A DNA stretch of 64,000 bases from a virus, in the IMG/VR virus record IMGVR_UViG_3300046168_000085, positions 1 to 64,000 of that record; one strand, written 5' to 3'. The position numbers were made by a program, and so were the translations under genes. Positions within the stretch are counted from its first letter, which is position 1; every line of letters starts with the position of its first letter. Below, piece after piece: positions 1 to 64,000 of the stretch. The notes under the pieces were generated by a model. It did not search any database. It was not told the origin of the DNA and was given only the letters and a program-made list of their open reading frames with translations.

Positions 1-483
1 TTATATTTTTGCTTTCTTTTGACTTGTTCCAGTTAATCGAGTTGCGAGTTCATCGGTATATTCGTTCCATTTATTTCCGTTGTGACCTTTAACCCATATC
101 ATTTTATTTAAATATTTTTCATATCTTATCACATCTTGACGATATTCCCAAGTAAAATCGTTCTTGCATTGCCAAGGTGTTTGATTCTCAGTAATATCCC
201 ACACCCATCTTTGAAGTCCAATATAATCATAATATACATTTAAACGCATATTATATACAGAAGCATAATCAAGTGCTTCGATGACTGCACGACATTCCGT
301 TGCAATGTTACGCAATTTTCTAAGTTCTGGTTGAAGTGTGTAATTTAATAATCCAACTCCTTCTGCAATGCTTTTGTCCGTTTCACTATCTACGATAGTA
401 TATGCCCACGAACCTTTATCAAACTTTGCAGAAAAAGAACCATCTACATAAGCATCGTAAATTTTAGAATTTTCAACTGACAT
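1..483 (-). CDS. Ribonuclease HI
   Basis: RNase H motifs YVDGS, ECRAVIEAL, YYD and VKGHNGNKWNEYTDELA. Confidence 0.85.
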   Translation of the reverse strand: MSVENSKIYDAYVDGSFSAKFDKGSWAYTIVDSETDKSIAEGVGLLNYTLQPELRKLRNIATECRAVIEALDYASVYNMRLNVYYDYIGLQRWVWDITENQTPWQCKNDFTWEYRQDVIRYEKYLNKMIWVKGHNGNKWNEYTDELATRLTGTSQKKAKI

Positions 484-1318
484 ATTGATTTATCCTTTCA
501 TTTGCAATTTCGCAATATTCTTTTGAAATTTCACTTCCGATAAAATTTCTATTGCAAAGCAATGCCATTTTTGCAGTTGTTCCACTTCCCATAAATGGAT
601 CGTAAATTAAATCATATTCGTTGCTCCAACTAACAATATGATCTTTAGCAAGTTCTTCAGGAAAAATAGCAGGATGATTATGTGCAATCGCATCACTTGA
701 ACTTTTTCCTTTACCAACTTTATACTGCCAAATATTTGTTCGTCTTCCGAGTTTTCCGTATCCACCTCGTTTTATGCTTTTGAGTTCTCCTGTTTCTAAT
801 CGTTTTGTTCCACGATCACCGTTTCTACTTTCCTGATTTTCACGATCACAAATTAAATTGATTGTTTTGGGTGAACCTTTGCTTAACACAAACATATACT
901 CAAATGTTTGCCAATAACTTTTATTGTTGCCAACTGCACCTCTTGGTGGTTTTGCGTATATCATTGTATCAAATAAATTAAAACCAATTTCCTTGAAGTA
1001 TAATGCTTGACGAAAACTTGTTCCTGTCTCGTTTGCTCCGTAACTTGAATCGTTAACAACCCAAACAACTACACCACCTTGTTTTGTTACACGAAACAAT
1101 TCATTTGCCATATTTTCAAAATCAAATGAATAACCCTTGTAGGTTCTTCTTTCATCATACGGTGGTGAAGTGACCACCAAGTCTATAAAATCGTCATCCA
1201 TTAAAGACATCGTTTTAAGATTGTCTTCGTTATAGATTGTATTTAGTTCAAGCATTATTCCGTTGCTTGAAGAAATCTGACGGACGGATAAATTGTTGCA
1301 AAATAAATTGCGAAACAA
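473..1318 (-). CDS. DNA methyltransferase, N4-C/N6-A, beta class (true start probably the internal Met of MLELN)
   Basis: VTSPPY catalytic motif, then HPAIFP and DPFMGSGTT SAM-binding motif. Confidence 0.9.
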   Translation of the reverse strand: MFRNLFCNNLSVRQISSSNGIMLELNTIYNEDNLKTMSLMDDDFIDLVVTSPPYDERRTYKGYSFDFENMANELFRVTKQGGVVVWVVNDSSYGANETGTSFRQALYFKEIGFNLFDTMIYAKPPRGAVGNNKSYWQTFEYMFVLSKGSPKTINLICDRENQESRNGDRGTKRLETGELKSIKRGGYGKLGRRTNIWQYKVGKGKSSSDAIAHNHPAIFPEELAKDHIVSWSNEYDLIYDPFMGSGTTAKMALLCNRNFIGSEISKEYCEIANERINQYVS

Positions 1319-2175
1319 ATCGTAGTCACCAGAATCAAAGAGAATATATTATTTAACATTATTATATATTACTTCTTAAATATGAAATGGTCAATATTAT
1401 AATATATCAACGCACCAACAAACTGAAATAAAACGATACTTGCCCACAAAGGCATTCCTAATTTTTCCTGACATATATACATTACAGGAAAAGATACGAT
1501 GAAACCACTTTGCCATCTTGCATGATATTTTATTATGCGTTTCCAATTCATCTCCAATTATAAATACGATGAAGATGTAATCTTGGATTAAAATTAATTA
1601 TTTTTTTTAAAATAAGTCACCTTTGCATATTCAATTAGTTTTCTAATAATTAATTGATTTTGGGTTGGTGGTTTTGGTTCAAACTGATAAATGTATGCTT
1701 TTTTAACCGCACTTTCCATTTTATTTAGTTTTATCTTTATTTGATTTATTTTGTTCACGTATTGATTTTATTTGGTATTTGAGTTCTTCAGTTGCTTTTT
1801 TGAACATATTTGTTCTTTCTTGAGATGTCAAGTAATATTCATCAATATCTCCAAAAGTACTATACTTGTAATCTTCAAAAGATGAAACAAATTTAGACCA
1901 TCTACTTTCTTTTATTTCATTTTCCATTTGGCATAATAATTCCTTGCATATCGGAAATACTTTCATTCAGTCTTTCCTGCTTTTGTTGAAGTTCACGATT
2001 TTTAATCATACCATACAACAAATCTTCATACAATTCATCATATAAATTATGTTCACCAATAACTTCACGAATATATTCCATGAGTTTATCGTGTGTCGTG
2101 ACTTCTTCCCATTTTATTTTTGAATTCATATAATATAAATATATTATATAAATATTACGAAAAAAATCAAATTTA

Positions 2176-2562
2176 TTATTTATCCAGAGGATGTTTAATA
2201 TGAATAGTTTTTATTTTCTTGCTTTTTATCAACGAAAGTTCATGTGGATCATCATCATAATGCAATACACTTCCTATTCTAAGTAGAGTATGTACTTTGT
2301 CTTTTCCGTTGGTGAATATAATGTCTTTTATCGGAAGATTGTGCTTTTTTGCAAATGTTGCAACATCTTTTTTATGTTTACCTGTTCCGTGCCGTGATGT
2401 TACAATTTTTACTTCGTATCCTTTTGAAGCAAACTTTTTTAGTGCTGAAATTGTTTTTTTGTTGGGTTCTAAACCAGATGTCCACAACTCTTCTTCTTCA
2501 TCGTAATGTGGTAATGTAAGAGTATCGTCAAAATCAAACGTTATGATTTTTTTTGGAATCAT
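2176..2562 (-). CDS. HAD-superfamily hydrolase (phage type)
   Basis: FDFDDTL motif I, VTSR, K, YDDD. Confidence 0.7.
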   Translation of the reverse strand: MIPKKIITFDFDDTLTLPHYDEEEELWTSGLEPNKKTISALKKFASKGYEVKIVTSRHGTGKHKKDVATFAKKHNLPIKDIIFTNGKDKVHTLLRIGSVLHYDDDPHELSLIKSKKIKTIHIKHPLDK

Positions 2563-4112
2563 AACTGATATTCATATAAATGAACTTCATTATATTTATT
2601 GGCTTCGTATGGACGTGTTGACAATGCAATTCGCATCCCGTTTTGTGATATTGACATTGATGTGCCAAGGCTAGATGACTCGTCCCCAACAATCTCGTTT
2701 CCGAGTTGTAACCATTCGTTATTTGAAAGTGCATAAACTCTTACTTTTCCTTGGTTTGTCCAAGTTCCACATACAATATACTTACCGTCAGGTGTCATTT
2801 CAGCTACTGACATATATCCACCGTGAAACAAACTTATATTATTTCCAACTTGTTCCCACCCACTTGTAGCATTGTTATATGAATATACATTTATACCTTC
2901 ACTTCCATGATAACCCACCATAATAGTGTTTCCATCTGAACTTATGCCAAGACAATATGGCATTATTGACCGACCAGATACTCCGTGAAATGGGCCACCG
3001 AGAAGTTGCCATTGATTGCTTATTAATCGATAAACTGCGATTTTACCATACTTATTTTCACTTGAATTGCTATATTGTCCAGAACCTACTATAATAGTAT
3101 CACCCGTTTCGTTTATTTTTACATTGTGACCAAGAAGTTCTATTGAATTGTCTGTTGTAATTGTTTGTCCTAATTGAACCCATTGACTACCATTGTATCT
3201 ATATACATTTGCTTCACCCGTTTTAGGTTTATATGAAGCAGATGTTGTCATTTTAGCATATGGTGATCCTACCACGATTGTTTGTGAGTCTCCACTTATA
3301 TCAACGGAAAATCCAAATCTATCTTCTGCTTCACCATTTAATGTTCCGATTGTTGATAGACTACTTGAGTTTACATTATAAATTGAAACTCTTCCGTTAT
3401 ACCCATTCTGTGTATTGTTATTAGGATATTGAGCTGCTGAGATAACGCATTTATTAGAATTTCTCGAAAATGACAAACTCCCACCAAATTTGTCCCCAGT
3501 TCCATACCCGTTTATTGTCGTAATTTTACTAAATGCATTTTCTGCTTGATTAAGTTTATACATATCAACTTTTCCAGTTAATGTGTCATCACCTGTGCCG
3601 GGTAGATACCTGTCAAATGTACCTTGTAGCAATAAAGTTCCATTAGAGTTTAAAGATACCTTAGAAGATGCATAATCTATACCATTATTAATTGTTGCTT
3701 TTTTTACCCATGTTCCTCCAAATTGATTTGGAGTTGGTGTCGGAGTTGGTGTCGGAGTTGGTGTAGGAGTTGGTGTAGGAGTTGGTGTAGGATTTTGTAA
3801 ATTTTCACAAGTTTGTGTGATTCTCGTATTAGATTCTTGAGTTTCAAAATATACAACATCTGCATCCTCAATTTCAAGTGAATCAGAACCCTGATTTAAA
3901 ATGCAATAGTAGTAATGTCCACATTTTAGTTTTGTAAAAAAACTTGCTCCACCTGGTTTATACCAACGAGCAAATCCGGACTCGGTAAACTCATATACTG
4001 CATTAAAAAACTTAGAATGTGGTTCTAAATCAAAGTCTAAGCATTCTTTCTCACAATTTCCATGATGCAAAAGAAGACTTGAAATATTACTTTTTTGGTT
4101 TAGTGTTGCCAT
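2559..4112 (-). CDS. Cys-rich N-domain + Pro-Thr linker + FG-GAP-like beta-propeller; putative virion surface/adhesin protein (paralog of 4521-6083)
   Basis: Repeated blades (FGxSVDISGDG...VGSP, WxQLGxxI) and a (PT)n linker. Confidence 0.6.
   Translation of the reverse strand: MATLNQKSNISSLLLHHGNCEKECLDFDLEPHSKFFNAVYEFTESGFARWYKPGGASFFTKLKCGHYYYCILNQGSDSLEIEDADVVYFETQESNTRITQTCENLQNPTPTPTPTPTPTPTPTPTPTPNQFGGTWVKKATINNGIDYASSKVSLNSNGTLLLQGTFDRYLPGTGDDTLTGKVDMYKLNQAENAFSKITTINGYGTGDKFGGSLSFSRNSNKCVISAAQYPNNNTQNGYNGRVSIYNVNSSSLSTIGTLNGEAEDRFGFSVDISGDSQTIVVGSPYAKMTTSASYKPKTGEANVYRYNGSQWVQLGQTITTDNSIELLGHNVKINETGDTIIVGSGQYSNSSENKYGKIAVYRLISNQWQLLGGPFHGVSGRSIMPYCLGISSDGNTIMVGYHGSEGINVYSYNNATSGWEQVGNNISLFHGGYMSVAEMTPDGKYIVCGTWTNQGKVRVYALSNNEWLQLGNEIVGDESSSLGTSMSISQNGMRIALSTRPYEANKYNEVHLYEYQL
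3731..3792 (-). repeat. Coding tandem repeat for the (Pro-Thr)n linker
   Basis: ggagttggtgt(c/a) 12-mer units on the plus strand. Confidence 0.9.
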
Positions 4113-4117
4113 AAAAC

Positions 4118-4498
4118 TTAATCAAGTCCAGCATTTATAGCAAAGTCTGAATAAATACCCGAATCAAATTCTTCAATACGCATTAAATTTTTACCACCTC
4201 GTTTGTCAAGAATAACAACATATTCATCAAGAAAAAACTCTGTACCATCATCTGTATTTTCGTCTAACTCTTCGGCATCACTTTTAAATTTGTTTGCTAT
4301 TATTTCAATACCCGTGGGTGTTGCTTTAAAATATTTCTTTATTGAACGTGGAATTTTTTTGAAACGTCTTTCTACTTCCTTTTCGTCTTTATACTTTGCT
4401 TTTTTCGGTGCTACAAAATATGCCTTAGCGGGTTTCCAGGTTGACTCCGTGATAACCTCTCGGATTATTTCTTTTAATTCATTTCTTGTTATTTTCAT
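4118..4498 (-). CDS. Phage protein with MKIT..ELKEIIREVITE leader (paralog of 6100-6435)
   Basis: Leader typical of large-phage head-associated proteins; shares APKK..Y..E...KKIP...KYF with its paralog. Confidence 0.55.
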   Translation of the reverse strand: MKITRNELKEIIREVITESTWKPAKAYFVAPKKAKYKDEKEVERRFKKIPRSIKKYFKATPTGIEIIANKFKSDAEELDENTDDGTEFFLDEYVVILDKRGGKNLMRIEEFDSGIYSDFAINAGLD

Positions 4499-4520
4499 AA
4501 TATTATTAATTTACTTTGAT

Positions 4521-6083
4521 TCATAATTCATAGTCATATACGGTGGCTTCCATTGGTTTACTTTCATTAAAAGGAGAAAGAATTACAAGACTTAGTCCAT
4601 CGTCTGATATATCTACACCAGACCCCAATGATTGGTTTTCAGCTTGACCCTTGATATCTTGACCTAATTGCAACCAAGTGCTTCCAGATAAACGATACAC
4701 ACGGACCATTCCTGTTCCCACCACATTATCACTATGACTTGGACATCCAATTACAATAGTTTTAGTGTCAGCTGACATCTTTATGCTACGAGCATCTAAA
4801 CCCACAGAAAGAATTATATCATTACCAACTTTATTCCACTGATTATTTTCATACTTATACTGATTTACAATAGGAGGTTCAGCACTGCCTCGATTTCCTA
4901 ATGTGACAACATTACCGTCGTGACTAATGGCAATTCCTGACAAAAGTTTTTTTCCAACCTGACCTGTAAATTGCTCACCCTTTTGCACCCATTCATTATT
5001 TACCAAACTATATACAACCACCCTTCCAACATTTGTGTTTGGACCATCATTGTATTGCCAACTACCTATTGCAATTGTATTTCCATCACCACTTATTACT
5101 GCGCTACCCCCCAAAACCTCAACAGATTGCTCTCCATTCAAAGTTTGACCAATCTGTGTCCATGTATTATTTATCAAGTCATAAACTCTGACAGCACCTG
5201 CACTGTCTAGTCCATTTACATCTTCATATTTCGATGCAACTAAAAGACGATTACCTTCATCGTTCAAATCAACTCGATTACCACAATTATCACTCGGTGA
5301 TCCGTTAATTAAGTTTCCAACCAATGTCCACGTACCTGCTGTATATACACCTACTCTACCTGCCCAACTGCTTTGGTCATTATTGTTGGGGAAAAAAGGA
5401 GCACCCACGGCAACTCTGCTACCAATTCCGTTTATAGATAATCCACTGCCGAAGCTGTCTCCGATTCCATATCCGGTAAGAGTATTACCAGCAGGTGCTA
5501 AGCTATTGTTTGAATCGTCATAACTATAAAGTCTTACAAATCCTGCTATTGCACTCTTAGTCGCACCTGGTAAATACTGAGTGTATGTAGCTAATGCAAA
5601 CATTCTACCGTCATTTCTCCACTTAACAACACCACCACTATAAGATTTTCCATTATTAATTGTTGCTTTATTTACCCAGGTTCCTCCAAATTGATTTGGA
5701 GTTGGTGTCGGAGTAGGTGTTGGAGTCGGTGTTGGAGTCGGTGTAGGTGTTGGTGTTGGTGACGGATTGAATAATGAACAATCATTTACAAATCTATAAT
5801 CATTATCAGCATCTTCAAATTTTGTAATCATCGCATGAGGAATATCAAGTTCATTTGCTCCGATATTTAAAGTGACATAATAAAGTTTTCCACAACTCAG
5901 TGATGTAAAAAAACTAACTCCTCCTGGTTTAAACCAACGAGCAAATCCAGCATCAGAAAATTGATAAACAGAATTAAAAAAATCTGAATGAGGTTCAAGA
6001 TCAAAGTCTGCACACTCTAAATCACATGAACCATAAAATAGTACACAATTTTTGAGGTTAGTTGACTGTTTTAGAATTGCCAT
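4521..6083 (-). CDS. Cys-rich N-domain + Pro-Thr linker + FG-GAP-like beta-propeller (paralog of 2559-4112)
   Basis: Same architecture; shared DFDLEPHS, GFARW.KPGG.SFFT and NQFGGTWV. Confidence 0.6.
   Translation of the reverse strand: MAILKQSTNLKNCVLFYGSCDLECADFDLEPHSDFFNSVYQFSDAGFARWFKPGGVSFFTSLSCGKLYYVTLNIGANELDIPHAMITKFEDADNDYRFVNDCSLFNPSPTPTPTPTPTPTPTPTPTPTPNQFGGTWVNKATINNGKSYSGGVVKWRNDGRMFALATYTQYLPGATKSAIAGFVRLYSYDDSNNSLAPAGNTLTGYGIGDSFGSGLSINGIGSRVAVGAPFFPNNNDQSSWAGRVGVYTAGTWTLVGNLINGSPSDNCGNRVDLNDEGNRLLVASKYEDVNGLDSAGAVRVYDLINNTWTQIGQTLNGEQSVEVLGGSAVISGDGNTIAIGSWQYNDGPNTNVGRVVVYSLVNNEWVQKGEQFTGQVGKKLLSGIAISHDGNVVTLGNRGSAEPPIVNQYKYENNQWNKVGNDIILSVGLDARSIKMSADTKTIVIGCPSHSDNVVGTGMVRVYRLSGSTWLQLGQDIKGQAENQSLGSGVDISDDGLSLVILSPFNESKPMEATVYDYEL
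5698..5766 (-). repeat. Coding tandem repeat for the (Pro-Thr)n linker
   Basis: Degenerate 6/12-mer repeat encoding PTPTPT. Confidence 0.9.
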
Positions 6084-6099
6084 TGTAGTTTCCTAAAAT

Positions 6100-6435
6100 T
6101 TACTTCCACTCAGATTCGTCAAACTTTGCAATTTCAAGTGGATAATATCCATCTGCAAGAGTGATTTCAAAACCATCAACTTCCTTGGTGTATGTATCCA
6201 TGCTATTATCAAGTGTAGTTGCTTTTTTATCAAATGCTTTGTTTACTTCAACTTCAACTCCGTAAGAAGGACCGTCAACTGGTTTAATCGTAAAATACTT
6301 TTGCAGTTTACTTGGAATCTTTTTAAGTTCACGTTTTGCGTGTGCTTCGTTTTGATATTTCTTGGGTGCTTTCCAAATAGTTTTACCCTCGTTTAGAATA
6401 TCTTCAACAATGCTAAGTAACTTCGTATGTTTCAT
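6100..6435 (-). CDS. Phage protein with MKHTKLLSIVEDILNE leader (paralog of 4118-4498)
   Basis: Start reassigned to ATG at 6435, directly after an ATATTTAT motif; similar to 4118-4498. Confidence 0.55.
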   Translation of the reverse strand: MKHTKLLSIVEDILNEGKTIWKAPKKYQNEAHAKRELKKIPSKLQKYFTIKPVDGPSYGVEVEVNKAFDKKATTLDNSMDTYTKEVDGFEITLADGYYPLEIAKFDESEWK

Positions 6436-6731
6436 AGCAATAAATATATATGTAAACAAAAAAAAATTACTTCTTTACACGACCACACGCAAAATTATAA
6501 AATACCTCAACTTCCAATGGATTATCGTTTGATGCGTCCACCGTAATTTCTTTGAAACCACTTTTAAGTTTTAAGTTCTTATTGTGAGTTTCATAATGCA
6601 TTGCTTCTGCACCCATTTTAATATTGGAATCTATTTCTTCAAGAAATTGATGTCCAAGATATTGTCGTGTTTTTTTGTCGGTAAACTCCTTAAAGTAACC
6701 GAATATGTGAAAGTGTTCTACTCTATCGTCT

Positions 6732-7280
6732 TTAGTGTAATGTAAGGTTGGCATTTTCAGATTTGATTTTACGGATTAATTTAGCATCCTTGTTTTTAAT
6801 TTTCTTGGTTCGTTTGTTAAATAAAACTCCGTCAAGGTGATCAACTTCGTGTTGTATACAACGAGCAAGTCCACCTGCACATTCTACAATACGATTGTTT
6901 CCTTCAATATCTTGAAAAGTAAGTTTAATTATACTTGGACGTTTAACTTCAAGAGTTACACCCGGAAAACTCAAACATCCTTCATTCATAACAGACTTTG
7001 CTTCTGATACAACTTGTATCTCAGGGTTGATTAAAATTAAAGGATAATAGTCATCAGTAATTGCTTTTTCTCCATCAAAAACAAATCCTTCGGTAAAACC
7101 TAAATCAATCACACAAATTCTACGATTATCTCCGACTTGAGGAGCAGCCAACCCAACTCCGTTGCTTTCTTTCATCGTAGAAATCATATCTTCCGTGAAC
7201 TTTATCAGTTCTTCATTAAACTCTGTGACCTTTTCAGTCGGAGTTTCCAAAATTTCTTGTCCGTAATTAACGATTTTCAT
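6732..7280 (-). CDS. def: Peptide deformylase
   Basis: GVGLAAPQVG, EGCLS and QHEVDHLDG motifs. Confidence 0.97.
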   Translation of the reverse strand: MKIVNYGQEILETPTEKVTEFNEELIKFTEDMISTMKESNGVGLAAPQVGDNRRICVIDLGFTEGFVFDGEKAITDDYYPLILINPEIQVVSEAKSVMNEGCLSFPGVTLEVKRPSIIKLTFQDIEGNNRIVECAGGLARCIQHEVDHLDGVLFNKRTKKIKNKDAKLIRKIKSENANLTLH

Positions 7281-7315
7281 ACAAGTATATTAGCATGAAT
7301 ATTATAAAAAGTCAA
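7281..7315 (-). promoter_or_regulatory. Sigma70-like promoter, predicted leaderless transcript of def
   Basis: TTGACT-N17-TAATAT-N6-ATG. Confidence 0.7.
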
Positions 7316-7322
7316 TCTTTTT

Positions 7323-8072
7323 TTAATAAACATCCCATGCACGATTTAAGAATACTCTTTCTACATCATATTCTTGATTTGTAAATTCAGATATAAAACT
7401 AAGTAAAACATTCAATGCGTTTTTTTCAAATTTCTTTCCATGCCTACGTTCTTTATCTTTAAATAAATCATAATCATGGTGTGGCCTTGGTACATTGACA
7501 TATTTGTAAAATTCAGTATCAACACTTTCTAAATTTGTATCATAAATTTGGCAATCTATACATAGAACCTTGTAATTAAGGTTTGGGTATTTTTTATTTA
7601 AAATTGAAATTAATTTTGTTGGATAAATGGGTTCAGTTGTCACGTGGTGTATAAATGGAGTCAGCAAAAATAAAATACAATTATTCGTTAATGTTGCATT
7701 TTTAATTTCATTTTGAAATTGGTATATTCTTTTATTCATTTGTATTTTAAAATCATCTAGATTCGTATTTTTCTCATGGTTGTAATAGCAAGGTGTATCT
7801 GTGTGTAAGTGTAAAGGATTTTTTGCTACTTTTAAACCATCGTAAATACACTTAAAATCTGATTCTAATATTTTACACAACGCATGATAAGGAGTTGTAC
7901 ATCCATCAAATGGCATTCGCACAGAACGGTCTTTTTTAAAATCAAATACATGAAATCTCTCTGGCAAAGTTCTTGACCAACAAGACGAACCAAGTGAAAT
8001 AATTTTATAGTTTCCAATATCCAATACTCTATCCGCAATTGGTTTTATGGGTATATTTTTATTTCTTCTCAT
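7323..8072 (-). CDS. DUF1796-like putative papain-like peptidase / hypothetical protein
   Basis: ISLGSSC ... MPFD N-terminal motif. Confidence 0.4.
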   Translation of the reverse strand: MRRNKNIPIKPIADRVLDIGNYKIISLGSSCWSRTLPERFHVFDFKKDRSVRMPFDGCTTPYHALCKILESDFKCIYDGLKVAKNPLHLHTDTPCYYNHEKNTNLDDFKIQMNKRIYQFQNEIKNATLTNNCILFLLTPFIHHVTTEPIYPTKLISILNKKYPNLNYKVLCIDCQIYDTNLESVDTEFYKYVNVPRPHHDYDLFKDKERRHGKKFEKNALNVLLSFISEFTNQEYDVERVFLNRAWDVY

Positions 8073-8536
8073 TTATTTTTTCCTAGAATATAATCCTTGG
8101 CATACTTCAAAAGTTTCTTGTTGAACAACTGCTTCTTTTTTGCCTTGGAATATGGCAACCAAATAAAACCAACGTGTTCGTGTGAAATTCTTACATTTGA
8201 TTCGTAAGGAACTTCCGCAAGAAAATAAGTCACCATCTTTAACTTGGGAGTTTTGTATTGCTTACCAGTTGACCAATTCTTTTTTAGAAAATATTTTACT
8301 TCTTGTTTAAATCCAGGTTCCAACTTTGAAATTTTAAGAGAAGTTTCTTCGTAGGTTTCTCGTTTTGCAGTTTGAACTAGATTTTCACCTTTATCAATAT
8401 GACCTTTAGGAAATCCCCACCCTATTGCATCTCCATTGAGCAATAAAAACTCGGGTATATCTTCGGAATTGATTCTGTATACAATAATTCCTGCTGATTG
8501 CTCTGCTATTTCTTTCATTGCTTCTGCTAATTTCAT
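8069..8536 (-). CDS. NUDIX hydrolase (Ap4A hydrolase-like)
   Basis: Nudix box GHIDKGENLVQTAKRETYEETSL, plus SAG, WGFPKG and ISHEH. Confidence 0.9.
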   Translation of the reverse strand: MKLAEAMKEIAEQSAGIIVYRINSEDIPEFLLLNGDAIGWGFPKGHIDKGENLVQTAKRETYEETSLKISKLEPGFKQEVKYFLKKNWSTGKQYKTPKLKMVTYFLAEVPYESNVRISHEHVGFIWLPYSKAKKKQLFNKKLLKYAKDYILGKNK

Positions 8537-8588
8537 CTTTTAAATAAATATACGCACGGTTGAGAATGTATATATAATATTTACATAC

Positions 8589-8663
8589 ATGATACATGGT
8601 GTAAAAGTATGGCAAATTGTTGCTTTAGTCGCAGTTGCAGTTGTTCTTGTCTTAGTATTCTAA
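8589..8663 (+). CDS. Uncalled 24-aa single-pass membrane peptide MIHGVKVWQIVALVAVAVVLVLVF
   Basis: ATG..TAA fills the gap between the NUDIX gene and infC; preceded by ATATTTAC-N4-ATG. Confidence 0.55.
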   Translation: MIHGVKVWQIVALVAVAVVLVLVF

Positions 8664-8664
8664 G

Positions 8665-9207
8665 TTAAGAACTTTTTGCAGGACTTAAATTGGTAGAAAT
8701 TCTTCTGCCGGCAAATGTGAAAGGTGTGTTGGTTTTACACAACTCACCAGAATCTTGTATTACACGATCAAGTAACTCATGACCCAAATGCTTATATTGC
8801 ATTTCACGACCACGAAATTCTACTGCCACTCGCACCTGACTTCCTTTTTCAAGAAATTCACATATCTTTTTAAGTTTTGTTTGATAATCATGTTCGTCAA
8901 TTCTAGGATGAAATTTAATTTCTTTGAACTTGGATTTTTTTGACGTAGACGAACCTTGTCGTTTACTTTGCTCATATTTGTATTTACCATATTCAATAAT
9001 TTTACAAACCGGTGGTCTTGCATCTGCCACTATCTCAACTAAATCAAGACCTGCAGTTTTTGCAATAGACAATGCTTCTTGTGGAGACATAATGCCAAGC
9101 ATTTTACCATCTTCGTTAATAACCCGAATCTTAGGAATTCTTATTCTTTCATTCACCCTAGGACCGTACTCTTTTCTTTTTTTATCGTACTTTTTTTTAT
9201 TATCCAT
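8665..9207 (-). CDS. infC: Translation initiation factor IF-3
   Basis: VNERIR..IRVI, LDLVEI..ARPPVCKIIEYGKYKY, KEIKF, FRGRE. Confidence 0.97.
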   Translation of the reverse strand: MDNKKKYDKKRKEYGPRVNERIRIPKIRVINEDGKMLGIMSPQEALSIAKTAGLDLVEIVADARPPVCKIIEYGKYKYEQSKRQGSSTSKKSKFKEIKFHPRIDEHDYQTKLKKICEFLEKGSQVRVAVEFRGREMQYKHLGHELLDRVIQDSGELCKTNTPFTFAGRRISTNLSPAKSS

Positions 9208-9387
9208 AAGTTTTTACACAGACACACATAAAGTCTGAGTATTTCTTGTTAGTATTTACAATGATTAGCAAAGTATTTTTATTTATACAGAGCATAATTT
9301 ATTTTTATTTTTATTATCATTGTTTATATAGTATTTTATTAAATTTAAAGATTTCGTCAATAAGAAACTTATACTATATTTATAAGT

Positions 9388-9684
9388 ATGAAAGATAAAC
9401 TCATAAAAATTAAAGAATCGTTAGAATCTGCAATTGAAAACTCAGAAAAAAAAGATATTTTCATTGGTAAGGCACTTGGTATAGTTGAAGAGTTAATTGA
9501 AATGCCAATTGAACAAACTTCAGAATCGTATAAACCACCATTTGATATTCCGGATGCAGTTCTTAAGAGTCTTGACTCGGGTGCGACAATGCTTGATGCA
9601 GTTCGCAGACACAAAGAAGTTCACAATGAATTAAGTGATGATGCAGTCAGTAAGAAAAATACACAATTCAAAAAACTTCAATAA
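9388..9684 (+). CDS. Hypothetical protein (rare plus-strand gene)
   Basis: ATG preceded by ATATTTAT-N4; occupies an otherwise empty interval. Confidence 0.55.
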   Translation: MKDKLIKIKESLESAIENSEKKDIFIGKALGIVEELIEMPIEQTSESYKPPFDIPDAVLKSLDSGATMLDAVRRHKEVHNELSDDAVSKKNTQFKKLQ

Positions 9685-10115
9685 TACTTTATTTGGACAC
9701 CAGATTCTTCAAACATTATTTTAGAACGCAAAGAATGTTCTATCCAATGTTTTGATTTTGTTATATCCGTTTCGCATACATAAATTGTTTTAATTCCTGC
9801 GTTAATAATTCCTCTTGCACAGTCACAACAAGGAACTCCACAATTTAAATACATAACACATTTTTTAGTGGATACACCTATTTTGGCTGCGTTATACAAA
9901 GCATTGCGTTCTGCGTGTTCTATCCAATAATACTTTTCAGGTCTTTCTTGTCGTTCTGATAAATCATCATTTATACCACTTGGAAAACTATTGTAACCGG
10001 TTGAACGAATTTCATTATCAGGTCCTACTATGACTGCACCAATTTGTGTAGATTGATCTTTGCTTTTCTTGGCAACAAGATTTGCCATATCATAAAAGTA
10101 TTCCGACCAGTTCAT
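9678..10115 (-). CDS. dCMP deaminase family protein
   Basis: STGYN, HAERNA and PCCDC zinc motifs. Confidence 0.92.
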   Translation of the reverse strand: MNWSEYFYDMANLVAKKSKDQSTQIGAVIVGPDNEIRSTGYNSFPSGINDDLSERQERPEKYYWIEHAERNALYNAAKIGVSTKKCVMYLNCGVPCCDCARGIINAGIKTIYVCETDITKSKHWIEHSLRSKIMFEESGVQIKYY

Positions 10116-10157
10116 GTTAATACTTTATATGAAACAAAAAATAATTGCAAATCTAAA

Positions 10158-10688
10158 TTACCAAGATGTTGCTAACCACTTTGCAGTTGCCATAATAGCA
10201 CCAATTTCATCGTATCGTTCAAGAACATCTGCCCATTGTGCTTCGTTTAATGATTGCAACTTTTTTAAAGCATTTGCTCCGTATTTTGCATGAAACTTTT
10301 TTCCGAAAAAGGCACTAGAATTTTTAACTACATCCATTGCAGTTTTAGGTTCAACTTGCCAATAACTACGAGCAGGACCACCATTATATTGAACCTTTGT
10401 CTTATACAAACTTTCTACTGCACCTGTATGCTGAAGATATGTAATCAACTGACTACGAGTTTTACCTTCATCACCTTCAAAGATGTCAGCCGCAATTTCA
10501 ATTGCTTTTTGTGCAGAACTCGGAACTGAATATCCGTTTTCAATTACCAATCTTGCACGATTTTCTTTGGAAGCATCTAAAGAGGTTTGATAATACTTGC
10601 TCCAATTTTTAACAAAGTCTGCATTCAATGCAGAAGCACAAAGCAAAAATAAAGACAATATTCTTTTAGTTCCCTTAATCACCATCAT
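10158..10688 (-). CDS. Secreted lysozyme/transglycosylase-like protein
   Basis: Signal peptide; TGAVES...GGPARSYWQVEP resembles the lysozyme-fold ES...G..Q motif. Confidence 0.45.
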   Translation of the reverse strand: MMVIKGTKRILSLFLLCASALNADFVKNWSKYYQTSLDASKENRARLVIENGYSVPSSAQKAIEIAADIFEGDEGKTRSQLITYLQHTGAVESLYKTKVQYNGGPARSYWQVEPKTAMDVVKNSSAFFGKKFHAKYGANALKKLQSLNEAQWADVLERYDEIGAIMATAKWLATSW

Positions 10689-10751
10689 ACCTATATACTA
10701 CTAAAAATCTTATAAAAAGTCAAGCACATAGTGCTTTTATTTGCAGTAGAA

Positions 10752-12299
10752 TTAAACAACAACCGAAGAGTATCGGTCAATATCAATCGCATCAAGCATA
10801 ACTTGAATTGGATCAATTTCTTTACCACTAAGAATCGCAGTAAGAATTGCAGGTGAACAACCACTTACCATACAGGTTCCGTGGTCATCCTTTGTAACAG
10901 GTACTTGTTTACCATTTGCATTTACGTTCCAAAAGATAAGTTCTGGACATTTGAAACCTTCTGCTTCAAATTTCTTTTTGATTGTAGTGTAATTTGAATT
11001 TTCATTATTCTCACACGCACTATCAAATTCCATATCACTAACAATGTAAAGTTTCTCAGGAAGATTGTCGTTTCCGAGGTTCTTGTTTTTTGCAGTTTCA
11101 AGAATTACATCAAAAACTGCTTGAAGATTTGTGTTGTATCCCCAATCTGCTTTTTGTAAAACAGAAATTTTTTCAAGAATATTTCCGGTTGGAATTCTTT
11201 GAAGTTGTGGATGACTTGAAAATGTAAGAAATGCATTTCCAAATACAGGATCGTTATTGCGTTCTGCAATATACATTGCCAATGAAATTGCAACTTCTAT
11301 AGGTTCTATACCACCTCCACCATACATACTACCACTTGTATCACACACAACTAATCCACGATGAGGATTGTCTGATAAATAATTAGGAAGATTATTCCAC
11401 ATTGCGTTTAACGATTGAACTTCTTGTTCATTTAGTCGTTTAATTCCACCGTAATCACCAAGAAACTTTCTTACAATATCGTAAGGATACAAAGTAGAAG
11501 CATTGATTTTCTTTTTGCCACTTGCGACATCTTCAAGATACTTTCCGTATCTTGCTTCGTCATTCCGTGAAAATGCTCCACGATATTTAAGTCCTGCAAC
11601 ACTTGGAACTTTTTGATAATCAATGTCAGACCATTGCTTGGTGGTCATCTTCTTTTCAAGAACATCAATTGCAGTTCTTAGTTTAGAAAGGATTTTGCGA
11701 TATTCAGATTGTTGCAGTCCGAAAAACTTTGCGAAATACTTTCCTCGTTTCTTGGTAAGATGCGAAGAAGCATTTACACTTGGCAACCATTTTCCAAGCA
11801 ACGACACAGATGTTTCACCTTTTTCAAGTGCATTAACATCTGCATTAAATTGATTTTGAATATACTTGCTTGTATCATACCAAGACTTGGTGTTCTCAAG
11901 ACAAAACAAATCATCCCAACGACCATACTTTACTACATTATCAAGATTGCGATTAACCTTCTCAGGATGTAGATTTCCGAGTTTCTTAAAAATTACACGA
12001 AATGCTTTTCGTTCACCTTGACCACCACGAATATCACGGAAGTAAAAAAGACATTTTAATGCAAGAAGATTATCTTGAATAAATGCTTTGTGAAACAAAT
12101 CAAAAATTTTGCTATCGTCACTATACCGCATTGCACCAGCAGATGCAAAAAAGTCTAATACGGCATCAAGAGAAGTGCGATTTGAAATAGCACCATTTGC
12201 AGTATAAGCAACATTCGTTGATTTCTCAAGTTCGTTTACCAAATTGGTATTATCGTTAATGTTGCCTTCGTGACTTTCAGGTAAAATGATATTTTCCAT
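10752..12299 (-). CDS. DUF2828-family TROVE/Ro-like protein with C-terminal vWA domain
   Basis: TANGA..., LDFF, RDIRGGQGER, YGRWDDL, KWLPS, VCDTSGSM MIDAS, SDMEFD, FWNV. Confidence 0.85.
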   Translation of the reverse strand: MENIILPESHEGNINDNTNLVNELEKSTNVAYTANGAISNRTSLDAVLDFFASAGAMRYSDDSKIFDLFHKAFIQDNLLALKCLFYFRDIRGGQGERKAFRVIFKKLGNLHPEKVNRNLDNVVKYGRWDDLFCLENTKSWYDTSKYIQNQFNADVNALEKGETSVSLLGKWLPSVNASSHLTKKRGKYFAKFFGLQQSEYRKILSKLRTAIDVLEKKMTTKQWSDIDYQKVPSVAGLKYRGAFSRNDEARYGKYLEDVASGKKKINASTLYPYDIVRKFLGDYGGIKRLNEQEVQSLNAMWNNLPNYLSDNPHRGLVVCDTSGSMYGGGGIEPIEVAISLAMYIAERNNDPVFGNAFLTFSSHPQLQRIPTGNILEKISVLQKADWGYNTNLQAVFDVILETAKNKNLGNDNLPEKLYIVSDMEFDSACENNENSNYTTIKKKFEAEGFKCPELIFWNVNANGKQVPVTKDDHGTCMVSGCSPAILTAILSGKEIDPIQVMLDAIDIDRYSSVVV

Positions 12300-12359
12300 A
12301 ATTTAATTTTTAATTGTTAAGTGTTTTAATTTTTAATATTTAATTTTTAATAAAAGGGT

Positions 12360-12411
12360 CAAGGTGCTTCATTGTATAGTTCATTATTTTTTTGATTGCT
12401 GTATGCACCTT
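12360..12411 (-). ncRNA. Putative structured RNA element, copy 2 (AAGGUGC-AUA-CAGCAA...GCACCUUG)
   Basis: 7-bp closing stem 12405-12411/12361-12367; motif shared with 12464-12544. Confidence 0.5.
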
Positions 12412-12463
12412 TCTAATATTTGCGGATCGTCAACTTGTCATAACCATTTATGATTAAAATCAA

Positions 12464-12544
12464 CAAGGCACGACGTAATGTTCACTTCAGTTGACGAACC
12501 ATTTCTTATTTCATGTATTAAGTTTGGTTTGCTGGATATGCCTT
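12464..12544 (-). ncRNA. Putative structured RNA element, copy 1 (AAGGCAU-AUC-CAGCAA...GUGCCUUG)
   Basis: 7-bp closing stem 12538-12544/12465-12471, just downstream of a TTGACG-N17-TATATA promoter (about 12562-12590). Confidence 0.5.
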
Positions 12545-12623
12545 TTTTAATCATGTAATATAATATAATTTATTTATTACGATTCGTCAAGCGTTTTGAC
12601 AAACTTTTTTAAATTAGTTTTAT

Positions 12624-13409
12624 TTACGACAAATCACCTGTCGCAAACCAACGTTGACCATCTGTGTAAACTACTGCGTCATCGTACTTTCTGACGAAGA
12701 TACATTGACGAGCATAAACTTCTGAATCCATCTGCAGTATCAAGTTGTAATTCATGATCCGAAAATTATAAACATAAAATTGAGTACCTGACTATCAAAG
12801 TCTTTGCAGGATGGTAATATTACTTTTGTAGTTTCTTCTGGATAAGAAATGAAGTAATTTTCCTTCATCTCTCTTTCAAATGTATATTCTCGTGTTACAT
12901 CTTTGATATTCATACCGCGGATCACCAGATCACCATAATCCAAACCACTCTTGACCATCAAAGTAGATATATGCATTATCAAACTTATGCCGAAGTATTC
13001 CACCTCGGGCATTAAATCTACCAACCTTGGATTCAATATCAACTTTAATTCCTTCGTCTGACATATTAACAAGTACAAAGTGAACTTTGTCATTTTCGTT
13101 CATTGGTGGTAAAGTTACAGTCACATTATGCTCTGCTTTGACATGGAAAATTCTACCATTTAAAAATGGAGGTGGTTGAATGGTTTCTCCGTTTACTTCA
13201 GTTGCAACTGGATCAGTATTATCATTCAAAGGTAACTGCATTGAATCTACAATCTCCGTAACGTCCACCAAATTGAAATAGTTTTTTACATGAGACAACG
13301 GATATCGTTTCTCACCACCCACATCAGGAACATCATATCCAATTAAAAAATCGTGATGGTGTGGTTTGAATTTTAAATTAAAATCGTTAAAAGTTTTTCT
13401 ATTTGCCAT
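12624..13409 (-). CDS. Putative structural/tail-associated protein with an internally duplicated domain (frameshifted in assembly)
   Basis: KFDNAYIYFDGQEWFG recurs as KYDDAVVYTDGQRWFATGDLS* (stop at 12624) in another frame. Confidence 0.45.
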
Positions 13410-14040
13410 AACTTACTTCTATAAATATATATTTTCTGAGATTTCTTTTAATAAAGTATTTGTTTATTAAATGTCTTGATTTACGATATTTTGTAGATTT
13501 TGCTTCCAATCTCGTAAATCGTTTAATTTATTTTGCATTTCTTCACATGATTCTTTCCAAAATTCTGCGTTGTCTCTTAGTTTGGAATTCATATTTCGTA
13601 ACAATTCCATTTCTTCGGATGCTTTGTATAACCAATCATTTACCTTATCAATATGTGGACAAGTAAAGTCAGGCATTTCTGGTTGATCTGCTTCAAATGT
13701 TTCAAACTCCGAAAGTTTTTTTTTGCTAACTACCCGTTTTTTTTTGGTTTTCACAACATTATAATTCGGTAAATACATACAATTTACATCAAACCAAATA
13801 TCTTTGCAAGAATAACAATTTGTAATGAAATGGTAACAAATCCAAACAGTGTTCTTAAAAACTCCATTTTATGATTGTGACGATCAAATAATCGTTCTAT
13901 TCTAACAGAAATCGGTTTTTTTTCTCCTTTGTCAATTTCACCTGGTTTTACAATTTGAACTTTTTGTACTTTCTTTATTGCCGGTTTTTCCACAAAGGGA
14001 CTTTCTTCTTTTTTCTTTTTATTTGCCATAACTATAAATA

Positions 14041-15111
14041 TTATTGTTCTTTGATAAATATAAACACAGGTTCGTATTTGAATCCTCCTGCGTTTAATGC
14101 ACTTAATGATAACTTCAATTCTCCTTTGTAAGTTAGTCCAACTTTTTTAGCAAGATTAACTGAATCTTCTTCTATTGGAAGTTTACCTGCATTTGCAATA
14201 TTAAGAAGCAAATGACCACCCACTTTCAAACCACGATTAACGTGACGAAGAGTTTGCTGAAGAAATCCGTTTGACCAATCTTCATAACTCGGAAACTTTA
14301 AATAACTTTGAGTTTCTTCATCACTGTATCTTTCAGTATCAAAATACGGGGGACTTGTAAAACACAAATCAATTGAGTTGGGTTGTGGCAAATATGCTTC
14401 ACTTCCTAAACAATGCAACTCCACTTTCTTTCCAAGATAACTAAAATCATCACGCATCTTACCAAGTCCACGATGTGTCAATGTACTTGGATCAGTTCCA
14501 ATGTATGTATGAATTCGTTTGCTCATCAAAGCACCAAGTAATCTACCACCCCAACCACAACTCATATCCCAAGTAACTCCACTTCCACCAAATTTTTCGT
14601 AAATAGCAGCCGCAGCTGTTGGACGAAAGTTGCTTACTCCTTGAACACCCGTTGCAATCTTCAAAATCTTACGCAGATACATATCACTAATAAGTTTTCC
14701 ATCATACTTAGTACGAAACATTAAACACTTACGAATAACCTTCTTGAATGATTCATCATCCTTGAACGCATCCATAGGACTTTTTTTATCGTTACAACGA
14801 ACACTCCAACTATGAGGAAAGTAACTCCATGCCAATCCTAATCCGTGCATTGTTTGACGCACAATATCTTCTGAAATATACTGTTCACACGAAACTTTTC
14901 GTAGTCTACGCATTTCGTTTATTTTTTCTTGTTCAGTAAATTTATAGTGAGGAAATCCATGCTTACGATAATACTTGAAAATAGCATCAATCGTTTCATG
15001 ATTTTCATAATCTCCGTCGAACTCTTGCTCAGTAATTGAATGAAATTCCATATCTACATCATCAACATCGACAAATGAACTCAATGCATTATAATTTATA
15101 GTAGTAGACAT
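14041..15111 (-). CDS. Phage DNA methyltransferase-like protein
   Basis: DMSCGWGGRLLG SAM-binding motif and FTSPPYF. Confidence 0.8.
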   Translation of the reverse strand: MSTTINYNALSSFVDVDDVDMEFHSITEQEFDGDYENHETIDAIFKYYRKHGFPHYKFTEQEKINEMRRLRKVSCEQYISEDIVRQTMHGLGLAWSYFPHSWSVRCNDKKSPMDAFKDDESFKKVIRKCLMFRTKYDGKLISDMYLRKILKIATGVQGVSNFRPTAAAAIYEKFGGSGVTWDMSCGWGGRLLGALMSKRIHTYIGTDPSTLTHRGLGKMRDDFSYLGKKVELHCLGSEAYLPQPNSIDLCFTSPPYFDTERYSDEETQSYLKFPSYEDWSNGFLQQTLRHVNRGLKVGGHLLLNIANAGKLPIEEDSVNLAKKVGLTYKGELKLSLSALNAGGFKYEPVFIFIKEQ

Positions 15112-15142
15112 TTTAATAATATATCTGAATTGTTAATTAATG

Positions 15143-16316
15143 TCAACCAACGATTAGCAATTTTTTTTGACTTCGTGTAACCGCAGTATATAACCAACGA
15201 TTCCAGTTTTCACGCCAAACATATTTACCTTCTTCAATGACCATTACATTTTCAAATTCAGAACCTTGACTTTTATGAGCAGTTATAGCATACCCGTAAT
15301 CGAATACTTCTTTACCACTATCTGAATGATACGCACTATACTTTTCCTTTGCAAACGATTCGTATAATATTTTCCCACGAAACATATCTTCGTTTACTCC
15401 GTCCATCTCGATTACACTTCTTGCGTAGTTCAAATGTGGGTTCTTAACAATATGTTTTACGGTTCCGTGTGCTCCGTTATATAAAGGAACATTGCTTCGT
15501 TTATTGTTCTTTAAACAAATGACACGATCACCGATCATCGGAGTGTGTTCAGTGAAATTATTATGATCACGAATTTTTGCATTCAAACCGATTCTTGTTT
15601 TGTTGAATCCACATACAATCACCGCAGTTCCGTTTAATAGATTTTTGCTTTTAACAAAATTGCTTATATCTCCGTTCTCTTTTGAAATTTCAGATTTAGG
15701 TAATTTTTTTACATTCTCGGAGAACTCACCAAACGGAATACGACCTTCTACACGAGCAAGCATACTTAATTTAATCAAAGCAGAACCCTCTGAAAATCTA
15801 TGTGGAGTTTCCAAACGCAACATCGGGTCTTGCATTAAATTAAAACTTTCATTGATCGGTGGTAATTGTCCGTGATCACCTACGTACAAAATAGGAACTC
15901 CGTAACTAAGCAAATCTTCGTGAACTGCTTGTCCTATCATACTTGCTTCGTCAACCACCACAAGGTCAGCATCAATGTTTGGTTTTTTGTCCCATCCTGT
16001 GACTTGTCCGTGCTCATCCAACTTTGGTTTGTATATCAAAGAATGAATTGTACTAACAGAACAATTATCTTCAAGGTCTTGATTACGTTCGTTTAATTTC
16101 TTACGAAGAACACTGGCTGCTTTACCTGTATACGCACAGTAAGCAATTGTACTATTATTTAACTTATCTTGAAGCAACGACATCAATGTGGTTTTACCCC
16201 GTTCCGGCATAACCACCCATTGTTAAGAATGGAACAGAATTCTGATGGTAAACATACCAATCAGTTATGTCATTGAATGCCGAGTTCTGATCTTTACTCA
16301 GTTGCAGTTGTGGCAT
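15143..16316 (-). CDS. RecD/Dda-like SF1B helicase (frameshift in Walker A near 16200)
   Basis: GGYAGTG/KTT, TGKAA, TIHSL, VDEASM, GDHGQLPP, YAITAHKSQGSE, LYTAVTR. Confidence 0.9.
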
Positions 16317-16821
16317 TCTCTTGCTTTTTTTCTGCTTTCTTTGCTTTGGGTTTTACTGCTTTTTTGACAGGTTCAACTTTCTCTGCTTTCTCTGCTTGCT
16401 TTGCTTCTTTTGCTTGCTTTGCTTCAAACTCAGCAATTTGCTTTCTAAGTTCTGCTTGTCTTTCTAAACTTTTTTGGTATTTGCTTTTGTTTCCAAATGC
16501 ACCACCAGTTCCTGCTTTACTTTTACTGCTCATTAATTACACTTTCTAATTTAGTTTTTACATCGAATAGACTTTGCATATATTCCGCAACTTCTTCGTG
16601 TTCATCGTATGGATCAACACTTCCGTCTGCATCATAATGATAGCCTGTTTTTAATTGTGAACTATTAATATGTGGCAACTCACGAATTGCTTTATCAATT
16701 GCATCAATAGCAATACTAAGTCCAGATGAATCGTTCCACGTATTAAAAGTAATTGTTTTATTTACTTTTGGTATTAACATTAAAATAATATTATTATAGT
16801 TTTTATATAAACACAAGAAAA

Positions 16822-17370
16822 TTATTTCATTAAATAATAATATTTGTCTTCGAGGTACTCTTTTGTGCTTTTAGAAATTTTTCCATGTTTAACTATTTTC
16901 TTTATATTTTGCCTATACTCTGTAATTTTACCTACATCGTTTGTCATCCGTGCTTCGGCAATTTTTTCTTCTATTACGAAAACACGTGCATCATCTGCAT
17001 TGTCATAACAATCAGGATCATTTGTATAATCAAATGAATCAAATATTTCTTGAAAATACCAGTTTTGTCTTCCGACTGCCCACATACTCATCCATGCAAT
17101 GAAAAACACACCAAGACATACTATTGATATTAATGTTGATGAATAATCTGTGGTATATGCTCCGAGAAATCCAGCAAGTGTTGGAAACCCAAGTATAAAT
17201 CCCCACAACCAAACTAAAAATAAAAGAATGTGATTTCGTGTATACTCAGTCGGTTTGGTATTAGTAAATTTATCGTAATAACTTTGATCTTTTCCTTGCT
17301 TATGATCAATATAAATTTTACCAGTAAGCATTTGCATTAGTTTACTAAATTTTCTTCTTTTTTTTCCCAC
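16822..17370 (-). CDS. Hypothetical membrane protein (2 TM)
   Basis: Two hydrophobic segments. Confidence 0.5.
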   Translation of the reverse strand: MGKKRRKFSKLMQMLTGKIYIDHKQGKDQSYYDKFTNTKPTEYTRNHILLFLVWLWGFILGFPTLAGFLGAYTTDYSSTLISIVCLGVFFIAWMSMWAVGRQNWYFQEIFDSFDYTNDPDCYDNADDARVFVIEEKIAEARMTNDVGKITEYRQNIKKIVKHGKISKSTKEYLEDKYYYLMK

Positions 17371-17385
17371 TTCATATATACATAT

Positions 17386-17847
17386 TCACAACGCATAATT
17401 TGGAATAGGTTTATAATCCATATTGTAAAAAAATCTGTTGTGTAATAAGTCCAAATATCTCTGAAAATAAAAATATGCACCTGCATAATTTAATTCCACC
17501 ATGCTTGCAGTTGTTTGTATATAAAATTCATGTTCCGTATCTCCGTATCTTTTTGTGGATTCACAATCTGCTAAAAACTTCAAATTACGATCATGTTCAT
17601 CAGATAATGCTTGTTCATACTCAGACATAAAGAATGCATATGTATCAAAGTCATGGTTTGCAATTGCATTACCCATTTCAACTAAATAAACATTTGACCA
17701 TGTTTTGTACAACTTGGTATCGGTTGGTTTTAATTGACATTGTGTAGAATCTTTGGTTGATTGACACCCAACTAGCAATAATAATATTAAAGATACAATA
17801 AATTTTATCACGAAAGTAATACTATTACATAAAATAGAATTTGTCAA
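17386..17847 (-). CDS. Putative lipoprotein
   Basis: LLVGC lipobox; motif similar to 48303-48776. Confidence 0.45.
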   Translation of the reverse strand: MTNSILCNSITFVIKFIVSLILLLLVGCQSTKDSTQCQLKPTDTKLYKTWSNVYLVEMGNAIANHDFDTYAFFMSEYEQALSDEHDRNLKFLADCESTKRYGDTEHEFYIQTTASMVELNYAGAYFYFQRYLDLLHNRFFYNMDYKPIPNYAL

Positions 17848-18371
17848 TTTTTTTTGGTAATTTTATACACAGATATTATTTTTGTGTATTCTTTAAAAAA
17901 TGACGGAATGCTTTCTTTGTCGTTTGGCCAAGCAGCCCAATGCCATTCGTGTATGTCATCATAGCCTTTTAATAACACAATAGCAAAATCTCCTTTTTTT
18001 AAATCCTTGTATTTTATTTTTTTGTAATTAAAACCATTTCTTTTTAGATATGATCTAAGTTCAGGTGGGCAAGTGATTCTTCTGAATTCTGTATGAACTA
18101 TCCCCAACCCCTTGAATATATTAAAACATCGATTTTCTTGTAAGTGAATTGAAACCATTTGTTTTGATATACCATCACCAAAATGTTTATGCATCTGACT
18201 TAAACAAGTTGGACCACATGAATCGAAGTGCAGTGAATCTATTCCCATATTTGCCCACACTTCTTCTTTTGCAGAAGGTTTGTGAAACAACCCACAACTT
18301 GTAAAACATAACAATATTGATATAAATAGTACGCACTTCACGTACTTATATATATTACCTAATCTACGCAA
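17844..18371 (-). CDS. Putative lipoprotein with peptidase C39-like domain
   Basis: FTSC lipobox; SCGPTCL catalytic-Cys-like motif and downstream HW. Confidence 0.45.
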   Translation of the reverse strand: MRRLGNIYKYVKCVLFISILLCFTSCGLFHKPSAKEEVWANMGIDSLHFDSCGPTCLSQMHKHFGDGISKQMVSIHLQENRCFNIFKGLGIVHTEFRRITCPPELRSYLKRNGFNYKKIKYKDLKKGDFAIVLLKGYDDIHEWHWAAWPNDKESIPSFFKEYTKIISVYKITKKN

Positions 18372-19131
18372 TCATCAGATTCATCCCAAACCTGATTTTG
18401 TATTTTGGCACTTTCTTCATCAACAAAACGGTTAACCATCCCAACACGTGCATAATAGTTACCAAATCCCTTAAATGAAGAGTGTGTATTATCTGGTTCA
18501 TCCATTCCGTTCCATGATGCTAAAATTTGCACAGAATCACAATATTCTGATAACTCATTTAGTTTTTGCTCTATTATTGAATTAATATGTTCTGCTCTTT
18601 CTTGGTCGTTCATAAAAATATATAGTATTTGATTTACGAAAAAAGTCAAACTATCTTCTTAACCCAATACACCTATTATTAATACACTCAGCAAACACGA
18701 ACTTAACTCATGTTCTTACTTCTAATGAATAGATTTCGTTGTTACGATATTTTGATCACATTCTTTGACATTTTTGTTAATCCAGACCATAGCATCAGAA
18801 AAAGTACCTGTAAACACAATTTCATCTTTATTTCTTATTTCATATACCGATGGTTTATTTGAGTGATTCCACTTCATTGATATGTCCGTTGAATTATACT
18901 TATCGGATTTTTTTATTGTGTGGGATATTTTAAGTGAAGAAACATCGGTATATTGTTCAAGTTTGTCACCGAGTATGTCTATATTTTGTGTAGCAGTTGT
19001 TTTAATTACAACATCGATGGTGTGTATATCTCCCACAGAGTCAATTACAGTAATTTCCAAGGAATCGTTGGATTTTTTATCAACGACTACCTTTTCTGCG
19101 TTGCATGATAACTTTTTAAAGATATCATTCA

Positions 19132-19377
19132 CTAAGATAATCTCTGAATAAGATCTTCTTTTGAAGTTGCTCCTAATACACCGTCTACAATTTTACCATC
19201 TTCTTCTATGACAATCATTGGAACACTTCTTACACTATATTGTTGAGCAAGTTCTAAATTTTGATCAACATCAAGTATTTCTATCTTATGACCTTCTTCT
19301 ATAAGTTCGTTTACAACAGGTTTGAACATTTTGCATGGACCACACCATGATGCCGAAAAGTATTTTGCAGTTTTCAT
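19132..19377 (-). CDS. Thioredoxin
   Basis: WCGPC active site; SVP cis-Pro. Confidence 0.95.
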   Translation of the reverse strand: MKTAKYFSASWCGPCKMFKPVVNELIEEGHKIEILDVDQNLELAQQYSVRSVPMIVIEEDGKIVDGVLGATSKEDLIQRLS

Positions 19378-19410
19378 GTTATATACATATTAGGCAGTTA
19401 GTAAAATAAG

Positions 19411-19500
19411 TGGCGGAGGATGTAGGATTCGAACCTACGGAACCCGTAAGAGTTCAATGGTTTTCAAGACCACCGCCTTAAACCACTCAGCCAATCCTCC
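19411..19500 (-). tRNA. tRNA-Ser(UGA)
   Basis: GGAGGAT acceptor stem, anticodon loop CTTGAAA, long variable arm, GTTCGAATC T-loop, encoded CCA. Confidence 0.96.
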
Positions 19501-20047
19501 TAATCATTTTTTTTCCACCAGTCGTTTTCATCTTCGTTTGGAAATTCATTCATAAAATCCTCATCCATGAATTTTTCTAGAAATCCCAACGCACCGTTCT
19601 CCACAAAAGTAGCAATGTGATTATCGTATTCATCTGATATTATTGAAATACAAACCCATCCATGTAGCATTACACGTGTATATAACTCTGTAAAGTATTT
19701 TCCTTGTACTTTTATTTCCACCGAGTCGTCACCTGGTAATATCTCTACTTTATCACAATACTCCTCGAATATAGAATGTGCATATTTATGGTTGCTCATT
19801 TTATTTAATAAGGTTTTTAATATCAGTTGCATTTAGTTTATTATCAAAAAAAAGTTTAAATGCAATTTCACGATCATCTAAATCCATTTTTAGATTTACA
19901 TTTTCTTTTAATGCATTTTCCAACGATATTTCATACTTGTACAACATTTTATTTAATACCTGTACACTCAACTTATCTTCATTTGAAGATAAATGTCGTT
20001 TAACTGCTTCACGTTCTGAAACAGATATTTCGTTGGCAATTTGCACT

Positions 20048-20242
20048 TTAACGATTTTTATACTCTTTCATTAACTGAGAATAATAAGCATTCTGTTTTG
20101 CCTTCTTTTTAGTCTCTGACTTAGGAATAAAGTACCGTCTCTGTCTCACAGAATCAAGAACACCTTCTTCTTTAAGTTTCTTTTTAAGTCTTTTTAATGC
20201 CCGATCAACAGGTTCACCTTCTCTTACTTTTACTTTAATCAT
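20048..20242 (-). CDS. rpsU: 30S ribosomal protein bS21
   Basis: VKVREGEPVDRALKRLKKK....R.RRYF.PKSE. Confidence 0.92.
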   Translation of the reverse strand: MIKVKVREGEPVDRALKRLKKKLKEEGVLDSVRQRRYFIPKSETKKKAKQNAYYSQLMKEYKNR

Positions 20243-20277
20243 GTTTTTATTTTATACGTTTATTTTTGAATTGTCAA
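20243..20277 (-). promoter_or_regulatory. Sigma70-like promoter, predicted leaderless transcript of rpsU
   Basis: TTGACA-N17-TAAAAT-N6-ATG. Confidence 0.7.
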
Positions 20278-20279
20278 TG

Positions 20280-21557
20280 TTACTTGAAGTTTTCCATTGA
20301 ATAAAAATTGCAATTTTTGTCAGATAGACATTTTGCTTGTTGCATACACCAATTACCACCGTCTATGAACCAATTCCACTTTTTGGGTTCTTTGATTTTT
20401 ACGTTATCTCCGTATCCATCTGTGAATACAAAAATAACTGGATGTTTCTTTTTGTGTTTTAGTTCACGATCAATATGCTCCTGAATGATATAAAATGAAG
20501 TACCCCCACCACTAATAAGTTTTTTATCTTTGAGATTAACTTCCGTTATTTTTGTATCAAAGCAGAATGTACGCATTTTGATTCTATCTTGTGGAATTGT
20601 AAGTGATGCACAATAAAAATCGTTTCGCAAATTAGCACACGAACCACTAACATCCAAATACAACCACATTTCTACTTTGTCATTGTCGTAAGCATAATCG
20701 TCATTATCAGAAGGAAGCATCAATTGACTTCCTGTGTCGGTGTTAAGTAAAGACAATCTACGATTTGTTTTTACCCATTGCTCTGCATCTGTGTCGGTTC
20801 TGCCTTTATCAGTTGCCCATCTTTTAATAAGTTCAAACCAACTTTTTTTCTTTTTGATTGTGGTAGGTGGAATCATATGTTCCCATTCCATCATTGCACG
20901 ATCACCTTTTCCAAAGTCTTTTGTTTTTTGACGATGTTTGTCAATTGTTTTGCTTATATCCTTTTTTTCTTCTTCCGACAAATCTTGGCCAAGTTGATCT
21001 ACGATTTTATCAAAGTCAACATCTTCTAAATGATCATGTGAATCAACCAATTTACAATTTATGAAATTAGTATTGGGACTATCAACAAGTTTATTGTAAT
21101 AGTATTCAAAGGTTTGCTCATTTTTAATTTCACCATCATTTTCAGCATACACGGTATCAATCCAACACAACTCTTTGGCATCTGAAATTTTATGTCGTTG
21201 AAATCCAAAGTTATCTATTAACATATGATTAATAACTACATCAAGTGCAGTATTAACTAATTGAGGATGCTCTGCGTTTTTTGTGCGAAGTCCGTGATTC
21301 AACCAAACGTGTAGACATTCATGGCAGATAATAAACAATCGTTCGTATGATGTTTTAGATTCCCAAAACTCAGGATTGAAATGAAATGAAACATAATTAC
21401 CTGCACGATCAAATTTAACACACGCAGTTGGAATTTCTTCATCAAAAACCATCTCACCCATTTCCCACAACTTGTAGAAAATTGAATGATGCGTTTCTAA
21501 CTTAAACGCAATTTCTTCAAACTCAGATAACTTTAAGACTTCACTCATCCGTCCCAA
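20280..21557 (-). CDS. DUF2201-like metallopeptidase (HExxH) + vWA domain protein
   Basis: HECLH, NTALD..IN, LDVSGS MIDAS, GGGTSF, FTDGYG. Confidence 0.8.
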   Translation of the reverse strand: MGRMSEVLKLSEFEEIAFKLETHHSIFYKLWEMGEMVFDEEIPTACVKFDRAGNYVSFHFNPEFWESKTSYERLFIICHECLHVWLNHGLRTKNAEHPQLVNTALDVVINHMLIDNFGFQRHKISDAKELCWIDTVYAENDGEIKNEQTFEYYYNKLVDSPNTNFINCKLVDSHDHLEDVDFDKIVDQLGQDLSEEEKKDISKTIDKHRQKTKDFGKGDRAMMEWEHMIPPTTIKKKKSWFELIKRWATDKGRTDTDAEQWVKTNRRLSLLNTDTGSQLMLPSDNDDYAYDNDKVEMWLYLDVSGSCANLRNDFYCASLTIPQDRIKMRTFCFDTKITEVNLKDKKLISGGGTSFYIIQEHIDRELKHKKKHPVIFVFTDGYGDNVKIKEPKKWNWFIDGGNWCMQQAKCLSDKNCNFYSMENFK

Positions 21558-23114
21558 TCATCGGTGAGAACATAAGAATCCATTTTTTGTGGAACAGGTG
21601 GCGGTGTTTTCTTTTTTGTACCAACCCTCAGATTTTCAAACAAATTCTTTGCAATTTTGCTTTCATTATCTTTGTATCGTCCAGGTTGATAAATCTTTTT
21701 TTCACGATTTGCATCTTTCATTTTCTGAAGAAAGTTTGCAATGATTGATCCGTGCTTTTTAATGAATGCTTCCCAATTCAATTTCTGTTCAGAACATATT
21801 GTGTAAATGCAACTATTAATCGCACCTACAATCTCAGGAGACGCAATGGTATACGAATGAGAACGTTCTGCAACTGCATCAATCATTTCAATTGCTTCTG
21901 TTGCAGATTTAACAGACATTCCTTTCGCAGGTATATTTCCAACCAAATCTGAAACGAGTTCTTTACGATGTGCAGTTGTAGTAACTCTACGTGTAAGCAA
22001 ACCTTTGATAATCTGCTGAAAAGTTACATCATCATTTGCAGTATTACCAGTTGCACTCTGAGGAGCAGTTTTAAGTTCACTCATATCTACAACATTAAGA
22101 ATATGGTGCAAATCTTTAGTCAACTGCTTTGCTAACTTTTTGTTTTGATTTGCAGTAACAATATCCTTTGCAATGTCCGTGAACTTTTGATCTTTGCTTT
22201 TGATACGACCCACCGCAAGTTTGTATACATCAGTTTCCGTTGCCATTAAATTAGACAACTTTTCATTTGCAAACAATGGAACAAAAAAGTCACGGAGTTT
22301 CTTGCTTTTGATGATATAAGGAAGACCATCACGATAATTGTTTTCTGTTTTAATAAAGTCACGTGCTTCCGCAAGTTTCTTACGAGCAGCCAAAGCAACC
22401 AACTTTTCTTCAATTGGTCCATCTGTTAACACACGCATCAATTTGCTTACATTAGAAGATGTAGGAAGAACGTGACGCAGATTTCCTTTTGCTCCATAAA
22501 CTTTCAACGCATACTCTAATCTACGAGGAGTAACTTTAGTTTGCACATTCGGTGGAAGTTCGTTCCACCAAGAAACTGCTGAATTGGCAAGTTGCTTACC
22601 GAAGTTTTCACGAAACCAAGTTACATCAGGTTTATACGGAACTTCAATGTGAACGTGAAATCTATCTTCTTGTGCAGGATCAAGAGCATCTACATCGTAA
22701 TTAAATTCTTCATCATCTTCAGGATTAATGGGCTGCCCATACAATTTTAAGATTCTTGAACTTACGACCATTGATACTTTTAAACTGAATAAGTTCCATT
22801 ACTGCATTACGAACTTTTTTGTGTGCTCTTGAAAATTCGTCCATAAAAATTGCTTCTACTTCATCATCTTGAAATTCTTGTGGACGAACCAAATCCAAAT
22901 AAGAGTTTCCGTTTTCATCGGTTTTTTCTTTTGGAACTCCGATGAAGTCAACCCACGGGTCCATTGTACTTGCACTAAAATATTTATACTTCAAATTATT
23001 GCGTTCAAATGCATCAACTACCATAGCAGTTTTTCCTACTCCATGCTTTCCACGAAGCAATACATTTAGATTGTTTTCAATCCAAAAATCAAAGTTGTTT
23101 GGTTTAAGATTCAT
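21545..23114 (-). CDS. MoxR-like AAA+ ATPase (split by a frameshift near 22730)
   Basis: GKHGVGKT Walker A, IFMDEFSRA Walker B, LDPAQEDRF, TPRRLE. Confidence 0.85.
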
Positions 23115-23706
23115 ATATTTCCTTGGTTATATTTAAATTATATTATATATTATCAAATGCGTTTGATTCCGTCAAGATTAGATAATCCATCTTGGTATAG
23201 GTCGTTCATCATCAATGGTTTCATCAAGAGAATTTGCTTTTTCGTATTCTATAAATTTACCTGTTTTGCCATAGGGTCTTACCATTTTATCAAACGAATC
23301 ACTATTTACACCTGTGATATATAAACGCACTACTTCACCATTGACAGTTGTAAATCCGTGTAATCTAAAATTTTTGAATACTCTTGCTTTATTTAGTGCA
23401 GTTTCTAAATAATTAGAAACACCTGCTCCACATTGAATTTTCCATAATGCAATTCGTTTTGGTTTATCTGAAAGTACATTATGAAAGAAAATACTTTTCA
23501 GAAAGGGTCTTCCCCACGGATCAACTCCGTTTATGTAATCAAATGTTTGATTGGAATTAAAATCAAGTTCGTATGTAGGAAGTTTATTTGCAAACGGATT
23601 GAAGTATGGTTTCCAAATTGTTTCTCCGTGTCTATTTTGTACAAGATGTTTTGTATTCTCTGTTAGATTTTTACTCCAACTTGAACACGGGTTCCATTCG
23701 TCTGAA

Positions 23707-24027
23707 TTAACTATTGGTTGCATTTACTCGTAACGATTCAGGATCATCACGCAATGCAGTCATAATTTCATTTACTTCAGTTTTTGTTCGATGACCAATG
23801 ACATCATCAGAGGGTGTCAACTGAATGAATTCATTGTTATTATCGAATGCGGCCACTTCAAATGTAGATTTATAGAAATCATTTACATCAATGTCACCAT
23901 ACATTCCGTCACCAGTTACAACAGAAATCGTACATCCATTATCAAAATCTTTTCTTGCTTGGATGCAGTTTACCGATCCACGATGTGGAATGAATGTTAA
24001 TTCTTCAAACATTACGTTATTATTCAT
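23707..24027 (-). CDS. Conserved phage hypothetical protein
   Basis: FDNGxTISV...FEVA pattern; own TTGACT promoter. Confidence 0.45.
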   Translation of the reverse strand: MNNNVMFEELTFIPHRGSVNCIQARKDFDNGCTISVVTGDGMYGDIDVNDFYKSTFEVAAFDNNNEFIQLTPSDDVIGHRTKTEVNEIMTALRDDPESLRVNATNS

Positions 24028-26072
24028 AGATACTATAATACATTATTATTATAGAAAGTCAAGTATTAGTCGTTCTGAAATTGAAGAATAATCTGACCCA
24101 CTTCTTGTGGTTCAAGATTCGCACCATGAGTGTCACCTTCCTCAGGAAAAATTCCATTGGTGATTGGGCATTGAATCTCGTTTCCTTCGTTATCAAAAAT
24201 GCCAACGTGGAAAGTTGCGTGATTAAGAGCAGAATCAGGTCCTTCAGGATGTTCAGGATCAAAAGATGCTTCAATGCAAACATTACTTGACAAAAATCCG
24301 TGTGGAATTAAATTTCCGGTAAATATTTCTATCACACCCCCATCAAATGGGACCCTTGCATTAATTGAATTAAAACAATCGTGGGGAGATAATGCTTCCC
24401 AATTCCATTCAATTGACTCAAACGCATTCCTATTATCAATATAATTTATCCAGTTATCTGTTATCGTTCCCATAATTTTTTCTCTCTATTTTAGTTGTTT
24501 ATATAATTTCTCTCTAGATATACACCCTACCAAAATTATTATAAAAAGTCAAGCAAAAAATCACCAATGTTCAGGATATCTTGATTTTTGAAAACGACAC
24601 AAAGCACATACTCGGATGATTATTTTATTAATAAATGCAGATACTTTTTCTACTGCATTATACAATTTTTTTTCTGTATTATCAAGAGGTATCCAATAAT
24701 ATTTTTCCAATGCTTTGTATTTGTCGGATTCTTCCCACTTTTTCCAATTTTCACGATACTCAATTAATTTATATCTCGCAATATTACAAATGTAATTAAC
24801 TTCTGGATTAATTTCAAGTATTTTTCCATCTTTGAATGTTAAATGAAAATCAACACGCAAGTCTCTTCTAAATTCACGACTACCTAAAAAATACTTGGTT
24901 GCAGTTATACATCCTGTGTAGAATTTTTCTTCTTCATCACGATTACTACTTAAACAAGTTCTCCAATAGTCCATATCATTTAACTTCCAACTTCCTTTTT
25001 CATTGTCGGCATCTTTGGGTGATTCTGCTTCTCCGTTTCTTCCGTTTCGTGCAAAATGTATATAACCTTCTTTGTCTACCAAATAAACATTGTGATGGTC
25101 ACGTTTGTCTTCACGGAATTCAAAACGATAATATAATCGTTGCCAATCAACTCCATAAAAAGGATGATCCTTTTCATCGCAATTCTCCATATCACGATCA
25201 AGTGGAAGTTCATAATGAATTACAATTCTATTTGATTGATTACACGTTCCGTTTCTCAAAAGTCGTTCGTTTGATTTTGCTTCTGCTTCCAACGGATTGT
25301 GGTTTCCATAATGATCGTAAGGTTCGTATTCTTCTTCGTAACACATAAAAGAAGATTACCAAAAATTTCGGAAAAACAAAAGAATATAAAAACTATTAAT
25401 GCTTACCAAATAGTAAGGTATTATTCCATAAATGTACCAAAGTCTATGTTATTCAACGATGAAGGATAGTCATTAGTACTGTGTTTGTTGAGAAATCCTG
25501 CCAATTGTTCAAGTTGCTCTTGTTCTAGTTCAACTTCTATTTTGCGTTTCTGAAAAGGATTCCACGAAATTCCTTTTTTATGATTAATACGCATTTTGTA
25601 GGTTTTACCTTCTTTGAATAACTCTATGATTTTGTTTCCGTTATCCAACGATATTTTTGTACTCATAGCAATAAGATACTATAATAATACATTTTTGTCA
25701 AATAAAAGTGGTGAAAAAGTAAATTACTTTCTTGTGAATTATACACTCACGCAGTATCACGCATTTTTTTGGCAATGTCAATGATGATATCTTTACTTTT
25801 TACAGAAAATCCTAGTTCAGATATAACCTCATCCATTTCTTCGTCTGTTAGATCAAAATCTTCCATTTACTTGAATTGGTAACTACCGAAGATGCAAGGT
25901 CTTGGTCTATTTCACCAAGAACCGTTAATATTAAATTCACTTCAGATGCATATTCATCAATTTTATCATCAGCATCGAGTTCAAAATCAAATTCTTCTTC
26001 TTTCTTTTTTGCCATTGTTCATATAACTACCACCTTTTTGAAAAAAAAATTAAAGTTCTTTGAAAAAAGTAC

Positions 26073-26100
26073 AAAAAAAAGACCTCCTTACGGAAGTCTT
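26073..26100 (-). terminator. Rho-independent terminator after the beta-barrel gene
   Basis: AAGACTTC-CGTAAG-GAGGTCTT hairpin followed by a T tract on the minus strand. Confidence 0.8.
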
Positions 26101-26155
26101 AAAACTCTAATAATAAAGTTTTAGGTGTAAAAACACCTCCTTTCGGTTTTTTAAG

Positions 26156-26830
26156 TTAGAAGGAAAGTGATAATCCAACCGAAAATACGGTTTCAGAATC
26201 ACTTCCTGCGTTATCATTGTCAACAAGGGCAATGCCTGCGAATGTATCCGCACCTCCAAGAGAGGAAGTCACCGTAGCACCTACACTATAATATGTGTAG
26301 TCAGCAGCGGCATCGACAGAACCCAATGAACCATCAAGAGTCAAACCAAACTGCTCTGAAAGAGAGATTGAGTGACCCACCGATAATTCTGCTACATCCG
26401 AATCATTATCTGAATCGATTGCATACAAAACACTTGGATTGAGGATAGTTTCAACGGACAAACCAAATCCGATTTCATCAGCACTTGTAGCACTTTGATA
26501 ATCGTAATTAGTATATCCGACACTCAAATCAACCTTGCCAAGATCATAACCCAAAGAAACTCCACTACGAAGTTCGTTGGTTTGACCTGCTTCCAACGCA
26601 TTAAAAGAATCAATGGATACTCCCAAAGATACTTTTTCAGAAACTGAAGTGGAAAGACCGAGAGAAGCACCAAGAGTGTCATCTGCTTGCTTTACACCAC
26701 GGAATGTACGTGTGTCTGTATAAGAAACTCCAGCTTTACCTGTAAGTTCCCCTGCGTTAACGGTTTGATATGCGAAAAACCCTCCACCAAGAACGGCGAC
26801 GGTTGCGATTATTTTAACTAATGTTTTCAT
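26156..26830 (-). CDS. Outer-membrane beta-barrel protein (TorF/gcw_chp-like putative porin)
   Basis: Signal peptide, FRG in first strand, alternating amphipathic strands, C-terminal Phe (LSLSF). Confidence 0.7.
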   Translation of the reverse strand: MKTLVKIIATVAVLGGGFFAYQTVNAGELTGKAGVSYTDTRTFRGVKQADDTLGASLGLSTSVSEKVSLGVSIDSFNALEAGQTNELRSGVSLGYDLGKVDLSVGYTNYDYQSATSADEIGFGLSVETILNPSVLYAIDSDNDSDVAELSVGHSISLSEQFGLTLDGSLGSVDAAADYTYYSVGATVTSSLGGADTFAGIALVDNDNAGSDSETVFSVGLSLSF

Positions 26831-27092
26831 AATGAGATATTATTATGACAGATTTAACAAATATGTCAACTACTTTTCTTTTAAAAATTTTATGACTTTG
26901 TTTCTAAAATCCACATCATTTGCAATCCTATATTTTATTTTTTGCTCTATTAGTTTATCTTCGTGTTGAATCTTTTTCATAATTTCAATTTTTTTAGATT
27001 CTGTTTCTAATATAACAAATGTAAAAAATAGTAATTCCAAAAGTAATAAAAAGTACTGTTTGGATTGATAGAACATATTGATAATTAGTTAT

Positions 27093-28365
27093 TTATTGTT
27101 TTTTTTGAAAGTCGTATAAATTTTCTAATTTAAGAATATTGCTTAGTTCATTTAAAGCATTTCTACATTTTAATATAAACGAAGGCACAAATATGTCATC
27201 GTAAATTAAATTACCAACATAATACTTTTTAATCCATATTTTTAAATTATTATACAAATCTTCTGTAAAAACAACTCCAGTGTGAATGTTATTAAATTCA
27301 GTTTCATTCATAGATACTCTTAATCTTAAACACGCCGGACCACCTCCGTTCCATAAACTTTGCTCTAAATTTACATAACGAACCTTTCGTATATCATTTG
27401 TTTCTTCCGATGATGCTTTGTAGGTATTTGCGTACCAATGGACTTCTACGACATCGTATGGGTGCTATCAGCATATGCCCATCTTTATATTCAACTAACT
27501 GACTATTAAACAAATATGTTTCAACTGCAACATCAAGTGGTATCTCTGATTCAGTTATCCGTAGAAGATTTAGTTTCCCATTAAAAGAGTCCTGAAGTTT
27601 TGTAATAGTTTCTGCTTCCTCTGCTAATGCATTTTCGTGGTAAACGTACAAATTTTTATTTCCGACTCCAATTACATCGTGGTGAAATACACCAGCATCT
27701 ATGCTTTCCGCAGATTGTTGTGCGAATACTGCATTCTTGATTTGCATAATTTCCGCAACTTTTTTGGATGCTTCTAATGTTTGCCGTGCAGGATATTTTG
27801 ACGGAGTTTCTTCTGACGAATTATTTGAACGACCATACACAAAGAAATGTAATCCTTCTTCTTCATACGAATTGCAGAATCGTGTGTGATTGGCTGCACC
27901 TTCATCGTCCAACTCTCCATCACTATTCAAAGGAGAATGAATTAAAAATTTAGAGGTATCGTTGAAAATTTTATTTAATGTGATGTAAGTTTGAGGTGCT
28001 TCAATTCTACGATGATGTGTGAAATTCAAATTTGCAGTCAATAAATTTAACTTCCCATTCTCGGAATCTGTACTTGGTACGACAGTAGACGAATTAGCAA
28101 CCCACATACTGCTTGCAGATGAATTGATTGCCATATTATCATAATCTTCATAGTCGTTGATTAAAGGTCTTTCTTGTGGTGGTATAATTGCTTGTTTATG
28201 CCCCAAATCAAACATCAACTTCATTTTGTCTAAACCTTGCAATGCAGCTTCCCGTGGATTGCTCGGCTTGCTTTTGTTCGTTGCCGAGTGTACATTTCCG
28301 TTAGCAAGACCAGCATAATTGTGAGTTGGTCCAACCAACCCATCAAAGTTTACTTCAAACGACAT
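27093..28365 (-). CDS. astB: N-succinylarginine dihydrolase (frameshift near 27395)
   Basis: EVNFDGLVGPTHNYAGL, PPQERP, SASSMWVAN, DEGAANH, YPARQT, YLFNSQ; NGGGPACLRL read at about 27320-27350. Confidence 0.95.
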
Positions 28366-28379
28366 GGTATTATTATAGA

Positions 28380-28688
28380 TTACTTAATCTTACCAGTCAA
28401 CCATTCAAACATCATTCTCCAATCTGCCATCTTAGCATATATTGGATTGCTTGACAAAAACGCAGGCATATTACCTTCAAAAAGAAGATGACCCACAACC
28501 GCAAGTGGATAAACCACAAACGGAGTTAACAACAACCACCATAAACTAAGATTGAAAACGAACACGGATACAACAAATGCAATCGTTGCGACGTTTCCAA
28601 GCAAATGAAAAAACTTATTGATTGGTTTTGTGTGCTTACTCAGATAAAACTGATAGTATTCTTCAAAACTTTCAAACTTTTTTCCCAT
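28380..28688 (-). CDS. DUF962/Mpo1-like membrane protein
   Basis: FEEYYQFYLSKH...NKFFH.G; GHLLFEGN.PA. Confidence 0.8.
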   Translation of the reverse strand: MGKKFESFEEYYQFYLSKHTKPINKFFHLLGNVATIAFVVSVFVFNLSLWWLLLTPFVVYPLAVVGHLLFEGNMPAFLSSNPIYAKMADWRMMFEWLTGKIK

Positions 28689-28724
28689 ATCAATAAATAT
28701 GGTATATATGAGTTTTTATAATAA

Positions 28725-28967
28725 TTACTTCTTCGCAACTTCTACATCAACCGAGTGCCAAGATTTTTCACACCCAACACTTTTACAAGCCTTTTTAATT
28801 GCTTCCGCAGTTCCTCTTGCTTTTACAGTTTCGGTGTGTCCTTTTTTGATGTCAACACCATCCACTTTTGCACTTTTGGTGAATTTTACTTCCCAATTGC
28901 TGAATGCTTCATTTAAAAAGTTTTGAATTTCTTCACGGATGATTGATTGTAGTTCTGTTTTCTTCAT
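28725..28967 (-). CDS. Phage protein with MKKTELQSIIREEI..FLNE leader
   Basis: Leader of the same type as 4118-4498. Confidence 0.55.
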   Translation of the reverse strand: MKKTELQSIIREEIQNFLNEAFSNWEVKFTKSAKVDGVDIKKGHTETVKARGTAEAIKKACKSVGCEKSWHSVDVEVAKK

Positions 28968-28990
28968 AACAATATATAAGTATTATCCAC

Positions 28991-29989
28991 TTACAGAAAA
29001 TATATACGAACTTTGTCGTTAATGTTTAGTTGTAATTTTTTTATGCTTTCTGCATCTACATGGATTTCTTGATTATCCCAATATTCTGCTTTTCCACGAC
29101 AACAACGAAATGGTTCGTATGTTGCAATTAAAGTATCTTTTGGGTCTTCCACGAAATTCCCTGTTAATTTACCCACCTTGCTTCTTTTAATCGCACGAAT
29201 GTTTTCAGTTTCACACGAATAAGTTGGTCCTGCTTCAAAAATATCAATCTCTCCGTTGAACTTGAAGTTCTGTTTCTGTAACATTCCCTTTGCAGGTTCC
29301 GTATTTTTGTGGACTTTACCAAGAACATCACGAACGTGTTTCGGAAGAAGATTAACGTAAATAGGATGACTCGGCATAAGGTCTTCTATAAACTGCTTGT
29401 TTTTCATACTAAGATAATCTGCATTGGTATAATCTATCTTTAGAAAATGCTTCATACAATATTCGTAAAATGGTGAATGACCTCTTGTTGTTACAACACC
29501 ACGCATTTCTGCGATTACTTCATTTTCAAAACGATCAAGATATTCTGCAATAAAAAGAAATCGTGAATAACTCAACAACTTTCCGTTTCCTTTTCTTGCA
29601 TTTGGAAGCAGATAAAGAGTTCCAATTTCAGTAGGACCGGAATGCTTTTTATCTAAACGCAATACTTCGTTTGAAGTTTTGATTTTAAGTTCCTTATTTT
29701 CGTGGACTTCAGTATCTGTTACATATGTGTAGAAAGGTTCAAATCCACCAACTTTGCTGATGATACCGCAGATGCCTACTAACTCGTTGTTGTTTTCCAT
29801 AACAAACAAATAACTTTCACCTTCAGGAGAATCCACCGATTTCTCAAATGAATATAATGTATGCTCAAGTCGTTTTTGAAGCAGAGATTTATCGTTCTGC
29901 AAAGTTGTTATACCAGTTCCTGCTTTTTTTGCAAGTTTTTGCAGTCCACTTAAATCATTCTTATTTATCTGCCGAACGATCATAATCAA
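28991..29989 (-). CDS. astA: Arginine N-succinyltransferase
   Basis: YLFVME, VGGFEPFY, TEIGTLYL, GKLLSYSRFLF, VIAEMRG, SPFY, IDIFEAGP. Confidence 0.93.
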   Translation of the reverse strand: MIMIVRQINKNDLSGLQKLAKKAGTGITTLQNDKSLLQKRLEHTLYSFEKSVDSPEGESYLFVMENNNELVGICGIISKVGGFEPFYTYVTDTEVHENKELKIKTSNEVLRLDKKHSGPTEIGTLYLLPNARKGNGKLLSYSRFLFIAEYLDRFENEVIAEMRGVVTTRGHSPFYEYCMKHFLKIDYTNADYLSMKNKQFIEDLMPSHPIYVNLLPKHVRDVLGKVHKNTEPAKGMLQKQNFKFNGEIDIFEAGPTYSCETENIRAIKRSKVGKLTGNFVEDPKDTLIATYEPFRCCRGKAEYWDNQEIHVDAESIKKLQLNINDKVRIYFL

Positions 29990-31343
29990 ACTGAATTAAG
30001 GTATCAAGAGTAATTTTAACAACTTCATCAATATCTTTTTTACTCATTACAGGTGTCGGAAAAAGAAAACGAACCTTCGTTGGATTTTTTCCTGCAATGA
30101 ACGAAATCACTCCGTTTTTAAATAATTCGTGGACAAACTTCATTGTGACATCAGGAGACCCATCAAACACTTGAAATGCAAACATTGCACCGATACCTCC
30201 AATGTTTGAAACAAACTCAGAGTTTTTTAATCCACTTTCAAACAAATTAAAGTATTTGTGATTCTTGCCGATTTTATACAACTCAGGACCTGTTTTGCTT
30301 TTCTTGTCGTAAAACTTACCTTTAAGAATCTCTGTCAATACTACATCGGCTGCGAACAACGATGAAGTTGCTCCTGTGAAAGTTTGCGACACCAACCCTG
30401 GTCTTGGTTTGACATCTTCTTTGAAAATCGTTGCACATACTTGTGTGCTTTTTCCTACACAAACCAAATCAACATATTCATCTAATTCAAACATTTGAAA
30501 TGCGAATGGTTTATATGTTCTTGCAAAACTTTGTACTTCATCTACAAAGAAAAGTATATCGTGCTTTTTAAGACATTTTGCAATATCTTGAAGAATCTTT
30601 TTATCTCCAACATTGAATCCACCTTCTCCTTGAATAAGTTCTGCAACCATACACGAATGTTTACCAGGATGTCTTGCAATATGCTTTTCAAGATGCTTTA
30701 CTGCTGATTCTGCATTAAACGGAATATAATCAACTTTAAGTGTATCAGGTAATCCTTCACGATAATATGGTTTATCTGTGATTTGTGAAACACCTGTTGT
30801 TCTTCCGTGGAAACAATTTGCAAATGCAAGAATACGATCAGCAGGAAACTTTTTTTGAAATGCCATCTTGATTCCGTTTTCAACTGCCATTGCTCCACTT
30901 GTTGTTAAAAATACATGATCAAGTTTTGCTCCATGTAAATTTGCAACTTGTTTGAACTTTTCCATTACAACCAACGATTCTTCGTTTTGCTGAAGATTGC
31001 CTTGCATAACACAATCACTAAACGCAGAATTTAATGATGCTTCTACAATCTTCTCGTTTCCGTGTCCAAAATAATTTACACCAATTCCACCTATCATGTC
31101 GTATTTAACTGATCCATCGGTAAGTTCTACTAATGCACCATATCCTTTTCCTGTTCCGACATAAGGAAATACCAATCCACCACCACGAACATTTTTAAAT
31201 CGTTCTAGTAGTTCTTCGGTGATTTCTTTAGGTGCAGTTGGTGGTGTGTGTTTTAGTTTTTTTACGGACTTAATATATTCTTTTAATAAAATTTGTTTTG
31301 CATCATTTGTTGTTTTGTCTGTAAAAAAATCGTTGTACCACAT
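29961..31343 (-). CDS. astC: Class III PLP aminotransferase (AstC/ArgD-like)
   Basis: SGAMAVE, FHGRT, ELIQGEGG, DEVQS, VGK; ast context. Confidence 0.75.
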   Translation of the reverse strand: MWYNDFFTDKTTNDAKQILLKEYIKSVKKLKHTPPTAPKEITEELLERFKNVRGGGLVFPYVGTGKGYGALVELTDGSVKYDMIGGIGVNYFGHGNEKIVEASLNSAFSDCVMQGNLQQNEESLVVMEKFKQVANLHGAKLDHVFLTTSGAMAVENGIKMAFQKKFPADRILAFANCFHGRTTGVSQITDKPYYREGLPDTLKVDYIPFNAESAVKHLEKHIARHPGKHSCMVAELIQGEGGFNVGDKKILQDIAKCLKKHDILFFVDEVQSFARTYKPFAFQMFELDEYVDLVCVGKSTQVCATIFKEDVKPRPGLVSQTFTGATSSLFAADVVLTEILKGKFYDKKSKTGPELYKIGKNHKYFNLFESGLKNSEFVSNIGGIGAMFAFQVFDGSPDVTMKFVHELFKNGVISFIAGKNPTKVRFLFPTPVMSKKDIDEVVKITLDTLIQFDYDRSADK

Positions 31344-31347
31344 AATA

Positions 31348-32553
31348 TTACTCCTTTGTTATATTATATAAATATAACGCAGATAACTTTGTTCGTTCTT
31401 TTAACGAATCAATGAAAATCATTTCATCACGACTATGCATTCCATTTCCAACAGGACCAAGTGAATCCATATTAGGCAATCCATATCCGTTTAGTTTGTT
31501 TCCATCACTTGCTCCTCCACTCATAATCAACTTTAGTTTGTTCATTCCAAGTTGCTTCGCACATTTTTGAAGATGCTCGGTTATTTTCTTTGCTTCTTTG
31601 GTGTATGGTTTTGGAGGACTTGTAAATTTTCCGTGAAGTTCTGTACCTGGATACTTCTTACGCATATCACGATAAAAATTTTGCAGACGATGTTCAAACT
31701 CAGTTCTTTGTTTTTTGGTGACAACTCTGCAATTGAATCTGCATATTGCTAAATCAGGAACAACATTTGACGGACCACCTCCTTCTACTTTACCTAAATT
31801 GATCGTCATTCCTTCATTGATTGTCATCATAGTCTTTGACCAATTTATGAAATCAGCAACTCCGTAAAACGCATTTAATCCATCGTGAAAGCAACGGCCT
31901 GCGTGTGCAGATACTCCTCGGAATACCATTGTATAACTTCCTACTCCTTTACGTGATTTAACGATGCTTCCGTCAGGTAACGCAGGTTCATACAACAATC
32001 CAATATCATTGTTTCTTGCGGAAGTTTCTAAATAAGAAGAAGATGCAATGCTTCCAACTTCCTCATCTGGTAAAATTAATACTTCCCAACCAACTTTATT
32101 TTTAATATCACTATTTTCGTATGCAAGCAAAGCATACAACATAGTCATTAAACCACCTTTCATATCAAGTACTCCAGGACCCATCATTTTGTTTCCGTTT
32201 ATTGTAACTTTCTGAAAATCATGGTCTTTCGGATATACGGTGTCATAATGTCCACACAATAAAATTCGTGTTTCAGCAGTTTGTCGTTTACGCAAACGAA
32301 GAACTTTTCCGTGATTTAATTGTTTTATTTCTCCGTTGGAATTTATTGAATCAATTGGAGATAACTCGTATTGATTAATTTCATCTGGTTCAAGTTCTGA
32401 AAACATTTCTTGAAGTTGATCAATTGCGACATCAAGATTTTTTAAATTATAGGTATGAGTATTAAGATTTGAAAACGACTCAAGACGATCAAGCATTTCA
32501 TCAAACCTATCGTCTATTAAACTTAGGTAGTTGTTCATACCTATAAGTATCAA
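31348..32553 (-). CDS. M20-family hydrolase, probable succinylglutamate desuccinylase (AstE functional analogue)
   Basis: GHYDTV, GPGVLDMKGG, DEEVGS, YEP, AHAG, SDGN; embedded in the ast cluster. Confidence 0.75.
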   Translation of the reverse strand: MILIGMNNYLSLIDDRFDEMLDRLESFSNLNTHTYNLKNLDVAIDQLQEMFSELEPDEINQYELSPIDSINSNGEIKQLNHGKVLRLRKRQTAETRILLCGHYDTVYPKDHDFQKVTINGNKMMGPGVLDMKGGLMTMLYALLAYENSDIKNKVGWEVLILPDEEVGSIASSSYLETSARNNDIGLLYEPALPDGSIVKSRKGVGSYTMVFRGVSAHAGRCFHDGLNAFYGVADFINWSKTMMTINEGMTINLGKVEGGGPSNVVPDLAICRFNCRVVTKKQRTEFEHRLQNFYRDMRKKYPGTELHGKFTSPPKPYTKEAKKITEHLQKCAKQLGMNKLKLIMSGGASDGNKLNGYGLPNMDSLGPVGNGMHSRDEMIFIDSLKERTKLSALYLYNITKE

Positions 32554-32555
32554 AC

Positions 32556-33927
32556 TTACAGAGTAATACCAGGTAGCAGTTTGCTTGGAAGTTCAGGAAC
32601 TTCAGTAAGATGTAAGGCAGTTGGGTGGCCGCAATGTTCAATAGTTGTATAACCACTTGGACGATTGCAACCACTCCAACCCATCCCACCGAAAGGAACA
32701 ACACTTGCACAACCCGTGGTAGGACGATTCCAATTTACTATTCCCGTTTTGAGTTCTGCTTCTGCTTTCCAAAATAAATTCTTGTTCTTGGTGATGACAC
32801 CTGATACTAATCCGTACTTGGTGTCGTTTGCAATTTCTATTGCGTGTTCAAAAGTATTACTGCGAATAACTTGAAGCAACGGACCAAAATATTCTTCGTC
32901 TGGTAAATTCTTTATATCAGTAACATCAATGATACCAGGTTCAACTAATCTACTTGATGTTCCATTAATTTGTTTAAATTCTTTTAATATAGTTCCACCT
33001 AAACTTACCAAATGTTTTTGAGCATCTAAAATTCCGTTGACTGCATTCACCGAAATCATTGGTCCCATAAAGGTTCTGGAGTCATCAGTATATTCTCCGA
33101 TAACAAGTTTATCAGCTGCATCAATTAAATTACGAATTATACGATCACCTTCACACGCAGTTAATCCTTTGTTAACAATCAATCTTCGTGTACAAGTGCA
33201 TCTCTGACCAGTAGAAATAAATGCAGATTGAAGAAGAATGTTTGTAGCAGTATTAAGACCACCTGCTTCTTCAACAATTGTTGCATTGTTTCCACCCATT
33301 TCCAATGCGACAATCTTTTCTGGGATAATCACTTAATGCTTTGTAAATGCTATGACCAACTTTTGTACTTCCTGTAAAAAACACTCCGTCTAACAACGAA
33401 TTATCAATTACATCTGCTCCACTTCCTTCGCATAAAATTACCACGTCTTTTGGTATTCCTGCTTGATGTAAAAGTTCCACCATTTTTCGTCCTGTTTCAG
33501 GAGTCAATGAACTTGGTTTAAATACAACAGAATTCCCTGCGAGAAGCAAAGGAACGATGTGTCCGTTTGGAAGATGACCAGGAAAGTTGAATGGACCAAT
33601 AACTGCAAAAACACCGAATGGTTTGAATCGTGCTTGTATTCCCATATCAGCATGAACTGATCGTAACGCATTAAGACGATCATTGTAAGATTCAAATGTT
33701 ACATCAATTTTTCCGACCATTGCTCCAACTTCAGATTTGGAATCCCATAAAGGTTTTCCGTGTTCTTTTGATATGGTCTCGGCGATTATATCAGAATTTG
33801 CTTCTAATAACTTTTTGTATTTTCTAAGAATACTTTTACGATGCTGAATTGTAGTTTTTCTCCAACTATCAAATCCTAGTTTGGCACTCTTGAATTTATC
33901 ATTTATTTCGTTTTTGCTAAGTGCCAT
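32556..33927 (-). CDS. astD: Succinylglutamate-semialdehyde dehydrogenase (frameshift near 33330)
   Basis: GPFNFPGHLPNGHIVP, FTGS, ALEMGGNN, FISTGQRCTC, DEEYFGP, GIVNWNRPTTG. Confidence 0.92.
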
Positions 33928-34722
33928 TACTTATTATCCGTACTTTCAAAAATTTTATCGGCAGAACCTGCAATAAATCCGTCAAAATTATTATGACGCA
34001 ATGCAAATTCATAATAGCATCCAGGAATTTCAAATAATTGTCCCTCCTCTGAATCAAACTCAACGGATACATTTTCTGCCATAATACTTGATTGCTCTAG
34101 TCCTTGTTTAACTGAACCTTTTATTTCACCACCTGAATCATTTATTCTATATCCGTTTTCTTTCAAATATGAATTTACCTGTCCAAGATTTTCAAACGAA
34201 GAACAATCTGTGACACTTATTGTAAAATGATTAACGATAAAACCAAATGTGGCCACCCAAAGCTGCATACTCACTTTCTTCTTTTAAAAAGTCATAAGTT
34301 TCTTTTGTAATCATGCCCCACGGAGTTCCACAATTACAGAAATCAAAAGCATCTAGTTGCTCGTTGGATATTTGGTTAACTAATCTGTCAATCGTATCTT
34401 GTAATTCTTGTGAAAATTCTTCTAATCTTAGTTCACTAATAAATACCCGTGTCAAATCATCATCAGAATGTAAATAATATGTTGCATCGAGTTTCTTTTT
34501 TTCAAATGCTAAGTCTTCAACTTCTGAATATCCACTCTTTACAAAAGATTTGGCAAGAACACTACGATTAATACGTGGATGATTGAATGTTCTTAATGCA
34601 ATATGATCATTCTTTACCGAAGTTCCTTCGTGTTGCTCAATGAGTTTTTTTACTTTAACAACTTGCGGATTTACACGTGAATACATACTCCACATATCAT
34701 CAAACAATTCTCGTATATTCAT
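33927..34722 (-). CDS. DUF1338 family protein (HglS/YdcJ-related fold; frameshift near 34265)
   Basis: NDHIALRT, VFISEL, ESEYAA.W, NHFT, LEQSS, YYEFA.R. Confidence 0.85.
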
Positions 34723-34950
34723 AATAAATCTAACCTTTCATTTACCTTCTCAAGCATTTTTTCATAATTTATTCTGTTTGAACGGGTTGTCGTATCATCA
34801 CCCCACTCGATACAATCTTCAAGTTGGTCTTTTAACCATCGTAACTCTTTTTTATTAAATGGAGTGGTTATACCGTTTACTTTAAATGTTTTCTGATGGA
34901 TATCTTCTGGATTCTCCACACATTTTTTTAAAGTATTCCTCAAAGTCCAT

Positions 34951-35539
34951 TTATTCTTCTTCAACTCTTTCTACTTGCCAATTTTCTAATTCAACTGGAG
35001 TTTCGCGACCAAATATGCTGACAAGCACTTTTAGTTTTTGATGCTCTGTATCAACTTCTGCCAATTGCTCCTTGTAGACCAACAAAAGGTCCATCTAAAA
35101 TTGTAACTTGTTGACCTACATCATAATAAGACTTTGGAACTTCTTTATTTTGAAACTTTTGCTATATGATATTTGATCGTGTCAATTTCTTTGTTCTTAA
35201 TTGAACGGGATTTTTTCCACCTATAAATCCAGTTACACCATTTATTGAGTAATAAAGTAGTATGCATCTGCGTTTAATTCGGTTGGATTTTCTTCATCGA
35301 AAATATTCATACGCACAAAAAGATATCCTGGATATAATTTCCGTACACGTGCATTTTTTCTTACCTTGCTTAACCGTTGTAACAATTTCAGAAGGCATCA
35401 AAACCTCATAAAAATAATCTTTATGTTTAGGTTCAGTTTCCAAACCCTTTTCAATGAGGTTTTTTACTCTGTCTTCAAAATTGGATAATACTTTTAAAGT
35501 ATACCATTTATTTTTTTGTTCTGTTTGTAAAGTTTCCAT
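34951..35539 (-). CDS. nusG: Transcription termination/antitermination factor NusG (several frameshifts)
   Basis: [13 protein letters not shown]-terminus; [12 protein letters not shown] 'ILDGPF' and [13 protein letters not shown] read in shifted frames. Confidence 0.85.
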
Positions 35540-35591
35540 AATTTGTTTAGGTAATAATATATACAAAAATATATATATTTACAAGCACTTA

Positions 35592-35843
35592 TTAAACAAA
35601 AAAAGAATCGTTTACTTTTTTATTTGATGTAACTCCACACTGAGATGTTTCGTAATACCACTTCTCAAGACGTTCAACTAATTCTTTTTTCGTTCCACCA
35701 ATTTTAAGTTTATGCTTTTTGCACATCTCTTTTAATTTTGAAAGTGGCAAATGCTTGTATCCTCGTTTATCTACCGACTCATCGTATTGAACATGGTTCA
35801 TTTTATTTTTGAGTATTTCTCCTGCTTTTGTGTCTTCCGTCAA
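35592..35843 (-). CDS. SAP-domain DNA-binding protein
   Basis: LPLSKLKEMCKKHKLKIGGTKKELVERL matches the SAP consensus. Confidence 0.75.
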   Translation of the reverse strand: MTEDTKAGEILKNKMNHVQYDESVDKRGYKHLPLSKLKEMCKKHKLKIGGTKKELVERLEKWYYETSQCGVTSNKKVNDSFFV

Positions 35844-36641
35844 AATATTTCCAAATTCTTTACTATCGTCTGTTCCAATGCATGGATACTGAAGTTTCCT
35901 TGTGCTTTTATTACATATGTTGCGTGACCTTTTGGGTTCATTCCCACTTCATCCCAAGTTTGCTCAACAATGTGACCAACTCGTTTTGATCCAGCAAACA
36001 CGAAAACGACTGTATCATTTATTTTATATAAATGTCGTTTAGGATAATTTTTTCGTTTACCCCTACGTTTCATTGAAACTAACACAACAATTTAATTTGG
36101 TAGGATCAAACCATCAGTTGACGGTATATCAACCACTCGTTCTTCGGGATCAGTTTTTGGTTCGTCTGCACTGAGCCTTGATATACGAGTTCTCCAGTCT
36201 GCGTCTTCTCCGTTGTATTCATCGATAATATCACGAAGATGTTCAAGGTAATCACTTGGCCAGGAATTATAGTCAACTGATGTTTCTGTAATTGGGAATG
36301 GTTGCATTGGTTTATCTGCAAATAAATCTATATCATTTTCAGTGTACATAGTGTTTGCAAAATTTTCATCTAACTTTCCGAATACATCTTCGTATCTATC
36401 TTGTAAATAATTCATTTTTTTATCATACTCATAATTTACATCAATGTAAATACTTGTTGTATTGTCCGTGCAACTTTCTGTTTCAAAATTTTCAGGTTCA
36501 TATCCAGGAGCATACTCAAGGTGAAGACCAGTTTCGTCAATAGCCCACCACTCAGTCCATTCCGGGCAAGAAAGTATCTCGTTCGGTTGGTTCATTTCAA
36601 AAATTAGATCATCCATTGTCATTTTACCTTTCTATATATAT

Positions 36642-38111
36642 TCAACTTTTTTGCCAAACCCACACTGGTTCTCCGAAACTTCCTTCACGTTCGTGATACT
36701 CGGTGTCCATTTTGCTATCGTCAGTATCTTCCGCAGTTCCGATTCCAAGGCAGTTTGGTCGTTTTGCCATTTCCATTCCAAAGCACTCTACATAACTTGC
36801 ATTATTCTTTTTACTAAGATGCTCGTTCATTGGATCACAAATTTTTAACCACTGCTTCCCACCCTTCATACCTTTGCTTGTGGTATTTACATCACTTATA
36901 TTTACCATCAGTAACCCACCTTCTTTTAATGTTGTTAAAACATTATTTAATGCTTTGTGCAAAAAGTCTTTATTCCAACGATCAATATTTTTATGACGAA
37001 CCCAACTTTGTGTGTCATCATAACTATATCGTTCCACGGAAAAATAAGGTGGACTGGTAAATATTAAGTCAACCGAGTCTTTATATTCTGTCAAATCTGC
37101 ATCTTCTGCCGGTGAAGGAATGAAATCAGTTTCTTTTTTCTTACCTAACCAGGATTCATAGAATTCTTTTTGTTTATCATATATAGGATGATTTTCTGTC
37201 CGTGGGTCAATGCCAATATATTTTGTTGCTTTACTTGCATAAAAACCACACAATCTGTCACCCCAACCCATGCTAAAATCTAATACAACTTGTGCATCTC
37301 TATACTTTTCTGGTTCGTTAGTTTTTTTATCCAATATTATTTTATCATCTTCATCAGTTTTATGATGAGTTGGTACATTATCTCTAAATTTCTTTAGTAA
37401 TGAATCAGGATAAAACTGATAAATTAATTTTGCGACATTGGGTTTGAATTGACTGCAAATGTATTTACGCAATCCTATACTTGTTCTTAAAGTAGATTTA
37501 TCAACTTTTTCTGCTTTTAATGTAAACAAACTTCCCATTAAACTTGTCATGAATTCTTTGCTATTCCATGTACGCAAGGGTCCAGGTGATACACTTCCAT
37601 CTACACTCCAACGATTTTCTTGCTGAAAATAGTTACTTGCTTTATTACCTTTATTGTTTCTTTTTAAGATACGATCACTTAAAGGAAATTTTTTTGAATA
37701 TACAGACCTAGCAAACCAAGGAGTTTCTGTGAATAAAGAATCTTGTCTTTGTTTTTTTACTATGCTAGAACTTTTTTCGTGTTTTTCTTTTTGCTCATTC
37801 GTCATTTCAAACGATTCGTAAAAAGATGTATTTACACTCTTCGCCTCTTCCGTAGTTTCGTTTAAATCTTTGTATGTGAATTTTTCCAATAAATGAAAAT
37901 CTTTTTCTGCTTCGTATGGACAGATCTCCATATACGGAAGATCATATTGCATTAAAATTTCTGCAAGAGTTTCTTTTATATCTTCTTTGTCGTACTTCTC
38001 TTTTAATCGTGTCCAATTTACTGGATCAATTTCATAATAAGGTTTTACTAGTTTTCCCTCGGAATCTTTATATTCTTCTTTTATATAATTTTTAAACTCT
38101 TCAATAATCAT
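36642..38111 (-). CDS. Phage DNA methyltransferase-like protein (same family as 14041-15111)
   Basis: SQFKP, DFSMGWGDRLCG, FTSPPYF..ERY. Confidence 0.8.
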   Translation of the reverse strand: MIIEEFKNYIKEEYKDSEGKLVKPYYEIDPVNWTRLKEKYDKEDIKETLAEILMQYDLPYMEICPYEAEKDFHLLEKFTYKDLNETTEEAKSVNTSFYESFEMTNEQKEKHEKSSSIVKKQRQDSLFTETPWFARSVYSKKFPLSDRILKRNNKGNKASNYFQQENRWSVDGSVSPGPLRTWNSKEFMTSLMGSLFTLKAEKVDKSTLRTSIGLRKYICSQFKPNVAKLIYQFYPDSLLKKFRDNVPTHHKTDEDDKIILDKKTNEPEKYRDAQVVLDFSMGWGDRLCGFYASKATKYIGIDPRTENHPIYDKQKEFYESWLGKKKETDFIPSPAEDADLTEYKDSVDLIFTSPPYFSVERYSYDDTQSWVRHKNIDRWNKDFLHKALNNVLTTLKEGGLLMVNISDVNTTSKGMKGGKQWLKICDPMNEHLSKKNNASYVECFGMEMAKRPNCLGIGTAEDTDDSKMDTEYHEREGSFGEPVWVWQKS

Positions 38112-38155
38112 TTTACTATTATTATATAAACTAAGATATTAGTCAAACTCAAAAA

Positions 38156-39508
38156 TTAGCACTCAGTTACATTTACTGCCAATCCACCTTTACTTGTTTC
38201 TTTGTATTTGCTTTTCATATCAGCACCAGTTGCTTTCATTGTTTTTATTACGTCATCCAATGAAATTTTTGTATCGTTTTCATTAAGCATTGCCATACGA
38301 CTTGCATTAATTGCCTTTCCAACTCCAATTGCATTTCGTTCTATACATGGTATTTGTACAAGTCCTGCAACAGGATCACAAGTTAATCCTAAATTATGCT
38401 CCATAGCAATTTCGGCCGCATTTTCTACTTGCTTTAAAGTTCCTCCTACAATTTCAGTTAATGCACCGGCTGCCATACTACAAGCAACTCCCACTTCTCC
38501 TTGGCATCCTACTTCTGCACCTGATAAACTTGCATTCATTTTGTATAACATAGCAATTACTCCAGCCGTTAATAAAAACTTGATTTCCCAATCTTCTGAT
38601 TTTTCGTGGACATACTCTTTAATATACATCATTGTTGCGGGAATAATACCAGATGCTCCGTTGGTAGGAGCAGTAACAACACGATTCATAGCTGCGTTTT
38701 CTTCGTTAACCGCAATCGCACAAATGCTTGAATAATCAAGAAATGCTTGATTATCAAGTTCATTGTTTTTAAGAAAGTTTTCGTACATAATCGCAGCTCT
38801 TCGTTCTACATTTATTGTACCAGGAAGCATACCTTGAGTTGTTAATCCTCTGTCTACGCATTCTTGCATTATTCTCCATATTCTGCGTAATTCTGTTTTG
38901 GTTGTTTTTTCTTTTCTGAAACACTTTTCATTTTCCAACACCACATCAGATATTTTCAAATTACGATTTTCTGCGATAGTAAATAATTCTTCCGCACAAG
39001 AAAATTCATTGGTGAGTTTTCTTTTGGAAGTTTTAACTTTATTCTTTTTTGCGTTACTTTCTGTTACCACAAAACCACCACCAATGCTATAATACATTCT
39101 CGTAGCAACTTCTTTACTTTTTGTATAAGCATAAAACTTTATTCCATTGGGATGATACGGAAGTTTTTTCTTTTTGTTGAAAATTATATCATTCTGCGTG
39201 AATTTAATTTTACGAATGCCACCGAGTTTTATTTCTCCGTCAAGAGAATCAACTTCATTTAATTGTTGTTGTTTTACTTGATCCGGTGCATAATTCAATA
39301 AACCGAGTTGAATTGCAATCGGAGTTCCGTGACCTTCACCTGTTAATGCAAGTGAACCAAACAACTCAATTTTGATTGAATCGACTTCACCAAATACTTT
39401 TTTGTGTTTCAAAAAAGAAACAAACTTTCTTGATGCTTGGATAGGACCTGTGGTGTGTGAACTTGAAGGACCTATTCCAATTTTGAAAAAGTCAAGAACA
39501 CTATACAT
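38156..39508 (-). CDS. sdaA: L-serine dehydratase (Fe-S, single chain)
   Basis: GIGPSSSHT.GP, YYSIGGGF, VTAPTNGASG, GCQGEVG, GLTCDP, QIPCIERN, YKETSKGGLA. Confidence 0.97.
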   Translation of the reverse strand: MYSVLDFFKIGIGPSSSHTTGPIQASRKFVSFLKHKKVFGEVDSIKIELFGSLALTGEGHGTPIAIQLGLLNYAPDQVKQQQLNEVDSLDGEIKLGGIRKIKFTQNDIIFNKKKKLPYHPNGIKFYAYTKSKEVATRMYYSIGGGFVVTESNAKKNKVKTSKRKLTNEFSCAEELFTIAENRNLKISDVVLENEKCFRKEKTTKTELRRIWRIMQECVDRGLTTQGMLPGTINVERRAAIMYENFLKNNELDNQAFLDYSSICAIAVNEENAAMNRVVTAPTNGASGIIPATMMYIKEYVHEKSEDWEIKFLLTAGVIAMLYKMNASLSGAEVGCQGEVGVACSMAAGALTEIVGGTLKQVENAAEIAMEHNLGLTCDPVAGLVQIPCIERNAIGVGKAINASRMAMLNENDTKISLDDVIKTMKATGADMKSKYKETSKGGLAVNVTEC

Positions 39509-41358
39509 TATTCAAGAAACTTGAATGTACCACCTAGAATTTTCTTTGCGAAAGAATAATTCTTTTTGTCGTTATTGTTGCTCATTCCACTAAAGTTGTT
39601 TTTGATTTTGATTTTTGCTTCACTAAAAACCACATCCATCAACTCAAGATATTCAGCTGCTTTTTCAGGATCATCTTTGATCATGCTATCAATACGTAAT
39701 GCACACGCAGATATTACAAACAACTCAGTTCCAATTTCAGTCAAACGACCAAGAAGCATTTGTTGTTTGTCTAATGAAGGACCGTATCGTGCCATTGAGT
39801 GAAATAGTTTTCTGCTTAATTTCTTGCTTGTTCTTGAAACATAAAGAAGATACTTTTTGACTGCTCCATTTACTCCCGTGGGTCCTGAATTGAAAGTTGG
39901 TAACCATTGTTTTGGATACCAAGTTGCATAGTGTATTCCTGCTCCGATAGCTGCCTTTAAACGAACCATCAATGGAAGACGTGAATCAAGAACTGCTCCG
40001 GCTGCTTTAAGATGTGGATCAAGTGCTTCACGTGCCAAAAGCAAACGCATAATTTCACTTGAACCTTCAAAGATCATATTGATACGACAATCACGAAGAA
40101 ATCTTTCCACAGGAATTGGATCAGAACCACGATTGCGAAGTGAGTCAGCAGTTTCGTAACCACGACCACCACGTATTTGCATCGTTTCGTCTGCTACTTT
40201 CCATGCTTCTTCTGTTCCCCACATTTTACACATTGCAGATTCCACACGAATATCTGCTTTTTTACCATCCACTAAACTTGATGTAAAAAGAACGATACTT
40301 TCAGTTGCGAAATTCTTGGCCGCAATCTTAGCAATTTTATCACCAATTGCTTGGTGTTTACCAATAGCACATCCCCACTGTTCACGTGATGAACCCCACT
40401 CACGACAAATCTTTAAGCAACTACGCATAAGTCCCACACAAGCAGCCGGTAATGTAAGACGACCTGTATTCAATGTGCTAAGTGCAACCTTGAGTCCTTT
40501 GCCTTCTCCTGCTACCAAATTCTCCACAGGTATCTTTACATCGGTAAATCTTACAACACCATTATACAATGCTTTAAGACCCATAAAACGACATCGAGTA
40601 ACTACTTCTACACCAGGTGTATCCATATCAAGAATAAATGCCGAAATGCTTTTACGCATTTTGCCTTTAATTTCTGTATCAGGTGTTCTTGCCATTACAA
40701 TAATAACACTTGCTTTTACTCCATTTGTACACCAAAGTTTTTCTCCGTTTAAAACATAATGAGTTTTATCTTCTGATAACTCTGCGTAAACCGTCATTTG
40801 TGCAGGATCACTTCCTACAGTTTCTTCAGTCAACGCAAACGCACTAATTTCTCCTTTACCAAAACGAGGAAGATGCTTTTTCTTTTGTTCGTCTGTTCCG
40901 TAAAGTAACAATGGTTGAGGAACTCCGATACTTTGATGTGCTGATACTAACGCAGTTATATTTCCGCACACTTCACCCAACTTCATAGCCGCACGTGAAT
41001 AATTTGTTTGTGATAAACCACGACCACCATATTCCGTTGGAATTTTAATTGCGAATGCACCAATCTTTGCAAGTTCTTTAAATACTTCATCAGGAATTTC
41101 ACCTTCACGATCAATTGCGTCTGCATCTACATACTTGTCTAACACATCACCCAATTCATTCAAGAAAATATCTCCTTTTGCTTTGTCTTCTGCTTTTTGT
41201 TTCGGAAATGGATAAATCAAATCATAATTTGCTTCACCTGTAAACAAACCACCACTAAAACTTTTTGTTCCTTTTTTTCCTTTATCACGTGCAGCCTCGG
41301 CTGCTTCCAAGGCATCTGCTTTACCCTTGGACATTTTTGAAGTATCTATTTCACTCAT
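39508..41358 (-). CDS. fadE: Acyl-CoA dehydrogenase (FadE/ACAD9-like)
   Basis: AFALTE..GSD, LNGEKLWCTNG, R.QWG..IG, QIRGGRGY, IFEGSSEI. Confidence 0.93.
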   Translation of the reverse strand: MSEIDTSKMSKGKADALEAAEAARDKGKKGTKSFSGGLFTGEANYDLIYPFPKQKAEDKAKGDIFLNELGDVLDKYVDADAIDREGEIPDEVFKELAKIGAFAIKIPTEYGGRGLSQTNYSRAAMKLGEVCGNITALVSAHQSIGVPQPLLLYGTDEQKKKHLPRFGKGEISAFALTEETVGSDPAQMTVYAELSEDKTHYVLNGEKLWCTNGVKASVIIVMARTPDTEIKGKMRKSISAFILDMDTPGVEVVTRCRFMGLKALYNGVVRFTDVKIPVENLVAGEGKGLKVALSTLNTGRLTLPAACVGLMRSCLKICREWGSSREQWGCAIGKHQAIGDKIAKIAAKNFATESIVLFTSSLVDGKKADIRVESAMCKMWGTEEAWKVADETMQIRGGRGYETADSLRNRGSDPIPVERFLRDCRINMIFEGSSEIMRLLLAREALDPHLKAAGAVLDSRLPLMVRLKAAIGAGIHYATWYPKQWLPTFNSGPTGVNGAVKKYLLYVSRTSKKLSRKLFHSMARYGPSLDKQQMLLGRLTEIGTELFVISACALRIDSMIKDDPEKAAEYLELMDVVFSEAKIKIKNNFSGMSNNNDKKNYSFAKKILGGTFKFLE

Positions 41359-41360
41359 TG

Positions 41361-43451
41361 TTATTTATCCTCGTAGAATTTTTTGTTTGTTTTTGCGTAT
41401 TCAAGAAGCATATCACACGGAGTAAAGTATGCATCTTTTTTTGCTAGTTCTTGTAATTTTTGAACAACTTTTAATGCTCCTAAATTATCAAGATACGAAA
41501 TTGGTCCTCCACGAAATGGAGCCCATCCAGTTCCCATTATCATTCCAAAGTCTACATCCTTTGGACTATTTACAACTTCTTCTTGTAAACAACGAACTGC
41601 TTCGTTAACCATAATTAAAATTAAACGATCAACAATTTCTTCATCTGCAATTTCTTGATTTATATAAGCAGATTGGATTGCTGATGTAGGTAACTTAGAA
41701 CTTACACCTGTTGATTTTCCATTTGTATATTTGTAAAATCCACGACCACTTTTTTTACCTACATCTTTGTTGTCGATCATTAACTTCAAAAACTCTGATT
41801 TAGGAAAATTAGTTTCAAGACGATTCAGCAGATCATCTGCGACGTGTTGACATACATCCCCTCCTACTTCATCAATTAAACGAAACGGTCCCATTGGCAT
41901 TCCAAACTTACGCAACAACTTATCGACTCGTTCAATGTCTGCACCACACGAAACCATATAAACTGCTTCAATCAAATATGGCATAAGAATTCTATTAACA
42001 AGAAATCCAGGTGAATCTTTTACCACCACAGGAAGTTTACCTGTCTTTTTAACAAACTGAGTTGCTTTTAAAACGGTTTCCTCGGAGGTACATTCTCCAC
42101 GAACCACTTCCACTAATTTCATTTTGTGAACAGGATTAAAATAATGTATTCCGACCACTCGTTCTTTATGTTGCATTTTTTCTGCGACATCTACAATACT
42201 AAGTGCTGATGTGTTTGTTGCAAGAATTGTATCATCACGAACAAGTGTTTCAAGTTCCGCAAATAAATCCTGCTTGATTTCAAGTTGCTCAATCGCAGCT
42301 TCTACTACTAAATCAACACTTTTCATTGGCATAGATTCGGTGATAGGTGTAACATTATCAAACTTACTTGATGCTTCTGCTTTAGTCATCACTCGTTTGC
42401 TTACAGCTGCTGAGTACAATTTACTTATGCTTGCAATTCCTTTTGCTACAAACTCTGGTTTAATATCCTTGAGCAATACTTTGATTCCTCTTGAACTAAT
42501 CCATTGTGCAATACCTGCACCCATCACTCCTGCTCCTATAACCGCAGTATTTTTTACTTTAAAGTCTTTGTCACTTTTTGTTTTCTTGCTTCGTTCTTGT
42601 AAAAAGAATATGTTCACCAAATTGTTTGCTACATCTGAAGTAAGAAGTTCTGCAAATGCTTTTTGTTCAAGTTTAAGTGATTCTTCACGACTTACACCAA
42701 GACCTTTCACCATAACATCAATTGCTTTCAACGGAGCAGGATAAACGCCACCTGTTGTTTTAATAACATTTTTGGTTGCTTTGCTTTTTGCGATATACTT
42801 CAACGGAAAACGATTTAATAAATGAGACTTGTATTTCTTTTTTCCATTTAGTAACATTGCTTTTGCAGATGCTTCCAAATTTTCTTTGTATACCGCACGA
42901 TCAATCATTCCAAGTTTAAGTGCCAACTTTGGAACAACCACTTTACCTGCTAGAATAATTCCCATTGCTCCAGGTAACCCAATCATTCTTGGTAAACGAG
43001 TTGATCCACCCCAAGCAGGAAGAATTCCAAGCATCGTTTCTGGTAAACCAATTTTAGTTGCTGAATCTAATGTTGCAACACGATGATCACACGCAAGTGC
43101 AAGTTCATATCCACCACCCAAACACGCACCGTGAATTGCAGCCACAGTTACACACGACAAATCCTCAATACGATCAAATGTATGCTGACCAAGTTTTACT
43201 AAATAAGAAATTCTTTCAGGTGTAGGATCATCTGCGAATGATTTCAAATCCGCACCTGCGATGAATATACTTGGTTTAGCACTTTGAAATACCACTCCTT
43301 TGATCGTCTTACTGCTATCTTCTATAAAATCAAGATGATCATTTAATTCTGCAAACATATTTTCATCAAACACGTTAGCAATTGAATTTTCTTGATCAAA
43401 TGTTATTGTAACAACATCATTTAATTGTTCTAGTTTAATTGACTTGCTCAT
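41361..43451 (-). CDS. fadJ: Fatty-acid oxidation complex alpha subunit (enoyl-CoA hydratase/3-hydroxyacyl-CoA dehydrogenase)
   Basis: FIAGAD, CLGGGYELALAC, GLPE..LG..P, GAGVMGAGIA, ATNTS, HYFNP, PGFLVNR. Confidence 0.95.
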   Translation of the reverse strand: MSKSIKLEQLNDVVTITFDQENSIANVFDENMFAELNDHLDFIEDSSKTIKGVVFQSAKPSIFIAGADLKSFADDPTPERISYLVKLGQHTFDRIEDLSCVTVAAIHGACLGGGYELALACDHRVATLDSATKIGLPETMLGILPAWGGSTRLPRMIGLPGAMGIILAGKVVVPKLALKLGMIDRAVYKENLEASAKAMLLNGKKKYKSHLLNRFPLKYIAKSKATKNVIKTTGGVYPAPLKAIDVMVKGLGVSREESLKLEQKAFAELLTSDVANNLVNIFFLQERSKKTKSDKDFKVKNTAVIGAGVMGAGIAQWISSRGIKVLLKDIKPEFVAKGIASISKLYSAAVSKRVMTKAEASSKFDNVTPITESMPMKSVDLVVEAAIEQLEIKQDLFAELETLVRDDTILATNTSALSIVDVAEKMQHKERVVGIHYFNPVHKMKLVEVVRGECTSEETVLKATQFVKKTGKLPVVVKDSPGFLVNRILMPYLIEAVYMVSCGADIERVDKLLRKFGMPMGPFRLIDEVGGDVCQHVADDLLNRLETNFPKSEFLKLMIDNKDVGKKSGRGFYKYTNGKSTGVSSKLPTSAIQSAYINQEIADEEIVDRLILIMVNEAVRCLQEEVVNSPKDVDFGMIMGTGWAPFRGGPISYLDNLGALKVVQKLQELAKKDAYFTPCDMLLEYAKTNKKFYEDK

Positions 43452-43452
43452 T

Positions 43453-44700
43453 TTATTCTCTTTCCAAAATTATTGCACCACCTTGGCCACCACCAATACA
43501 AAGTGAAATTAATGCTCGTTTACCACCACGACGTTCAAGTTCCTTCAAAGTTGTAAGTGCAATACGTGAACCACTTGAACCAACTGGATGACCAAGAGCA
43601 ATTGCTCCTCCATTGACATTCAATTTGGCAAAATCAACTTCACCCAAGTTTGTGGTTTTTTTCAGTTGCTTGCAAACCGCAAGAACTTGGGCAGCGAATG
43701 CTTCGTTGATTTCAATTAAATCAAAGTCATCAAGTTTATATCCAGTTTCTTCGCATACTTTCTGAATCGCATAAACTGGTCCTAATCCCATTCTTTCAGG
43801 GATCACATCCTGCATATGCGTATGCGGAAATTCTACCCAATGGATTCCAATTGTTTTGCTTAACTGCATTTCATCTGCAATCAACAATGACACTGCTCCG
43901 TCTGTAATTTGCGATGCGTTGCCCGCAGTTACAGTTCCTTGTTTGCGATCAAATACAGGTTTAAGTTTTTCCAACGCACCCATACTTTGCTCACCACGAA
44001 TTCCATTGTCTGCATCAACGAATGTTCCGTCTGCGAAATAAAATGGGGAAATCTCAGATGACATTTTTTCTATTGCCACAAATGCTTTCAAATGAGATTC
44101 TAATGCAAACTTATCTTGATGATATCGTGTTACTCCACTTTCTCTTGCGATCAATTCAGCAGTTTCACCCATATTCATTCCAACCGTGATATCACTCAAT
44201 CCTAATCGTAAACTGATTATAGGTGCGAAGTCTTTTGGACGGAAACTCAATATCGTATGAAGACGATCACGAAATGTTCTACACTTACTTAACTTGGTAA
44301 ATTTATCAACTGCACTTGAACGATATAAAAATGGTGCTTGTGTCATATTCTCCGTTCCCCCACTTAAATAAACACTTCCACGATCAGCATTAATTTTATC
44401 AGATGCTTGTGTAATTGATTCAAAACCACTTGCACAATTACGATGAACCGTATAAGCAGGAACACTCTTGGGTACTCCCGATTTAAGTGAAATTACACGT
44501 GTGATGTTTGCGGTGTCTGCTGGTTGACATACACAACCCATTACACTTTCGTCAATTACATCGGGATTCAAATCCATCTTTGCAAACAATGCTTTTGTTG
44601 CAGAAACTCCGAGGTCTGCAGCTGATGTTTTAGCAAAGGTCGTACCCATTTTACAAAAAGGAGTCCGAGTACCATCTACAAGATATACATTTTTTTTCAT
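43453..44700 (-). CDS. fadI: 3-ketoacyl-CoA thiolase (short internal compensated frameshift)
   Basis: RNCASG, TAGNASQITDGA, NEAFA, GHPVG.SG, SLCIGGGQG. Confidence 0.93.
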   Translation of the reverse strand: MKKNVYLVDGTRTPFCKMGTTFAKTSAADLGVSATKALFAKMDLNPDVIDESVMGCVCQPADTANITRVISLKSGVPKSVPAYTVHRNCASGFESITQASDKINADRGSVYLSGGTENMTQAPFLYRSSAVDKFTKLSKCRTFRDRLHTILSFRPKDFAPIISLRLGLSDITVGMNMGETAELIARESGVTRYHQDKFALESHLKAFVAIEKMSSEISPFYFADGTFVDADNGIRGEQSMGALEKLKPVFDRKQGTVTAGNASQITDGAVSLLIADEMQLSKTIGIHWVEFPHTHMQDVIPERMGLGPVYAIQKVCEETGYKLDDFDLIEINEAFAAQVLAVCKQLKKTTNLGEVDFAKLNVNGGAIALGHPVGSSGSRIALTTLKELERRGGKRALISLCIGGGQGGAIILERE

Positions 44701-44994
44701 AACCGTTACATTATATATATCACAATTTTATACATATCGTCAACTATATAACGAACAATATACATAAATGGTTTATATTAATTTATGAAAAAAACTTTGA
44801 AAGCAAGTGAATCCATATTCCGATTGAATCCACAACCACAAAATAAAACGCAAGAGCAGCCAACCAATACATTTTTCTGCCGACAAAAAAGATGATACTT
44901 AAAAAATTAACAATCGCAAAAACAACAAATCCCCAACCAATCAATTCTGGAAAAGGAAGTATTCCTCCTCCGATCATTCCAAGAATTGCAATGA

Positions 44995-46069
44995 CTATTT
45001 CAAATTGTTTGCTGTGTGTTTGCTTCTGCCATTTCTAAATCCAAGTTTATTTAACTCTTCAAGCAACACATCTGAAATTTCAATTCCGTTTTTATGAACA
45101 TCAATAGATGTATTATATTCAGTTTCTCCTGGAACTAAAACTTCTTCACCTCGTTTACTTTTGCTTGATTTTATTTCACGCATCACATCACCAACATTTT
45201 TTTTGAAATCTTTAAGTCCGCAAAGTTTTCTGGATCAATGCAAATAAAGAAATGACCAATATCATAATTTGGATTTTTGTATTTCCTTCATACAAGTCCA
45301 CTTAGTTTGCTCATATAAGCACCACTTTGAAATGCCGAACACATAAGTTCTATTGCAATACTTAAACCAGAACCTTTGTGTCCTCCATCTGGTGTCAACG
45401 CCGCAATTCCTTGTTTTAACCAACGCAATGATCTTTCAAATGTTAGATTTTGATTTTCAGAAACTATCGCACAATTAGGAACATAGTTGTCTGGTGTTTT
45501 TCTTGCCATTACTTCCAAATCACCTCTTTGATAAACTGATGTTGCACAATCAATACTAAACGGATATTTTTCATCAGATGGAAATGCTATTGCGTATGGA
45601 TTCGTACCCATCTTTGGTTCTACTCACCATGAGGAGCAACCGCAGGTCGTGCGTTTGTAAAACTCATTCCCACTAAATTATGCTGAGTTGCATAACGACT
45701 ATAATAACTTGCAATTCCGTAATGTGAGGAATTTCTAACCGCAACACAACTAATTCCATGTTCTTGAGTTTTTGCAATTGCTTGGTTCATTGCATACTTG
45801 CCAACGATTTGTCCAAGTGCATTGTGACCATCAATAGTTACACAGGCTTTGTTGTCACGAACAATCTCGGGAGTTGCATTTACATCGATTACACCATCTT
45901 GAATTCGTTTTATATAATAACTAAGTCTGCTTAATCCGTGTGATTTAAATCCAAGTTCGTCAGCACTTAATAATACATCAGCACATACACTTGAATATTT
46001 GCTTGGTACTTTGTTTTTTTCAAATACCCACTTCGCAAACGCAATTGCATCTTTAAGTTTTATTTTCAC
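44995..46069 (-). CDS. Ldh_2 family (malate/L-lactate/sulfolactate/ureidoglycolate dehydrogenase-like) oxidoreductase, frameshifted into three ORFs
   Basis: SHGLSRL, NSSHYG, GTNP.A, GGHKGSGL, VPGE.E. Confidence 0.85.
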
Positions 46070-46481
46070 TTTGCTCTTTCGATTTTCTAATTTCACGTGC
46101 TTTTCTGATTTTCCTACGCATATACGGTTTCAGAAAATAATGACCAATGAATCCCTTGATAGTTGGTTTACCCACTTGCACTCTTAGTTTATTTTCATAA
46201 CGAGTCATTGGACAATCTAATACTCTTGAAAAGGAAATTAATATAATAAACGAACACAAAGGCAAACATACATACCACGGAAATCCAAACGGTGTTAAAC
46301 CCTGAAATGCAAGAATGAAAAATGCACTAAAGTTACCAATTACAACCACCCAATGCAATAGAACTACAATCAGTAGTTTAAGATGCCTTAAAGGATTGGT
46401 TGGCAAAAATCTAAGAAACCGTTTTTCGTCAGAAGGTTCTGTTATGTTTTCATCGTTCTCCATATAGAATAAATATAAAAA

Positions 46482-46703
46482 CTATTCTGTTTTATTTTCT
46501 AATTCTTTTAGATTTTCGGTCAACCAATGTGTGTGCCAATTATTTTTATGATGACAAACCCAAGACCATCTTGCTTTGTCTTTGCCTATGTCTTCTCCTA
46601 CCTTTTCGGACTCAATCCACTTGTGTTTGTTTATTTCGTTAGTTTCGTCAACAACATGACGATAATATAAACTTTTGTCGTATAGCTCTTGGTCGTAGTC
46701 CAC
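46482..46703 (-). CDS. Small DUF4032-like protein (HKWIESEK motif)
   Basis: EINKHKWIESEK.G.DIG..A..W...H...W. Confidence 0.55.
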   Translation of the reverse strand: MDYDQELYDKSLYYRHVVDETNEINKHKWIESEKVGEDIGKDKARWSWVCHHKNNWHTHWLTENLKELENKTE

Positions 46704-46727
46704 TAACTATATATATGTACATATCAA

Positions 46728-47735
46728 TTAAAAATCGTCAACTAATGCAGATTCATCTTGATAATCAATAACTCTTGTTTCAAAAAAGTTCTTTTGTTTG
46801 CGAATATCAATAACTTCACTTAACCAAGGAAATGGATTGTTATCACTATCATAGCGATATTTCATATTTAGATTTTCCAATCTACGATTAGCAATAAACT
46901 GCATATACTCAACGAACATTTCAGAATTTAATCCAAGAATACCTCTTGGTAATACATCTTGTGCATACGAAATTTCCAATTCAACTGCTTGTTTTAGAAC
47001 TTCTGTCAACTCAGTTTCAAATTTGTCGGTCATTAAATCAGGATTTTGTTCTCGGATTTTATTCAACAAAGTTGTTCCAAATTTGATGTGAATACTTTCA
47101 TCACGAAGTGTATATTGAATTTGCTCTGCGATACCTGGTATTTTATCACTTAGTGCGAGTAACATTGCAAATCCACTGAAAAAGAATGTTCCTTCGCATA
47201 CAACCCAATATGTAAATGCGGCCTTGTACAACTCTCGTTTTCCTTCAATAGTAGATGTATCGATATTTGCTTCATTCAATCCACCTGTTACTTGTATAAG
47301 AAAATCATCTTTTGCTTTGATAGATGGAACCGTTTTATATGCTTCGTATACCTCACCTATATCCAAGTCTAAACTATCACAGATATAAACTACAGTGTGA
47401 TTGTGCAAGCACTCTTCATACATCTGTCTTGCCATATATTGTCTACATTCAGGATCAGTAATGTACTTGGATAATGTCATAAGATTGTTTGCAACCAAAC
47501 TTTCACTTCCTGCAAAGAAACCAAGACATCTCTTAATAACCAAACGTTCATCTTCACTCAATGCATCATCAGGTGATGATTTCCAATTTTGAACATCTTT
47601 TGTCATCGGTACATCTGTTGGTACCCAGTTGTTTTTGACACCTTGTTCATACAGATCCCACGCCCATTTATGTTTATGAGGGAGAATTTGATTTACCCCC
47701 TCTGTTTCTTTTCCTAGTAGTTCTCCAGTTTTCAT
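46728..47735 (-). CDS. nrdB: Ribonucleotide reductase small subunit, class Ic (R2c)-like
   Basis: Ferritin-like ligands SESLV, EECLH, EGTFFFSGF, RDESIH; NFFE.RV.DY tail. Confidence 0.93.
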   Translation of the reverse strand: MKTGELLGKETEGVNQILPHKHKWAWDLYEQGVKNNWVPTDVPMTKDVQNWKSSPDDALSEDERLVIKRCLGFFAGSESLVANNLMTLSKYITDPECRQYMARQMYEECLHNHTVVYICDSLDLDIGEVYEAYKTVPSIKAKDDFLIQVTGGLNEANIDTSTIEGKRELYKAAFTYWVVCEGTFFFSGFAMLLALSDKIPGIAEQIQYTLRDESIHIKFGTTLLNKIREQNPDLMTDKFETELTEVLKQAVELEISYAQDVLPRGILGLNSEMFVEYMQFIANRRLENLNMKYRYDSDNNPFPWLSEVIDIRKQKNFFETRVIDYQDESALVDDF

Positions 47736-47770
47736 AATAATATATATAACGATTCAGTAGTTAAAAAAGT

Positions 47771-48118
47771 TTATAATGATTTCAAATTTTGTTGTTTTAA
47801 ACGATACACAAGTAACCCAAGAATAGCAAGACCAACAAACGGTAGCACATAATACCAATTAACAAAAGATTCATTAGATGCGTTCGTTTGTATTTCAGTT
47901 CGTGTTATTGGTTTAGTTTTAGTATTCTGTTTACTTGGTTGTGTTTGTTGAACTATAACAGGGTCATCAAGAACATCCGTGTTTGTATCTACCGGTGTTG
48001 TAACTTCCGTTGGTTGTTTGGGTACTCCGAGTGTTCCACCGGACGAGTTTAATAACTTGTTTTTAATACCACACGATGTAAGTGTAGTGATGCATAGTAA
48101 TATCAATAAATGTTTCAT
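47771..48118 (-). CDS. Lipoprotein with C-terminal TM helix
   Basis: LTSC lipobox, Pro/Thr-rich linker, C-terminal hydrophobic segment. Confidence 0.5.
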   Translation of the reverse strand: MKHLLILLCITTLTSCGIKNKLLNSSGGTLGVPKQPTEVTTPVDTNTDVLDDPVIVQQTQPSKQNTKTKPITRTEIQTNASNESFVNWYYVLPFVGLAILGLLVYRLKQQNLKSL

Positions 48119-48772
48119 ATATAATTCTCCTTTATTTAGAAGAACAATATACCATATTTTATTGTGTACGTAAAGTAATTAAATTATTTCTTGTCGTGAC
48201 AAAGACAATCACATTTGTTGTCTTTGCAACACTTAACAAAAAAGCATTTAATTTTACAAATAATTTTTTTGATCAATTCCATTGTTATTATAAATATTAA
48301 ATTTAATTATTATATTCACGACATTCGCAGTCTTTTATTTTACAATTAGGATTGATCATTCCTGCTCGTTTGAATGTAAGTTTTACAAATTCCTCAAAAA
48401 AGAAAACATAAGCAGCTGCATCATAGTTGTCCATTGCTATTGTAATTTCTTTTTCGTATGTTCTCATCCACTTGGTATATTCATCAAACTTATCAGCATC
48501 AAAATGAGGTCCTTTCAAATCGTATTGATGAATCAATAATGCCAAATTTAATTTTGACTTTTTCAATGTTGCAAATCTTGCGATGTCTTTAGAAAACTTT
48601 GCTCGTTCTCGTTTTTCCTTTTCGTATGCTTCGTAAGATGCTTGTAATTTCGGATCAACGATGTCTATCCAAGTTTTACTTTCTTTCTTTATAAACCCAT
48701 CACCCTTGGCACAATAAAGCACCAAGGGTGATAAAAATAAAAATGTAACCTTTAAAATAAGACTAACGAGTC

Positions 48773-49774
48773 TCAATACTTCAACTCAAATTTAGGAGTG
48801 AAATCTTCAAGAGGTAGTTGTCTTAATACTCTCTCGGGATTCCGTGATCGTTCGTTTGGAAGAATTTTAATGCGAAATGGGAAATGCTTTTGAATTGATT
48901 TTTCATCGTCATCGTCATCGTCTGCACTACGAATTACTCCAGAATCTTCAATTTGCATTCCGAGAATGTCATCCATACTTGGCATATCTTCTTTTGGGTC
49001 AATTGCCCACATAATATCATTCTTTTTTGCCCACTCTTTCATTCTACGAACAGGGTACCATTAAATTGAATCCTTCTCCTGCTCCACGAACAATCATTCC
49101 GACATACTTTCCATTTTGCAAATAAACTCCTCCTCCTGAACTTCCTGGAAATGCAGTAACCGTTGTTTGATCGTATTCGTATTTATCAAGTGTTCTTCCT
49201 ACTTGAGAAATGATACCAGTTGTCATTGAGTTTGCACCCATTTGACCAAGCAACGAACCAACGTGAAATAAACTCGTTCCGATTGGCACAATGCCATCAT
49301 TAGCATCACTTAAATTAAATTCAACTCCTTCTTTTGCATAATCAGTAGCACGAACCATAAGAAGTGCCAAATCGTGACCATCTTTGTAATCTGAGTATTT
49401 GATTACTTTGGCATCCATTTTCATTTCACCGACACGTCTGCCTTTTCTACAAGTTCTTTAACAATAGACGCATCATCAAATTCTACAAGTTTAACTGGAC
49501 TTCCTCCTTCAATAACACTTCGTACTTTACGAAGATTATCAACAACGTGTGCGGCCGTCCAAACGAAAGTAACTTTTTTTCCGTCTACTTCACGGATGAT
49601 CATTGCTCCAGAACCTTCTGAACTACTATACTTTGCTTTTGCTTTTATAGTAACCGATACATCTTGTAAATGGTCTGCAACTTCTCGTACTTGTTTAGCA
49701 CTCGGAGCTCCTGTTGAAATGTTTACTGAAAATGCCGTAATGGCCACTACTACTAAAAGTTTGATTGCGTTCAT
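48773..49774 (-). CDS. Secreted trypsin-like serine protease (split in three by frameshifts)
   Basis: Signal peptide; triad motifs TAAH, DLALL, PGSSGGG. Confidence 0.85.
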
Positions 49775-49856
49775 GAATGCTACCCTCCTGGGTTTGAGAT
49801 TGATAATATATCTATATATATTAACCCAAACGCACTTTTAGGTCAATCTTTAATAT

Positions 49857-52342
49857 CTATTGACAACTCTCACACACTTCACCACGCATTTTTGCTTCTA
49901 AACTGCACAATGAGGGTTCTTCAGATTCTTGTGGATTTTCTGTATCTGTATTATCTGCATTGTGTTCTTCTACATTTGATCCAGTTGACTTTTCAATTGC
50001 ACTTGCCGCCAAATTCCGCAAATAGTAAGTTGTTTTCAATCCACTTTTCCATGCGTGTGTATAAATGTCGTTCAAAAACTTCATACTACTTTTGTCGTTG
50101 TAAAGATTCAAACTTTGACCTTGATCAATCCACTTTTGACGAGCAGCCTGCACAATCAATAAGTTTGAATTGATCTTGTTGAAATGCAGTAACATATTTT
50201 TCTTTTATCCATTGAGGAATTGAACCATTTAGTTTGCTAAGATCACCATCAACGGTTTTAACCAAGTTGGCAAGTTCTTTTGTCCAAATTCCTTCTGCTT
50301 TCATATCATTAACAAAGTATTCGTTCATCATTGTAAACTCACCACTTAAAGTAGAATACACAAAAATAACTCCAAAGTTTGGTTCAATGCTTTGTGAACA
50401 TCCTGCGATGTAACTGATTGTTGCAGTTGGAGCAATTGCCATTGTATTGGAATTACGCATTCCTTGTTTGGCAACTTTCTTTTTGAGTTTGTCCCAATTT
50501 TTTCTAAGATTCACTTCGTCAGAATTTCCACGAAGTTTCATAACCTCTTTCCAAGTATCAATCGGAAATGTTCCTTTGCTCCAAAGACTTCCTGTGTATG
50601 ATTCGTAAGTTTCTTTTTCTACTGCCATATCAGACGAAGATTCAATTGCGAAATAAGAAATGTTTTCATAAATTTCATCACTAATACGAATTGCATCATC
50701 ACTTCCGTAGTTGACACTAAACTCATAAAACATATCGTGCCAACCCATTGTTCCTAATCCAACAGGACGATGAGTCATATTACTTTTACGTGCTTCTTCT
50801 GTTGGATAATAATTTAGATCAATAACATTGTCTAACATACGCATTGCCATTTTGGTGCTTTTTTCTAATTTATCATAATCAATAAATTTTTCACCATTTT
50901 TATCTACACCTACGTGTCGTTTCAAATTGATGCTTGCTAAATTGCAAGTTGCAGTTTCTCCGTATTCTTTAACGGTGCGTGTGCCATCATCTGCGTGAAT
51001 AGTGGGTTTGGTATGAAGAAGAATCTCTGTACACAAATTACTGCTATGCACCGTTCCTACGTGCTGATTACTATACCGAATATTACTTGGGTCTTTGAAG
51101 GTTACCCACGGATGACCAGTTTCAAAAATACTTTTCAACATTTTCTTCCAAAGGTCTTTTGCTTTGAGTTCACGAAAAACATTCAATTCTCCGTCTTGAC
51201 CTTTTTTAACATATTCCCAATATTTTGTTTCAAATGCTTCACCGAAGATTTCGTGTAACTCAGGAACTTCATTTGGACTAAACAAATACCAAGGACCATC
51301 TGCTTCTACTTGTTTCATAAACAAATCAGGAATCCAATTTGCAGTATTCATATCGTGACAACGCATTCTGTCATCACCTACGGTTTTTCGTAATGCCAAA
51401 AAGTCTTCAATGTCAGAATGCCATGTTTCAAGATATGCACATCCTGCACCTTTTCTTTTTCCACCTTGATTTACTGCAACGAGCATATCATTGTAAAGTT
51501 TCCAAAAGTATACAGGTCCTTGATTGATTCCGTTTGTTCCTTTGATATAACTACCTCTTGCACGAAAGTTTGAGATGTCAAAACCAAGACCACCTGCGAA
51601 TTTGCTTTTTCTTGCTTCTTGCCAAATGCCATCAAAAATTCCATCAATAGAATCATCAAAGTATTTAAATAGCAACTGCTGAGTTGACTATGAGTTGTTC
51701 CACTATTAAACAAAGTTGGTGTGGAACTAACTACATCAAAGCAACTAAGAGTTTCGTAAAACTTTAATGCGTATGCTTGTCGGTCTTCTGGTTTTTCATT
51801 TAATGCCAATCCCATTGCAATACGCATCCACATTGCTTGTGGAGTTTCCATACGACGTCCTTCTATATGCAAAAGATAACGATCATAAATGGTTTGTATT
51901 CCAAGATACTTCCAATCTTTTTCTCTATCAATATTAAGTTTCGCACTAAGTTCACGCAAATCAAAACTTTCAAGTAACTCTTCGTTGAGAATTTCTTCAC
52001 GGACTAATCTACGCATATTAGTAATAAAACTTTTACGATACTGAAGTTCAAACGCATCACTATCTACTCCTTCACCGAACACTTCTTTGTAAATTGTATT
52101 AAGAAGCATTCTCGCAGCCATATAAGCATAATTCGGTTCAAACTCAATTTTAGACCTAGCACTCATAATAAGTGATTTGTCTATTTCAGTTGTTGTAACT
52201 TTATCGTACAACTTTATTTTGGCATCAATTAATACTTCACTTGCACTTACGTTATCTAAATTTTTGATGCACGTTCGGCACATTCGTTGATTTTATCAAC
52301 ATTAAATTCTTCGAGTCTTCCGTTGCGTTTTTTTACTTTCAC
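49857..52342 (-). CDS. nrdA: Ribonucleotide reductase class I large subunit with ATP cone (frameshifted)
   Basis: VKKRNG start, [55 protein letters not shown]. Confidence 0.95.
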
Positions 52343-52455
52343 TTGTAACCTTTTGTTAGAATTTTATATTAACATTATAATTTAATTATATAAATATCAT
52401 TTACGAAATCTATCGTAAAAATACATACTATATATACAGAATTTTTTAACCAATA

Positions 52456-53862
52456 TCAGACACTATCTTCGTTATTATATGAATTTTTATTGTTCATTTG
52501 GTCGTACTTGGATTTAAGAAGATTCTTTGCGCCATTATCAGAATCATTCATTTCCACCATTATTTCCGCACCCTTTGTACTTTTTTCATCATATATTTCA
52601 ATAACACCCGAAGACGTGTCAACTCTACTTGGAAATGTCAAACCATCGGGTCCAAACCGATTTTTAATGACATGAAATCTACCTGTGTTACTGACTTTGT
52701 CAGTTGCTTTTCTTGATAAACTTATCACGAAAGTCTGCCGTCATTATTTTCCGATAACTATCCGCAACTTTTTGTGCTTCAATAATATTATCTTCTAACG
52801 ATGAACGACTTGCTTGTGATGCAGTCCACACAGGTACTCCGAGTTCGCCCGCAAGGCCTCGGAGATCCTCATAAATTCCTCCTTGCTCAACATAACTGTT
52901 GGCATTGTTTCCGTGATTACCAGGAGATAAAATATCTGCATAGTCAATCACAACCATATCAACCGGATATCCCATTGTATTTGCTAAATTTGCGTGTGCA
53001 AGAATTGTACTTACTCCTACACTTTTCGTTGGATATTCTTTAATAAGAAGTTTTCCTTTAATGTTTGCTACAACATTTTTTACAGTTTCTTCGTGTTCAA
53101 TAATATCTTGAAACGGAATACCTGTAAAACAACTATCATAACGAAGTCCTACATAACACTCGTTAAGTTCCATTGTATAATGCAAAACATTTTTACCAAG
53201 TTTCATTGCAGATTTACCAAGTGATGCAAGCACCAACTTTTTCCTCCACCTGCACTACTAATAATAACACCGAGTTCTCCTGGTCCCAAACCTCCGTTTG
53301 TTAAATCATCAATTACTTCCCATCCGGTGGCCACAGTATCACGTGCAGTTTCTGACATTCTAAGTTCAATGTCACGTGCATAGTCGTGACCCATATCACG
53401 TGCAGTTCCTGCTTTTAATGCATCATCAACTATTCGTTTGATTGATTCGTATTGACCACCTTTGAGAAAGTCAACACTTTGCATAATTGCATTTTTAACT
53501 TTTGGTTCTTACAAAAGTCTAAAAATTCGTTTTTAACGAACTCTGTATCATTTAGATCAACTTGTGTAAATATATTTCTTAGTTGATCTATGATTGCCAG
53601 CTTTTAATGAATCAATTCCTACATCGTCACACTTAATTTTGAATACATCTAATGTTGCAGTCTTTTTGTATTTACTATAATGAGTTAAAATCTCATCAAC
53701 AATCCATTTGTGTGCTTCACTTTCCCAATACTCTGTTTCAATGATATCGTGCGTTCTGTCCAAGAATTTTTTGTCATCGATTAAAGCACGAATTGTTTTA
53801 CTTTGAAATGCAGTCCCAAACTTTTGTAGGGTATCCACATTATTATTATTAGTCTCCGTCAT
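52456..53862 (-). CDS. Replicative DnaB/gp41-like helicase (split in four by frameshifts)
   Basis: GGGKS Walker A, YTMEL, IDYAD, WTASQ, KNRFGPDG. Confidence 0.9.
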
Positions 53863-53917
53863 ATTTAATAAACTTTATCAGATGACTCTGGTTGAATCAA
53901 GTCTATTTATAAAAAAA

Positions 53918-54997
53918 CTACGAATTACTTGTAATTGCATAGTTGTTCAAAATGGTCCAAGTTTCCATAAGCCAGTTATGGTGATTAGGAAACGCGGCCC
54001 ATAGTTGGTCTTCTGCGAACTTTTTGCTAAATTCAAATTTATTAAGTTCGGTTACAGGAGAATCTACATGATCAAATATTTTCGTTTGCATACTTGCAGG
54101 AAGAATACTATCTTTCAATTGCATTAAATCATAGTTTCGTTTAAGTAAACTCTGATTATCTTCTTTCAAAAAGTTTTTATACAAAGGCATTTCTTTGAGT
54201 TTATCTTCTGAAATTTTTATTAAATCGTCTCTGCTTATAAATTGTTCGGTTGCAAGTTCAGGAAAAGCAGTTTTAAGTTTCTTTTCACCTATACCTTTGA
54301 TCCCATCTATATTATCCCCACGATCACCATCAATTGTTCTGTATAACAGAAAATTATTTGGATGAATTCCGTACTCTAACGAAACTTTTTCAGGAGTATA
54401 AACTGTTCGTTTGGTTGGACTATAAACAGTTACATCGTTATCTACCAACTGAAGAAAATCTTTGTCAGTACTCATTATTGTACACTTTTTACCAAGACCA
54501 CTAAAATATGATCGTGCTAATAATGCCATAACATCATCTGCTTCTACATTATCCATACATATAGTAGTAACAGGAAGCATATTCAAATATTGTATCAATT
54601 TAACTATCTGATACTTCATCGAACTTGATTCTTCGGTTTGATCTAAGTCTAAACTCAACGCACGATTTACACGAAACCGAACATTCTTTTTCATTTTATA
54701 GTCAGGAAAGATTTTACGTCTTCTTGCACTCCCACCCTTTCCATCAAATACAACGATACATCGTGTGGGTTTACGCAAACGAATTGCGTGACCTATGCTC
54801 TTTAGAAACCCGGTATATCCACCTATATGATCACCATTGTCGTTGGTGGTCGGATACATACTCCAAACACGCATAAACGTGTTCATACCATCAATTAAAA
54901 GGGTATCAGAATTTATATTCCGGTCTACATCTAGTTCTTCTTTTTGTTCTTGAGAGAATTCTTGAAATAAACTAAATATCTTTTTTTTATCACTCAT
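53918..54997 (-). CDS. 5'-3' exonuclease / T4-type RNase H (FEN family)
   Basis: LIDGMN, VFDG, YK, EADD, STDKDFLQL, GD.GDNI.GIKGIGEK. Confidence 0.92.
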   Translation of the reverse strand: MSDKKKIFSLFQEFSQEQKEELDVDRNINSDTLLIDGMNTFMRVWSMYPTTNDNGDHIGGYTGFLKSIGHAIRLRKPTRCIVVFDGKGGSARRRKIFPDYKMKKNVRFRVNRALSLDLDQTEESSSMKYQIVKLIQYLNMLPVTTICMDNVEADDVMALLARSYFSGLGKKCTIMSTDKDFLQLVDNDVTVYSPTKRTVYTPEKVSLEYGIHPNNFLLYRTIDGDRGDNIDGIKGIGEKKLKTAFPELATEQFISRDDLIKISEDKLKEMPLYKNFLKEDNQSLLKRNYDLMQLKDSILPASMQTKIFDHVDSPVTELNKFEFSKKFAEDQLWAAFPNHHNWLMETWTILNNYAITSNS

Positions 54998-56150
54998 TTG
55001 AAACAGATGCTAATTCTGCGTCTTCAATTTCTGCATTATCCGTGAACTCAACATCTTCATCTACTACACTATTTGCTGATTCATATTCCATTACAATGTT
55101 ATCACAAATATGCTGATATAATTCTTTTTTTAGTTCTATGTCTTTCAACATTTCAGGAAATTCTTTTGCCATAAACTTATAATCTTTTCCTTTGGAGTCT
55201 GTAAATGAATAATAAGCACCACCTTGTTTTAAGATTTTGTGTGTTTTCAATGTTGTTATCCAACTTCCGATATCATCAATACCACGATTAAAATAAATTT
55301 CAAATGATGCTTTTCGTTGTGGAGGACCCATTCTGTTTTTTACAATAGTTGCTTCACATTTTCCACCGATAACTTCTGTGGTTGCACCTTTTTTAATTTG
55401 ACCCATACTTTTCAGACGAATACGAACACTTGCGTGAAACGCAATTGCTTTACCACCACTCGTTGTCCACGGATCACCAAACATAACTCCCATCTTTTGA
55501 CGAAGTTGGTTAGTGAATACCAATGCAATTTTTTGTCTTCCAATTGTTGAAGTCAACTTACGCATTGCCTTACTAATTAAAATTGCTTTAGTAGTTGCAT
55601 ATCCATCTTTCGCATAATCTGCCGCCATTTCAATTTTAGTTGATGCAGCCGATACACTATCTGTTACAATCGTTACAAGTTTATCTTTGTTGCTTTTACG
55701 TACCGTTGCGATGATATTGTCAATGGTTGCAAAAATATCTTCCACCGTATCAACGTGGACATACAATAACTTTTCAGTATCAACACCAATTGCTTTTAGA
55801 TACTCAATGGATACACTTGTCTCGGTATCTATTAATACCGCAACACCTCCCTTCTTTTGAGTTTCCGCAAGAATGTGTCCAGATACTAAACTTTTTCCAC
55901 TTTGTTCAAGTCCAGTTAGTTCTGTGATTCGGCCTGTGGGAATTCCACCATTGGGACGATTTGAGATTGCAAGATCAAGAAGACTACTGCCAGTTGAAAT
56001 CCAATCTGATATTAGCGATGGATCATCACCTTCACTTAAAAAGAAAGCAACTTTGCCTTCATCTTTATATGCAGTATTTAAACTATCTGCAAGTACACTT
56101 GCTAAATCATCGGACTTGCTTGTTGCTTTTACTTCTTTTTTCTTTGCCAT
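54990..56150 (-). CDS. recA: RecA/UvsX-like recombinase
   Basis: STGS..LD, GRITE..GLEQSGKS, IDTE, DSV, NQLR, TTSGGKA..F.ASVR. Confidence 0.93.
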   Translation of the reverse strand: MAKKKEVKATSKSDDLASVLADSLNTAYKDEGKVAFFLSEGDDPSLISDWISTGSSLLDLAISNRPNGGIPTGRITELTGLEQSGKSLVSGHILAETQKKGGVAVLIDTETSVSIEYLKAIGVDTEKLLYVHVDTVEDIFATIDNIIATVRKSNKDKLVTIVTDSVSAASTKIEMAADYAKDGYATTKAILISKAMRKLTSTIGRQKIALVFTNQLRQKMGVMFGDPWTTSGGKAIAFHASVRIRLKSMGQIKKGATTEVIGGKCEATIVKNRMGPPQRKASFEIYFNRGIDDIGSWITTLKTHKILKQGGAYYSFTDSKGKDYKFMAKEFPEMLKDIELKKELYQHICDNIVMEYESANSVVDEDVEFTDNAEIEDAELASVSNE

Positions 56151-56177
56151 ATTTAATAATTTCTATTTTGTGAACTT

Positions 56178-56206
56178 GTGTGGTGAGGGAGTTGCCCTCA
56201 CCACAC
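56178..56206. other. Perfect 12-bp GC-rich stem-loop between the SSB and recA genes
   Basis: GTGTGGTGAGGG-agttg-CCCTCACCACAC. Confidence 0.75.
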
Positions 56207-56226
56207 TTATAGTTCTTTTTACTTCT

Positions 56227-57060
56227 TTAAGACTTAAACAACTCTTCAAAAGCAGCCTCAACATCTTCCGTAGAAGTTGCGTTTGGTTTGCTTTGCTCAG
56301 AAGTTGCACTTGCAACTTTTGGTTGCTTCACTTCTGTTTGTGTTTCTTCAACAACAACCTTTTCATCCGAACCAACCGATTCAGCAGGAGGAGCATCTTC
56401 TTCAGATTCTCCACTCACCCACTTTTCAAGTGCCTCTTTCAAATCATCATAACTGAGTTCTTGATATATCTCAGTGATTTCTGCTTGATTGTTAGCAACT
56501 CCATCCGCAATGTTTTTGTTGTCGGATACAGGTGATGTGTTGGGTTTAACACGAATGTTTGTCTTTGGAAATGAACGACCAGCCTCTTCAGCAGAAAGAA
56601 ATTCGATTGTAATGTCTCTTCCGTTGGTTGGATCGGTAATGTCTCCATAATCGGGGTCTGCGATGACACCTAGTAGTTCTTGGTAAACTTCTTTACCAAA
56701 TCCCCAAAAACGAACTCCTTCTGCTTCTTCACCACGAACGATGACAGGAACAAAAGTTCTCATCTTTGGCATTAAGGAACGTCCCATACGATAATCATCT
56801 TTATCTCCACTGCGAGTCAACTTTTCTGCGAACTCTACGATTGGGTCAGGACGACCAAAAGACTTGGGAGATAGATAAGTCCGATTGTTGATTCCATAGT
56901 GGAAAAACAACTCGATAAACGGATTATCTGGTTGATGCATATAAGGTACGATACGAACCTGTTGTTTACCCGGTTGGGGTTTCCATTGATAATTCTTACG
57001 ATTATTTGTCTGTGACAAATTATTTAACTTTGCTTTAATTTTATCTAGGTCAATTGCCAT
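56227..57060 (-). CDS. gp32-like single-stranded DNA-binding protein
   Basis: MAIDLDKIKAKL, WKP..G...RIVP, DPIVE, WGFGK, YGDITDP..GRD, acidic tail ending FEELF. Confidence 0.85.
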   Translation of the reverse strand: MAIDLDKIKAKLNNLSQTNNRKNYQWKPQPGKQQVRIVPYMHQPDNPFIELFFHYGINNRTYLSPKSFGRPDPIVEFAEKLTRSGDKDDYRMGRSLMPKMRTFVPVIVRGEEAEGVRFWGFGKEVYQELLGVIADPDYGDITDPTNGRDITIEFLSAEEAGRSFPKTNIRVKPNTSPVSDNKNIADGVANNQAEITEIYQELSYDDLKEALEKWVSGESEEDAPPAESVGSDEKVVVEETQTEVKQPKVASATSEQSKPNATSTEDVEAAFEELFKS

Positions 57061-57463
57061 TTTTTATTCCTTAATTTAGTATTTGTTATTATTATTCTTA
57101 ATATAATACAACTTGTTTCGTATTTCGTCAATCAGAATTGTGTACATCAAGAAGTTTTTCCGCCATTTTCAACGAAATTGTAAAAGTCAGAAGCAATTTC
57201 TAATACTTCTTGTGTAGTTGGAAGTGGTGGTATTTCTAAGGGAACTATCTTCAAATCTGGCACGACTTTCCAACTCTTCTTTTTCCATATGCCATGTTTC
57301 CCATACCATCTCTTTTGCGTTTTTTAATACCTCTAATCGAATGCCGTAGGCATTGTATTTTTTATCTTCATTACTCATTTTTTTAATTATTATTTAGTCA
57401 ATTTTAGTTACTATATATAAATATATTTTACTTGAAGTTTAAGCACATTTCAAGGTAAAAAAA

Positions 57464-58223
57464 TTAACTTTTTTTGACTATTCTTTCCTTAGAAATTCGC
57501 ACGGCATCAGCATTAATATCACATCCTATAAAGTTGCGATTCAACGACTTGGCAACTGCAAATGTAGTTCCACTACCGCAATAAAAATCTGCAACTACAT
57601 CATTTTCATTGCTACTTGCTTTGATGATTCTTTCTAAAATCTTAGGATGTTTCTCACTATAATAGTCAGTTGCTTTTTTAACTTTTAATCCTGACGGAAT
57701 ATCATCCCAAACATTTGTAGGTATCGTTCCGATTTTTAATTTCTCTTCGGTTATGTTTGGTCTATCTTGTTTTTTGCTGATAACTGACTTGTATGGAACT
57801 CTTATATCAAGGTCATTAAAAATAAATTCATCCGACTTTGTATACACTATAATGTAATCGTGTTTTTTTGCAAACTCTCGTTTACCCCTTCCACCGATAT
57901 TAAATTTTACTACAATCTGATTTCTGAAATTTTCGTATCCAAACACATTATCCATTAAAACTCGTATCCAATGAACTATACGTAAATCCATTTGCAAATA
58001 AATCGTTCCATTAGATTTTAATACTCGTTTCATTTCATGTAAACGAGGAACATAGTGGGATAGAATCGTGTTGTGGTCAGTTTCTAAATCCTGATAATCT
58101 TTAAACTTTTTACCCGTTCCCGTACAAAACATCACAATAAATTAAATTTATAGACTCGGTATCTATTCTACCAAGTAACTCTAAATTGTCCAAGTGATAT
58201 ATTTGATTTGTGTTTGGATTCAC
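57464..58223 (-). CDS. DNA methyltransferase, beta class (frameshift near 58120; GTG start at 58223)
   Basis: DNLELL...LIYCDVLYG(T)G, VADFYCGSGTT, FIGCDIN. Confidence 0.8.
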
Positions 58224-59793
58224 CTATCAAATTTTATTACCTCGTATCGTTTCATTTCTCCGTTGTTGTAACGATACCTAACCTCTACTTCAACGATTTC
58301 TTTTCTGTCACCATATCCTTCACTCTCTACATCGTAAGTTAGTATATTGATAGGTTTTTTCATAATCTCATGCAGATATGCCATTGTACCCTGAAGCATA
58401 TTTTATGTCAAGTGGTCGGCCATCAAAATCATGTCTAAGAAGAATTTCAGTATTTTTATACTTCATATTTTCCATATAATAAACAGGTCTACCCATATTG
58501 ACGTGTCGTTCAACTAACTTTTCTTTTATTTTTTTGTGGTCTTTACTAACAACTACATATTTGTTGGTTGATTTATCAAGTGCATATTCAAAGTATTCAT
58601 ACTTTTCACAAAAGTCACGTGTAAAAAATTCATTAAGAAATGTTACATCATTGTACAATTCACGAACTTCAAAAAGTTTTTCACGACCAAGACCGAGATG
58701 TTTATTCCAATATCTTTTTTCGTCTCCGTTGTCGCAATTTTCATATTCTTTCCCAAACTTTCCTTTATCCCATCTATCTTCAATGTCACGCAATAAAGTG
58801 TTTCCTAGTTTATATGGATTGTTCATATTGTATTTTCCACCAAGAACTCCTGCGTGGTGTTTTGCATAATCAAAAATTCCTTCGTCTCCTGCAAAGTTAC
58901 AACTTGCCATAATAAATGAATCCCAATAACTTGCCCAACCTTCGTTGAGAACTTTCGTCATTCCCTGTGGACGATAGTAAATAGATTCATCACGAATCAT
59001 ACTAAGAATATTTTGTTGCCAAGGTTCTAAACGACAATGATTAATAATCATTAGCATAATATCACGTTCAGGTCGTAAAGGGAATTTGTTTTCTGCTAAC
59101 TTTGTACGTTCTTCTCTGTCTCGTCTTTGCTTTTCAATATAATGAGGAGGATTAACATATTTGTCCATGTACTCTTTAGTATCTAAACGAGAAACGTGTT
59201 CACGTGGTTGACGGTCTTCAAAGTTGAATTTAGTTGCTTTCTTTAAATTACTTTCACGATAACAAAGTGATGGATCAATTAAATCATCAATTGCAAGAGC
59301 CCGCATTCAAAAAGTCTTTAACTTTTTTGCGGCCGAAACGATCCATATACATACGAATTTTATCACTATGATTTGCCATCACATTCATCATATTACGATT
59401 CGTGTGTTTGAACATAATATTATTCTTGAAGAAATCACTATGTGCAGTTGCGTGTGCAACAACAGTTAGATTATCAACGATAGGATTGTTTCGTTGAAGG
59501 TACATATAAGTTGGATCGGTATTTACAACCATCTCATAAATCTTACCCATACCAGAATGATACTGATGATGCAAGTTGCTCAAATTGTTGTCCGAAATTA
59601 AATGTGGATAACGAACAGGAAATCCACCATACGCCGCAATCTCAACTATTTCGTCAGCATCAAATTCTTCAATGCACAACGGATATGGATCAAGTCCATT
59701 ATCATAACACGCCTTTAGGCATTCAGGTATAAGAGCAGCCAATTCTGGACACACTCCTTCGTTTAAACTATCTACTTCCCATGCAATTCCCAT
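58220..59793 (-). CDS. spoVR: SpoVR/YcgB family protein (frameshifted)
   Basis: GFPVRYPH, KIYEMVVN, AHATAHSDFFKNN, TKVLNEGWASYW, NPYKLG. Confidence 0.92.
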
Positions 59794-59797
59794 AATA

Positions 59798-60953
59798 TTA
59801 AAAAGGTACTTCTTCTTCAGCAGGTGTTAACAACTTCTGAAGTGTTCTGAATACGTCGGAGTTGCTATCCAACGACGCGGTTACTATTGTTTTTGGATCA
59901 AGTTCACCACTTGATAATTGTGATTCAATGTGTGGAAGAAATGTTGCCCAACTTCTTACTGCTTTAACTTCTGTTATTCCTATTAAGATTTGCATATGTT
60001 TGCATTTTTGTTAAATAATCAACACACAAATCATTATCAGAACCAAAGTTTTCTCCATCACTTAAATAAAATACATAAATGTTCCATTCGTTCAATGGAA
60101 ATGCTTTTTCTACAATATCGTTGACTAAATGAAATGCACTACTAATTTGTGTTCCACCTCCACTTTTGTATTTGTAAAACTTTTCTTGATCAACTTCTTG
60201 AGCATGATGATCGTGTACAATATATTTTACTTGAGTTTCTTGATAAAATCGTTGAACCCAGTTATCAAGATACCAACATAGTTCACGAATCAATGCACGT
60301 TTTGGTTCGTCCATACTTGCAGAGATGTCTGATACAAAAAATATGGCTGCATTCGTATCAGGTACTTCAACTGAACTCCAACTTCTAAATTCTTTATCAT
60401 CTTTAATTGGATAAAAGTTGGATAAATCTTCTGGATTGTAATCTTCCGATGAAATTAATCGTTTGAAAGCATTTTTGAGTGTTTTTCTTTTATGCAATAA
60501 ACTATTATTACCAACCTTAGCAATCCGATTCCATTTGATTTTTTCTTTTACCATTTCTCCATTGTCTTTTGGTTTTAGATTTGGTAATTGAAGTTCTTCT
60601 CCGATCATATCAAAATAGGCATCCATACTGATTCCGACATCTATTTCATGCCCATCACCTTCTCCTTCACCACCTTCACCTGGCTGAGATCCTTGTCCTC
60701 CTTGTTGTTGAGGTCCTTCTCCTACCTCATCACCTACATCTGCTTCACCGTTACCAATCCCACTCCCATCAGAAGGCTGTCCATATCGGAAACTTGGTAA
60801 CTCTACATGAGGAACTTTTACTACAACAAAGTCCTTTCCTCTTCTGGAAATTCTTTGTCCACTCTTAATGTGCTTTTTAAGTTTATCGTCAACATTTCCT
60901 TTAACGATATCCCTATATTCACCGTGGTCTTCTCTGATTCTACGAGATGGCAT
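59798..60953 (-). CDS. yeaH: YeaH/YhbH (DUF444) vWA-like protein (frameshift near the C-terminus)
   Basis: Gly-rich linker, LQLPNL.PK, DISASM, SGGGT.ISSA, LSDGEN. Confidence 0.9.
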
Positions 60954-60973
60954 AATGATGTATCCCTTGACTA

Positions 60974-63079
60974 TTAATCTTCGTCTTCGTCTGCATCACC
61001 CTCTGCAAAAATACTTCCAACATATGTAAGAACATCTGAAGCACTATCTTCATCATATCCAAACGAAGTAATAAGACGTTGCTTCAATGCATCAATCTTT
61101 TCAAGAAGTTCCTTGTCAACAACAGTTGCAGTATCTTGTGCAAGAGCAGATAACTTGATGCTATCTTTAGTATCTTCAAACAACTTCTTTTCAAGTGCTT
61201 TGTAAAGTTGCTCGTTTGAGTCATACTTAAACTCTTTACCCTTAGCGGCAAGTCCACCCATATAGTTCATAATTTCTCTACGGAAATCGTCTTTCATACC
61301 ATTGGAAATGCCAATCTTTTCTTCAATACTACGCATAAGTTGTTCATTGGCAACTTCTTCTTTACCTGTAACTTGATTTGTAACTTTTTCGTCTTGAATA
61401 TAAGCAACAATGTTATCAATGTAGTTGGTGCAAGTTGCTTTTATTGCTTCTTCACTGCTACTAAGTGCTTGTTGAACTTCTCGTTTCACGATTCTGTCAT
61501 ATTCCTTTTCTACGAGTTCAAGTCGTTCCATCAAATTCTTTTTGTCATCTTCACTATTGAATCCACTATAACTTTTAAGTCCTTCACGAATTTGTGCAAA
61601 CAACATAAATGGATTCAAACTTTTTGCACCCATTCTTGGATTTACAATTGCGTTGGAAAATTGATTCTGAATAAATCTTGCGGATACTCCACCATATAAT
61701 CCTTCTTTTGGTGATTCATCTTGCATTTCTTTCACGTGTTCATCTGTGAATCCGTGTACACTTTGACCATTGTAAAGTTTTGCTTTTTGAATGATGCTCA
61801 TATCTTGCTTGGAACTTTCTTCTAAACGACTTACAACTGCGAATAACGCAGCCAGATAAGTTGTATGAGGAGCAATATGCTTATTAACAGTTGTACCATT
61901 ATAGAAGTGATCATAAATCTTTTTCTCTTCATCAATTTTCAAAAGATAAGGAATATCAATCTTGATGGTTCTATCACGAAGTGCTTCCATAAATTTATTG
62001 TTAGTTAACTTTTCAAACTCAGCATTATTGGTATGCCCAAGAATAACTTCATCAATTGGTACCTGATTAAAACGACGTGGTTTGACACGATGCTCTTGGG
62101 TTGCACCAAGTAAATCGTACAAAAATTCAGTTTGTAACTTAAGAATCTCTTGAAATTCAATCAAACCACGATTAGATACTAGGAATTCTCCGTCAAAATC
62201 AAATGCACGGGGGTCACTTTCACTACCATATTCTGCTAACTTACGATAATTAATATCACCAGTAAGTTCGGTTGCATCTTGTGATTTCTCATCCTTTGGT
62301 TGGAATGTTCCGATACCTACACGATTCTTTTCCGACAAAACAACTCTTCTAACAACAATGTGATCAAGAACCTTGCGGTAATCCCCCCCATGCATTTCCA
62401 TTAATTGGTTGTAATAAAATTCATTAACAGGATTTAATGCTCCATCTAATTTTAATTTATATGCATCCTCAGATAAATTTTTATTCAAATTAGATATAAT
62501 TTTATTACGAACTTTTCTTGGTAAAAGTTTTAATGGCTCTTCATTCATCGGACAATTGACAAGAACATCGTTACCATCTTTATCAGAAACCCTCCAACTA
62601 AAGGAATATAAAGCACCTTCATCGGTTTTTGTATATTCTTCTAATCCTTTTTTCAATGCTGTAACGATTGTAGACTTGCTACTACCAACGGGTCCGTGAA
62701 GAAGAATAACACGTCTTTCTGGACCATAGTGACGACTTGCACTTTTAAGAATATCCATGAACTCCATTAAACTCTCTTCTAAACCATAAATTGAAATATC
62801 TCCAAGGCCTTCAAAAAATTTATATTTTACATACTTTCTCTTGCAATATGTGAACTCGTCAGTTCCATGAGAAATTACCATATCATATAATCGTTGATAT
62901 GAATTTCGTGCAATTGTGGGACTCTCTTCCACCAATTTAATATAATCCCAAAAGGTTCCTGTCCAATTTAAAGATTTGTATGTTTCAATTGCATCATCAT
63001 TGTCACATCTTATCAATGATTCAAGTGCAGAATTTTCCGTGTTAGTTTCTTTTTGTCGTTTTTTATTTTCCATAACCAT
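60974..63079 (-). CDS. prkA: PrkA/YeaG family AAA+ serine protein kinase (likely start at second Met, 63073)
   Basis: LHGPVGSSKS, IGTFQPKDEK.QD..EL.G, DPRAF.FDGE, NRG..EF, EALRDR. Confidence 0.93.
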   Translation of the reverse strand: MVMENKKRQKETNTENSALESLIRCDNDDAIETYKSLNWTGTFWDYIKLVEESPTIARNSYQRLYDMVISHGTDEFTYCKRKYVKYKFFEGLGDISIYGLEESLMEFMDILKSASRHYGPERRVILLHGPVGSSKSTIVTALKKGLEEYTKTDEGALYSFSWRVSDKDGNDVLVNCPMNEEPLKLLPRKVRNKIISNLNKNLSEDAYKLKLDGALNPVNEFYYNQLMEMHGGDYRKVLDHIVVRRVVLSEKNRVGIGTFQPKDEKSQDATELTGDINYRKLAEYGSESDPRAFDFDGEFLVSNRGLIEFQEILKLQTEFLYDLLGATQEHRVKPRRFNQVPIDEVILGHTNNAEFEKLTNNKFMEALRDRTIKIDIPYLLKIDEEKKIYDHFYNGTTVNKHIAPHTTYLAALFAVVSRLEESSKQDMSIIQKAKLYNGQSVHGFTDEHVKEMQDESPKEGLYGGVSARFIQNQFSNAIVNPRMGAKSLNPFMLFAQIREGLKSYSGFNSEDDKKNLMERLELVEKEYDRIVKREVQQALSSSEEAIKATCTNYIDNIVAYIQDEKVTNQVTGKEEVANEQLMRSIEEKIGISNGMKDDFRREIMNYMGGLAAKGKEFKYDSNEQLYKALEKKLFEDTKDSIKLSALAQDTATVVDKELLEKIDALKQRLITSFGYDEDSASDVLTYVGSIFAEGDADEDED

Positions 63080-63117
63080 TACCTTATATTTTTTTTGTTA
63101 GTGAGTCAAATATTAAA

Positions 63118-63528
63118 TCAAATTTTAACAATTTTAAAAAGTTTTGTATAAACAAACTTACATGATTCGTCTGAGTTTGTCAATAAAATGCAATTCTTAT
63201 AATCACTCCAATTTACTTTATAGAATGGATTATCTATTCCATTATTTAAAGTTCTAATTAATGAATTTAATGAATTTATAGTATACAATGTATTACTGTC
63301 TTTTTTTCTGTGAACGCTAATTGTATCCATATAAAAATTATTTATATTTATATTACTTTTATTTACATTGTATGTCAACATCAATGAATCTAGATTATCC
63401 ATGTCGTGTAATACATATACTTTTCCAAACACTACTTCATAATGTGTCTGAATATTCTTGATATCAAGATCATACCTTTTAATATTTGAAAAGGTGCATA
63501 ATAATTGAGCATTAATTTTTGTAACCAT
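63118..63528 (-). CDS. Conserved phage hypothetical protein
   Basis: LLCTF...HRKK.SNTLYTINSLN; adjacent to the polymerase. Confidence 0.5.
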   Translation of the reverse strand: MVTKINAQLLCTFSNIKRYDLDIKNIQTHYEVVFGKVYVLHDMDNLDSLMLTYNVNKSNININNFYMDTISVHRKKDSNTLYTINSLNSLIRTLNNGIDNPFYKVNWSDYKNCILLTNSDESCKFVYTKLFKIVKI

Positions 63529-63559
63529 TTATATTACAGATAAATATGCAAAAAAAAAC

Positions 63560-64000
63560 TCAAACATTAAATTCTACCATGTCACCATAATTTGCTCCTA
63601 CATAAGTTTTTACTGGAAACTTATCATCAGGATTCATAATTTTAACTAAATCTTTTAGTAAAAGAAACTCTTCTTTAGGTAAATCAAATAAAAAAGCATC
63701 GTAAGTATATAATATACATTTTGTTTTTTTATTATCTAAGAAATTATTAAGACTCATTAAAATTTTACAATTTCGTTCTGTCTCAGCAGCCTGTAATAGA
63801 TAATTAAATACCACATATGGTTTTTCTTTTTCACGAAATAAGCATGAGTTAAGTCTTCGTTTATAGTACCAAGTCTCGACATATTTATTTTTATTATATT
63901 TAGACCATGTAGTTTCCACAAAATCCGATACTTCCTTCATAAAAGGAACATTATTTTTTATGTCATCATCAATTCCACCGTATATTAAATTGAATGTAAT
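63560..64000 (-). CDS. Family A DNA polymerase-like protein, C-terminal part (runs off the window)
   Basis: FNYLLQAAETE and LYTYDAFLFD resemble PolA motifs (N..IQ, motif C). Confidence 0.7.
   Translation of the reverse strand: MTFNLIYGGIDDDIKNNVPFMKEVSDFVETTWSKYNKNKYVETWYYKRRLNSCLFREKEKPYVVFNYLLQAAETERNCKILMSLNNFLDNKKTKCILYTYDAFLFDLPKEEFLLLKDLVKIMNPDDKFPVKTYVGANYGDMVEFNV

Follow-up and report, generated by a model that had tools for sequence, protein, structure and literature searches.

Starvation-type catabolic genes in an uncultured marine jumbo or mega-phage: a possible virus-run self-digestion programme

An uncultured marine jumbo or mega-phage carries, among its replication genes, a PrkA-YeaH-SpoVR trio and a catabolic island of about 20 kb with genes for the AST pathway, L-serine ammonia-lyase, beta-oxidation and an outer-membrane barrel. 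We propose, at roughly even chances of being right, that together they form a virus-run self-digestion programme in a starving host, fuelling replication of the giant phage. The DNA analysed, here called the window, is a 64,000-nucleotide stretch (positions 1 to 64,000 of IMG/VR record IMGVR_UViG_3300046168_000085) from an 80-kb fragment, and members of the lineage have been assembled on contigs as long as 374-570 kb. A first-pass annotation had placed ast, sdaA, yeaG/yeaH/ycgB, fad and a porin among phage replication genes, and Pfam and NCBIfam searches located every one of these modules on the minus strand as listed below. The island also includes Ldh_2, HGLS-like and Mpo1-like genes, which that annotation had missed.

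60974..63079, minus strand: PrkA/YeaG-type AAA+ / kinase-like protein, 701 aa, trio gene 1 (PF08298 1.3e-84, PF06798 4.5e-70)
59801..60953, minus strand: YeaH/YhbH, DUF444, vWA-like (PF04285 7.4e-62; NCBIfam PRK05325.2-3, 321 bits)
58241..59793, minus strand: SpoVR/YcgB (two PF04293 pieces, model positions 7-156 and 154-405)
44998..46096, minus strand: Ldh_2-family dehydrogenase (PF02615 pieces)
43453..44700, minus strand: thiolase (acetyl-CoA C-acyltransferase), gene 1 of the fad-sdaA operon (PF00108/PF02803; TIGR01930, 394 bits, cut-off 241)
41361..43451, minus strand: FadB/FadJ-type enoyl-CoA hydratase / 3-hydroxyacyl-CoA dehydrogenase (ECH_1, 3HCDH_N and 3HCDH)
39508..41358, minus strand: long acyl-CoA dehydrogenase (ACAD), 616 aa (Acyl-CoA_dh N, M and 1, with an ACAD9/ACADV C-terminal domain)
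38156..39508, minus strand: L-serine ammonia-lyase SdaA (TIGR00720, 603 bits, cut-off 345)
33927..34722, minus strand: HGLS-like (DUF1338) protein (two PF07063 pieces)
32556..33927, minus strand: AstD, succinylglutamate-semialdehyde dehydrogenase (two Aldedh pieces)
31348..32553, minus strand: M20 metallo-hydrolase at the position of AstE (NF005602, PRK07338, 421 bits, cut-off 357)
29961..31343, minus strand: class-III aminotransferase, AstC-like (PF00202 9e-47)
28991..29989, minus strand: AstA, arginine N-succinyltransferase (PF04958 1.3e-110)
28380..28688, minus strand: Mpo1-like (DUF962) small membrane protein between AstA and AstB (PF06127 2.2e-24)
27093..28365, minus strand: AstB, N-succinylarginine dihydrolase (PF04996 pieces, model positions 3-344 and 375-443)
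26842..26869, minus strand: sigma-70-like promoter of the barrel gene, TTGACA-N16-TG-CATAAT (11/12 consensus matches)
26156..26830, minus strand: outer-membrane 12-strand beta-barrel, 224 aa, with a signal peptide and a C-terminal ...SLSF
26079..26100, minus strand: intrinsic-terminator-like hairpin at the island end (9-bp stem, then a T run)

The metabolic genes are truly phage-borne. They are interspersed with NrdA/B, DnaB, a 5'-3' exonuclease, UvsX/RecA, gp32 and DNA methylases, and the island is flanked on both sides and on the same strand by gp32, UvsX, RNR, DnaB, PolA, baseplate and sheath genes. PolA, a T4-type baseplate protein and a tail sheath are encoded on the fragment outside the window, and the tail is of the contractile kind. 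Metabolic and phage genes alike use a single coding strand at a uniform GC of about 34%, and other cargo in the same genome includes IF-3, S21, a deformylase, a NUDIX protein and a dCMP deaminase. Host DNA, either a provirus flank (the CheckV label of the record) or a chimeric assembly, is thus a very improbable source of these genes, even though IMG/VR classes the record as a 'provirus', the genes are of bacterial type and the contig is rich in errors. The same gene order recurs in at least 10 independent marine assemblies, made from different samples and with contigs of 192 kb and 374 kb among them; the island proteins form phage-only clades whose nearest cellular homologues are throughout at about 53% identity or less; and promoters inside and outside the island are of one type. 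Records flagged as proviruses break off at precisely the gene junction that precedes Ldh_2 (G008, G019) or slightly earlier, before NrdB (G021). Such ends are expected from the trimming of 'host-like' genes and look like trimming artefacts, and trimming of this kind in IMG/VR would hide the catabolic island.

About 20 single-base homopolymer frameshifts in 44 kb split genes of the window contig, essential ones included (AstB, AstD, SpoVR, YeaH, Ldh_2, NrdA, DnaB and others), and in relatives each of the split genes is one uninterrupted ORF. AstB is interrupted near 27390, with the Cys motif still encoded, AstD near 33324 (CC to CCC) and the HGLS-like gene near 34261 (TT to TTT; one ORF of 270-300 aa in relatives). 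SpoVR is broken near 59310 and 58380 (one ORF in L044, L064 and L066), YeaH near 60000 (384 aa when intact, in L044) and Ldh_2 twice (367 aa in L114). The module genes are under strong purifying selection, with median dN/dS of 0.05-0.19, like gp32 and UvsX; values were 0.059 for PrkA, 0.047 for YeaH, 0.046 for SpoVR, 0.11 for both thiolase and SdaA, 0.15 for both FadB/J and the barrel, and 0.08 for AstD. Curated cut-offs were exceeded by SdaA, the thiolase, the M20 protein, AstB (intact L005 ORF, 525 bits; NF009789 cut-off 452) and AstD (intact L005 ORF, 535 bits; NF006992 cut-off 514).

Within the AST cluster, AstA aligns over its full length with E. coli AstA at 36% identity. It was found at 29 marine loci, with 71-98% identity inside the phage clade and 48% or less to the next sequences, and its cellular homologues point towards Planctomycetota, Fibrobacteria and Desulfomonilaceae. 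The catalytic residues of AstB (E174, H248, C365) are invariant relative to the E. coli enzyme. The AstC-like aminotransferase has 26% identity to E. coli AstC and falls under all NCBIfam cut-offs, and its orthologue adjoins AstA in 60 of 80 cellular loci. The label 'ast' given to this cluster holds for AstA, AstB, AstD and an AstC-like protein and fails for AstE, which is absent from the cluster; its slot is occupied by the M20 hydrolase, a candidate succinylglutamate desuccinylase. The M20 family is present in 42/80 cellular AST clusters, in the order M20-AstC-AstA-AstD-AstB, the HGLS-like family lies near 13/80, and the six-gene AST set with M20 and HGLS also occurs in cellular relatives. 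The Mpo1-like gene was found in none of the 80 cellular AST loci sampled; its product is 94-99% identical in most phage relatives and 76-77% identical in L005 and L007.

Upstream in the island, the FadB/J protein matches the FadJ model over its full length, although its 626 bits fall short of the equivalog threshold (869). The phage clade supplies more than 110 clusters, which match it at 67-99% identity; everything else, cellular FadB/J included, stays at 53% or less. The acyl-CoA dehydrogenase gene, with a Bacillus-type FadE as its closest NCBIfam model (250 bits), begins 2 nt past FadB, and its end overlaps the start of sdaA, suggesting translational coupling; sdaA also lies behind this gene in L005, L006, L018, L027, L115, L116 and L117. 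The closest NCBIfam model for Ldh_2 is L-sulfolactate dehydrogenase, matched at 270 bits where the model requires 500. The 80-kb fragment was found to carry neither an acyl-CoA synthetase nor FadL. GenBank 'phage' matches for the beta-oxidation genes were mislabelled bacterial contigs and were rejected.

The trio ends near 58.2 kb, about 13 kb upstream of the island start (near 46.1 kb), adjoins phage recombination genes and is kept stably across the lineage. PrkA is 28% identical to E. coli YeaG across 591 aa and retains the Walker A sequence GPVGSSKS, and YeaH retains a D-x-S-x-S motif. From its start the island contains Ldh_2, the thiolase-FadB/J-ACAD-SdaA operon, HGLS-like-AstD-M20-AstC-AstA-Mpo1-like-AstB and the barrel, and the modules are separate transcription units divided by replication and methylase genes. 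Single contigs join PrkA, NrdA and Ldh_2-fad-sdaA (G006, G013), or ACAD-sdaA, ast and the barrel (L005, L006 on the 374-kb contig, L018, L027). Wherever a contig was long enough, the expected neighbour was present (AstB 12/12, AstC 12/12, M20 13/13, barrel 10/10, YeaH 31/31, SpoVR 29/29), so the modules are not randomly distributed within the lineage. The co-occurrence predicted for related phages ends there: AstA and FadB are absent from all 29 other trio-bearing huge-phage records tested (28 viral records and the 595-kb LR756511), which include complete 572-kb and 222-kb genomes. The modules thus need not work together, and synteny within one lineage, reflecting a single evolutionary history, does not count as a separate line of evidence that they are functionally coupled.

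The product of the last island gene was modelled with AF2 as 12 strands at pLDDT 57, and the top Foldseek matches of that model are all outer-membrane barrels (for example PcoB, TM 0.59/0.65). The earlier call of a porin stands as far as an outer-membrane barrel; no direct Pfam match was obtained, and profile-profile comparison with Gcw_chp in hhalign (93%, E 3.6e-7) identifies it as a remote Gcw_chp/TorF-family relative. The barrel promoter is conserved in L005, L006, L008, L022 and L027, and the hairpin sits immediately 3' of the gene. AstB has its own promoter (TTGACT-N17-TATAAT), a TTGACG-N18-TATATA element upstream of the thiolase is conserved in the window and in L114-L116, and the first gene of every module has a conserved promoter-like TTGAC(T/G/A) element. 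All are of the general sigma-70-like type seen at gp32; modules and replication genes share one promoter type, which argues against a dedicated regulon.

In E. coli, YeaG-dependent non-specific proteolysis during starvation yields amino acids, and ATP through their catabolism (2026 PNAS, PMC13684143). By analogy with YeaG/SpdA, we propose that the trio would drive bulk breakdown of host protein; the AST enzymes and SdaA would convert freed arginine and serine to glutamate, succinate, pyruvate and ammonium; beta-oxidation would turn lipids into acetyl-CoA and reducing power; and the barrel may let ammonium, or other small nitrogen compounds, through the outer membrane. If the enzymes are active as their families predict, are made at a suitable time and act together, the combined output would be ATP, TCA intermediates and nitrogen to cover the very high cost of copying a giant genome inside a host short of nutrients, with energy perhaps outweighing nitrogen as the main gain.

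The first-pass annotation had stressed nitrogen; on a purely nitrogen-based reading the modules would free ammonium from arginine and serine, the barrel would take up nitrogen, and the phage would replicate in nitrogen-limited hosts. Each arginine processed through AstB frees two NH3 and each serine deaminated by SdaA frees one, and a giant genome presumably creates a large nitrogen demand. As that annotation held, Gcw_chp/TorF genes do neighbour nitrogen-uptake genes, lying directly upstream of glnK-amtB in 16/30 sampled gammaproteobacterial loci, and the phage barrel is a remote member of this family. Cells under sustained nitrogen starvation require YeaG (PMC4664914), and NtrC activates ast and yeaG in E. 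coli (10.1101/254623; PMC4664914). We nevertheless consider nitrogen scavenging as such unlikely. Sigma-54 -24/-12 sites were found at no module or gene start (33 loose matches against 24 expected), no riboswitch of any type, glutamine included, was detected, and PII, AmtB and glutamine synthetase are missing from the 80-kb fragment. Ldh_2 and the Mpo1-like protein are unrelated to nitrogen, beta-oxidation yields none, and PMC13684143, currently the strongest evidence on YeaG, ascribes its main benefit to energy in carbon starvation, together with the recycling of amino acids, the bulk proteolysis being fuelled by amino-acid catabolism; starvation self-digestion for energy and precursors therefore fits better. 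The original proposal is partly supported: the genes are phage-borne, intact in relatives and under selection, and no nitrogen-specific control was found for them. It is also possible, if doubtful, that the host-like genes accreted independently at different times, each with its own small benefit and no coordinated programme. The trio is common by itself in huge phages (167 PrkA relatives in IMG/VR), a PrkA 77% identical to that of the window occurs in an unrelated 222-kb phage (L062/G017), the modules are transcribed separately, the other cargo is a broad grab-bag, and cellular homologues are distant. Against accretion, fad, sdaA, ast and the barrel share one island with the ACAD/sdaA overlap, its genes are all catabolic and TCA-feeding, and the pairing of a proteolysis driver with the breakdown of amino acids and fatty acids mirrors the make-up of the starvation programme described for E. 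coli (PMC13684143).

Like the window phage, Mar_Mega_1 (PMC9723777) is very large, uncultured and marine, with carbon-metabolism AMGs and translation-related genes; however, its reported AMGs are Idh, PncC, a patatin-like phospholipase and SusC, without AST, beta-oxidation, SdaA or the trio, and its relatives LR745206 and LR756502 have a PrkA that shares just 27-28% identity with that of the window. The trio shares its three families and operon order with E. coli yeaG(spdA)-yeaH plus ycgB and B. subtilis prkA-yhbH-spoVR, a system that drives starvation-induced bulk proteolysis and helps cells adapt when nitrogen or carbon runs short (PMC13684143, PMC4664914). The phage proteins are 26-28% identical to those of E. 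coli, under NCBIfam equivalog cut-offs, and are virus-encoded behind a sigma-70-like promoter, whereas the bacterial yeaG system is RpoS/NtrC-controlled. Phage copies of the trio have been annotated previously in Thermus phages and Ralstonia phage RsoM2USA (PMC8504454).

No bona fide phage with an AST cluster was found among GenBank phages or in the searchable literature. Compared with E. coli astCADBE and Pseudomonas aruCFGDBE, AstA, AstB and AstD clearly belong to their families, AstA has a class-III aminotransferase as its neighbour, and all five chemical steps can putatively be assigned to phage genes; the gene order is rearranged relative to astCADBE, Mpo1-like and HGLS-like genes are added, and the cluster is phage-borne. 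M20 (PRK07338) in place of AstE is a trait shared with AST clusters of Planctomycetota, Fibrobacteria and Desulfomonilaceae. The barrel shares with Gcw_chp/TorF putative porins (PF09694) a mature length of about 200 residues, a signal peptide, a C-terminal Phe and an F-R-G-x-x-Q motif, though its gene, unlike many of theirs, is not adjacent to glnK-amtB. Beta-oxidation genes have been reported in giant eukaryotic viruses. As in bacterial fadBA/fadIJ-fadE, the phage thiolase, hydratase/dehydrogenase and acyl-CoA dehydrogenase are predicted to cover all four reactions of the spiral; unlike the bacterial genes, they form one operon with sdaA and are carried on a bacteriophage.

The window belongs to an IMG/VR record of 80,388 bp that is labelled 'provirus' and that CheckV estimates to be 51% complete; the record represents part of the genome of a large tailed phage. 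Pfam, PHROG and NCBIfam searches called the replication and recombination genes NrdA/B, DnaB, a 5'-3' exonuclease, UvsX/RecA and gp32, as well as a Dda-like helicase and several DNA methylases, while outside the window the same record encodes PolA, a T4-type baseplate protein and a tail sheath. IF-3, ribosomal protein S21, peptide deformylase, NUDIX and dCMP deaminase genes are also present, together with a single tRNA-Ser; the translation-related members of this set (peptide deformylase, IF-3 as infC above its cut-off, S21 and tRNA-Ser) lie at 6732-9207 and 19411-20242. Among ORFs of at least 100 aa, 81 are on the minus strand and 13 on the plus strand, and GC content is even at 31-38%. We rejected the idea that the metabolic genes come from a provirus with a host flank, since they have phage genes on both sides, share one strand and a uniform GC content, and recur in the same order in independent assemblies. 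FadB and AstA homologues at 81-96% identity occur on marine contigs 192 kb and 374 kb long, and further FadB homologues (81-83%) are found on contigs of up to 570 kb, which puts the lineage in the jumbo to mega-phage size range; it is common in ocean metagenomes.

Many genes in the window appear broken. Compared with the intact ORFs of relatives, approximately 20 frame junctions fall within about 44 kb (19500-63100): one each in AstB, AstD, HGLS, YeaH and a methylase, two each in Ldh_2, a trypsin-like peptidase, DnaB and SpoVR, and three in NrdA, with some other genes also hit. The junctions that we inspected are one-base insertions in short homopolymers (CC to CCC near 33324, TT to TTT near 34261), and the genes split here are single ORFs in every relative. 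An alternative genetic code was rejected as the cause, as the fragments of a gene are read in different frames and one-base indels sit at the junctions. Metabolic and essential genes are struck equally often, and pseudogenisation was rejected because the frameshifts affect NrdA, DnaB and the sheath gene to an equal degree. The split genes thus reflect error-prone sequence, not decay, and because the contig is error-rich, calls of 'pseudogene' or 'split gene' are unsafe here. Even the frameshifted copy of AstB still encodes its catalytic motif, NGGGPACLRLRV.

The first-pass annotation had read positions 26156-63079 as a viral starvation and nitrogen-scavenging programme, and each of the modules that it named is present where it was placed:

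26.2-26.8 kb: a 224-aa secreted protein, the candidate outer-membrane barrel
27.1-34.7 kb: the AST cluster, in the order HGLS-like, AstD, M20 hydrolase, aminotransferase, AstA, an 80-aa ORF, Mpo1-like, AstB
38.2-44.7 kb: a tightly packed operon of thiolase, FadB/J, acyl-CoA dehydrogenase and SdaA
58.2-63.1 kb: the trio of PrkA, YeaH and SpoVR

The PrkA protein has the PF08298 AAA domain and the PF06798 C-terminal domain, its Walker A motif GPVGSSKS aligns with GPVGGGKS of E. coli, and its DUF444/vWA and SpoVR partners are in the same operon. Our search of IMG/VR recovered 167 PrkA relatives, which form a close group (75-94% identity) and a distant group (48-50%). The close group is syntenic across PolA-PrkA-YeaH-SpoVR-methylase-gp32-UvsX-exonuclease-DnaB-NrdA, and the trio is contiguous in 29-31 of the 31 close relatives as well as in the distant group. 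Neither AstA nor FadB was found in any of the 28 other trio-bearing IMG/VR records tested or in LR756511 (595 kb), a set that includes a complete genome of 572 kb and one of 222 kb. The latter (record G017, 222,461 bp, CheckV 100%; locus L062) belongs to a different phage with almost no other genes in common within 10 kb on either side; its PrkA is 77% identical to that of the window, its YeaH 53%, and its SpoVR pieces 53-70%, which suggests that the trio moves between marine phage lineages.

In the second operon, the acyl-CoA dehydrogenase, the hydratase/3-hydroxyacyl-CoA dehydrogenase and the thiolase are full-length with every domain present. The thiolase scores above the TIGR01930 cut-off, and the FadJ/FadB match reaches 626 bits, which is below the equivalog cut-off. 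SdaA is a single-chain Fe-S L-serine ammonia-lyase with both alpha and beta domains (TIGR00720, 603 bits against a cut-off of 345), and a scan of genomes with this single protein gave two matches, both uninformative. No match to PF00501 (FadD, AMP-binding) was found on the 80-kb record, a fragment of a much larger genome.

In the AST cluster, AstA matches PF04958 over its full length (369.6 bits), with 36% identity to the E. coli protein across 332 aa. The intact AstB of a relative scores 525 bits against the NF009789 cut-off of 452 and is 45-48% identical to the E. coli enzyme, with E174, H248 and C365 invariant; this Cys-His-Glu set we take to be the catalytic residues, as in the E. coli structure. 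AstD, from the intact ORF of the relative's locus L005, scores 535 bits against the NF006992 cut-off of 514. The AstC candidate is a class-III aminotransferase that is 26% identical to E. coli AstC and under all NCBIfam cut-offs; its orthologue adjoins AstA in 60 of 80 cellular clusters. AstE is missing from the cluster, and in its place is an M20 hydrolase, a member of PRK07338 above the NCBIfam cut-off and a candidate desuccinylase. The same replacement occurs in 42 of the 80 cellular AST loci, which have the order M20-AstC-AstA-AstD-AstB, and an HGLS-like gene is near 13 of them. As cellular loci combine M20 and HGLS with AstC/A/D/B, the phage carries the same six families. AstA, from 29 marine loci, forms a phage-only clade of 71-98% identity with the next sequences at no more than 48%. 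The nearest cellular AstA proteins (41-48%) are from Planctomycetota (Phycisphaeraceae, Pirellulaceae, Mariniblastus), Fibrobacteria, Desulfomonilaceae, Omnitrophota and Nitrospinota MAGs. From these comparisons, the simplest explanation of the cluster is a single, old acquisition en bloc of an AST variant that is not enterobacterial and that uses M20 for AstE.

Between AstA and AstB is a 102-aa Mpo1-like membrane protein (28380-28688; DUF962, the 2-hydroxy fatty acid dioxygenase family), which is absent from the cellular AST clusters. In most relatives its identity is 94-99% (in the loci L005 and L007, 76-77%), even where AstA is at 73%, and the protein may provide a link to lipid alpha-oxidation.

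The secreted protein carries a signal peptide, shows an alternating beta pattern and has SLSF at its C-terminus. Its AF2 model has 12 strands at low confidence (pLDDT 57), and Foldseek with this low-confidence model returned outer-membrane barrels as all of its top matches. Atlas feature matches score 0.95-0.96. Profile-profile comparison to Gcw_chp/TorF proteins gave 93% probability (E 3.6e-7, 190 columns, including the F-R-G-x-x-Q motif), while hmmscan gave no direct PF09694 match at E<=0.1. Gcw_chp genes are present in 46 of 101 Gammaproteobacteria sampled; the unpublished genome G091 is counted in this tally but contributed none of the 30 loci that we fetched (L205-L234). In 16 of those 30 loci, glnK-amtB lies within 1.5 kb of the Gcw_chp gene with the barrel gene directly upstream, bearing out the earlier statement that such barrels neighbour nitrogen-uptake genes. 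This link between the putative porin family and ammonium uptake is strong and, to our knowledge, uncharacterised. PII and AmtB are absent from the phage contig, so the barrel here is without its glnK-amtB neighbourhood. The C-terminal-Phe barrel, its mostly proteobacterial family and the sigma-70-type promoters suggest a diderm host, perhaps proteobacterial, although the nearest AstA homologues are planctomycetal and conflict with the proteobacterial clues.

Gene order is kept in relatives from ACAD (the acyl-CoA dehydrogenase) through SdaA, the methylase, small ORFs, HGLS, AstD, M20, AstC, AstA, Mpo1, AstB and the barrel into the genes at 19-25 kb of the window; for the ast region this was scored in loci reaching far enough, and it holds down to approximately 62-75% protein identity. 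In two IMG/VR records (G006, 57.6 kb; G013, 36 kb, PrkA 83%), PrkA and the fad-sdaA genes are on one molecule, with NrdB-DUF2784-Ldh_2-thiolase-FadB-ACAD-SdaA 19-20 kb downstream of PrkA. The full chain from PrkA to AstA is present as one contig in the window itself and is otherwise pieced from overlapping contigs. In pairwise comparisons the trio has median dN/dS values of 0.046-0.059, the fad and sdaA genes of 0.11-0.15, and the group of ast genes, Mpo1-like and barrel of 0.08-0.19, compared with 0.052 for gp32 and 0.075 for UvsX. Judged by these substitution patterns, the island and trio genes are functional in the lineage.

The surroundings of these genes are mosaic. Between the window and close relatives, identity is 82-98% in the replication block downstream of PrkA and only 29-63% in the large proteins upstream of PolA (locus L002 2328-9971 against L044/L064/L066 1-9500). 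A trypsin-like serine peptidase ORF lies between NrdA and NrdB (48776-49774; one 333-aa ORF in L114). At 21548-23114 a 129-aa AAA fragment and a 408-aa ORF correspond to a single ORF of about 526 aa in relatives, a MoxR-like AAA fusion, adjoined by a DUF2201_N metallopeptidase-domain protein (20280-21557). The small ORFs separating the methylase from the ast cluster include genes for a small NusG-N-terminal-like protein and a SAP-domain protein (35294-35843), and the 81-aa and 83-aa ORFs at 35592-36085 are one ORF in relatives.

In IMG/VR no PrkA-bearing record contains AstA, narrow and broad AstA pattern scans found no other viral contig, and FadB is on just two further records (L114, L115). 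Of the large close-group records flagged 'provirus', G008 (L118) and G019 (L119) have the DUF2784 gene as their last and so break off exactly one gene short of Ldh_2-fad, and a third, G021 (L120), stops slightly earlier, ahead of NrdB. These ends look like the product of CheckV-style trimming of 'host-like' genes, and such trimming explains the AstA and FadB results. If provirus trimming removes the island as 'host', viral metabolism of this kind would be systematically hidden and under-reported in curated catalogues. The GenBank 'phage' matches to AstA, FadB and SdaA that we examined appear to be bacterial DNA filed as phage: the multi-contig 'Acinetobacter phage MD-2021a', Salmonella WGS contigs, and contigs that are tiny or unannotated. 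CAKLQH02/CAKLQF02 (the Acinetobacter entry), AGRM01, AFYI01 and OR85xxxx carry ast, fad and sdaA and resemble bacterial chromosome contigs; such misfiled records, at 200-690 kb with full housekeeping operons, can yield false 'phage AMG' matches.

That the trio and island form one coordinated programme is an attractive and testable hypothesis. In its favor, the fad, sdaA, ast and barrel genes share a single island of about 20 kb, all have catabolic roles that feed into the TCA cycle, and a TTGAC(T/G/A)-type promoter-like element, conserved in relatives, precedes the first gene of each unit (PrkA, thiolase, AstB and the barrel). A generic promoter and terminator scan did no better than on shuffled sequence, and we accepted only sites conserved across relatives. 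However, gp32 and a methylase are preceded by the same promoter class, so there is no dedicated regulon. Upstream of the trio is just a sigma-70-like TTGACT element and no sigma-54-type site, unlike the RpoS or NtrC-sigma-54 starvation control of E. coli; sigma-54 motifs are unenriched and absent from module and gene starts, and Rfam searches at gathering and permissive thresholds yielded no riboswitch, only the tRNA. The 80-kb fragment also lacks PII, AmtB, glutamine synthetase and acyl-CoA synthetase. The expected co-occurrence of the modules holds within the lineage, where order is kept, but not beyond it, given the 29 other trio records without AstA or FadB, and synteny inside one lineage reflects a single history and is no proof of coupling.

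The starvation and nitrogen interpretation is partly supported. The reactions of AstB and SdaA release ammonium. In E. coli, ast and yeaG are under Ntr control (10.1101/254623; PMC4664914), and sustained nitrogen starvation also requires YeaG (PMC4664914). Against a nitrogen programme, no nitrogen-sensing control is visible, and beta-oxidation, Ldh_2 and Mpo1-like bear no relation to nitrogen. The most telling point for a single programme is its likeness to carbon-starved E. coli, where a program of non-specific proteolysis needs YeaG, renamed SpdA, and where the main benefit of this proteolysis is energy (PMC13684143, 2026). Because of the non-nitrogen genes, the lack of visible nitrogen sensing and the energy benefit in E. 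coli, we prefer a reading of general self-digestion that would supply energy and precursors, ammonium being a useful by-product, to one of nitrogen scavenging as such. We speculate, tentatively and with the odds somewhat against it, that an autophagy-like chain of trio-driven proteolysis, arginine and serine burning and full fatty-acid oxidation would turn the biomass of a starved or dormant oligotroph into energy, carbon skeletons and ammonium, allowing a giant genome to be replicated without external nutrients.

Auxiliary metabolic genes are well known in phages. Full-text literature searches turned up no published AST pathway in a phage, and a complete arginine-catabolic pathway, a complete beta-oxidation set and a serine deaminase in a bacteriophage are unreported in the searchable literature and among GenBank phages; papers on marine jumbo phages (PMC9123017, PMC12619734) and on Mar_Mega_1 (PMC9723777) mention none of these genes. 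The trio, in contrast, is already annotated in Thermus phages and in Ralstonia phage RsoM2USA (PMC8504454). If the link between trio and island is real, it would reveal how the replication of giant phages is paid for where the ocean is poor in nutrients, and would offer a natural setting in which to study PrkA-YeaH-SpoVR, a module that is poorly understood. The phage gene set closely resembles the components of the E. coli starvation programme (PMC13684143), with AST, fad, SdaA and the trio mirroring its starvation proteolysis and amino-acid recycling (late 2026).

Follow-up and report, generated by a model that had tools for sequence, protein, structure and literature searches.

A variant arginine succinyltransferase gene module in uncultured marine contractile-tailed phages

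The closest described systems for the arginine succinyltransferase (AST) pathway are astCADBE of E. coli and its counterpart aruCFGDBE of P. aeruginosa. The phage module described here encodes homologues of AstA, AstB and AstD and is predicted to perform the same overall chemistry. It differs from the E. coli system in having an M20 hydrolase instead of AstE, an aminotransferase that is not an AstC orthologue, a DUF1338 gene and two small, apparently phage-specific genes between A and B, the gene order DUF1338-D-M20-aminotransferase-A-...-B, a shorter AstB and AstD, and a viral location. The DUF1338 gene and the two small genes, an 80-aa ORF and a DUF962 gene, do not figure in the textbook AST pathway, and metabolic genes in phages are usually single enzymes that ease one bottleneck. 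Like the auxiliary metabolic genes of marine jumbo phages, the module is cell-derived, embedded among phage genes, conserved and under selection, but unlike those examples, which are single bottleneck enzymes, it comprises what looks like a whole multi-step amino acid catabolic route (PMC9123017); AST genes are not mentioned in the main text of that paper. Nor were AST families present in PHROGs, and among 50,697 deposited phage records AST genes occurred only in mislabelled Acinetobacter contigs; the sole blastn match of the module to deposited phages, 71 nt long, fell in such a mislabelled Acinetobacter record and was discarded. As we found no report of an AST pathway in any virus in the literature searched, from which subscription journals were largely absent, the statement in a first-pass annotation of this DNA that no full AST pathway was known to have been described in a phage held for both the deposited phages and this literature.

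Gene content and cellular counterparts

The window, a stretch of 64,000 nucleotides forming positions 1 to 64,000 of IMG/VR record IMGVR_UViG_3300046168_000085, carries the module at 27093 to 34722 on the minus strand. Its eight genes, all co-oriented and abutting, lie in the order DUF1338-AstD-M20-aminotransferase-AstA-80-aa ORF-DUF962/Mpo1-like-AstB. The first-pass annotation, made from the letters alone, had proposed such an array of ast-type genes with a composition like that of the rest of the window, intact catalytic motifs, and AstB and AstD shortened relative to E. coli. Every gene it named was found in place on the minus strand, and HMM searches, which it had suggested as a check, matched the Pfam families of all named enzymes in the window itself; the GC content of the module (0.34-0.355) lay inside the window range (0.29-0.376), the catalytic motifs were present in the window's own AstD, AstB and DUF1338 pieces, and AstB and AstD would be 422 and 456 aa long compared with 447 and 492 aa in E. 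coli. Promoter and terminator scans gave no more sites than chance would, so that it is the tight gene spacing that suggests a single operon.

A cluster of the same kind occurs in cells. We found variant M20-aminotransferase-AstA-AstD-AstB clusters, sometimes with DUF1338, in Planctomycetota, Fibrobacterota, Thermodesulfobacteriota, Nitrospinota and other groups, and we found no formal description of this variant in the literature. At 80 cellular loci, a homologue of the phage aminotransferase (41-50% identity) lay directly upstream of astA in 60 and an M20 homologue adjoined astA in 42; AstD was present at 58, AstB at 36 and DUF1338 at 13. The AstE family, PF04952, was absent from all 80 loci and from five genomes carrying the variant cluster, which bears out the earlier statement that M20 hydrolases sit in ast clusters lacking AstE. 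The phage module has all six families of the variant cluster, at 34-51% identity to the cellular proteins, and AstE is missing from both. It differs from the cellular version in order, with DUF1338 and AstD upstream of M20 and AstB apart from AstA, as well as in its extra small genes, its AT-richness, its long stem in the AstA tree and its lack of an identifiable donor.

Enzyme families and the predicted pathway

For AstA, AstB, AstD and the M20 hydrolase, NCBIfam scores were obtained on an intact relative and compared with the curated cut-offs. AstA (arginine N-succinyltransferase; 28991 to 29989, 332 aa, intact) matched PF04958 in the window with E 1e-110, exceeded the TIGR03243 cut-off (322 bits, cut-off 284) and fell under that of the equivalog TIGR03244 (324 bits, cut-off 391); it also matched structure 1YLE. 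AstB (N-succinylarginine dihydrolase; 27093 to 28365, 422 aa if intact, here two ORFs) scored 525 bits with NF009789 (cut-off 452), and both ORF pieces in the window matched the Pfam AstB family. It aligned end to end with E. coli AstB (1YNF), over 2-421, with the catalytic Cys and the His motif conserved; the motifs EGAANH, GVFHHD and GGGPAC were present in the window pieces, and the frame was open through GGGPACLRLRV. AstD (succinylglutamate-semialdehyde dehydrogenase-like; 32556 to 33927, 456 aa if intact, here two ORFs) scored 535 bits with NF006992 (cut-off 514) and 529 bits with the equivalog TIGR03240, under its cut-off of 579; both pieces matched Pfam Aldedh, and the catalytic Glu and Cys motifs EMGG and GQRCTC were present. 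Identities to the E. coli proteins were 37% for AstA, 45% for AstB and 41% for AstD.

The M20 metallohydrolase (31348 to 32553; Pfam M20 and M20_dimer), of the PRK07338 type, scored 415 bits with NF005602 (cut-off 357), and its metal-ligand positions aligned with those of carboxypeptidase G2. Because AstE is absent (E. coli AstE had no match anywhere in the 80-kb record, nor did PF04952), the M20 hydrolase is presumed to act in its place as N-succinylglutamate desuccinylase. The class-III (PLP) aminotransferase (29961 to 31343, 460 aa; Pfam Aminotran_3) is divergent: it has a lysine where 6WOP has its PLP lysine, but it failed the AstC/ArgD subfamily test, falling under every NCBIfam cut-off (top match argD TIGR00707, 150 bits, far under the cut-off of 410) and sharing only 26% identity with E. 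coli AstC, of which it is not an orthologue. It is presumed to play the AstC role, an assignment for which, given these low values, gene neighbourhood is the sole guide. The DUF1338/HGLS-like gene (33927 to 34722, 264 aa if intact, here two ORFs), of the Fe(II) oxygenase fold, matched PF07063 with both pieces and retained the motifs HIALR, NHFT and YEF; the closest solved structure was 3LHO (E 1e-69), followed by HglS 6W1K. Characterised DUF1338 relatives act on 2-oxoadipate, which is not an AST intermediate (PMC7286885).

Between astA and astB lie the 80-aa ORF (28725 to 28967), which begins MKKTELQSIIREEI, contains the motif IIREEI and is kept in relatives at 54-88% identity, and the Mpo1-like/DUF962 gene (28380 to 28688), which encodes a small membrane protein of 102 aa (PF06127, E 2e-24). 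The first-pass annotation had called the former a phage-type leader gene; its position between astA and astB was correct, but the ORF had no match in Pfam or in PHROG to back the phage-type label. Most relatives have the DUF962 gene at 94-99% identity; in L003 and L005 the figure is 76-77%. Neither gene had a homologue at the 80 cellular ast loci, and the DUF962 gene appears to be a phage-specific insert.

We consider it probable that the module is a long-established auxiliary metabolic operon for a variant AST pathway in uncultured, cosmopolitan, large marine phages with contractile tails. Enzyme activities, operon timing, host and role in infection are what we infer from the sequences. AstA would join arginine and succinyl-CoA to give succinylated arginine, from which AstB would strip the guanidino group, yielding two NH3 and CO2. 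The divergent aminotransferase would then convert succinylornithine to succinylglutamate semialdehyde, turning 2-oxoglutarate into glutamate; AstD would oxidise the semialdehyde, giving NADH; and the M20 hydrolase, replacing AstE, would free glutamate and succinate. Clusters of this type are regularly accompanied by the DUF1338 enzyme, which may catalyse some side reaction. In an infected cell the module would most likely draw on the arginine pool of the host to provide ammonium, glutamate, succinate and reducing power for making virus where seawater is poor in nutrients; the first-pass annotation had proposed that it mines host arginine for nitrogen and carbon. Should the pathway function, the virus would control both a release of ammonium from infected cells and their production of glutamate, succinate and NADH out of arginine, a matter of consequence for the viral influence on nitrogen flow in nutrient-poor oceans. 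As a compact and diverged set, the proteins of the module also lend themselves to testing a little-studied form of the pathway, in which an M20 hydrolase takes the place of AstE, a distant aminotransferase that of AstC, and a DUF1338 enzyme is present as well.

The enzymes could instead be viral and real but serve another end: they might act on a compound other than arginine that bears a guanidino or amino group, go no further than succinylornithine or ornithine (for polyamines) or belong to a modification pathway, with the aminotransferase, the M20 hydrolase and the DUF1338 enzyme using non-AST substrates. The distance of the aminotransferase from AstC and ArgD and the action of characterised DUF1338 relatives on 2-oxoadipate fit such a role, as do the closeness of the M20 protein to carboxypeptidase G2 and DapE-type deacylases, with no substrate defined for it, and the conservation of both small genes within the module. 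We nevertheless regard this reading as unlikely, since AstA, AstB and AstD exceed family-specific cut-offs and AstD would be without a substrate unless some aminotransferase supplied the semialdehyde; moreover, the six families occur as a group across many cellular phyla, of which a single pathway is the simplest reading.

Frameshifts in the record

Compared with intact relatives, the DUF1338, AstD and AstB genes each contain one additional base that splits them, near 34261, 33324 and 27393, respectively. Were these frameshifts real, the module would be decaying in this genome and the pathway lost even though relatives keep it; one-nucleotide insertions in three of the eight genes, together with the divergence of the 3' third of AstB past its break, are what such decay might leave. 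At two of the three sites, however, the extra base was missing from contigs assembled from other runs: the AstD insertion (near 33322-33324, CC to CCC) from those of X1, X3 and X6, and the DUF1338/HGLS insertion (near 34259-34261) from those of X1, X2 and X3. Two of these contigs were identical to the record across the whole aligned span; the contigs leave uncovered 27000-27260 (X1, X2 and X6) and 34047-34800 (X6), gaps to which we attach no meaning. In AstB the frame breaks at about 27393-27397 and similarity to relatives falls at the same point, beyond which the 3' third is a divergent allele; as a mosaic or chimera boundary lies at the break, the AstB of the record may be an artefact of assembly. 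Split genes number at least eight in the record, which points to poor sequence quality, and they include essential ones (the RNR large subunit, the tail sheath and a DnaB-like helicase), so that error-prone sequence is a better fit than decay. None of the catalytic motifs has been lost to the frameshifts. We therefore think decay of the module in this genome improbable. The three insertions are private to the record, as assembly errors or private lesions, and not a trait of the lineage. Whether they were inactivating had been left by the first-pass annotation as one point on which its reading could fail; the AstD and DUF1338 insertions are absent from other runs, and that in AstB stands at the similarity boundary.

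Viral location, relatives and phylogeny

The 80-kb contig that carries the module also carries a tail sheath, a tail tube, a baseplate hub and a tape-measure-like gene. The module is flanked by genes for SSB, methyltransferases, RNR, RecA and an exonuclease and has phage replication genes both before and after it, in a single-strand arrangement of uniform GC; it thus lies within a viral genome, with viral genes to either side and structural genes on the same contig. Both junctions recur in at least six independent assemblies, and an independent IMG/VR contig carries a flanking gene, at 84% identity, together with an intact sheath of 901 aa. The terminase family PF03237 had no match in the 80-kb record, which is itself only about half complete (IMG/VR gives 51% and tags it 'provirus'), so that the missing match carries no weight. 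That tag, and the cellular character of the module's metabolic genes and of others nearby, would suit host DNA beside a prophage or a mis-joined bacterial and phage contig, but the same-strand phage genes of like composition on both sides, the recurring junctions, the sheath-linked contig, the monophyly of the phage AstA proteins and the absence of any AstA above 48% identity from the species genome collection scanned make a cellular origin of the stretch very improbable, and the earlier proposal that the module belongs to the phage rather than to a chimeric boundary is upheld.

The module or part of it was found at 29 marine metagenome loci, and on all 12 of the tabulated contigs every gene spanned was whole, intact and in the same order. 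Purifying selection among relatives acts on all genes of the module: dN/dS was 0.08-0.14 for the six enzyme genes, 0.21 for the 80-aa ORF and 0.08 for the DUF962 gene. A virus retains at least six linked genes for what looks like a complete amino acid catabolic route, under selection, in seawater from many studies. When IMG/VR was scanned with AstA, as a single sequence and as an alignment, no further viral contig came up; we do not read this as absence, because one relative, identified through a flanking gene, stops just short of the module.

AstA proteins within the phage clade were 71-98% identical, with synteny kept, and among 5.8 billion proteins none fell between 71% and 48%; the closest cellular AstA in the species genome collection scanned was at most 48% identical. 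In the AstA tree the phage proteins branched within the variant-cluster group as a monophyletic clade (support 100; stem length 1.57 changes per site), and the tree resolved no donor for them. The monophyly, the long stem, the wide spread of AstA identity with conserved synteny and dN/dS values near 0.1 all favour the long residence in the virus that had been proposed from the window.

Contigs from a seawater metatranscriptome run cover 27.5-34.0 kb of the window, and since DNA carry-over is possible we take them as a weak hint that the module is expressed. A broader reading, which we advance tentatively and with somewhat more doubt than belief, is that a working arginine-to-glutamate pathway would form, with the nearby genes for a serine dehydratase, a complete set for beta-oxidation and the PrkA/YeaH/SpoVR trio, part of a wider viral starvation metabolism that would re-fuel nitrogen- and energy-starved hosts from their own amino acid and lipid stores.

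Gene content and predicted enzymes

Every ORF of appreciable length in the window was on the minus strand, and GC content was even (0.29-0.38). In the Pfam search of the window, the module from 34722 to 27093 comprised eight minus-strand genes, separated by anything from a 29-nt overlap to a 36-nt gap: HGLS/DUF1338 (two ORFs), Aldedh, which is AstD (two ORFs), Peptidase_M20 plus M20_dimer, Aminotran_3, AstA (332 aa, intact), an 80-aa ORF, a Mpo1-like/DUF962 gene of 102 aa at 28380-28688, and AstB (two ORFs). In Pfam matches, ORF positions and strand, the gene-by-gene description in the first-pass annotation was correct.

NCBIfam scores were taken on an intact relative rather than on the split genes of the window. 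AstD (NF006992, 535 bits relative to a cut-off of 514), AstA (TIGR03243, 322 relative to 284), AstB (NF009789, 525 relative to 452) and the M20 protein (NF005602/PRK07338, 415 relative to 357; the model is annotated only as "hydrolase") all passed; whereas the best model for the aminotransferase, argD, gave just 150 bits relative to a cut-off of 410. At family level, the earlier assignment to the arginine succinyltransferase (AST) pathway stood for AstD, AstA and AstB. The module differed from the canonical E. coli pathway in that its aminotransferase was only 26% identical to AstC and no counterpart of E. coli AstE was present in the 80-kb record. In alignments with solved enzymes, the metal ligands of M20 and the lysine of the aminotransferase both lined up. 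The DUF1338 protein matched 3LHO, an uncharacterised structure (E 1e-69), and HglS, and retained the His/His/Glu metal triad plus the Arg that PMC7286885 links to 2-oxoadipate binding.

By homology and neighbourhood, the gene set is predicted to cover all five AST steps: arginine and succinyl-CoA would give succinylarginine (step 1), which would yield succinylornithine, two NH3 and CO2 (step 2); succinylornithine would be converted to succinylglutamate semialdehyde, with glutamate (step 3), then to succinylglutamate, with NADH (step 4), and finally to glutamate and succinate (step 5). Steps 1, 2 and 4 were assigned because family-specific models matched, steps 3 and 5 because linkage was conserved and AstC and AstE orthologues were absent. 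Judged from sequence, AST function is probable, and we propose that it would provide virus production with nitrogen, carbon and reducing power. Such a feeding role fits the neighbouring genes for serine dehydratase, acyl-CoA dehydrogenase, a FadB-like enzyme, thiolase and PrkA/DUF444/SpoVR. The first four lie head to tail at 38156-44700 (minus): serine dehydratase (alpha and beta domains), kept in relatives at 79-95% identity, followed by acyl-CoA dehydrogenase, FadB-like enoyl-CoA hydratase/3-hydroxyacyl-CoA dehydrogenase and thiolase, the last three forming a predicted full beta-oxidation set in the phage. The trio PrkA/DUF444 (YeaH)/SpoVR occupies 58368-63079 (minus).

Frameshifts in the record

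Alignment with intact relatives showed that each split module gene contained exactly one extra base, at about 34261 in DUF1338 (TT to TTT), about 33324 in AstD (CC to CCC) and about 27393 in AstB. That the frameshifts might be real and inactivating, a possibility raised in the first-pass annotation, was made unlikely, for DUF1338 and AstD, by contigs from four public seawater runs, three of DNA and one of RNA (X1, X2, X3 and X6), and by the intact genes of relatives. The AstD base at 33322 was missing from contigs of X1, X3 and X6, and the DUF1338 base at 34259 from contigs of X1, X2 and X3; two contigs without the latter were otherwise identical to the window. For AstB, contigs of X2 and X3 matched the window exactly upstream of 27397 and then diverged from it, and the window was about 55-70% identical to all relatives below about 27420, having been about 85-95% identical above it. 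Because of this fall and this divergence, we regard the AstB break as a mosaic or mis-join boundary, the sequence at about 27393-27420 having been joined either by recombination or, wrongly, by the assembly of different strains.

At least eight genes were split in the 80-kb record, among them those for the RNR large subunit (overlapping ORFs, 50125-52283, minus), SpoVR (two ORFs from a frameshift of the record, 59287-59793 and 58368-59306, minus), an Ldh_2-family protein, a DnaB-like helicase and the tail sheath (overlapping ORFs at 15936-17304, minus, of L001, the stretch holding the sheath). Catalytic motifs of the split genes were retained within the window's own pieces. Error-prone sequence fits this distribution better than decay, and we concluded that the three module frameshifts are a property of record IMGVR_UViG_3300046168_000085, not of the lineage. 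The Ldh_2 (Malate/L-lactate dehydrogenase family) gene lies in pieces at 45288-46096 (minus); certain enzymes of the family act as reductases of cyclic imino acids in the catabolism of lysine and proline.

Viral setting and comparison with described phages

The record (80,388 bp in IMG/VR; CheckV completeness 51%) is labelled a provirus, a label that may stem from its many cell-like genes. Its remaining 16 kb encodes a family-A polymerase fragment, a tape-measure-like protein, a T4-type baseplate hub, a gp19-type tail tube and the tail sheath, and the window also encodes RNR, RecA, a 5'-3' exonuclease, a gp32-like SSB, a helicase, several DNA methyltransferases and a TROVE-like PHROG. With tail genes on the same contig, replication genes, even GC and a single coding strand, the viral nature claimed for the module is well supported. 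Among deposited phages, uncultured huge phages were closest for the tail sheath (39% identity) and for PrkA (49%, a 595-kb genome; Thermus phages about 32%). A second IMG/VR viral contig, G006 (57.6 kb, 22% complete), carried a homologue of the window gene at 36092-36622 (84% identity) and an intact tail sheath in one 901-aa open frame, 63% identical to that of the record. CheckV estimates imply about 160 kb for IMGVR_UViG_3300046168_000085 and about 260 kb for G006. Minus-strand genes at 8665-9207 and 10752-12299 encode, respectively, a homologue of the PHROG "translation initiation factor" phrog_9787 (E 3e-42) and a TROVE/DUF2828-vWA protein (phrog_850, E 9e-145).

The 50,697 deposited phage records contained no AstA or AstB apart from those of "Acinetobacter phage MD-2021a", PHROGs held no family for AstA, AstB or DUF1338, and full-text literature searches found no report of AST genes in viruses; the main text of a marine jumbo-phage survey does not mention them (PMC9123017). 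These searches agreed with the first-pass annotation, whose author was unaware of a full AST pathway in a phage. The exception (CAKLQH020000003.1) was rejected, as gdhA and lysP adjoin its astCADBE and the DNA is plainly bacterial. GenBank records under that name are multi-contig bacterial DNA (astCADBE, gdhA, lysP, aprE) and give false "phage" AST matches.

Relatives, cellular counterparts and origin

In a search of 5.8 billion proteins, AstA relatives formed a tight set at 71-98% identity, the next best being at most 48% identical. A metagenome scan of JGI, Tara and ENA assemblies found 29 marine loci, the longest contigs measuring 192 kb (Ga0315331_10000002) and 374 kb (Ga0209198_1000001) and another, CENY01025236.1, 95 kb; window positions 24.0-39.6 kb were collinear throughout with relatives at 68-97% nucleotide identity. 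In twelve tabulated contigs, each module gene spanned whole was a single intact ORF: DUF1338, 264 aa (264-293 aa counted from the first start codon); AstD, 452-456 aa; M20, 395-421 aa; aminotransferase, 447-469 aa; AstA, 330-332 aa; and AstB, 422 aa. Pairwise dN/dS of the six enzymes among seven relatives was 0.08-0.14, with synonymous divergence often saturated. The parent contigs of the related loci L004 and L025 measure 374,324 and 191,787 bp; the first is almost exactly twice 187 kb, and its length may reflect a genome assembled in double or one that is genuinely larger.

The cellular scan covered 185,579 bacterial and archaeal species, each represented by one genome, and the best 80 AstA-bearing loci were kept. 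Planctomycetota, Fibrobacterota and Thermodesulfobacteriota supplied most of these loci and Nitrospinota, Myxococcota, Omnitrophota and Latescibacterota a few, and their AstA proteins were all 40-48% identical to phage AstA. Within 10 kb of cellular astA, homologues of the phage aminotransferase (60/80), AstD (58/80), M20 (42/80), AstB (36/80) and DUF1338 (13/80) were found, usually in the order M20-aminotransferase-AstA-AstD-AstB. PF04952 (AstE) was not found in five genomes with this variant cluster, two of them complete chromosomes; the E. coli control was positive. The phage module thus resembles the cellular variant in lacking AstE and in having M20, aminotransferase, AstA, AstD, AstB and DUF1338; in contrast, its gene order is rearranged, and homologues of its DUF962 gene and 80-aa ORF were near astA in none of the 80 loci.

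In an AstA tree whose outgroup comprised E. coli and Acinetobacter, ten phage sequences formed one clade (support 100; stem 1.57 changes per site) nested within the cellular variant-cluster group, the tree leaving its sister branch unresolved. Because this long-stemmed clade lies inside the AstE-less group, we conclude that the phage acquired the variant cluster once, long ago, and rearranged its gene order; the sample was biased towards best pattern matches, and so the donor cannot be named. The monophyletic clade, the intact collinear genes and the low dN/dS gave good support to the earlier proposal that the module is long-resident, and purifying selection on it is likewise well supported.

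Parts of the window were present in 20 public seawater runs under 20 study codes, six of them RNA libraries. Relatives had three insertion hot spots, M20/aminotransferase, aminotransferase/AstA and AstA/DUF962, with variable cargo: a 150-aa Nudix hydrolase (GDP-mannose mannosyl hydrolase-like) and ORFs of 164-454 aa of unknown function (L025:11036-12400; L020:6308-7393; L003:11265-11717; L016:9386-9994; L005:693-1457 and 2883-3548; L006:7894-8436). The DUF962/Mpo1-like protein was 94-99% identical in most relatives, even where neighbours were only 62-75% identical (L018, L020); for L003 and L005 the figure was 76-77%. Its gene had a median dS of 0.34, relative to 0.4-1.3 for neighbours, a low divergence that suggests recent exchange or nucleotide-level constraint.

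Follow-up and report, generated by a model that had tools for sequence, protein, structure and literature searches.

A four-gene block in the DNA of a myovirus-like phage encodes the four core reactions of β-oxidation together with an L-serine dehydratase. We put the probability at roughly 65% that a large marine phage of the myovirus type uses the block as an auxiliary metabolic operon to draw energy from host acyl-CoA and serine. The window, the whole stretch of DNA that was analyzed, comprises 64,000 nucleotides (positions 1-64,000 of IMG/VR record IMGVR_UViG_3300046168_000085, here also G000). From open reading frame (ORF) calls and Pfam matches, the block (38156-44700, minus strand) consists of the following genes, in order:

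43453-44700, minus strand: thiolase (3-ketoacyl-CoA thiolase), 415 aa; Pfam, PDB alignment, NCBIfam
41361-43451, minus strand: multifunctional enoyl-CoA hydratase/3-hydroxyacyl-CoA dehydrogenase, 696 aa; FadB/FadJ/TFE-alpha architecture
39508-41358, minus strand: VLCAD/ACAD9-like acyl-CoA dehydrogenase (ACAD), long form, 616 aa; Pfam, PDB
38156-39508, minus strand: single-chain Fe-S L-serine dehydratase (SdaA), 450 aa; Pfam, NCBIfam, PDB

The genes are separated by a 1-nt gap, a 2-nt gap, and finally a TAATG at 39508, in which the sdaA start overlaps the ACAD stop codon and the A is shared. A sequence-only reading of this DNA had proposed these four genes and their tight spacing; the ORFs agree with it, the Pfam matches are strong, and the junctions were confirmed from the sequence. 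That reading also called the β-oxidation set complete, which holds for the four core reactions but not for the steps around them. Acyl-CoA synthetase (PF00501) and ETF (PF01012) were not found in the lineage records G000, G001, G004, G005, and G006, nor was a FadL-type gene found in ~500 kb of these records, which are fragments and so do not prove absence from the complete genome.

As judged by alignment, the catalytic residues of all four enzymes are intact. The thiolase matches Thiolase_N/C at 3e-59 and 6e-41 (201 and 139 bits; PF00108/PF02803), aligns with FadI and TFE-beta and, scored on the in-frame copy from contig L085, reaches 426 bits against TIGR01930 (acetyl-CoA C-acyltransferase; cut-off 240.55). 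Its catalytic set, aligned with PDB 4e1l, comprises the nucleophilic Cys, the NEAF Asn, the GHP His, and the CxGGG Cys. The hydratase/dehydrogenase has ECH_1, 3HCDH_N, and 3HCDH in one chain, with an N-terminal crotonase domain, 3HCDH_N, and duplicated C-terminal 3HCDH domains in full-length alignments to 6tnm, 1wdk, and 8bnu; matches to these structures and to 6dv2 lie at ~1e-127 to 1e-129. Its catalytic residues, which are invariant across 19 homologues, include the hydratase Glu residues (GGYE116 and PE138), the GAGVMG NAD site, and H436 and E448 (HYFNPVH...E). The earlier label "FadJ-type" suits this architecture but is loose, since the protein scores below the NCBIfam equivalog cut-offs for both FadJ (626 bits; cut-off 869) and FadB (603 bits; cut-off 870). 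Membership in the E. coli-type FadJ or FadB equivalogs is thus ruled out, and we use FadJ below as a short name only. The ACAD contains Acyl-CoA_dh_N/M/1 and an ACAD9/ACADV C-terminal domain, carries the catalytic Glu in FEGSSEI (family motif (F/Y)EG(T/S)xEI), and matches 8phe (ACAD9) at 6.5e-84 and 8ca1 and 3b96 (VLCAD) at ~1e-70 to 1e-74. In SdaA, SDH_beta and SDH_alpha are fused (6e-49 and 6e-87); the protein scores 603 bits against TIGR00720 (cut-off 345), and in its match to Legionella 4rqo (7e-131) the C-terminal Cys and all three cluster Cys line up.

Two 1-nt indels that cancel each other put 23 thiolase codons of the window out of frame (codons ~278-300; 43799-43868), outside the catalytic motifs. 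Since the gene is in frame in nine relatives that carry it in full and in contigs from all four sequencing runs compared, and since further 1-nt indels split Ldh_2 in the same record, the out-of-frame patch is probably an assembly error. NrdA and astD are probably split in the same way. Ldh_2 is a single gene of 359-376 aa in relatives (intact ORFs in L085, L166, L004, and G413), and a 1-nt difference at 45296 was found in all sequencing runs compared.

Promoter-like elements lie at both ends of the block:

44714-44743, minus strand: promoter-like element, TTGACG (44743-44738), 17-nt spacer, ATATAT/TATATA (44720-44714)
38118-38146, minus strand: promoter-like TTGACT-17-AATAAT, 35 nt before the ATG of a DNA methyltransferase gene (36642-38111)

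The TTGACG element, which had been placed near 44740, is real, and the block TTCGTTATATAGTTGACG...TGATATATAT...AACGGTTATG is kept in nine of ten related contigs; the sequence farther upstream diverges. Between TTGACG and the thiolase ATG are 37 nt; ~13 nt are left after the ATATAT(A) element, and these contain no Shine-Dalgarno sequence. By its sequence, TTGACG-N17-ATATAT may be a promoter. The TTGACT-17-AATAAT element likely marks the downstream end of the operon, and no terminator-like site was found between it and sdaA.

The following features surround the operon:

46728-56150, minus strand: phage replication and nucleotide genes NrdB, NrdA, exonuclease, RecA/UvsX-like recombinase; Pfam, PHROGs
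44995-45186, 45288-45611, and 45620-46096, minus strand: Ldh_2-family dehydrogenase in three pieces; Pfam
44783-44977, minus strand: small upstream ORF adjoining the operon
8069-16216, minus strand: NUDIX hydrolase, translation-factor-like protein, dCMP deaminase, TROVE/DUF2828 protein, methyltransferase, Dda-like helicase; PHROGs, Pfam

The genome is myovirus-like, with 108 of 118 ORFs on one strand. One side of the block carries genes for tail sheath, baseplate hub, tape measure, DNA polymerase, RecA, exonuclease, and RNR; the other carries those for Dda helicase, dCMP deaminase, NUDIX, and methylases, along with many ORFans. These neighbors mark the DNA as phage, as the earlier reading had it, rather than a host flank. 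Tail sheath, RecA, RNR, and the operon share a single contig in both G000 and G001. Position 1 of the window is the end of known sequence on the far side. Metabolic genes of cellular origin are thus enclosed within a virus genome by viral genes on both sides, as in an auxiliary metabolic gene (AMG). Neighboring catabolic genes include arginine succinyltransferase (AST) pathway genes, an HGLS/DUF1338-like gene, and Ldh_2. The GC content of the operon is 0.376, compared to ~0.34 for the phage background and 0.50-0.67 for the nearest bacterial loci.

The same gene string is present in at least ten independent contigs and in a sister phage lineage. It was recovered in L003, L004, L085, L087, L089, L165-L168, and the sister-lineage record G413 (RecA 86%, FadJ 67%, GC 40%), where NrdB and methyltransferase genes again flank it. 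The block is under purifying selection, with dN/dS of 0.11 for thiolase, 0.13 for FadJ, 0.12 for ACAD, and ~0.10 for sdaA (dS 0.4-0.9). Near-identical DNA turns up in sequencing runs from 20 seawater or marine studies, of which six are filed as RNA. In three metatranscriptome libraries, contigs cover as much as 5.4 kb of the operon; since RNA libraries can contain carried-over DNA and the contigs reveal neither strand nor transcript ends, they indicate presence only and not transcription. We infer that the operon is transcribed from the promoter-like element and used during infection.

The nearest bacterial homologues are only ~50-53% identical and lie in Verrucomicrobiota operons with the order patatin lipase, AMP-binding ligase, thiolase, FadB/J-like protein, and VLCAD-like ACAD (e.g., L006, an Akkermansia-labelled MAG, L010, L092, and L093). 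These share the three core genes with the phage, in the same order and at similar lengths (identity: thiolase 50-54%, FadJ 45-53%, ACAD 55-65%). In contrast, the phage copy lacks the lipase and ligase, has sdaA joined by the TAATG overlap, has a GC content of ~37% rather than 50-67%, and lies between RNR and methylase genes. A near-identical bacterial chromosome, which would have refuted the earlier reading on its own terms, was not found; across 401 genomes the best Verrucomicrobiota match reaches 52%, and all homologues of at least 67% identity with readable context are on phage-syntenic contigs. In the phylogeny that had been called for, the phage sequences group together in a single clade (SH-aLRT 100) that falls among Verrucomicrobiota genomes; this tree shows a single origin nearest Verrucomicrobiota. 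The bacterial relatives lack sdaA, which is joined to ACAD only in phages. As the string is kept in at least ten contigs and a sister lineage, yet bacterial identity is only ~50-53%, the comparison suggests that the core was captured once, long ago, and that sdaA was joined to it within the phage.

We propose that the lineage acquired the thiolase-FadB/J-ACAD core in one piece, when an ancestor took it up from a lipid-catabolic operon of Verrucomicrobiota type. The two genes at the head of the bacterial operon, for patatin lipase and acyl-CoA ligase, would have been lost or never taken, and the serine dehydratase would then have been placed directly behind ACAD. A single sigma70-like promoter with a very short leader could drive the whole operon, yielding a trifunctional-enzyme-type pair (thiolase and hydratase/dehydrogenase) and a long-chain ACAD. 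These three enzymes would run the four reactions of the spiral on acyl-CoA from host enzymes, with acetyl-CoA, NADH and, via host ETF and ETF:quinone oxidoreductase, reduced quinone as output; SdaA would convert serine to pyruvate and ammonium. Together with the neighboring AST genes, the block may fuel the TCA cycle and respiration in an infected cell short of nutrients, and the energy gained would pay for replicating a large phage genome. Complex formation, the substrates, the reliance of the pathway on host FadD and ETF, and any gain for the phage are all predicted. Since acyl-CoA synthetase and ETF were not found in the lineage records, host partners would be needed, and the block would be useless in a host lacking the activation step and ETF. 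Host proteins of fatty-acid degradation increase in phosphate-limited marine virocells (PMC11170926).

The same enzymes could be active for a purpose other than bulk energy: removing particular acyl-CoAs (regulatory long-chain, amino-acid-derived, or hydroxy-acyl), remodelling membranes before lysis, or providing acetyl-CoA and pyruvate as building blocks. Chain-length specificity is unreadable from sequence, the neighbors (AST, HGLS/DUF1338-like, Ldh_2) are amino-acid catabolic genes, and sdaA is welded to ACAD in phages only, all of which leave room for such roles. However, the ACAD is of the long VLCAD/ACAD9 type, the nearest bacteria have the same three genes in a lipid-catabolic setting, after a patatin lipase and an acyl-CoA ligase, and the chemistry of an ACAD and an NAD-dependent dehydrogenase gives reducing power in any of these roles. 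We consider a different purpose unlikely.

We also weighed whether the block is cargo of a lytic phage at all, or instead either host chromosome beside an integrated prophage or a prophage "moron" that widens the diet of a lysogen (lysogenic conversion). IMG/VR labels G000, G004, and G005 "provirus"; the G004 and G005 records break off just short of Ldh_2 and the operon, at positions equivalent to 46053 and 46183; sigma70-like promoters exactly 35 nt before an ATG cluster within 1-38 kb of the record; and the block genes are ordinary bacterial metabolic genes. Nevertheless, the "provirus" label is not borne out, as a search with the integrase family PF00589 found no match in the five records (~500 kb). 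Host DNA is also hard to reconcile with phage-type genes on both sides, with strand, GC, and GC skew that are constant at 46 kb, with the many ORFs of 1-36 kb that match neither Pfam nor PHROGs, with the whole NrdB-to-methyltransferase string being kept in a sister lineage of different GC, and with a best bacterial identity of only 50-53%. The simplest explanation for records ending at ~46 kb is a provirus caller that scores metabolic genes as host, and we judge a host or prophage origin distinctly improbable. A decaying relic or assembly chimera without function, which would fit the frame-shifting indels in the window record, thiolase included, and the one in-frame nonsense codon in L085 sdaA, is already disfavored and scarcely credible: the genes are open at full length in at least nine independent contigs, dN/dS is ~0.1 at dS up to ~1, the same junctions recur in assemblies from many studies, and the thiolase indels are corrected in contigs of 4/4 runs compared.

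Taking the block as an auxiliary operon for energy supply, a bolder version can be put forward tentatively, at somewhat less than even odds. A global lineage of very large marine phages may carry a coordinated "self-digestion" gene set, comprising β-oxidation with sdaA, the AST pathway, Ldh_2, and a PrkA-YeaH-SpoVR module, by which the lipids and amino acids of a starving host would yield acetyl-CoA, pyruvate, succinate, reducing power, and ammonium, with a phage-made trifunctional complex working on host ETF and the respiratory chain. This would be the first virus known to have all four β-oxidation reactions. The phage genome is possibly several hundred kilobases in size, as identical FadJ proteins occur on uninspected contigs of 161-569 kb.

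Most known phage metabolic genes are single genes in photosynthesis, nucleotide, or phosphate metabolism. Like classical phage AMGs (psbA, talC, phoH, RNR), the block genes are host-derived and kept under selection in phage genomes, but they form a whole multi-step catabolic module in one operon, beside the AST pathway and Ldh_2. The earlier suggestion that such an operon is very unusual for a bacteriophage agrees with our searches: no convincing GenBank phage carries the block genes, and we found no published description of a β-oxidation operon in any phage. Trifunctional complexes (E. coli FadBA and FadIJ; Pseudomonas fragi FOM, 1wdk; M. tuberculosis, 4b3h; human TFE, 6dv2) have the same alpha-chain domain architecture, the same catalytic residues, and an adjoining partner thiolase. 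The phage protein, however, is only ~35-40% identical to them and below the FadB/FadJ equivalog cut-offs, its thiolase gene comes first, and the phage complex is putative. Reads of fadB in Pacific Ocean viromes were attributed to energy production in infected cells (Hurwitz, Hallam and Sullivan 2013, PMC4053976); unlike our block, these were detected at the read level only, were not among the genes validated by viral linkage, and came without operon, genome context, or lineage. Giant viruses of eukaryotes (e.g., Prymnesium kappa virus RF01) also encode lipid-catabolic enzymes, including acyl-CoA dehydrogenase, as proposed infection fuel. Lipase, synthetase, CoA-transferase, and ACAD are present among them, and hydratase and thiolase were seen in none (2022 review, PMC9270025). 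The tailed bacterial phage has the reverse gap, with the four core reactions encoded and the activation step not found, and its block fills the giant-virus gap with a compact three-enzyme β-oxidation set.

Phage metabolic genes shape carbon and nitrogen flow in infected ocean bacteria, and here selection maintains a whole catabolic module in large uncultured marine tailed phages, a group both abundant and widespread. If the enzymes are active, infected cells would switch from lipid synthesis to lipid breakdown, with deamination of serine and arginine, and respiration, ammonium release, and the lipid content of lysates would change. Virus-calling pipelines appear to trim metabolic islands as "host", so the frequency of such islands in phages may be underestimated.

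The full record (G000) spans 80,388 bp, is classed as a 'provirus' by IMG/VR and is ~51% complete according to CheckV; the window is its first 64 kb. The window has 118 ORFs of 50 aa or more, 108 of them on the minus strand, and GC content varies between 0.29 and 0.38 with no break. The block consists of four ORFs, present at the coordinates given by the sequence-only reading:

43453-44700, minus strand: thiolase (415 aa) with both thiolase domains
41361-43451, minus strand: FadB/J-like hydratase/dehydrogenase (696 aa) with ECH_1, 3HCDH_N and 3HCDH domains
39508-41358, minus strand: VLCAD/ACAD9-like acyl-CoA dehydrogenase (ACAD; 616 aa) with three ACAD domains and an ACAD9/ACADV C-terminal domain
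38156-39508, minus strand: fused beta+alpha L-serine dehydratase (SdaA; 450 aa)

A thiolase and a FadB/J partner are a textbook pair. The first two intergenic gaps are 1 nt and 2 nt, and at the third junction, TAATG, the final A of the ACAD stop codon begins the sdaA start codon. This close packing, reported earlier for the window, is repeated with identical spacing in four related contigs. The observation of a phage operon is confirmed: the intact block is carried by a phage, is old and is under selection, and we infer its function during infection. The accompanying interpretation, in which the phage drives degradation of host fatty acyl-CoA and serine, is partly supported.

Several lines of evidence place the block in a phage genome. 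On its higher-coordinate side lie genes for the ribonucleotide reductase (RNR) subunits NrdB and NrdA, an exonuclease, a RecA/UvsX-like recombinase and a DNA polymerase; past the window end, G000 continues with a tape-measure-like protein, a baseplate hub and a contractile tail sheath. The lower-coordinate side encodes a Dda-like helicase (PHROG E 9e-74), a dCMP deaminase, a NUDIX hydrolase, a translation-factor-like protein, a TROVE/DUF2828 protein and several DNA methylases, together with many ORFs lacking both Pfam and PHROG matches. G000 and the 57.5-kb relative G001, which are independent contigs, each join tail sheath, RecA, RNR and the operon. Used as probes for sequence past window position 1, the FG-GAP protein had no relatives, the TROVE protein had distant ones only, and the methylase at 473-1318 matched unrelated phages that have only that gene in common.

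The 'provirus' label seems to be an artefact: two other 'provirus' records of the lineage, G004 (L177) and G005 (L184), stop at window equivalents 46053 and 46183, just short of the Ldh_2 dehydrogenase gene and the operon, as though the caller had taken the metabolic genes for host. No tyrosine integrase was found in five lineage records (~500 kb in total). The provirus caller thus seems to cut this island off as host, and cargo of this kind would then be missed by virus catalogues. FadJ is absent from five long relatives (G004-G008), all of which end before the operon position and so are uninformative on operon absence, and from the more distant phage contigs G414-G416 (RecA 62%), which are fragments. 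Nor did a near-identical bacterial chromosome emerge: the closest bacterial FadJ among the matches listed had 50-53% identity, and the top match in 401 sampled Verrucomicrobiota genomes had 52%.

The same four-gene string, sought in viral and metagenome data, was found in at least ten further contigs and in a sister lineage. The contigs (L003, L004, L085, L087, L089, L165-L168 and the short L086 and L088) stem from different metagenomes. Over the block they are collinear with the window at 77-92% nucleotide identity, and every gene present on them is full-length. In the sister lineage, G413 (RecA 86%, GC 0.40), the order is NrdB, Ldh_2, thiolase (76%), FadJ (67%), ACAD (81%), SdaA (65%) and a methyltransferase, indicating that the string is older than the split of the lineages. 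G413 also has an extra 217-aa ORF (L353:5145-5798) between a small ORF and the thiolase, and its ACAD-sdaA junction is a gap of ~10 nt with no TAATG overlap.

Selection on the four genes was estimated by the pairwise Nei-Gojobori method. Median dN/dS was 0.11 for thiolase, 0.13 for FadJ, 0.12 for ACAD and ~0.10 for sdaA (only pairs free of a parsing artefact), and 0.06 and 0.08 for the RNR genes NrdB and NrdA; median dS was 0.4-0.9. Clustering at 90% identity yielded >100 FadJ clusters with at least 78% identity to the window FadJ, and every one with readable context showed phage synteny. The L003 FadJ is identical to P0016, whose cluster also occurs on 161-493 kb contigs, and the FadJ proteins of L087 and L089 have near-identical relatives on contigs of 263-569 kb. 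Taken together, the contigs with identical or near-identical FadJ measure 124-569 kb and may be complete huge-phage genomes, concatemers or bacterial chromosomes with prophages. For the FadJ proteins or clusters P0016/P0123, P0049, P0031, P0035 and P0099, the same or nearly the same FadJ as on phage-syntenic contigs was seen on contigs of 161-569 kb. CheckV assigned 5-6% completeness to 17-36 kb fragments of relatives, and G004 plus the window imply a genome of at least ~200 kb. The lineage may belong to the very large ('huge') phages.

In alignments to solved structures, each of the four proteins has its expected catalytic residues: the Cys, Asn, His and Cys motifs of the thiolase; both hydratase Glu residues, the NAD-binding glycine motif and the dehydrogenase His/Glu pair of the FadB/J-like protein, whose catalytic residues are invariant across 19 homologues; the catalytic Glu of ACAD; and the three Fe-S Cys ligands and C-terminal Cys of SdaA. 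SdaA and the thiolase scored above the NCBIfam cut-offs for TIGR00720 and TIGR01930, respectively. Since the hydratase/dehydrogenase fell under both equivalog cut-offs (FadJ, 626 vs 869; FadB, 603 vs 870), it has FadB/FadJ architecture and is the equivalog of neither; its earlier designation as 'FadJ-type' holds for architecture but not for equivalog status. Similarly, the operon called 'complete' does encode the four core reactions, but neither an electron transfer flavoprotein (ETF) nor an AMP-binding ligase was found in five lineage records, so that the spiral would rely on host acyl-CoA, host ETF and ETF:quinone oxidoreductase. A reading as reverse beta-oxidation was rejected, the first enzyme being an ETF-type ACAD.

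The phylogeny against bacterial homologs proposed by the sequence-only reading placed the phage sequences near Verrucomicrobiota. In a maximum-likelihood tree (LG+C20+F+G4, quick search) with a bacterial sample biased toward Verrucomicrobiota, all phage sequences formed one clade (SH-aLRT 100). It falls inside a larger clade (100) whose remaining members are Verrucomicrobiota genomes and metagenome contigs. The Verrucomicrobiota loci differ: they lack sdaA, and their three genes come after a patatin-like phospholipase and an AMP-binding ligase. GC is 0.376 in the phage block, compared to 0.50-0.67 in the bacterial loci, which fits long residence in the phage.

Among GenBank phage records, we found no credible phage with FadB, SdaA or ACAD; the matches were bacterial contigs filed as phage. 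The only named isolate among the ACAD matches, Microcystis phage MaAM05, was rejected as a precedent. Around its ACAD (L254; MW495066.1 99425-110465) are fliM, ompA, pomA, murJ, bioD and pcnB, and from this gene content the stretch looks like bacterial chromosome. A 2022 review (PMC9270025) credits giant viruses with lipase, synthetase, CoA-transferase and ACAD and states that neither hydratase nor ketothiolase had been detected in them. fadB reads were reported in Pacific viromes, without linkage validation (Hurwitz et al., 2013; PMC4053976). In phosphate-limited marine virocells, host fatty-acid degradation proteins rise (PMC11170926), a physiological precedent for the proposed use. Full-text searches of open-access papers and preprints yielded no paper on a phage beta-oxidation operon. 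Among phage auxiliary metabolic genes, the block stands out for encoding all four core reactions, fused to serine deamination.

Near-identical DNA was present in runs of 20 seawater/marine studies, six filed as RNA. Logan contigs from three metatranscriptome libraries cover the operon, one run contributing 5,373 nt over 39734-45105 and the others pieces of 2.7 kb and 1.9 kb; these contigs establish presence in RNA libraries, as opposed to transcription. Their low or zero cover at 36.7-39.3 kb (methylase, sdaA) is no sign of silence, since sdaA alleles diverge past the 90% threshold, and word depths in this comparison give no ranking of genes. A 13.8-kb 'joint' (39730-53493) was set aside because it rests on 21-nt sides.

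The TTGACG element noted earlier near 44740 lies at 44743-44738, followed after 17 nt by ATATAT(A), with 37 nt from TTGACG to the thiolase ATG; a Shine-Dalgarno sequence was sought at this start and was absent. The promoter-like stretch of ~50 nt is kept in 9 of 10 relatives, and sequence further upstream diverges. The DNA methyltransferase gene after sdaA has its own TTGACT-17-AATAAT element. Seven minus-strand TTGACN-N17-WAWNWT elements (7315, 15146, 20277, 24062, 25701, 28400 and 38146) each lie exactly 35 nt before an ATG, a constant distance that suggests leaderless mRNAs. These elements are restricted to 1-38 kb of the record, with none in the replication/tail part, and for this reason the geometry was rejected as a mark of a single genome.

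G000 contains several frame-shifting indels. Thiolase codons ~278-300 are out of frame between compensating 1-nt indels at 43868 and 43799, and the gene is in frame in nine full-gene relatives and in contigs of all four sequencing runs compared. A 1-nt difference at 45296 splits Ldh_2, a single gene of 359-376 aa in relatives, into three ORFs. Further 1-nt indels relative to contigs of all four runs lie at 49053, 49442, 50149, 51660, 52268 and 53226; those in the RNR region probably account for the division of NrdA into two ORFs (50125-51675 and 51471-52283). astD is likewise in two pieces (32556-33332 and 33271-33927), outside the stretch compared with the runs. Judged from these comparisons, the indels are probably assembly errors rather than marks of pseudogenes. 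In L085, a 96%-related contig, sdaA codon 191 (L085:12290 region) is an in-frame stop and the three beta-oxidation genes are intact; either this is a sequencing error or sdaA is dispensable.

The window carries other cargo. AstB, AstA, a class III aminotransferase, an M20 peptidase and the split aldehyde dehydrogenase run in one direction at 27394-33927; their annotations suggest that this phage also has an arginine succinyltransferase-type catabolic set. Nearby and translation-related genes are as follows:

34231-34722: HGLS/DUF1338-like gene
6732-7280: peptide deformylase, translation-related
8665-9207: protein with a PHROG match (E 3e-42) to a family annotated as translation initiation factor
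20048-20242: ribosomal protein bS21
19411-19500: tRNA-Ser(TGA)
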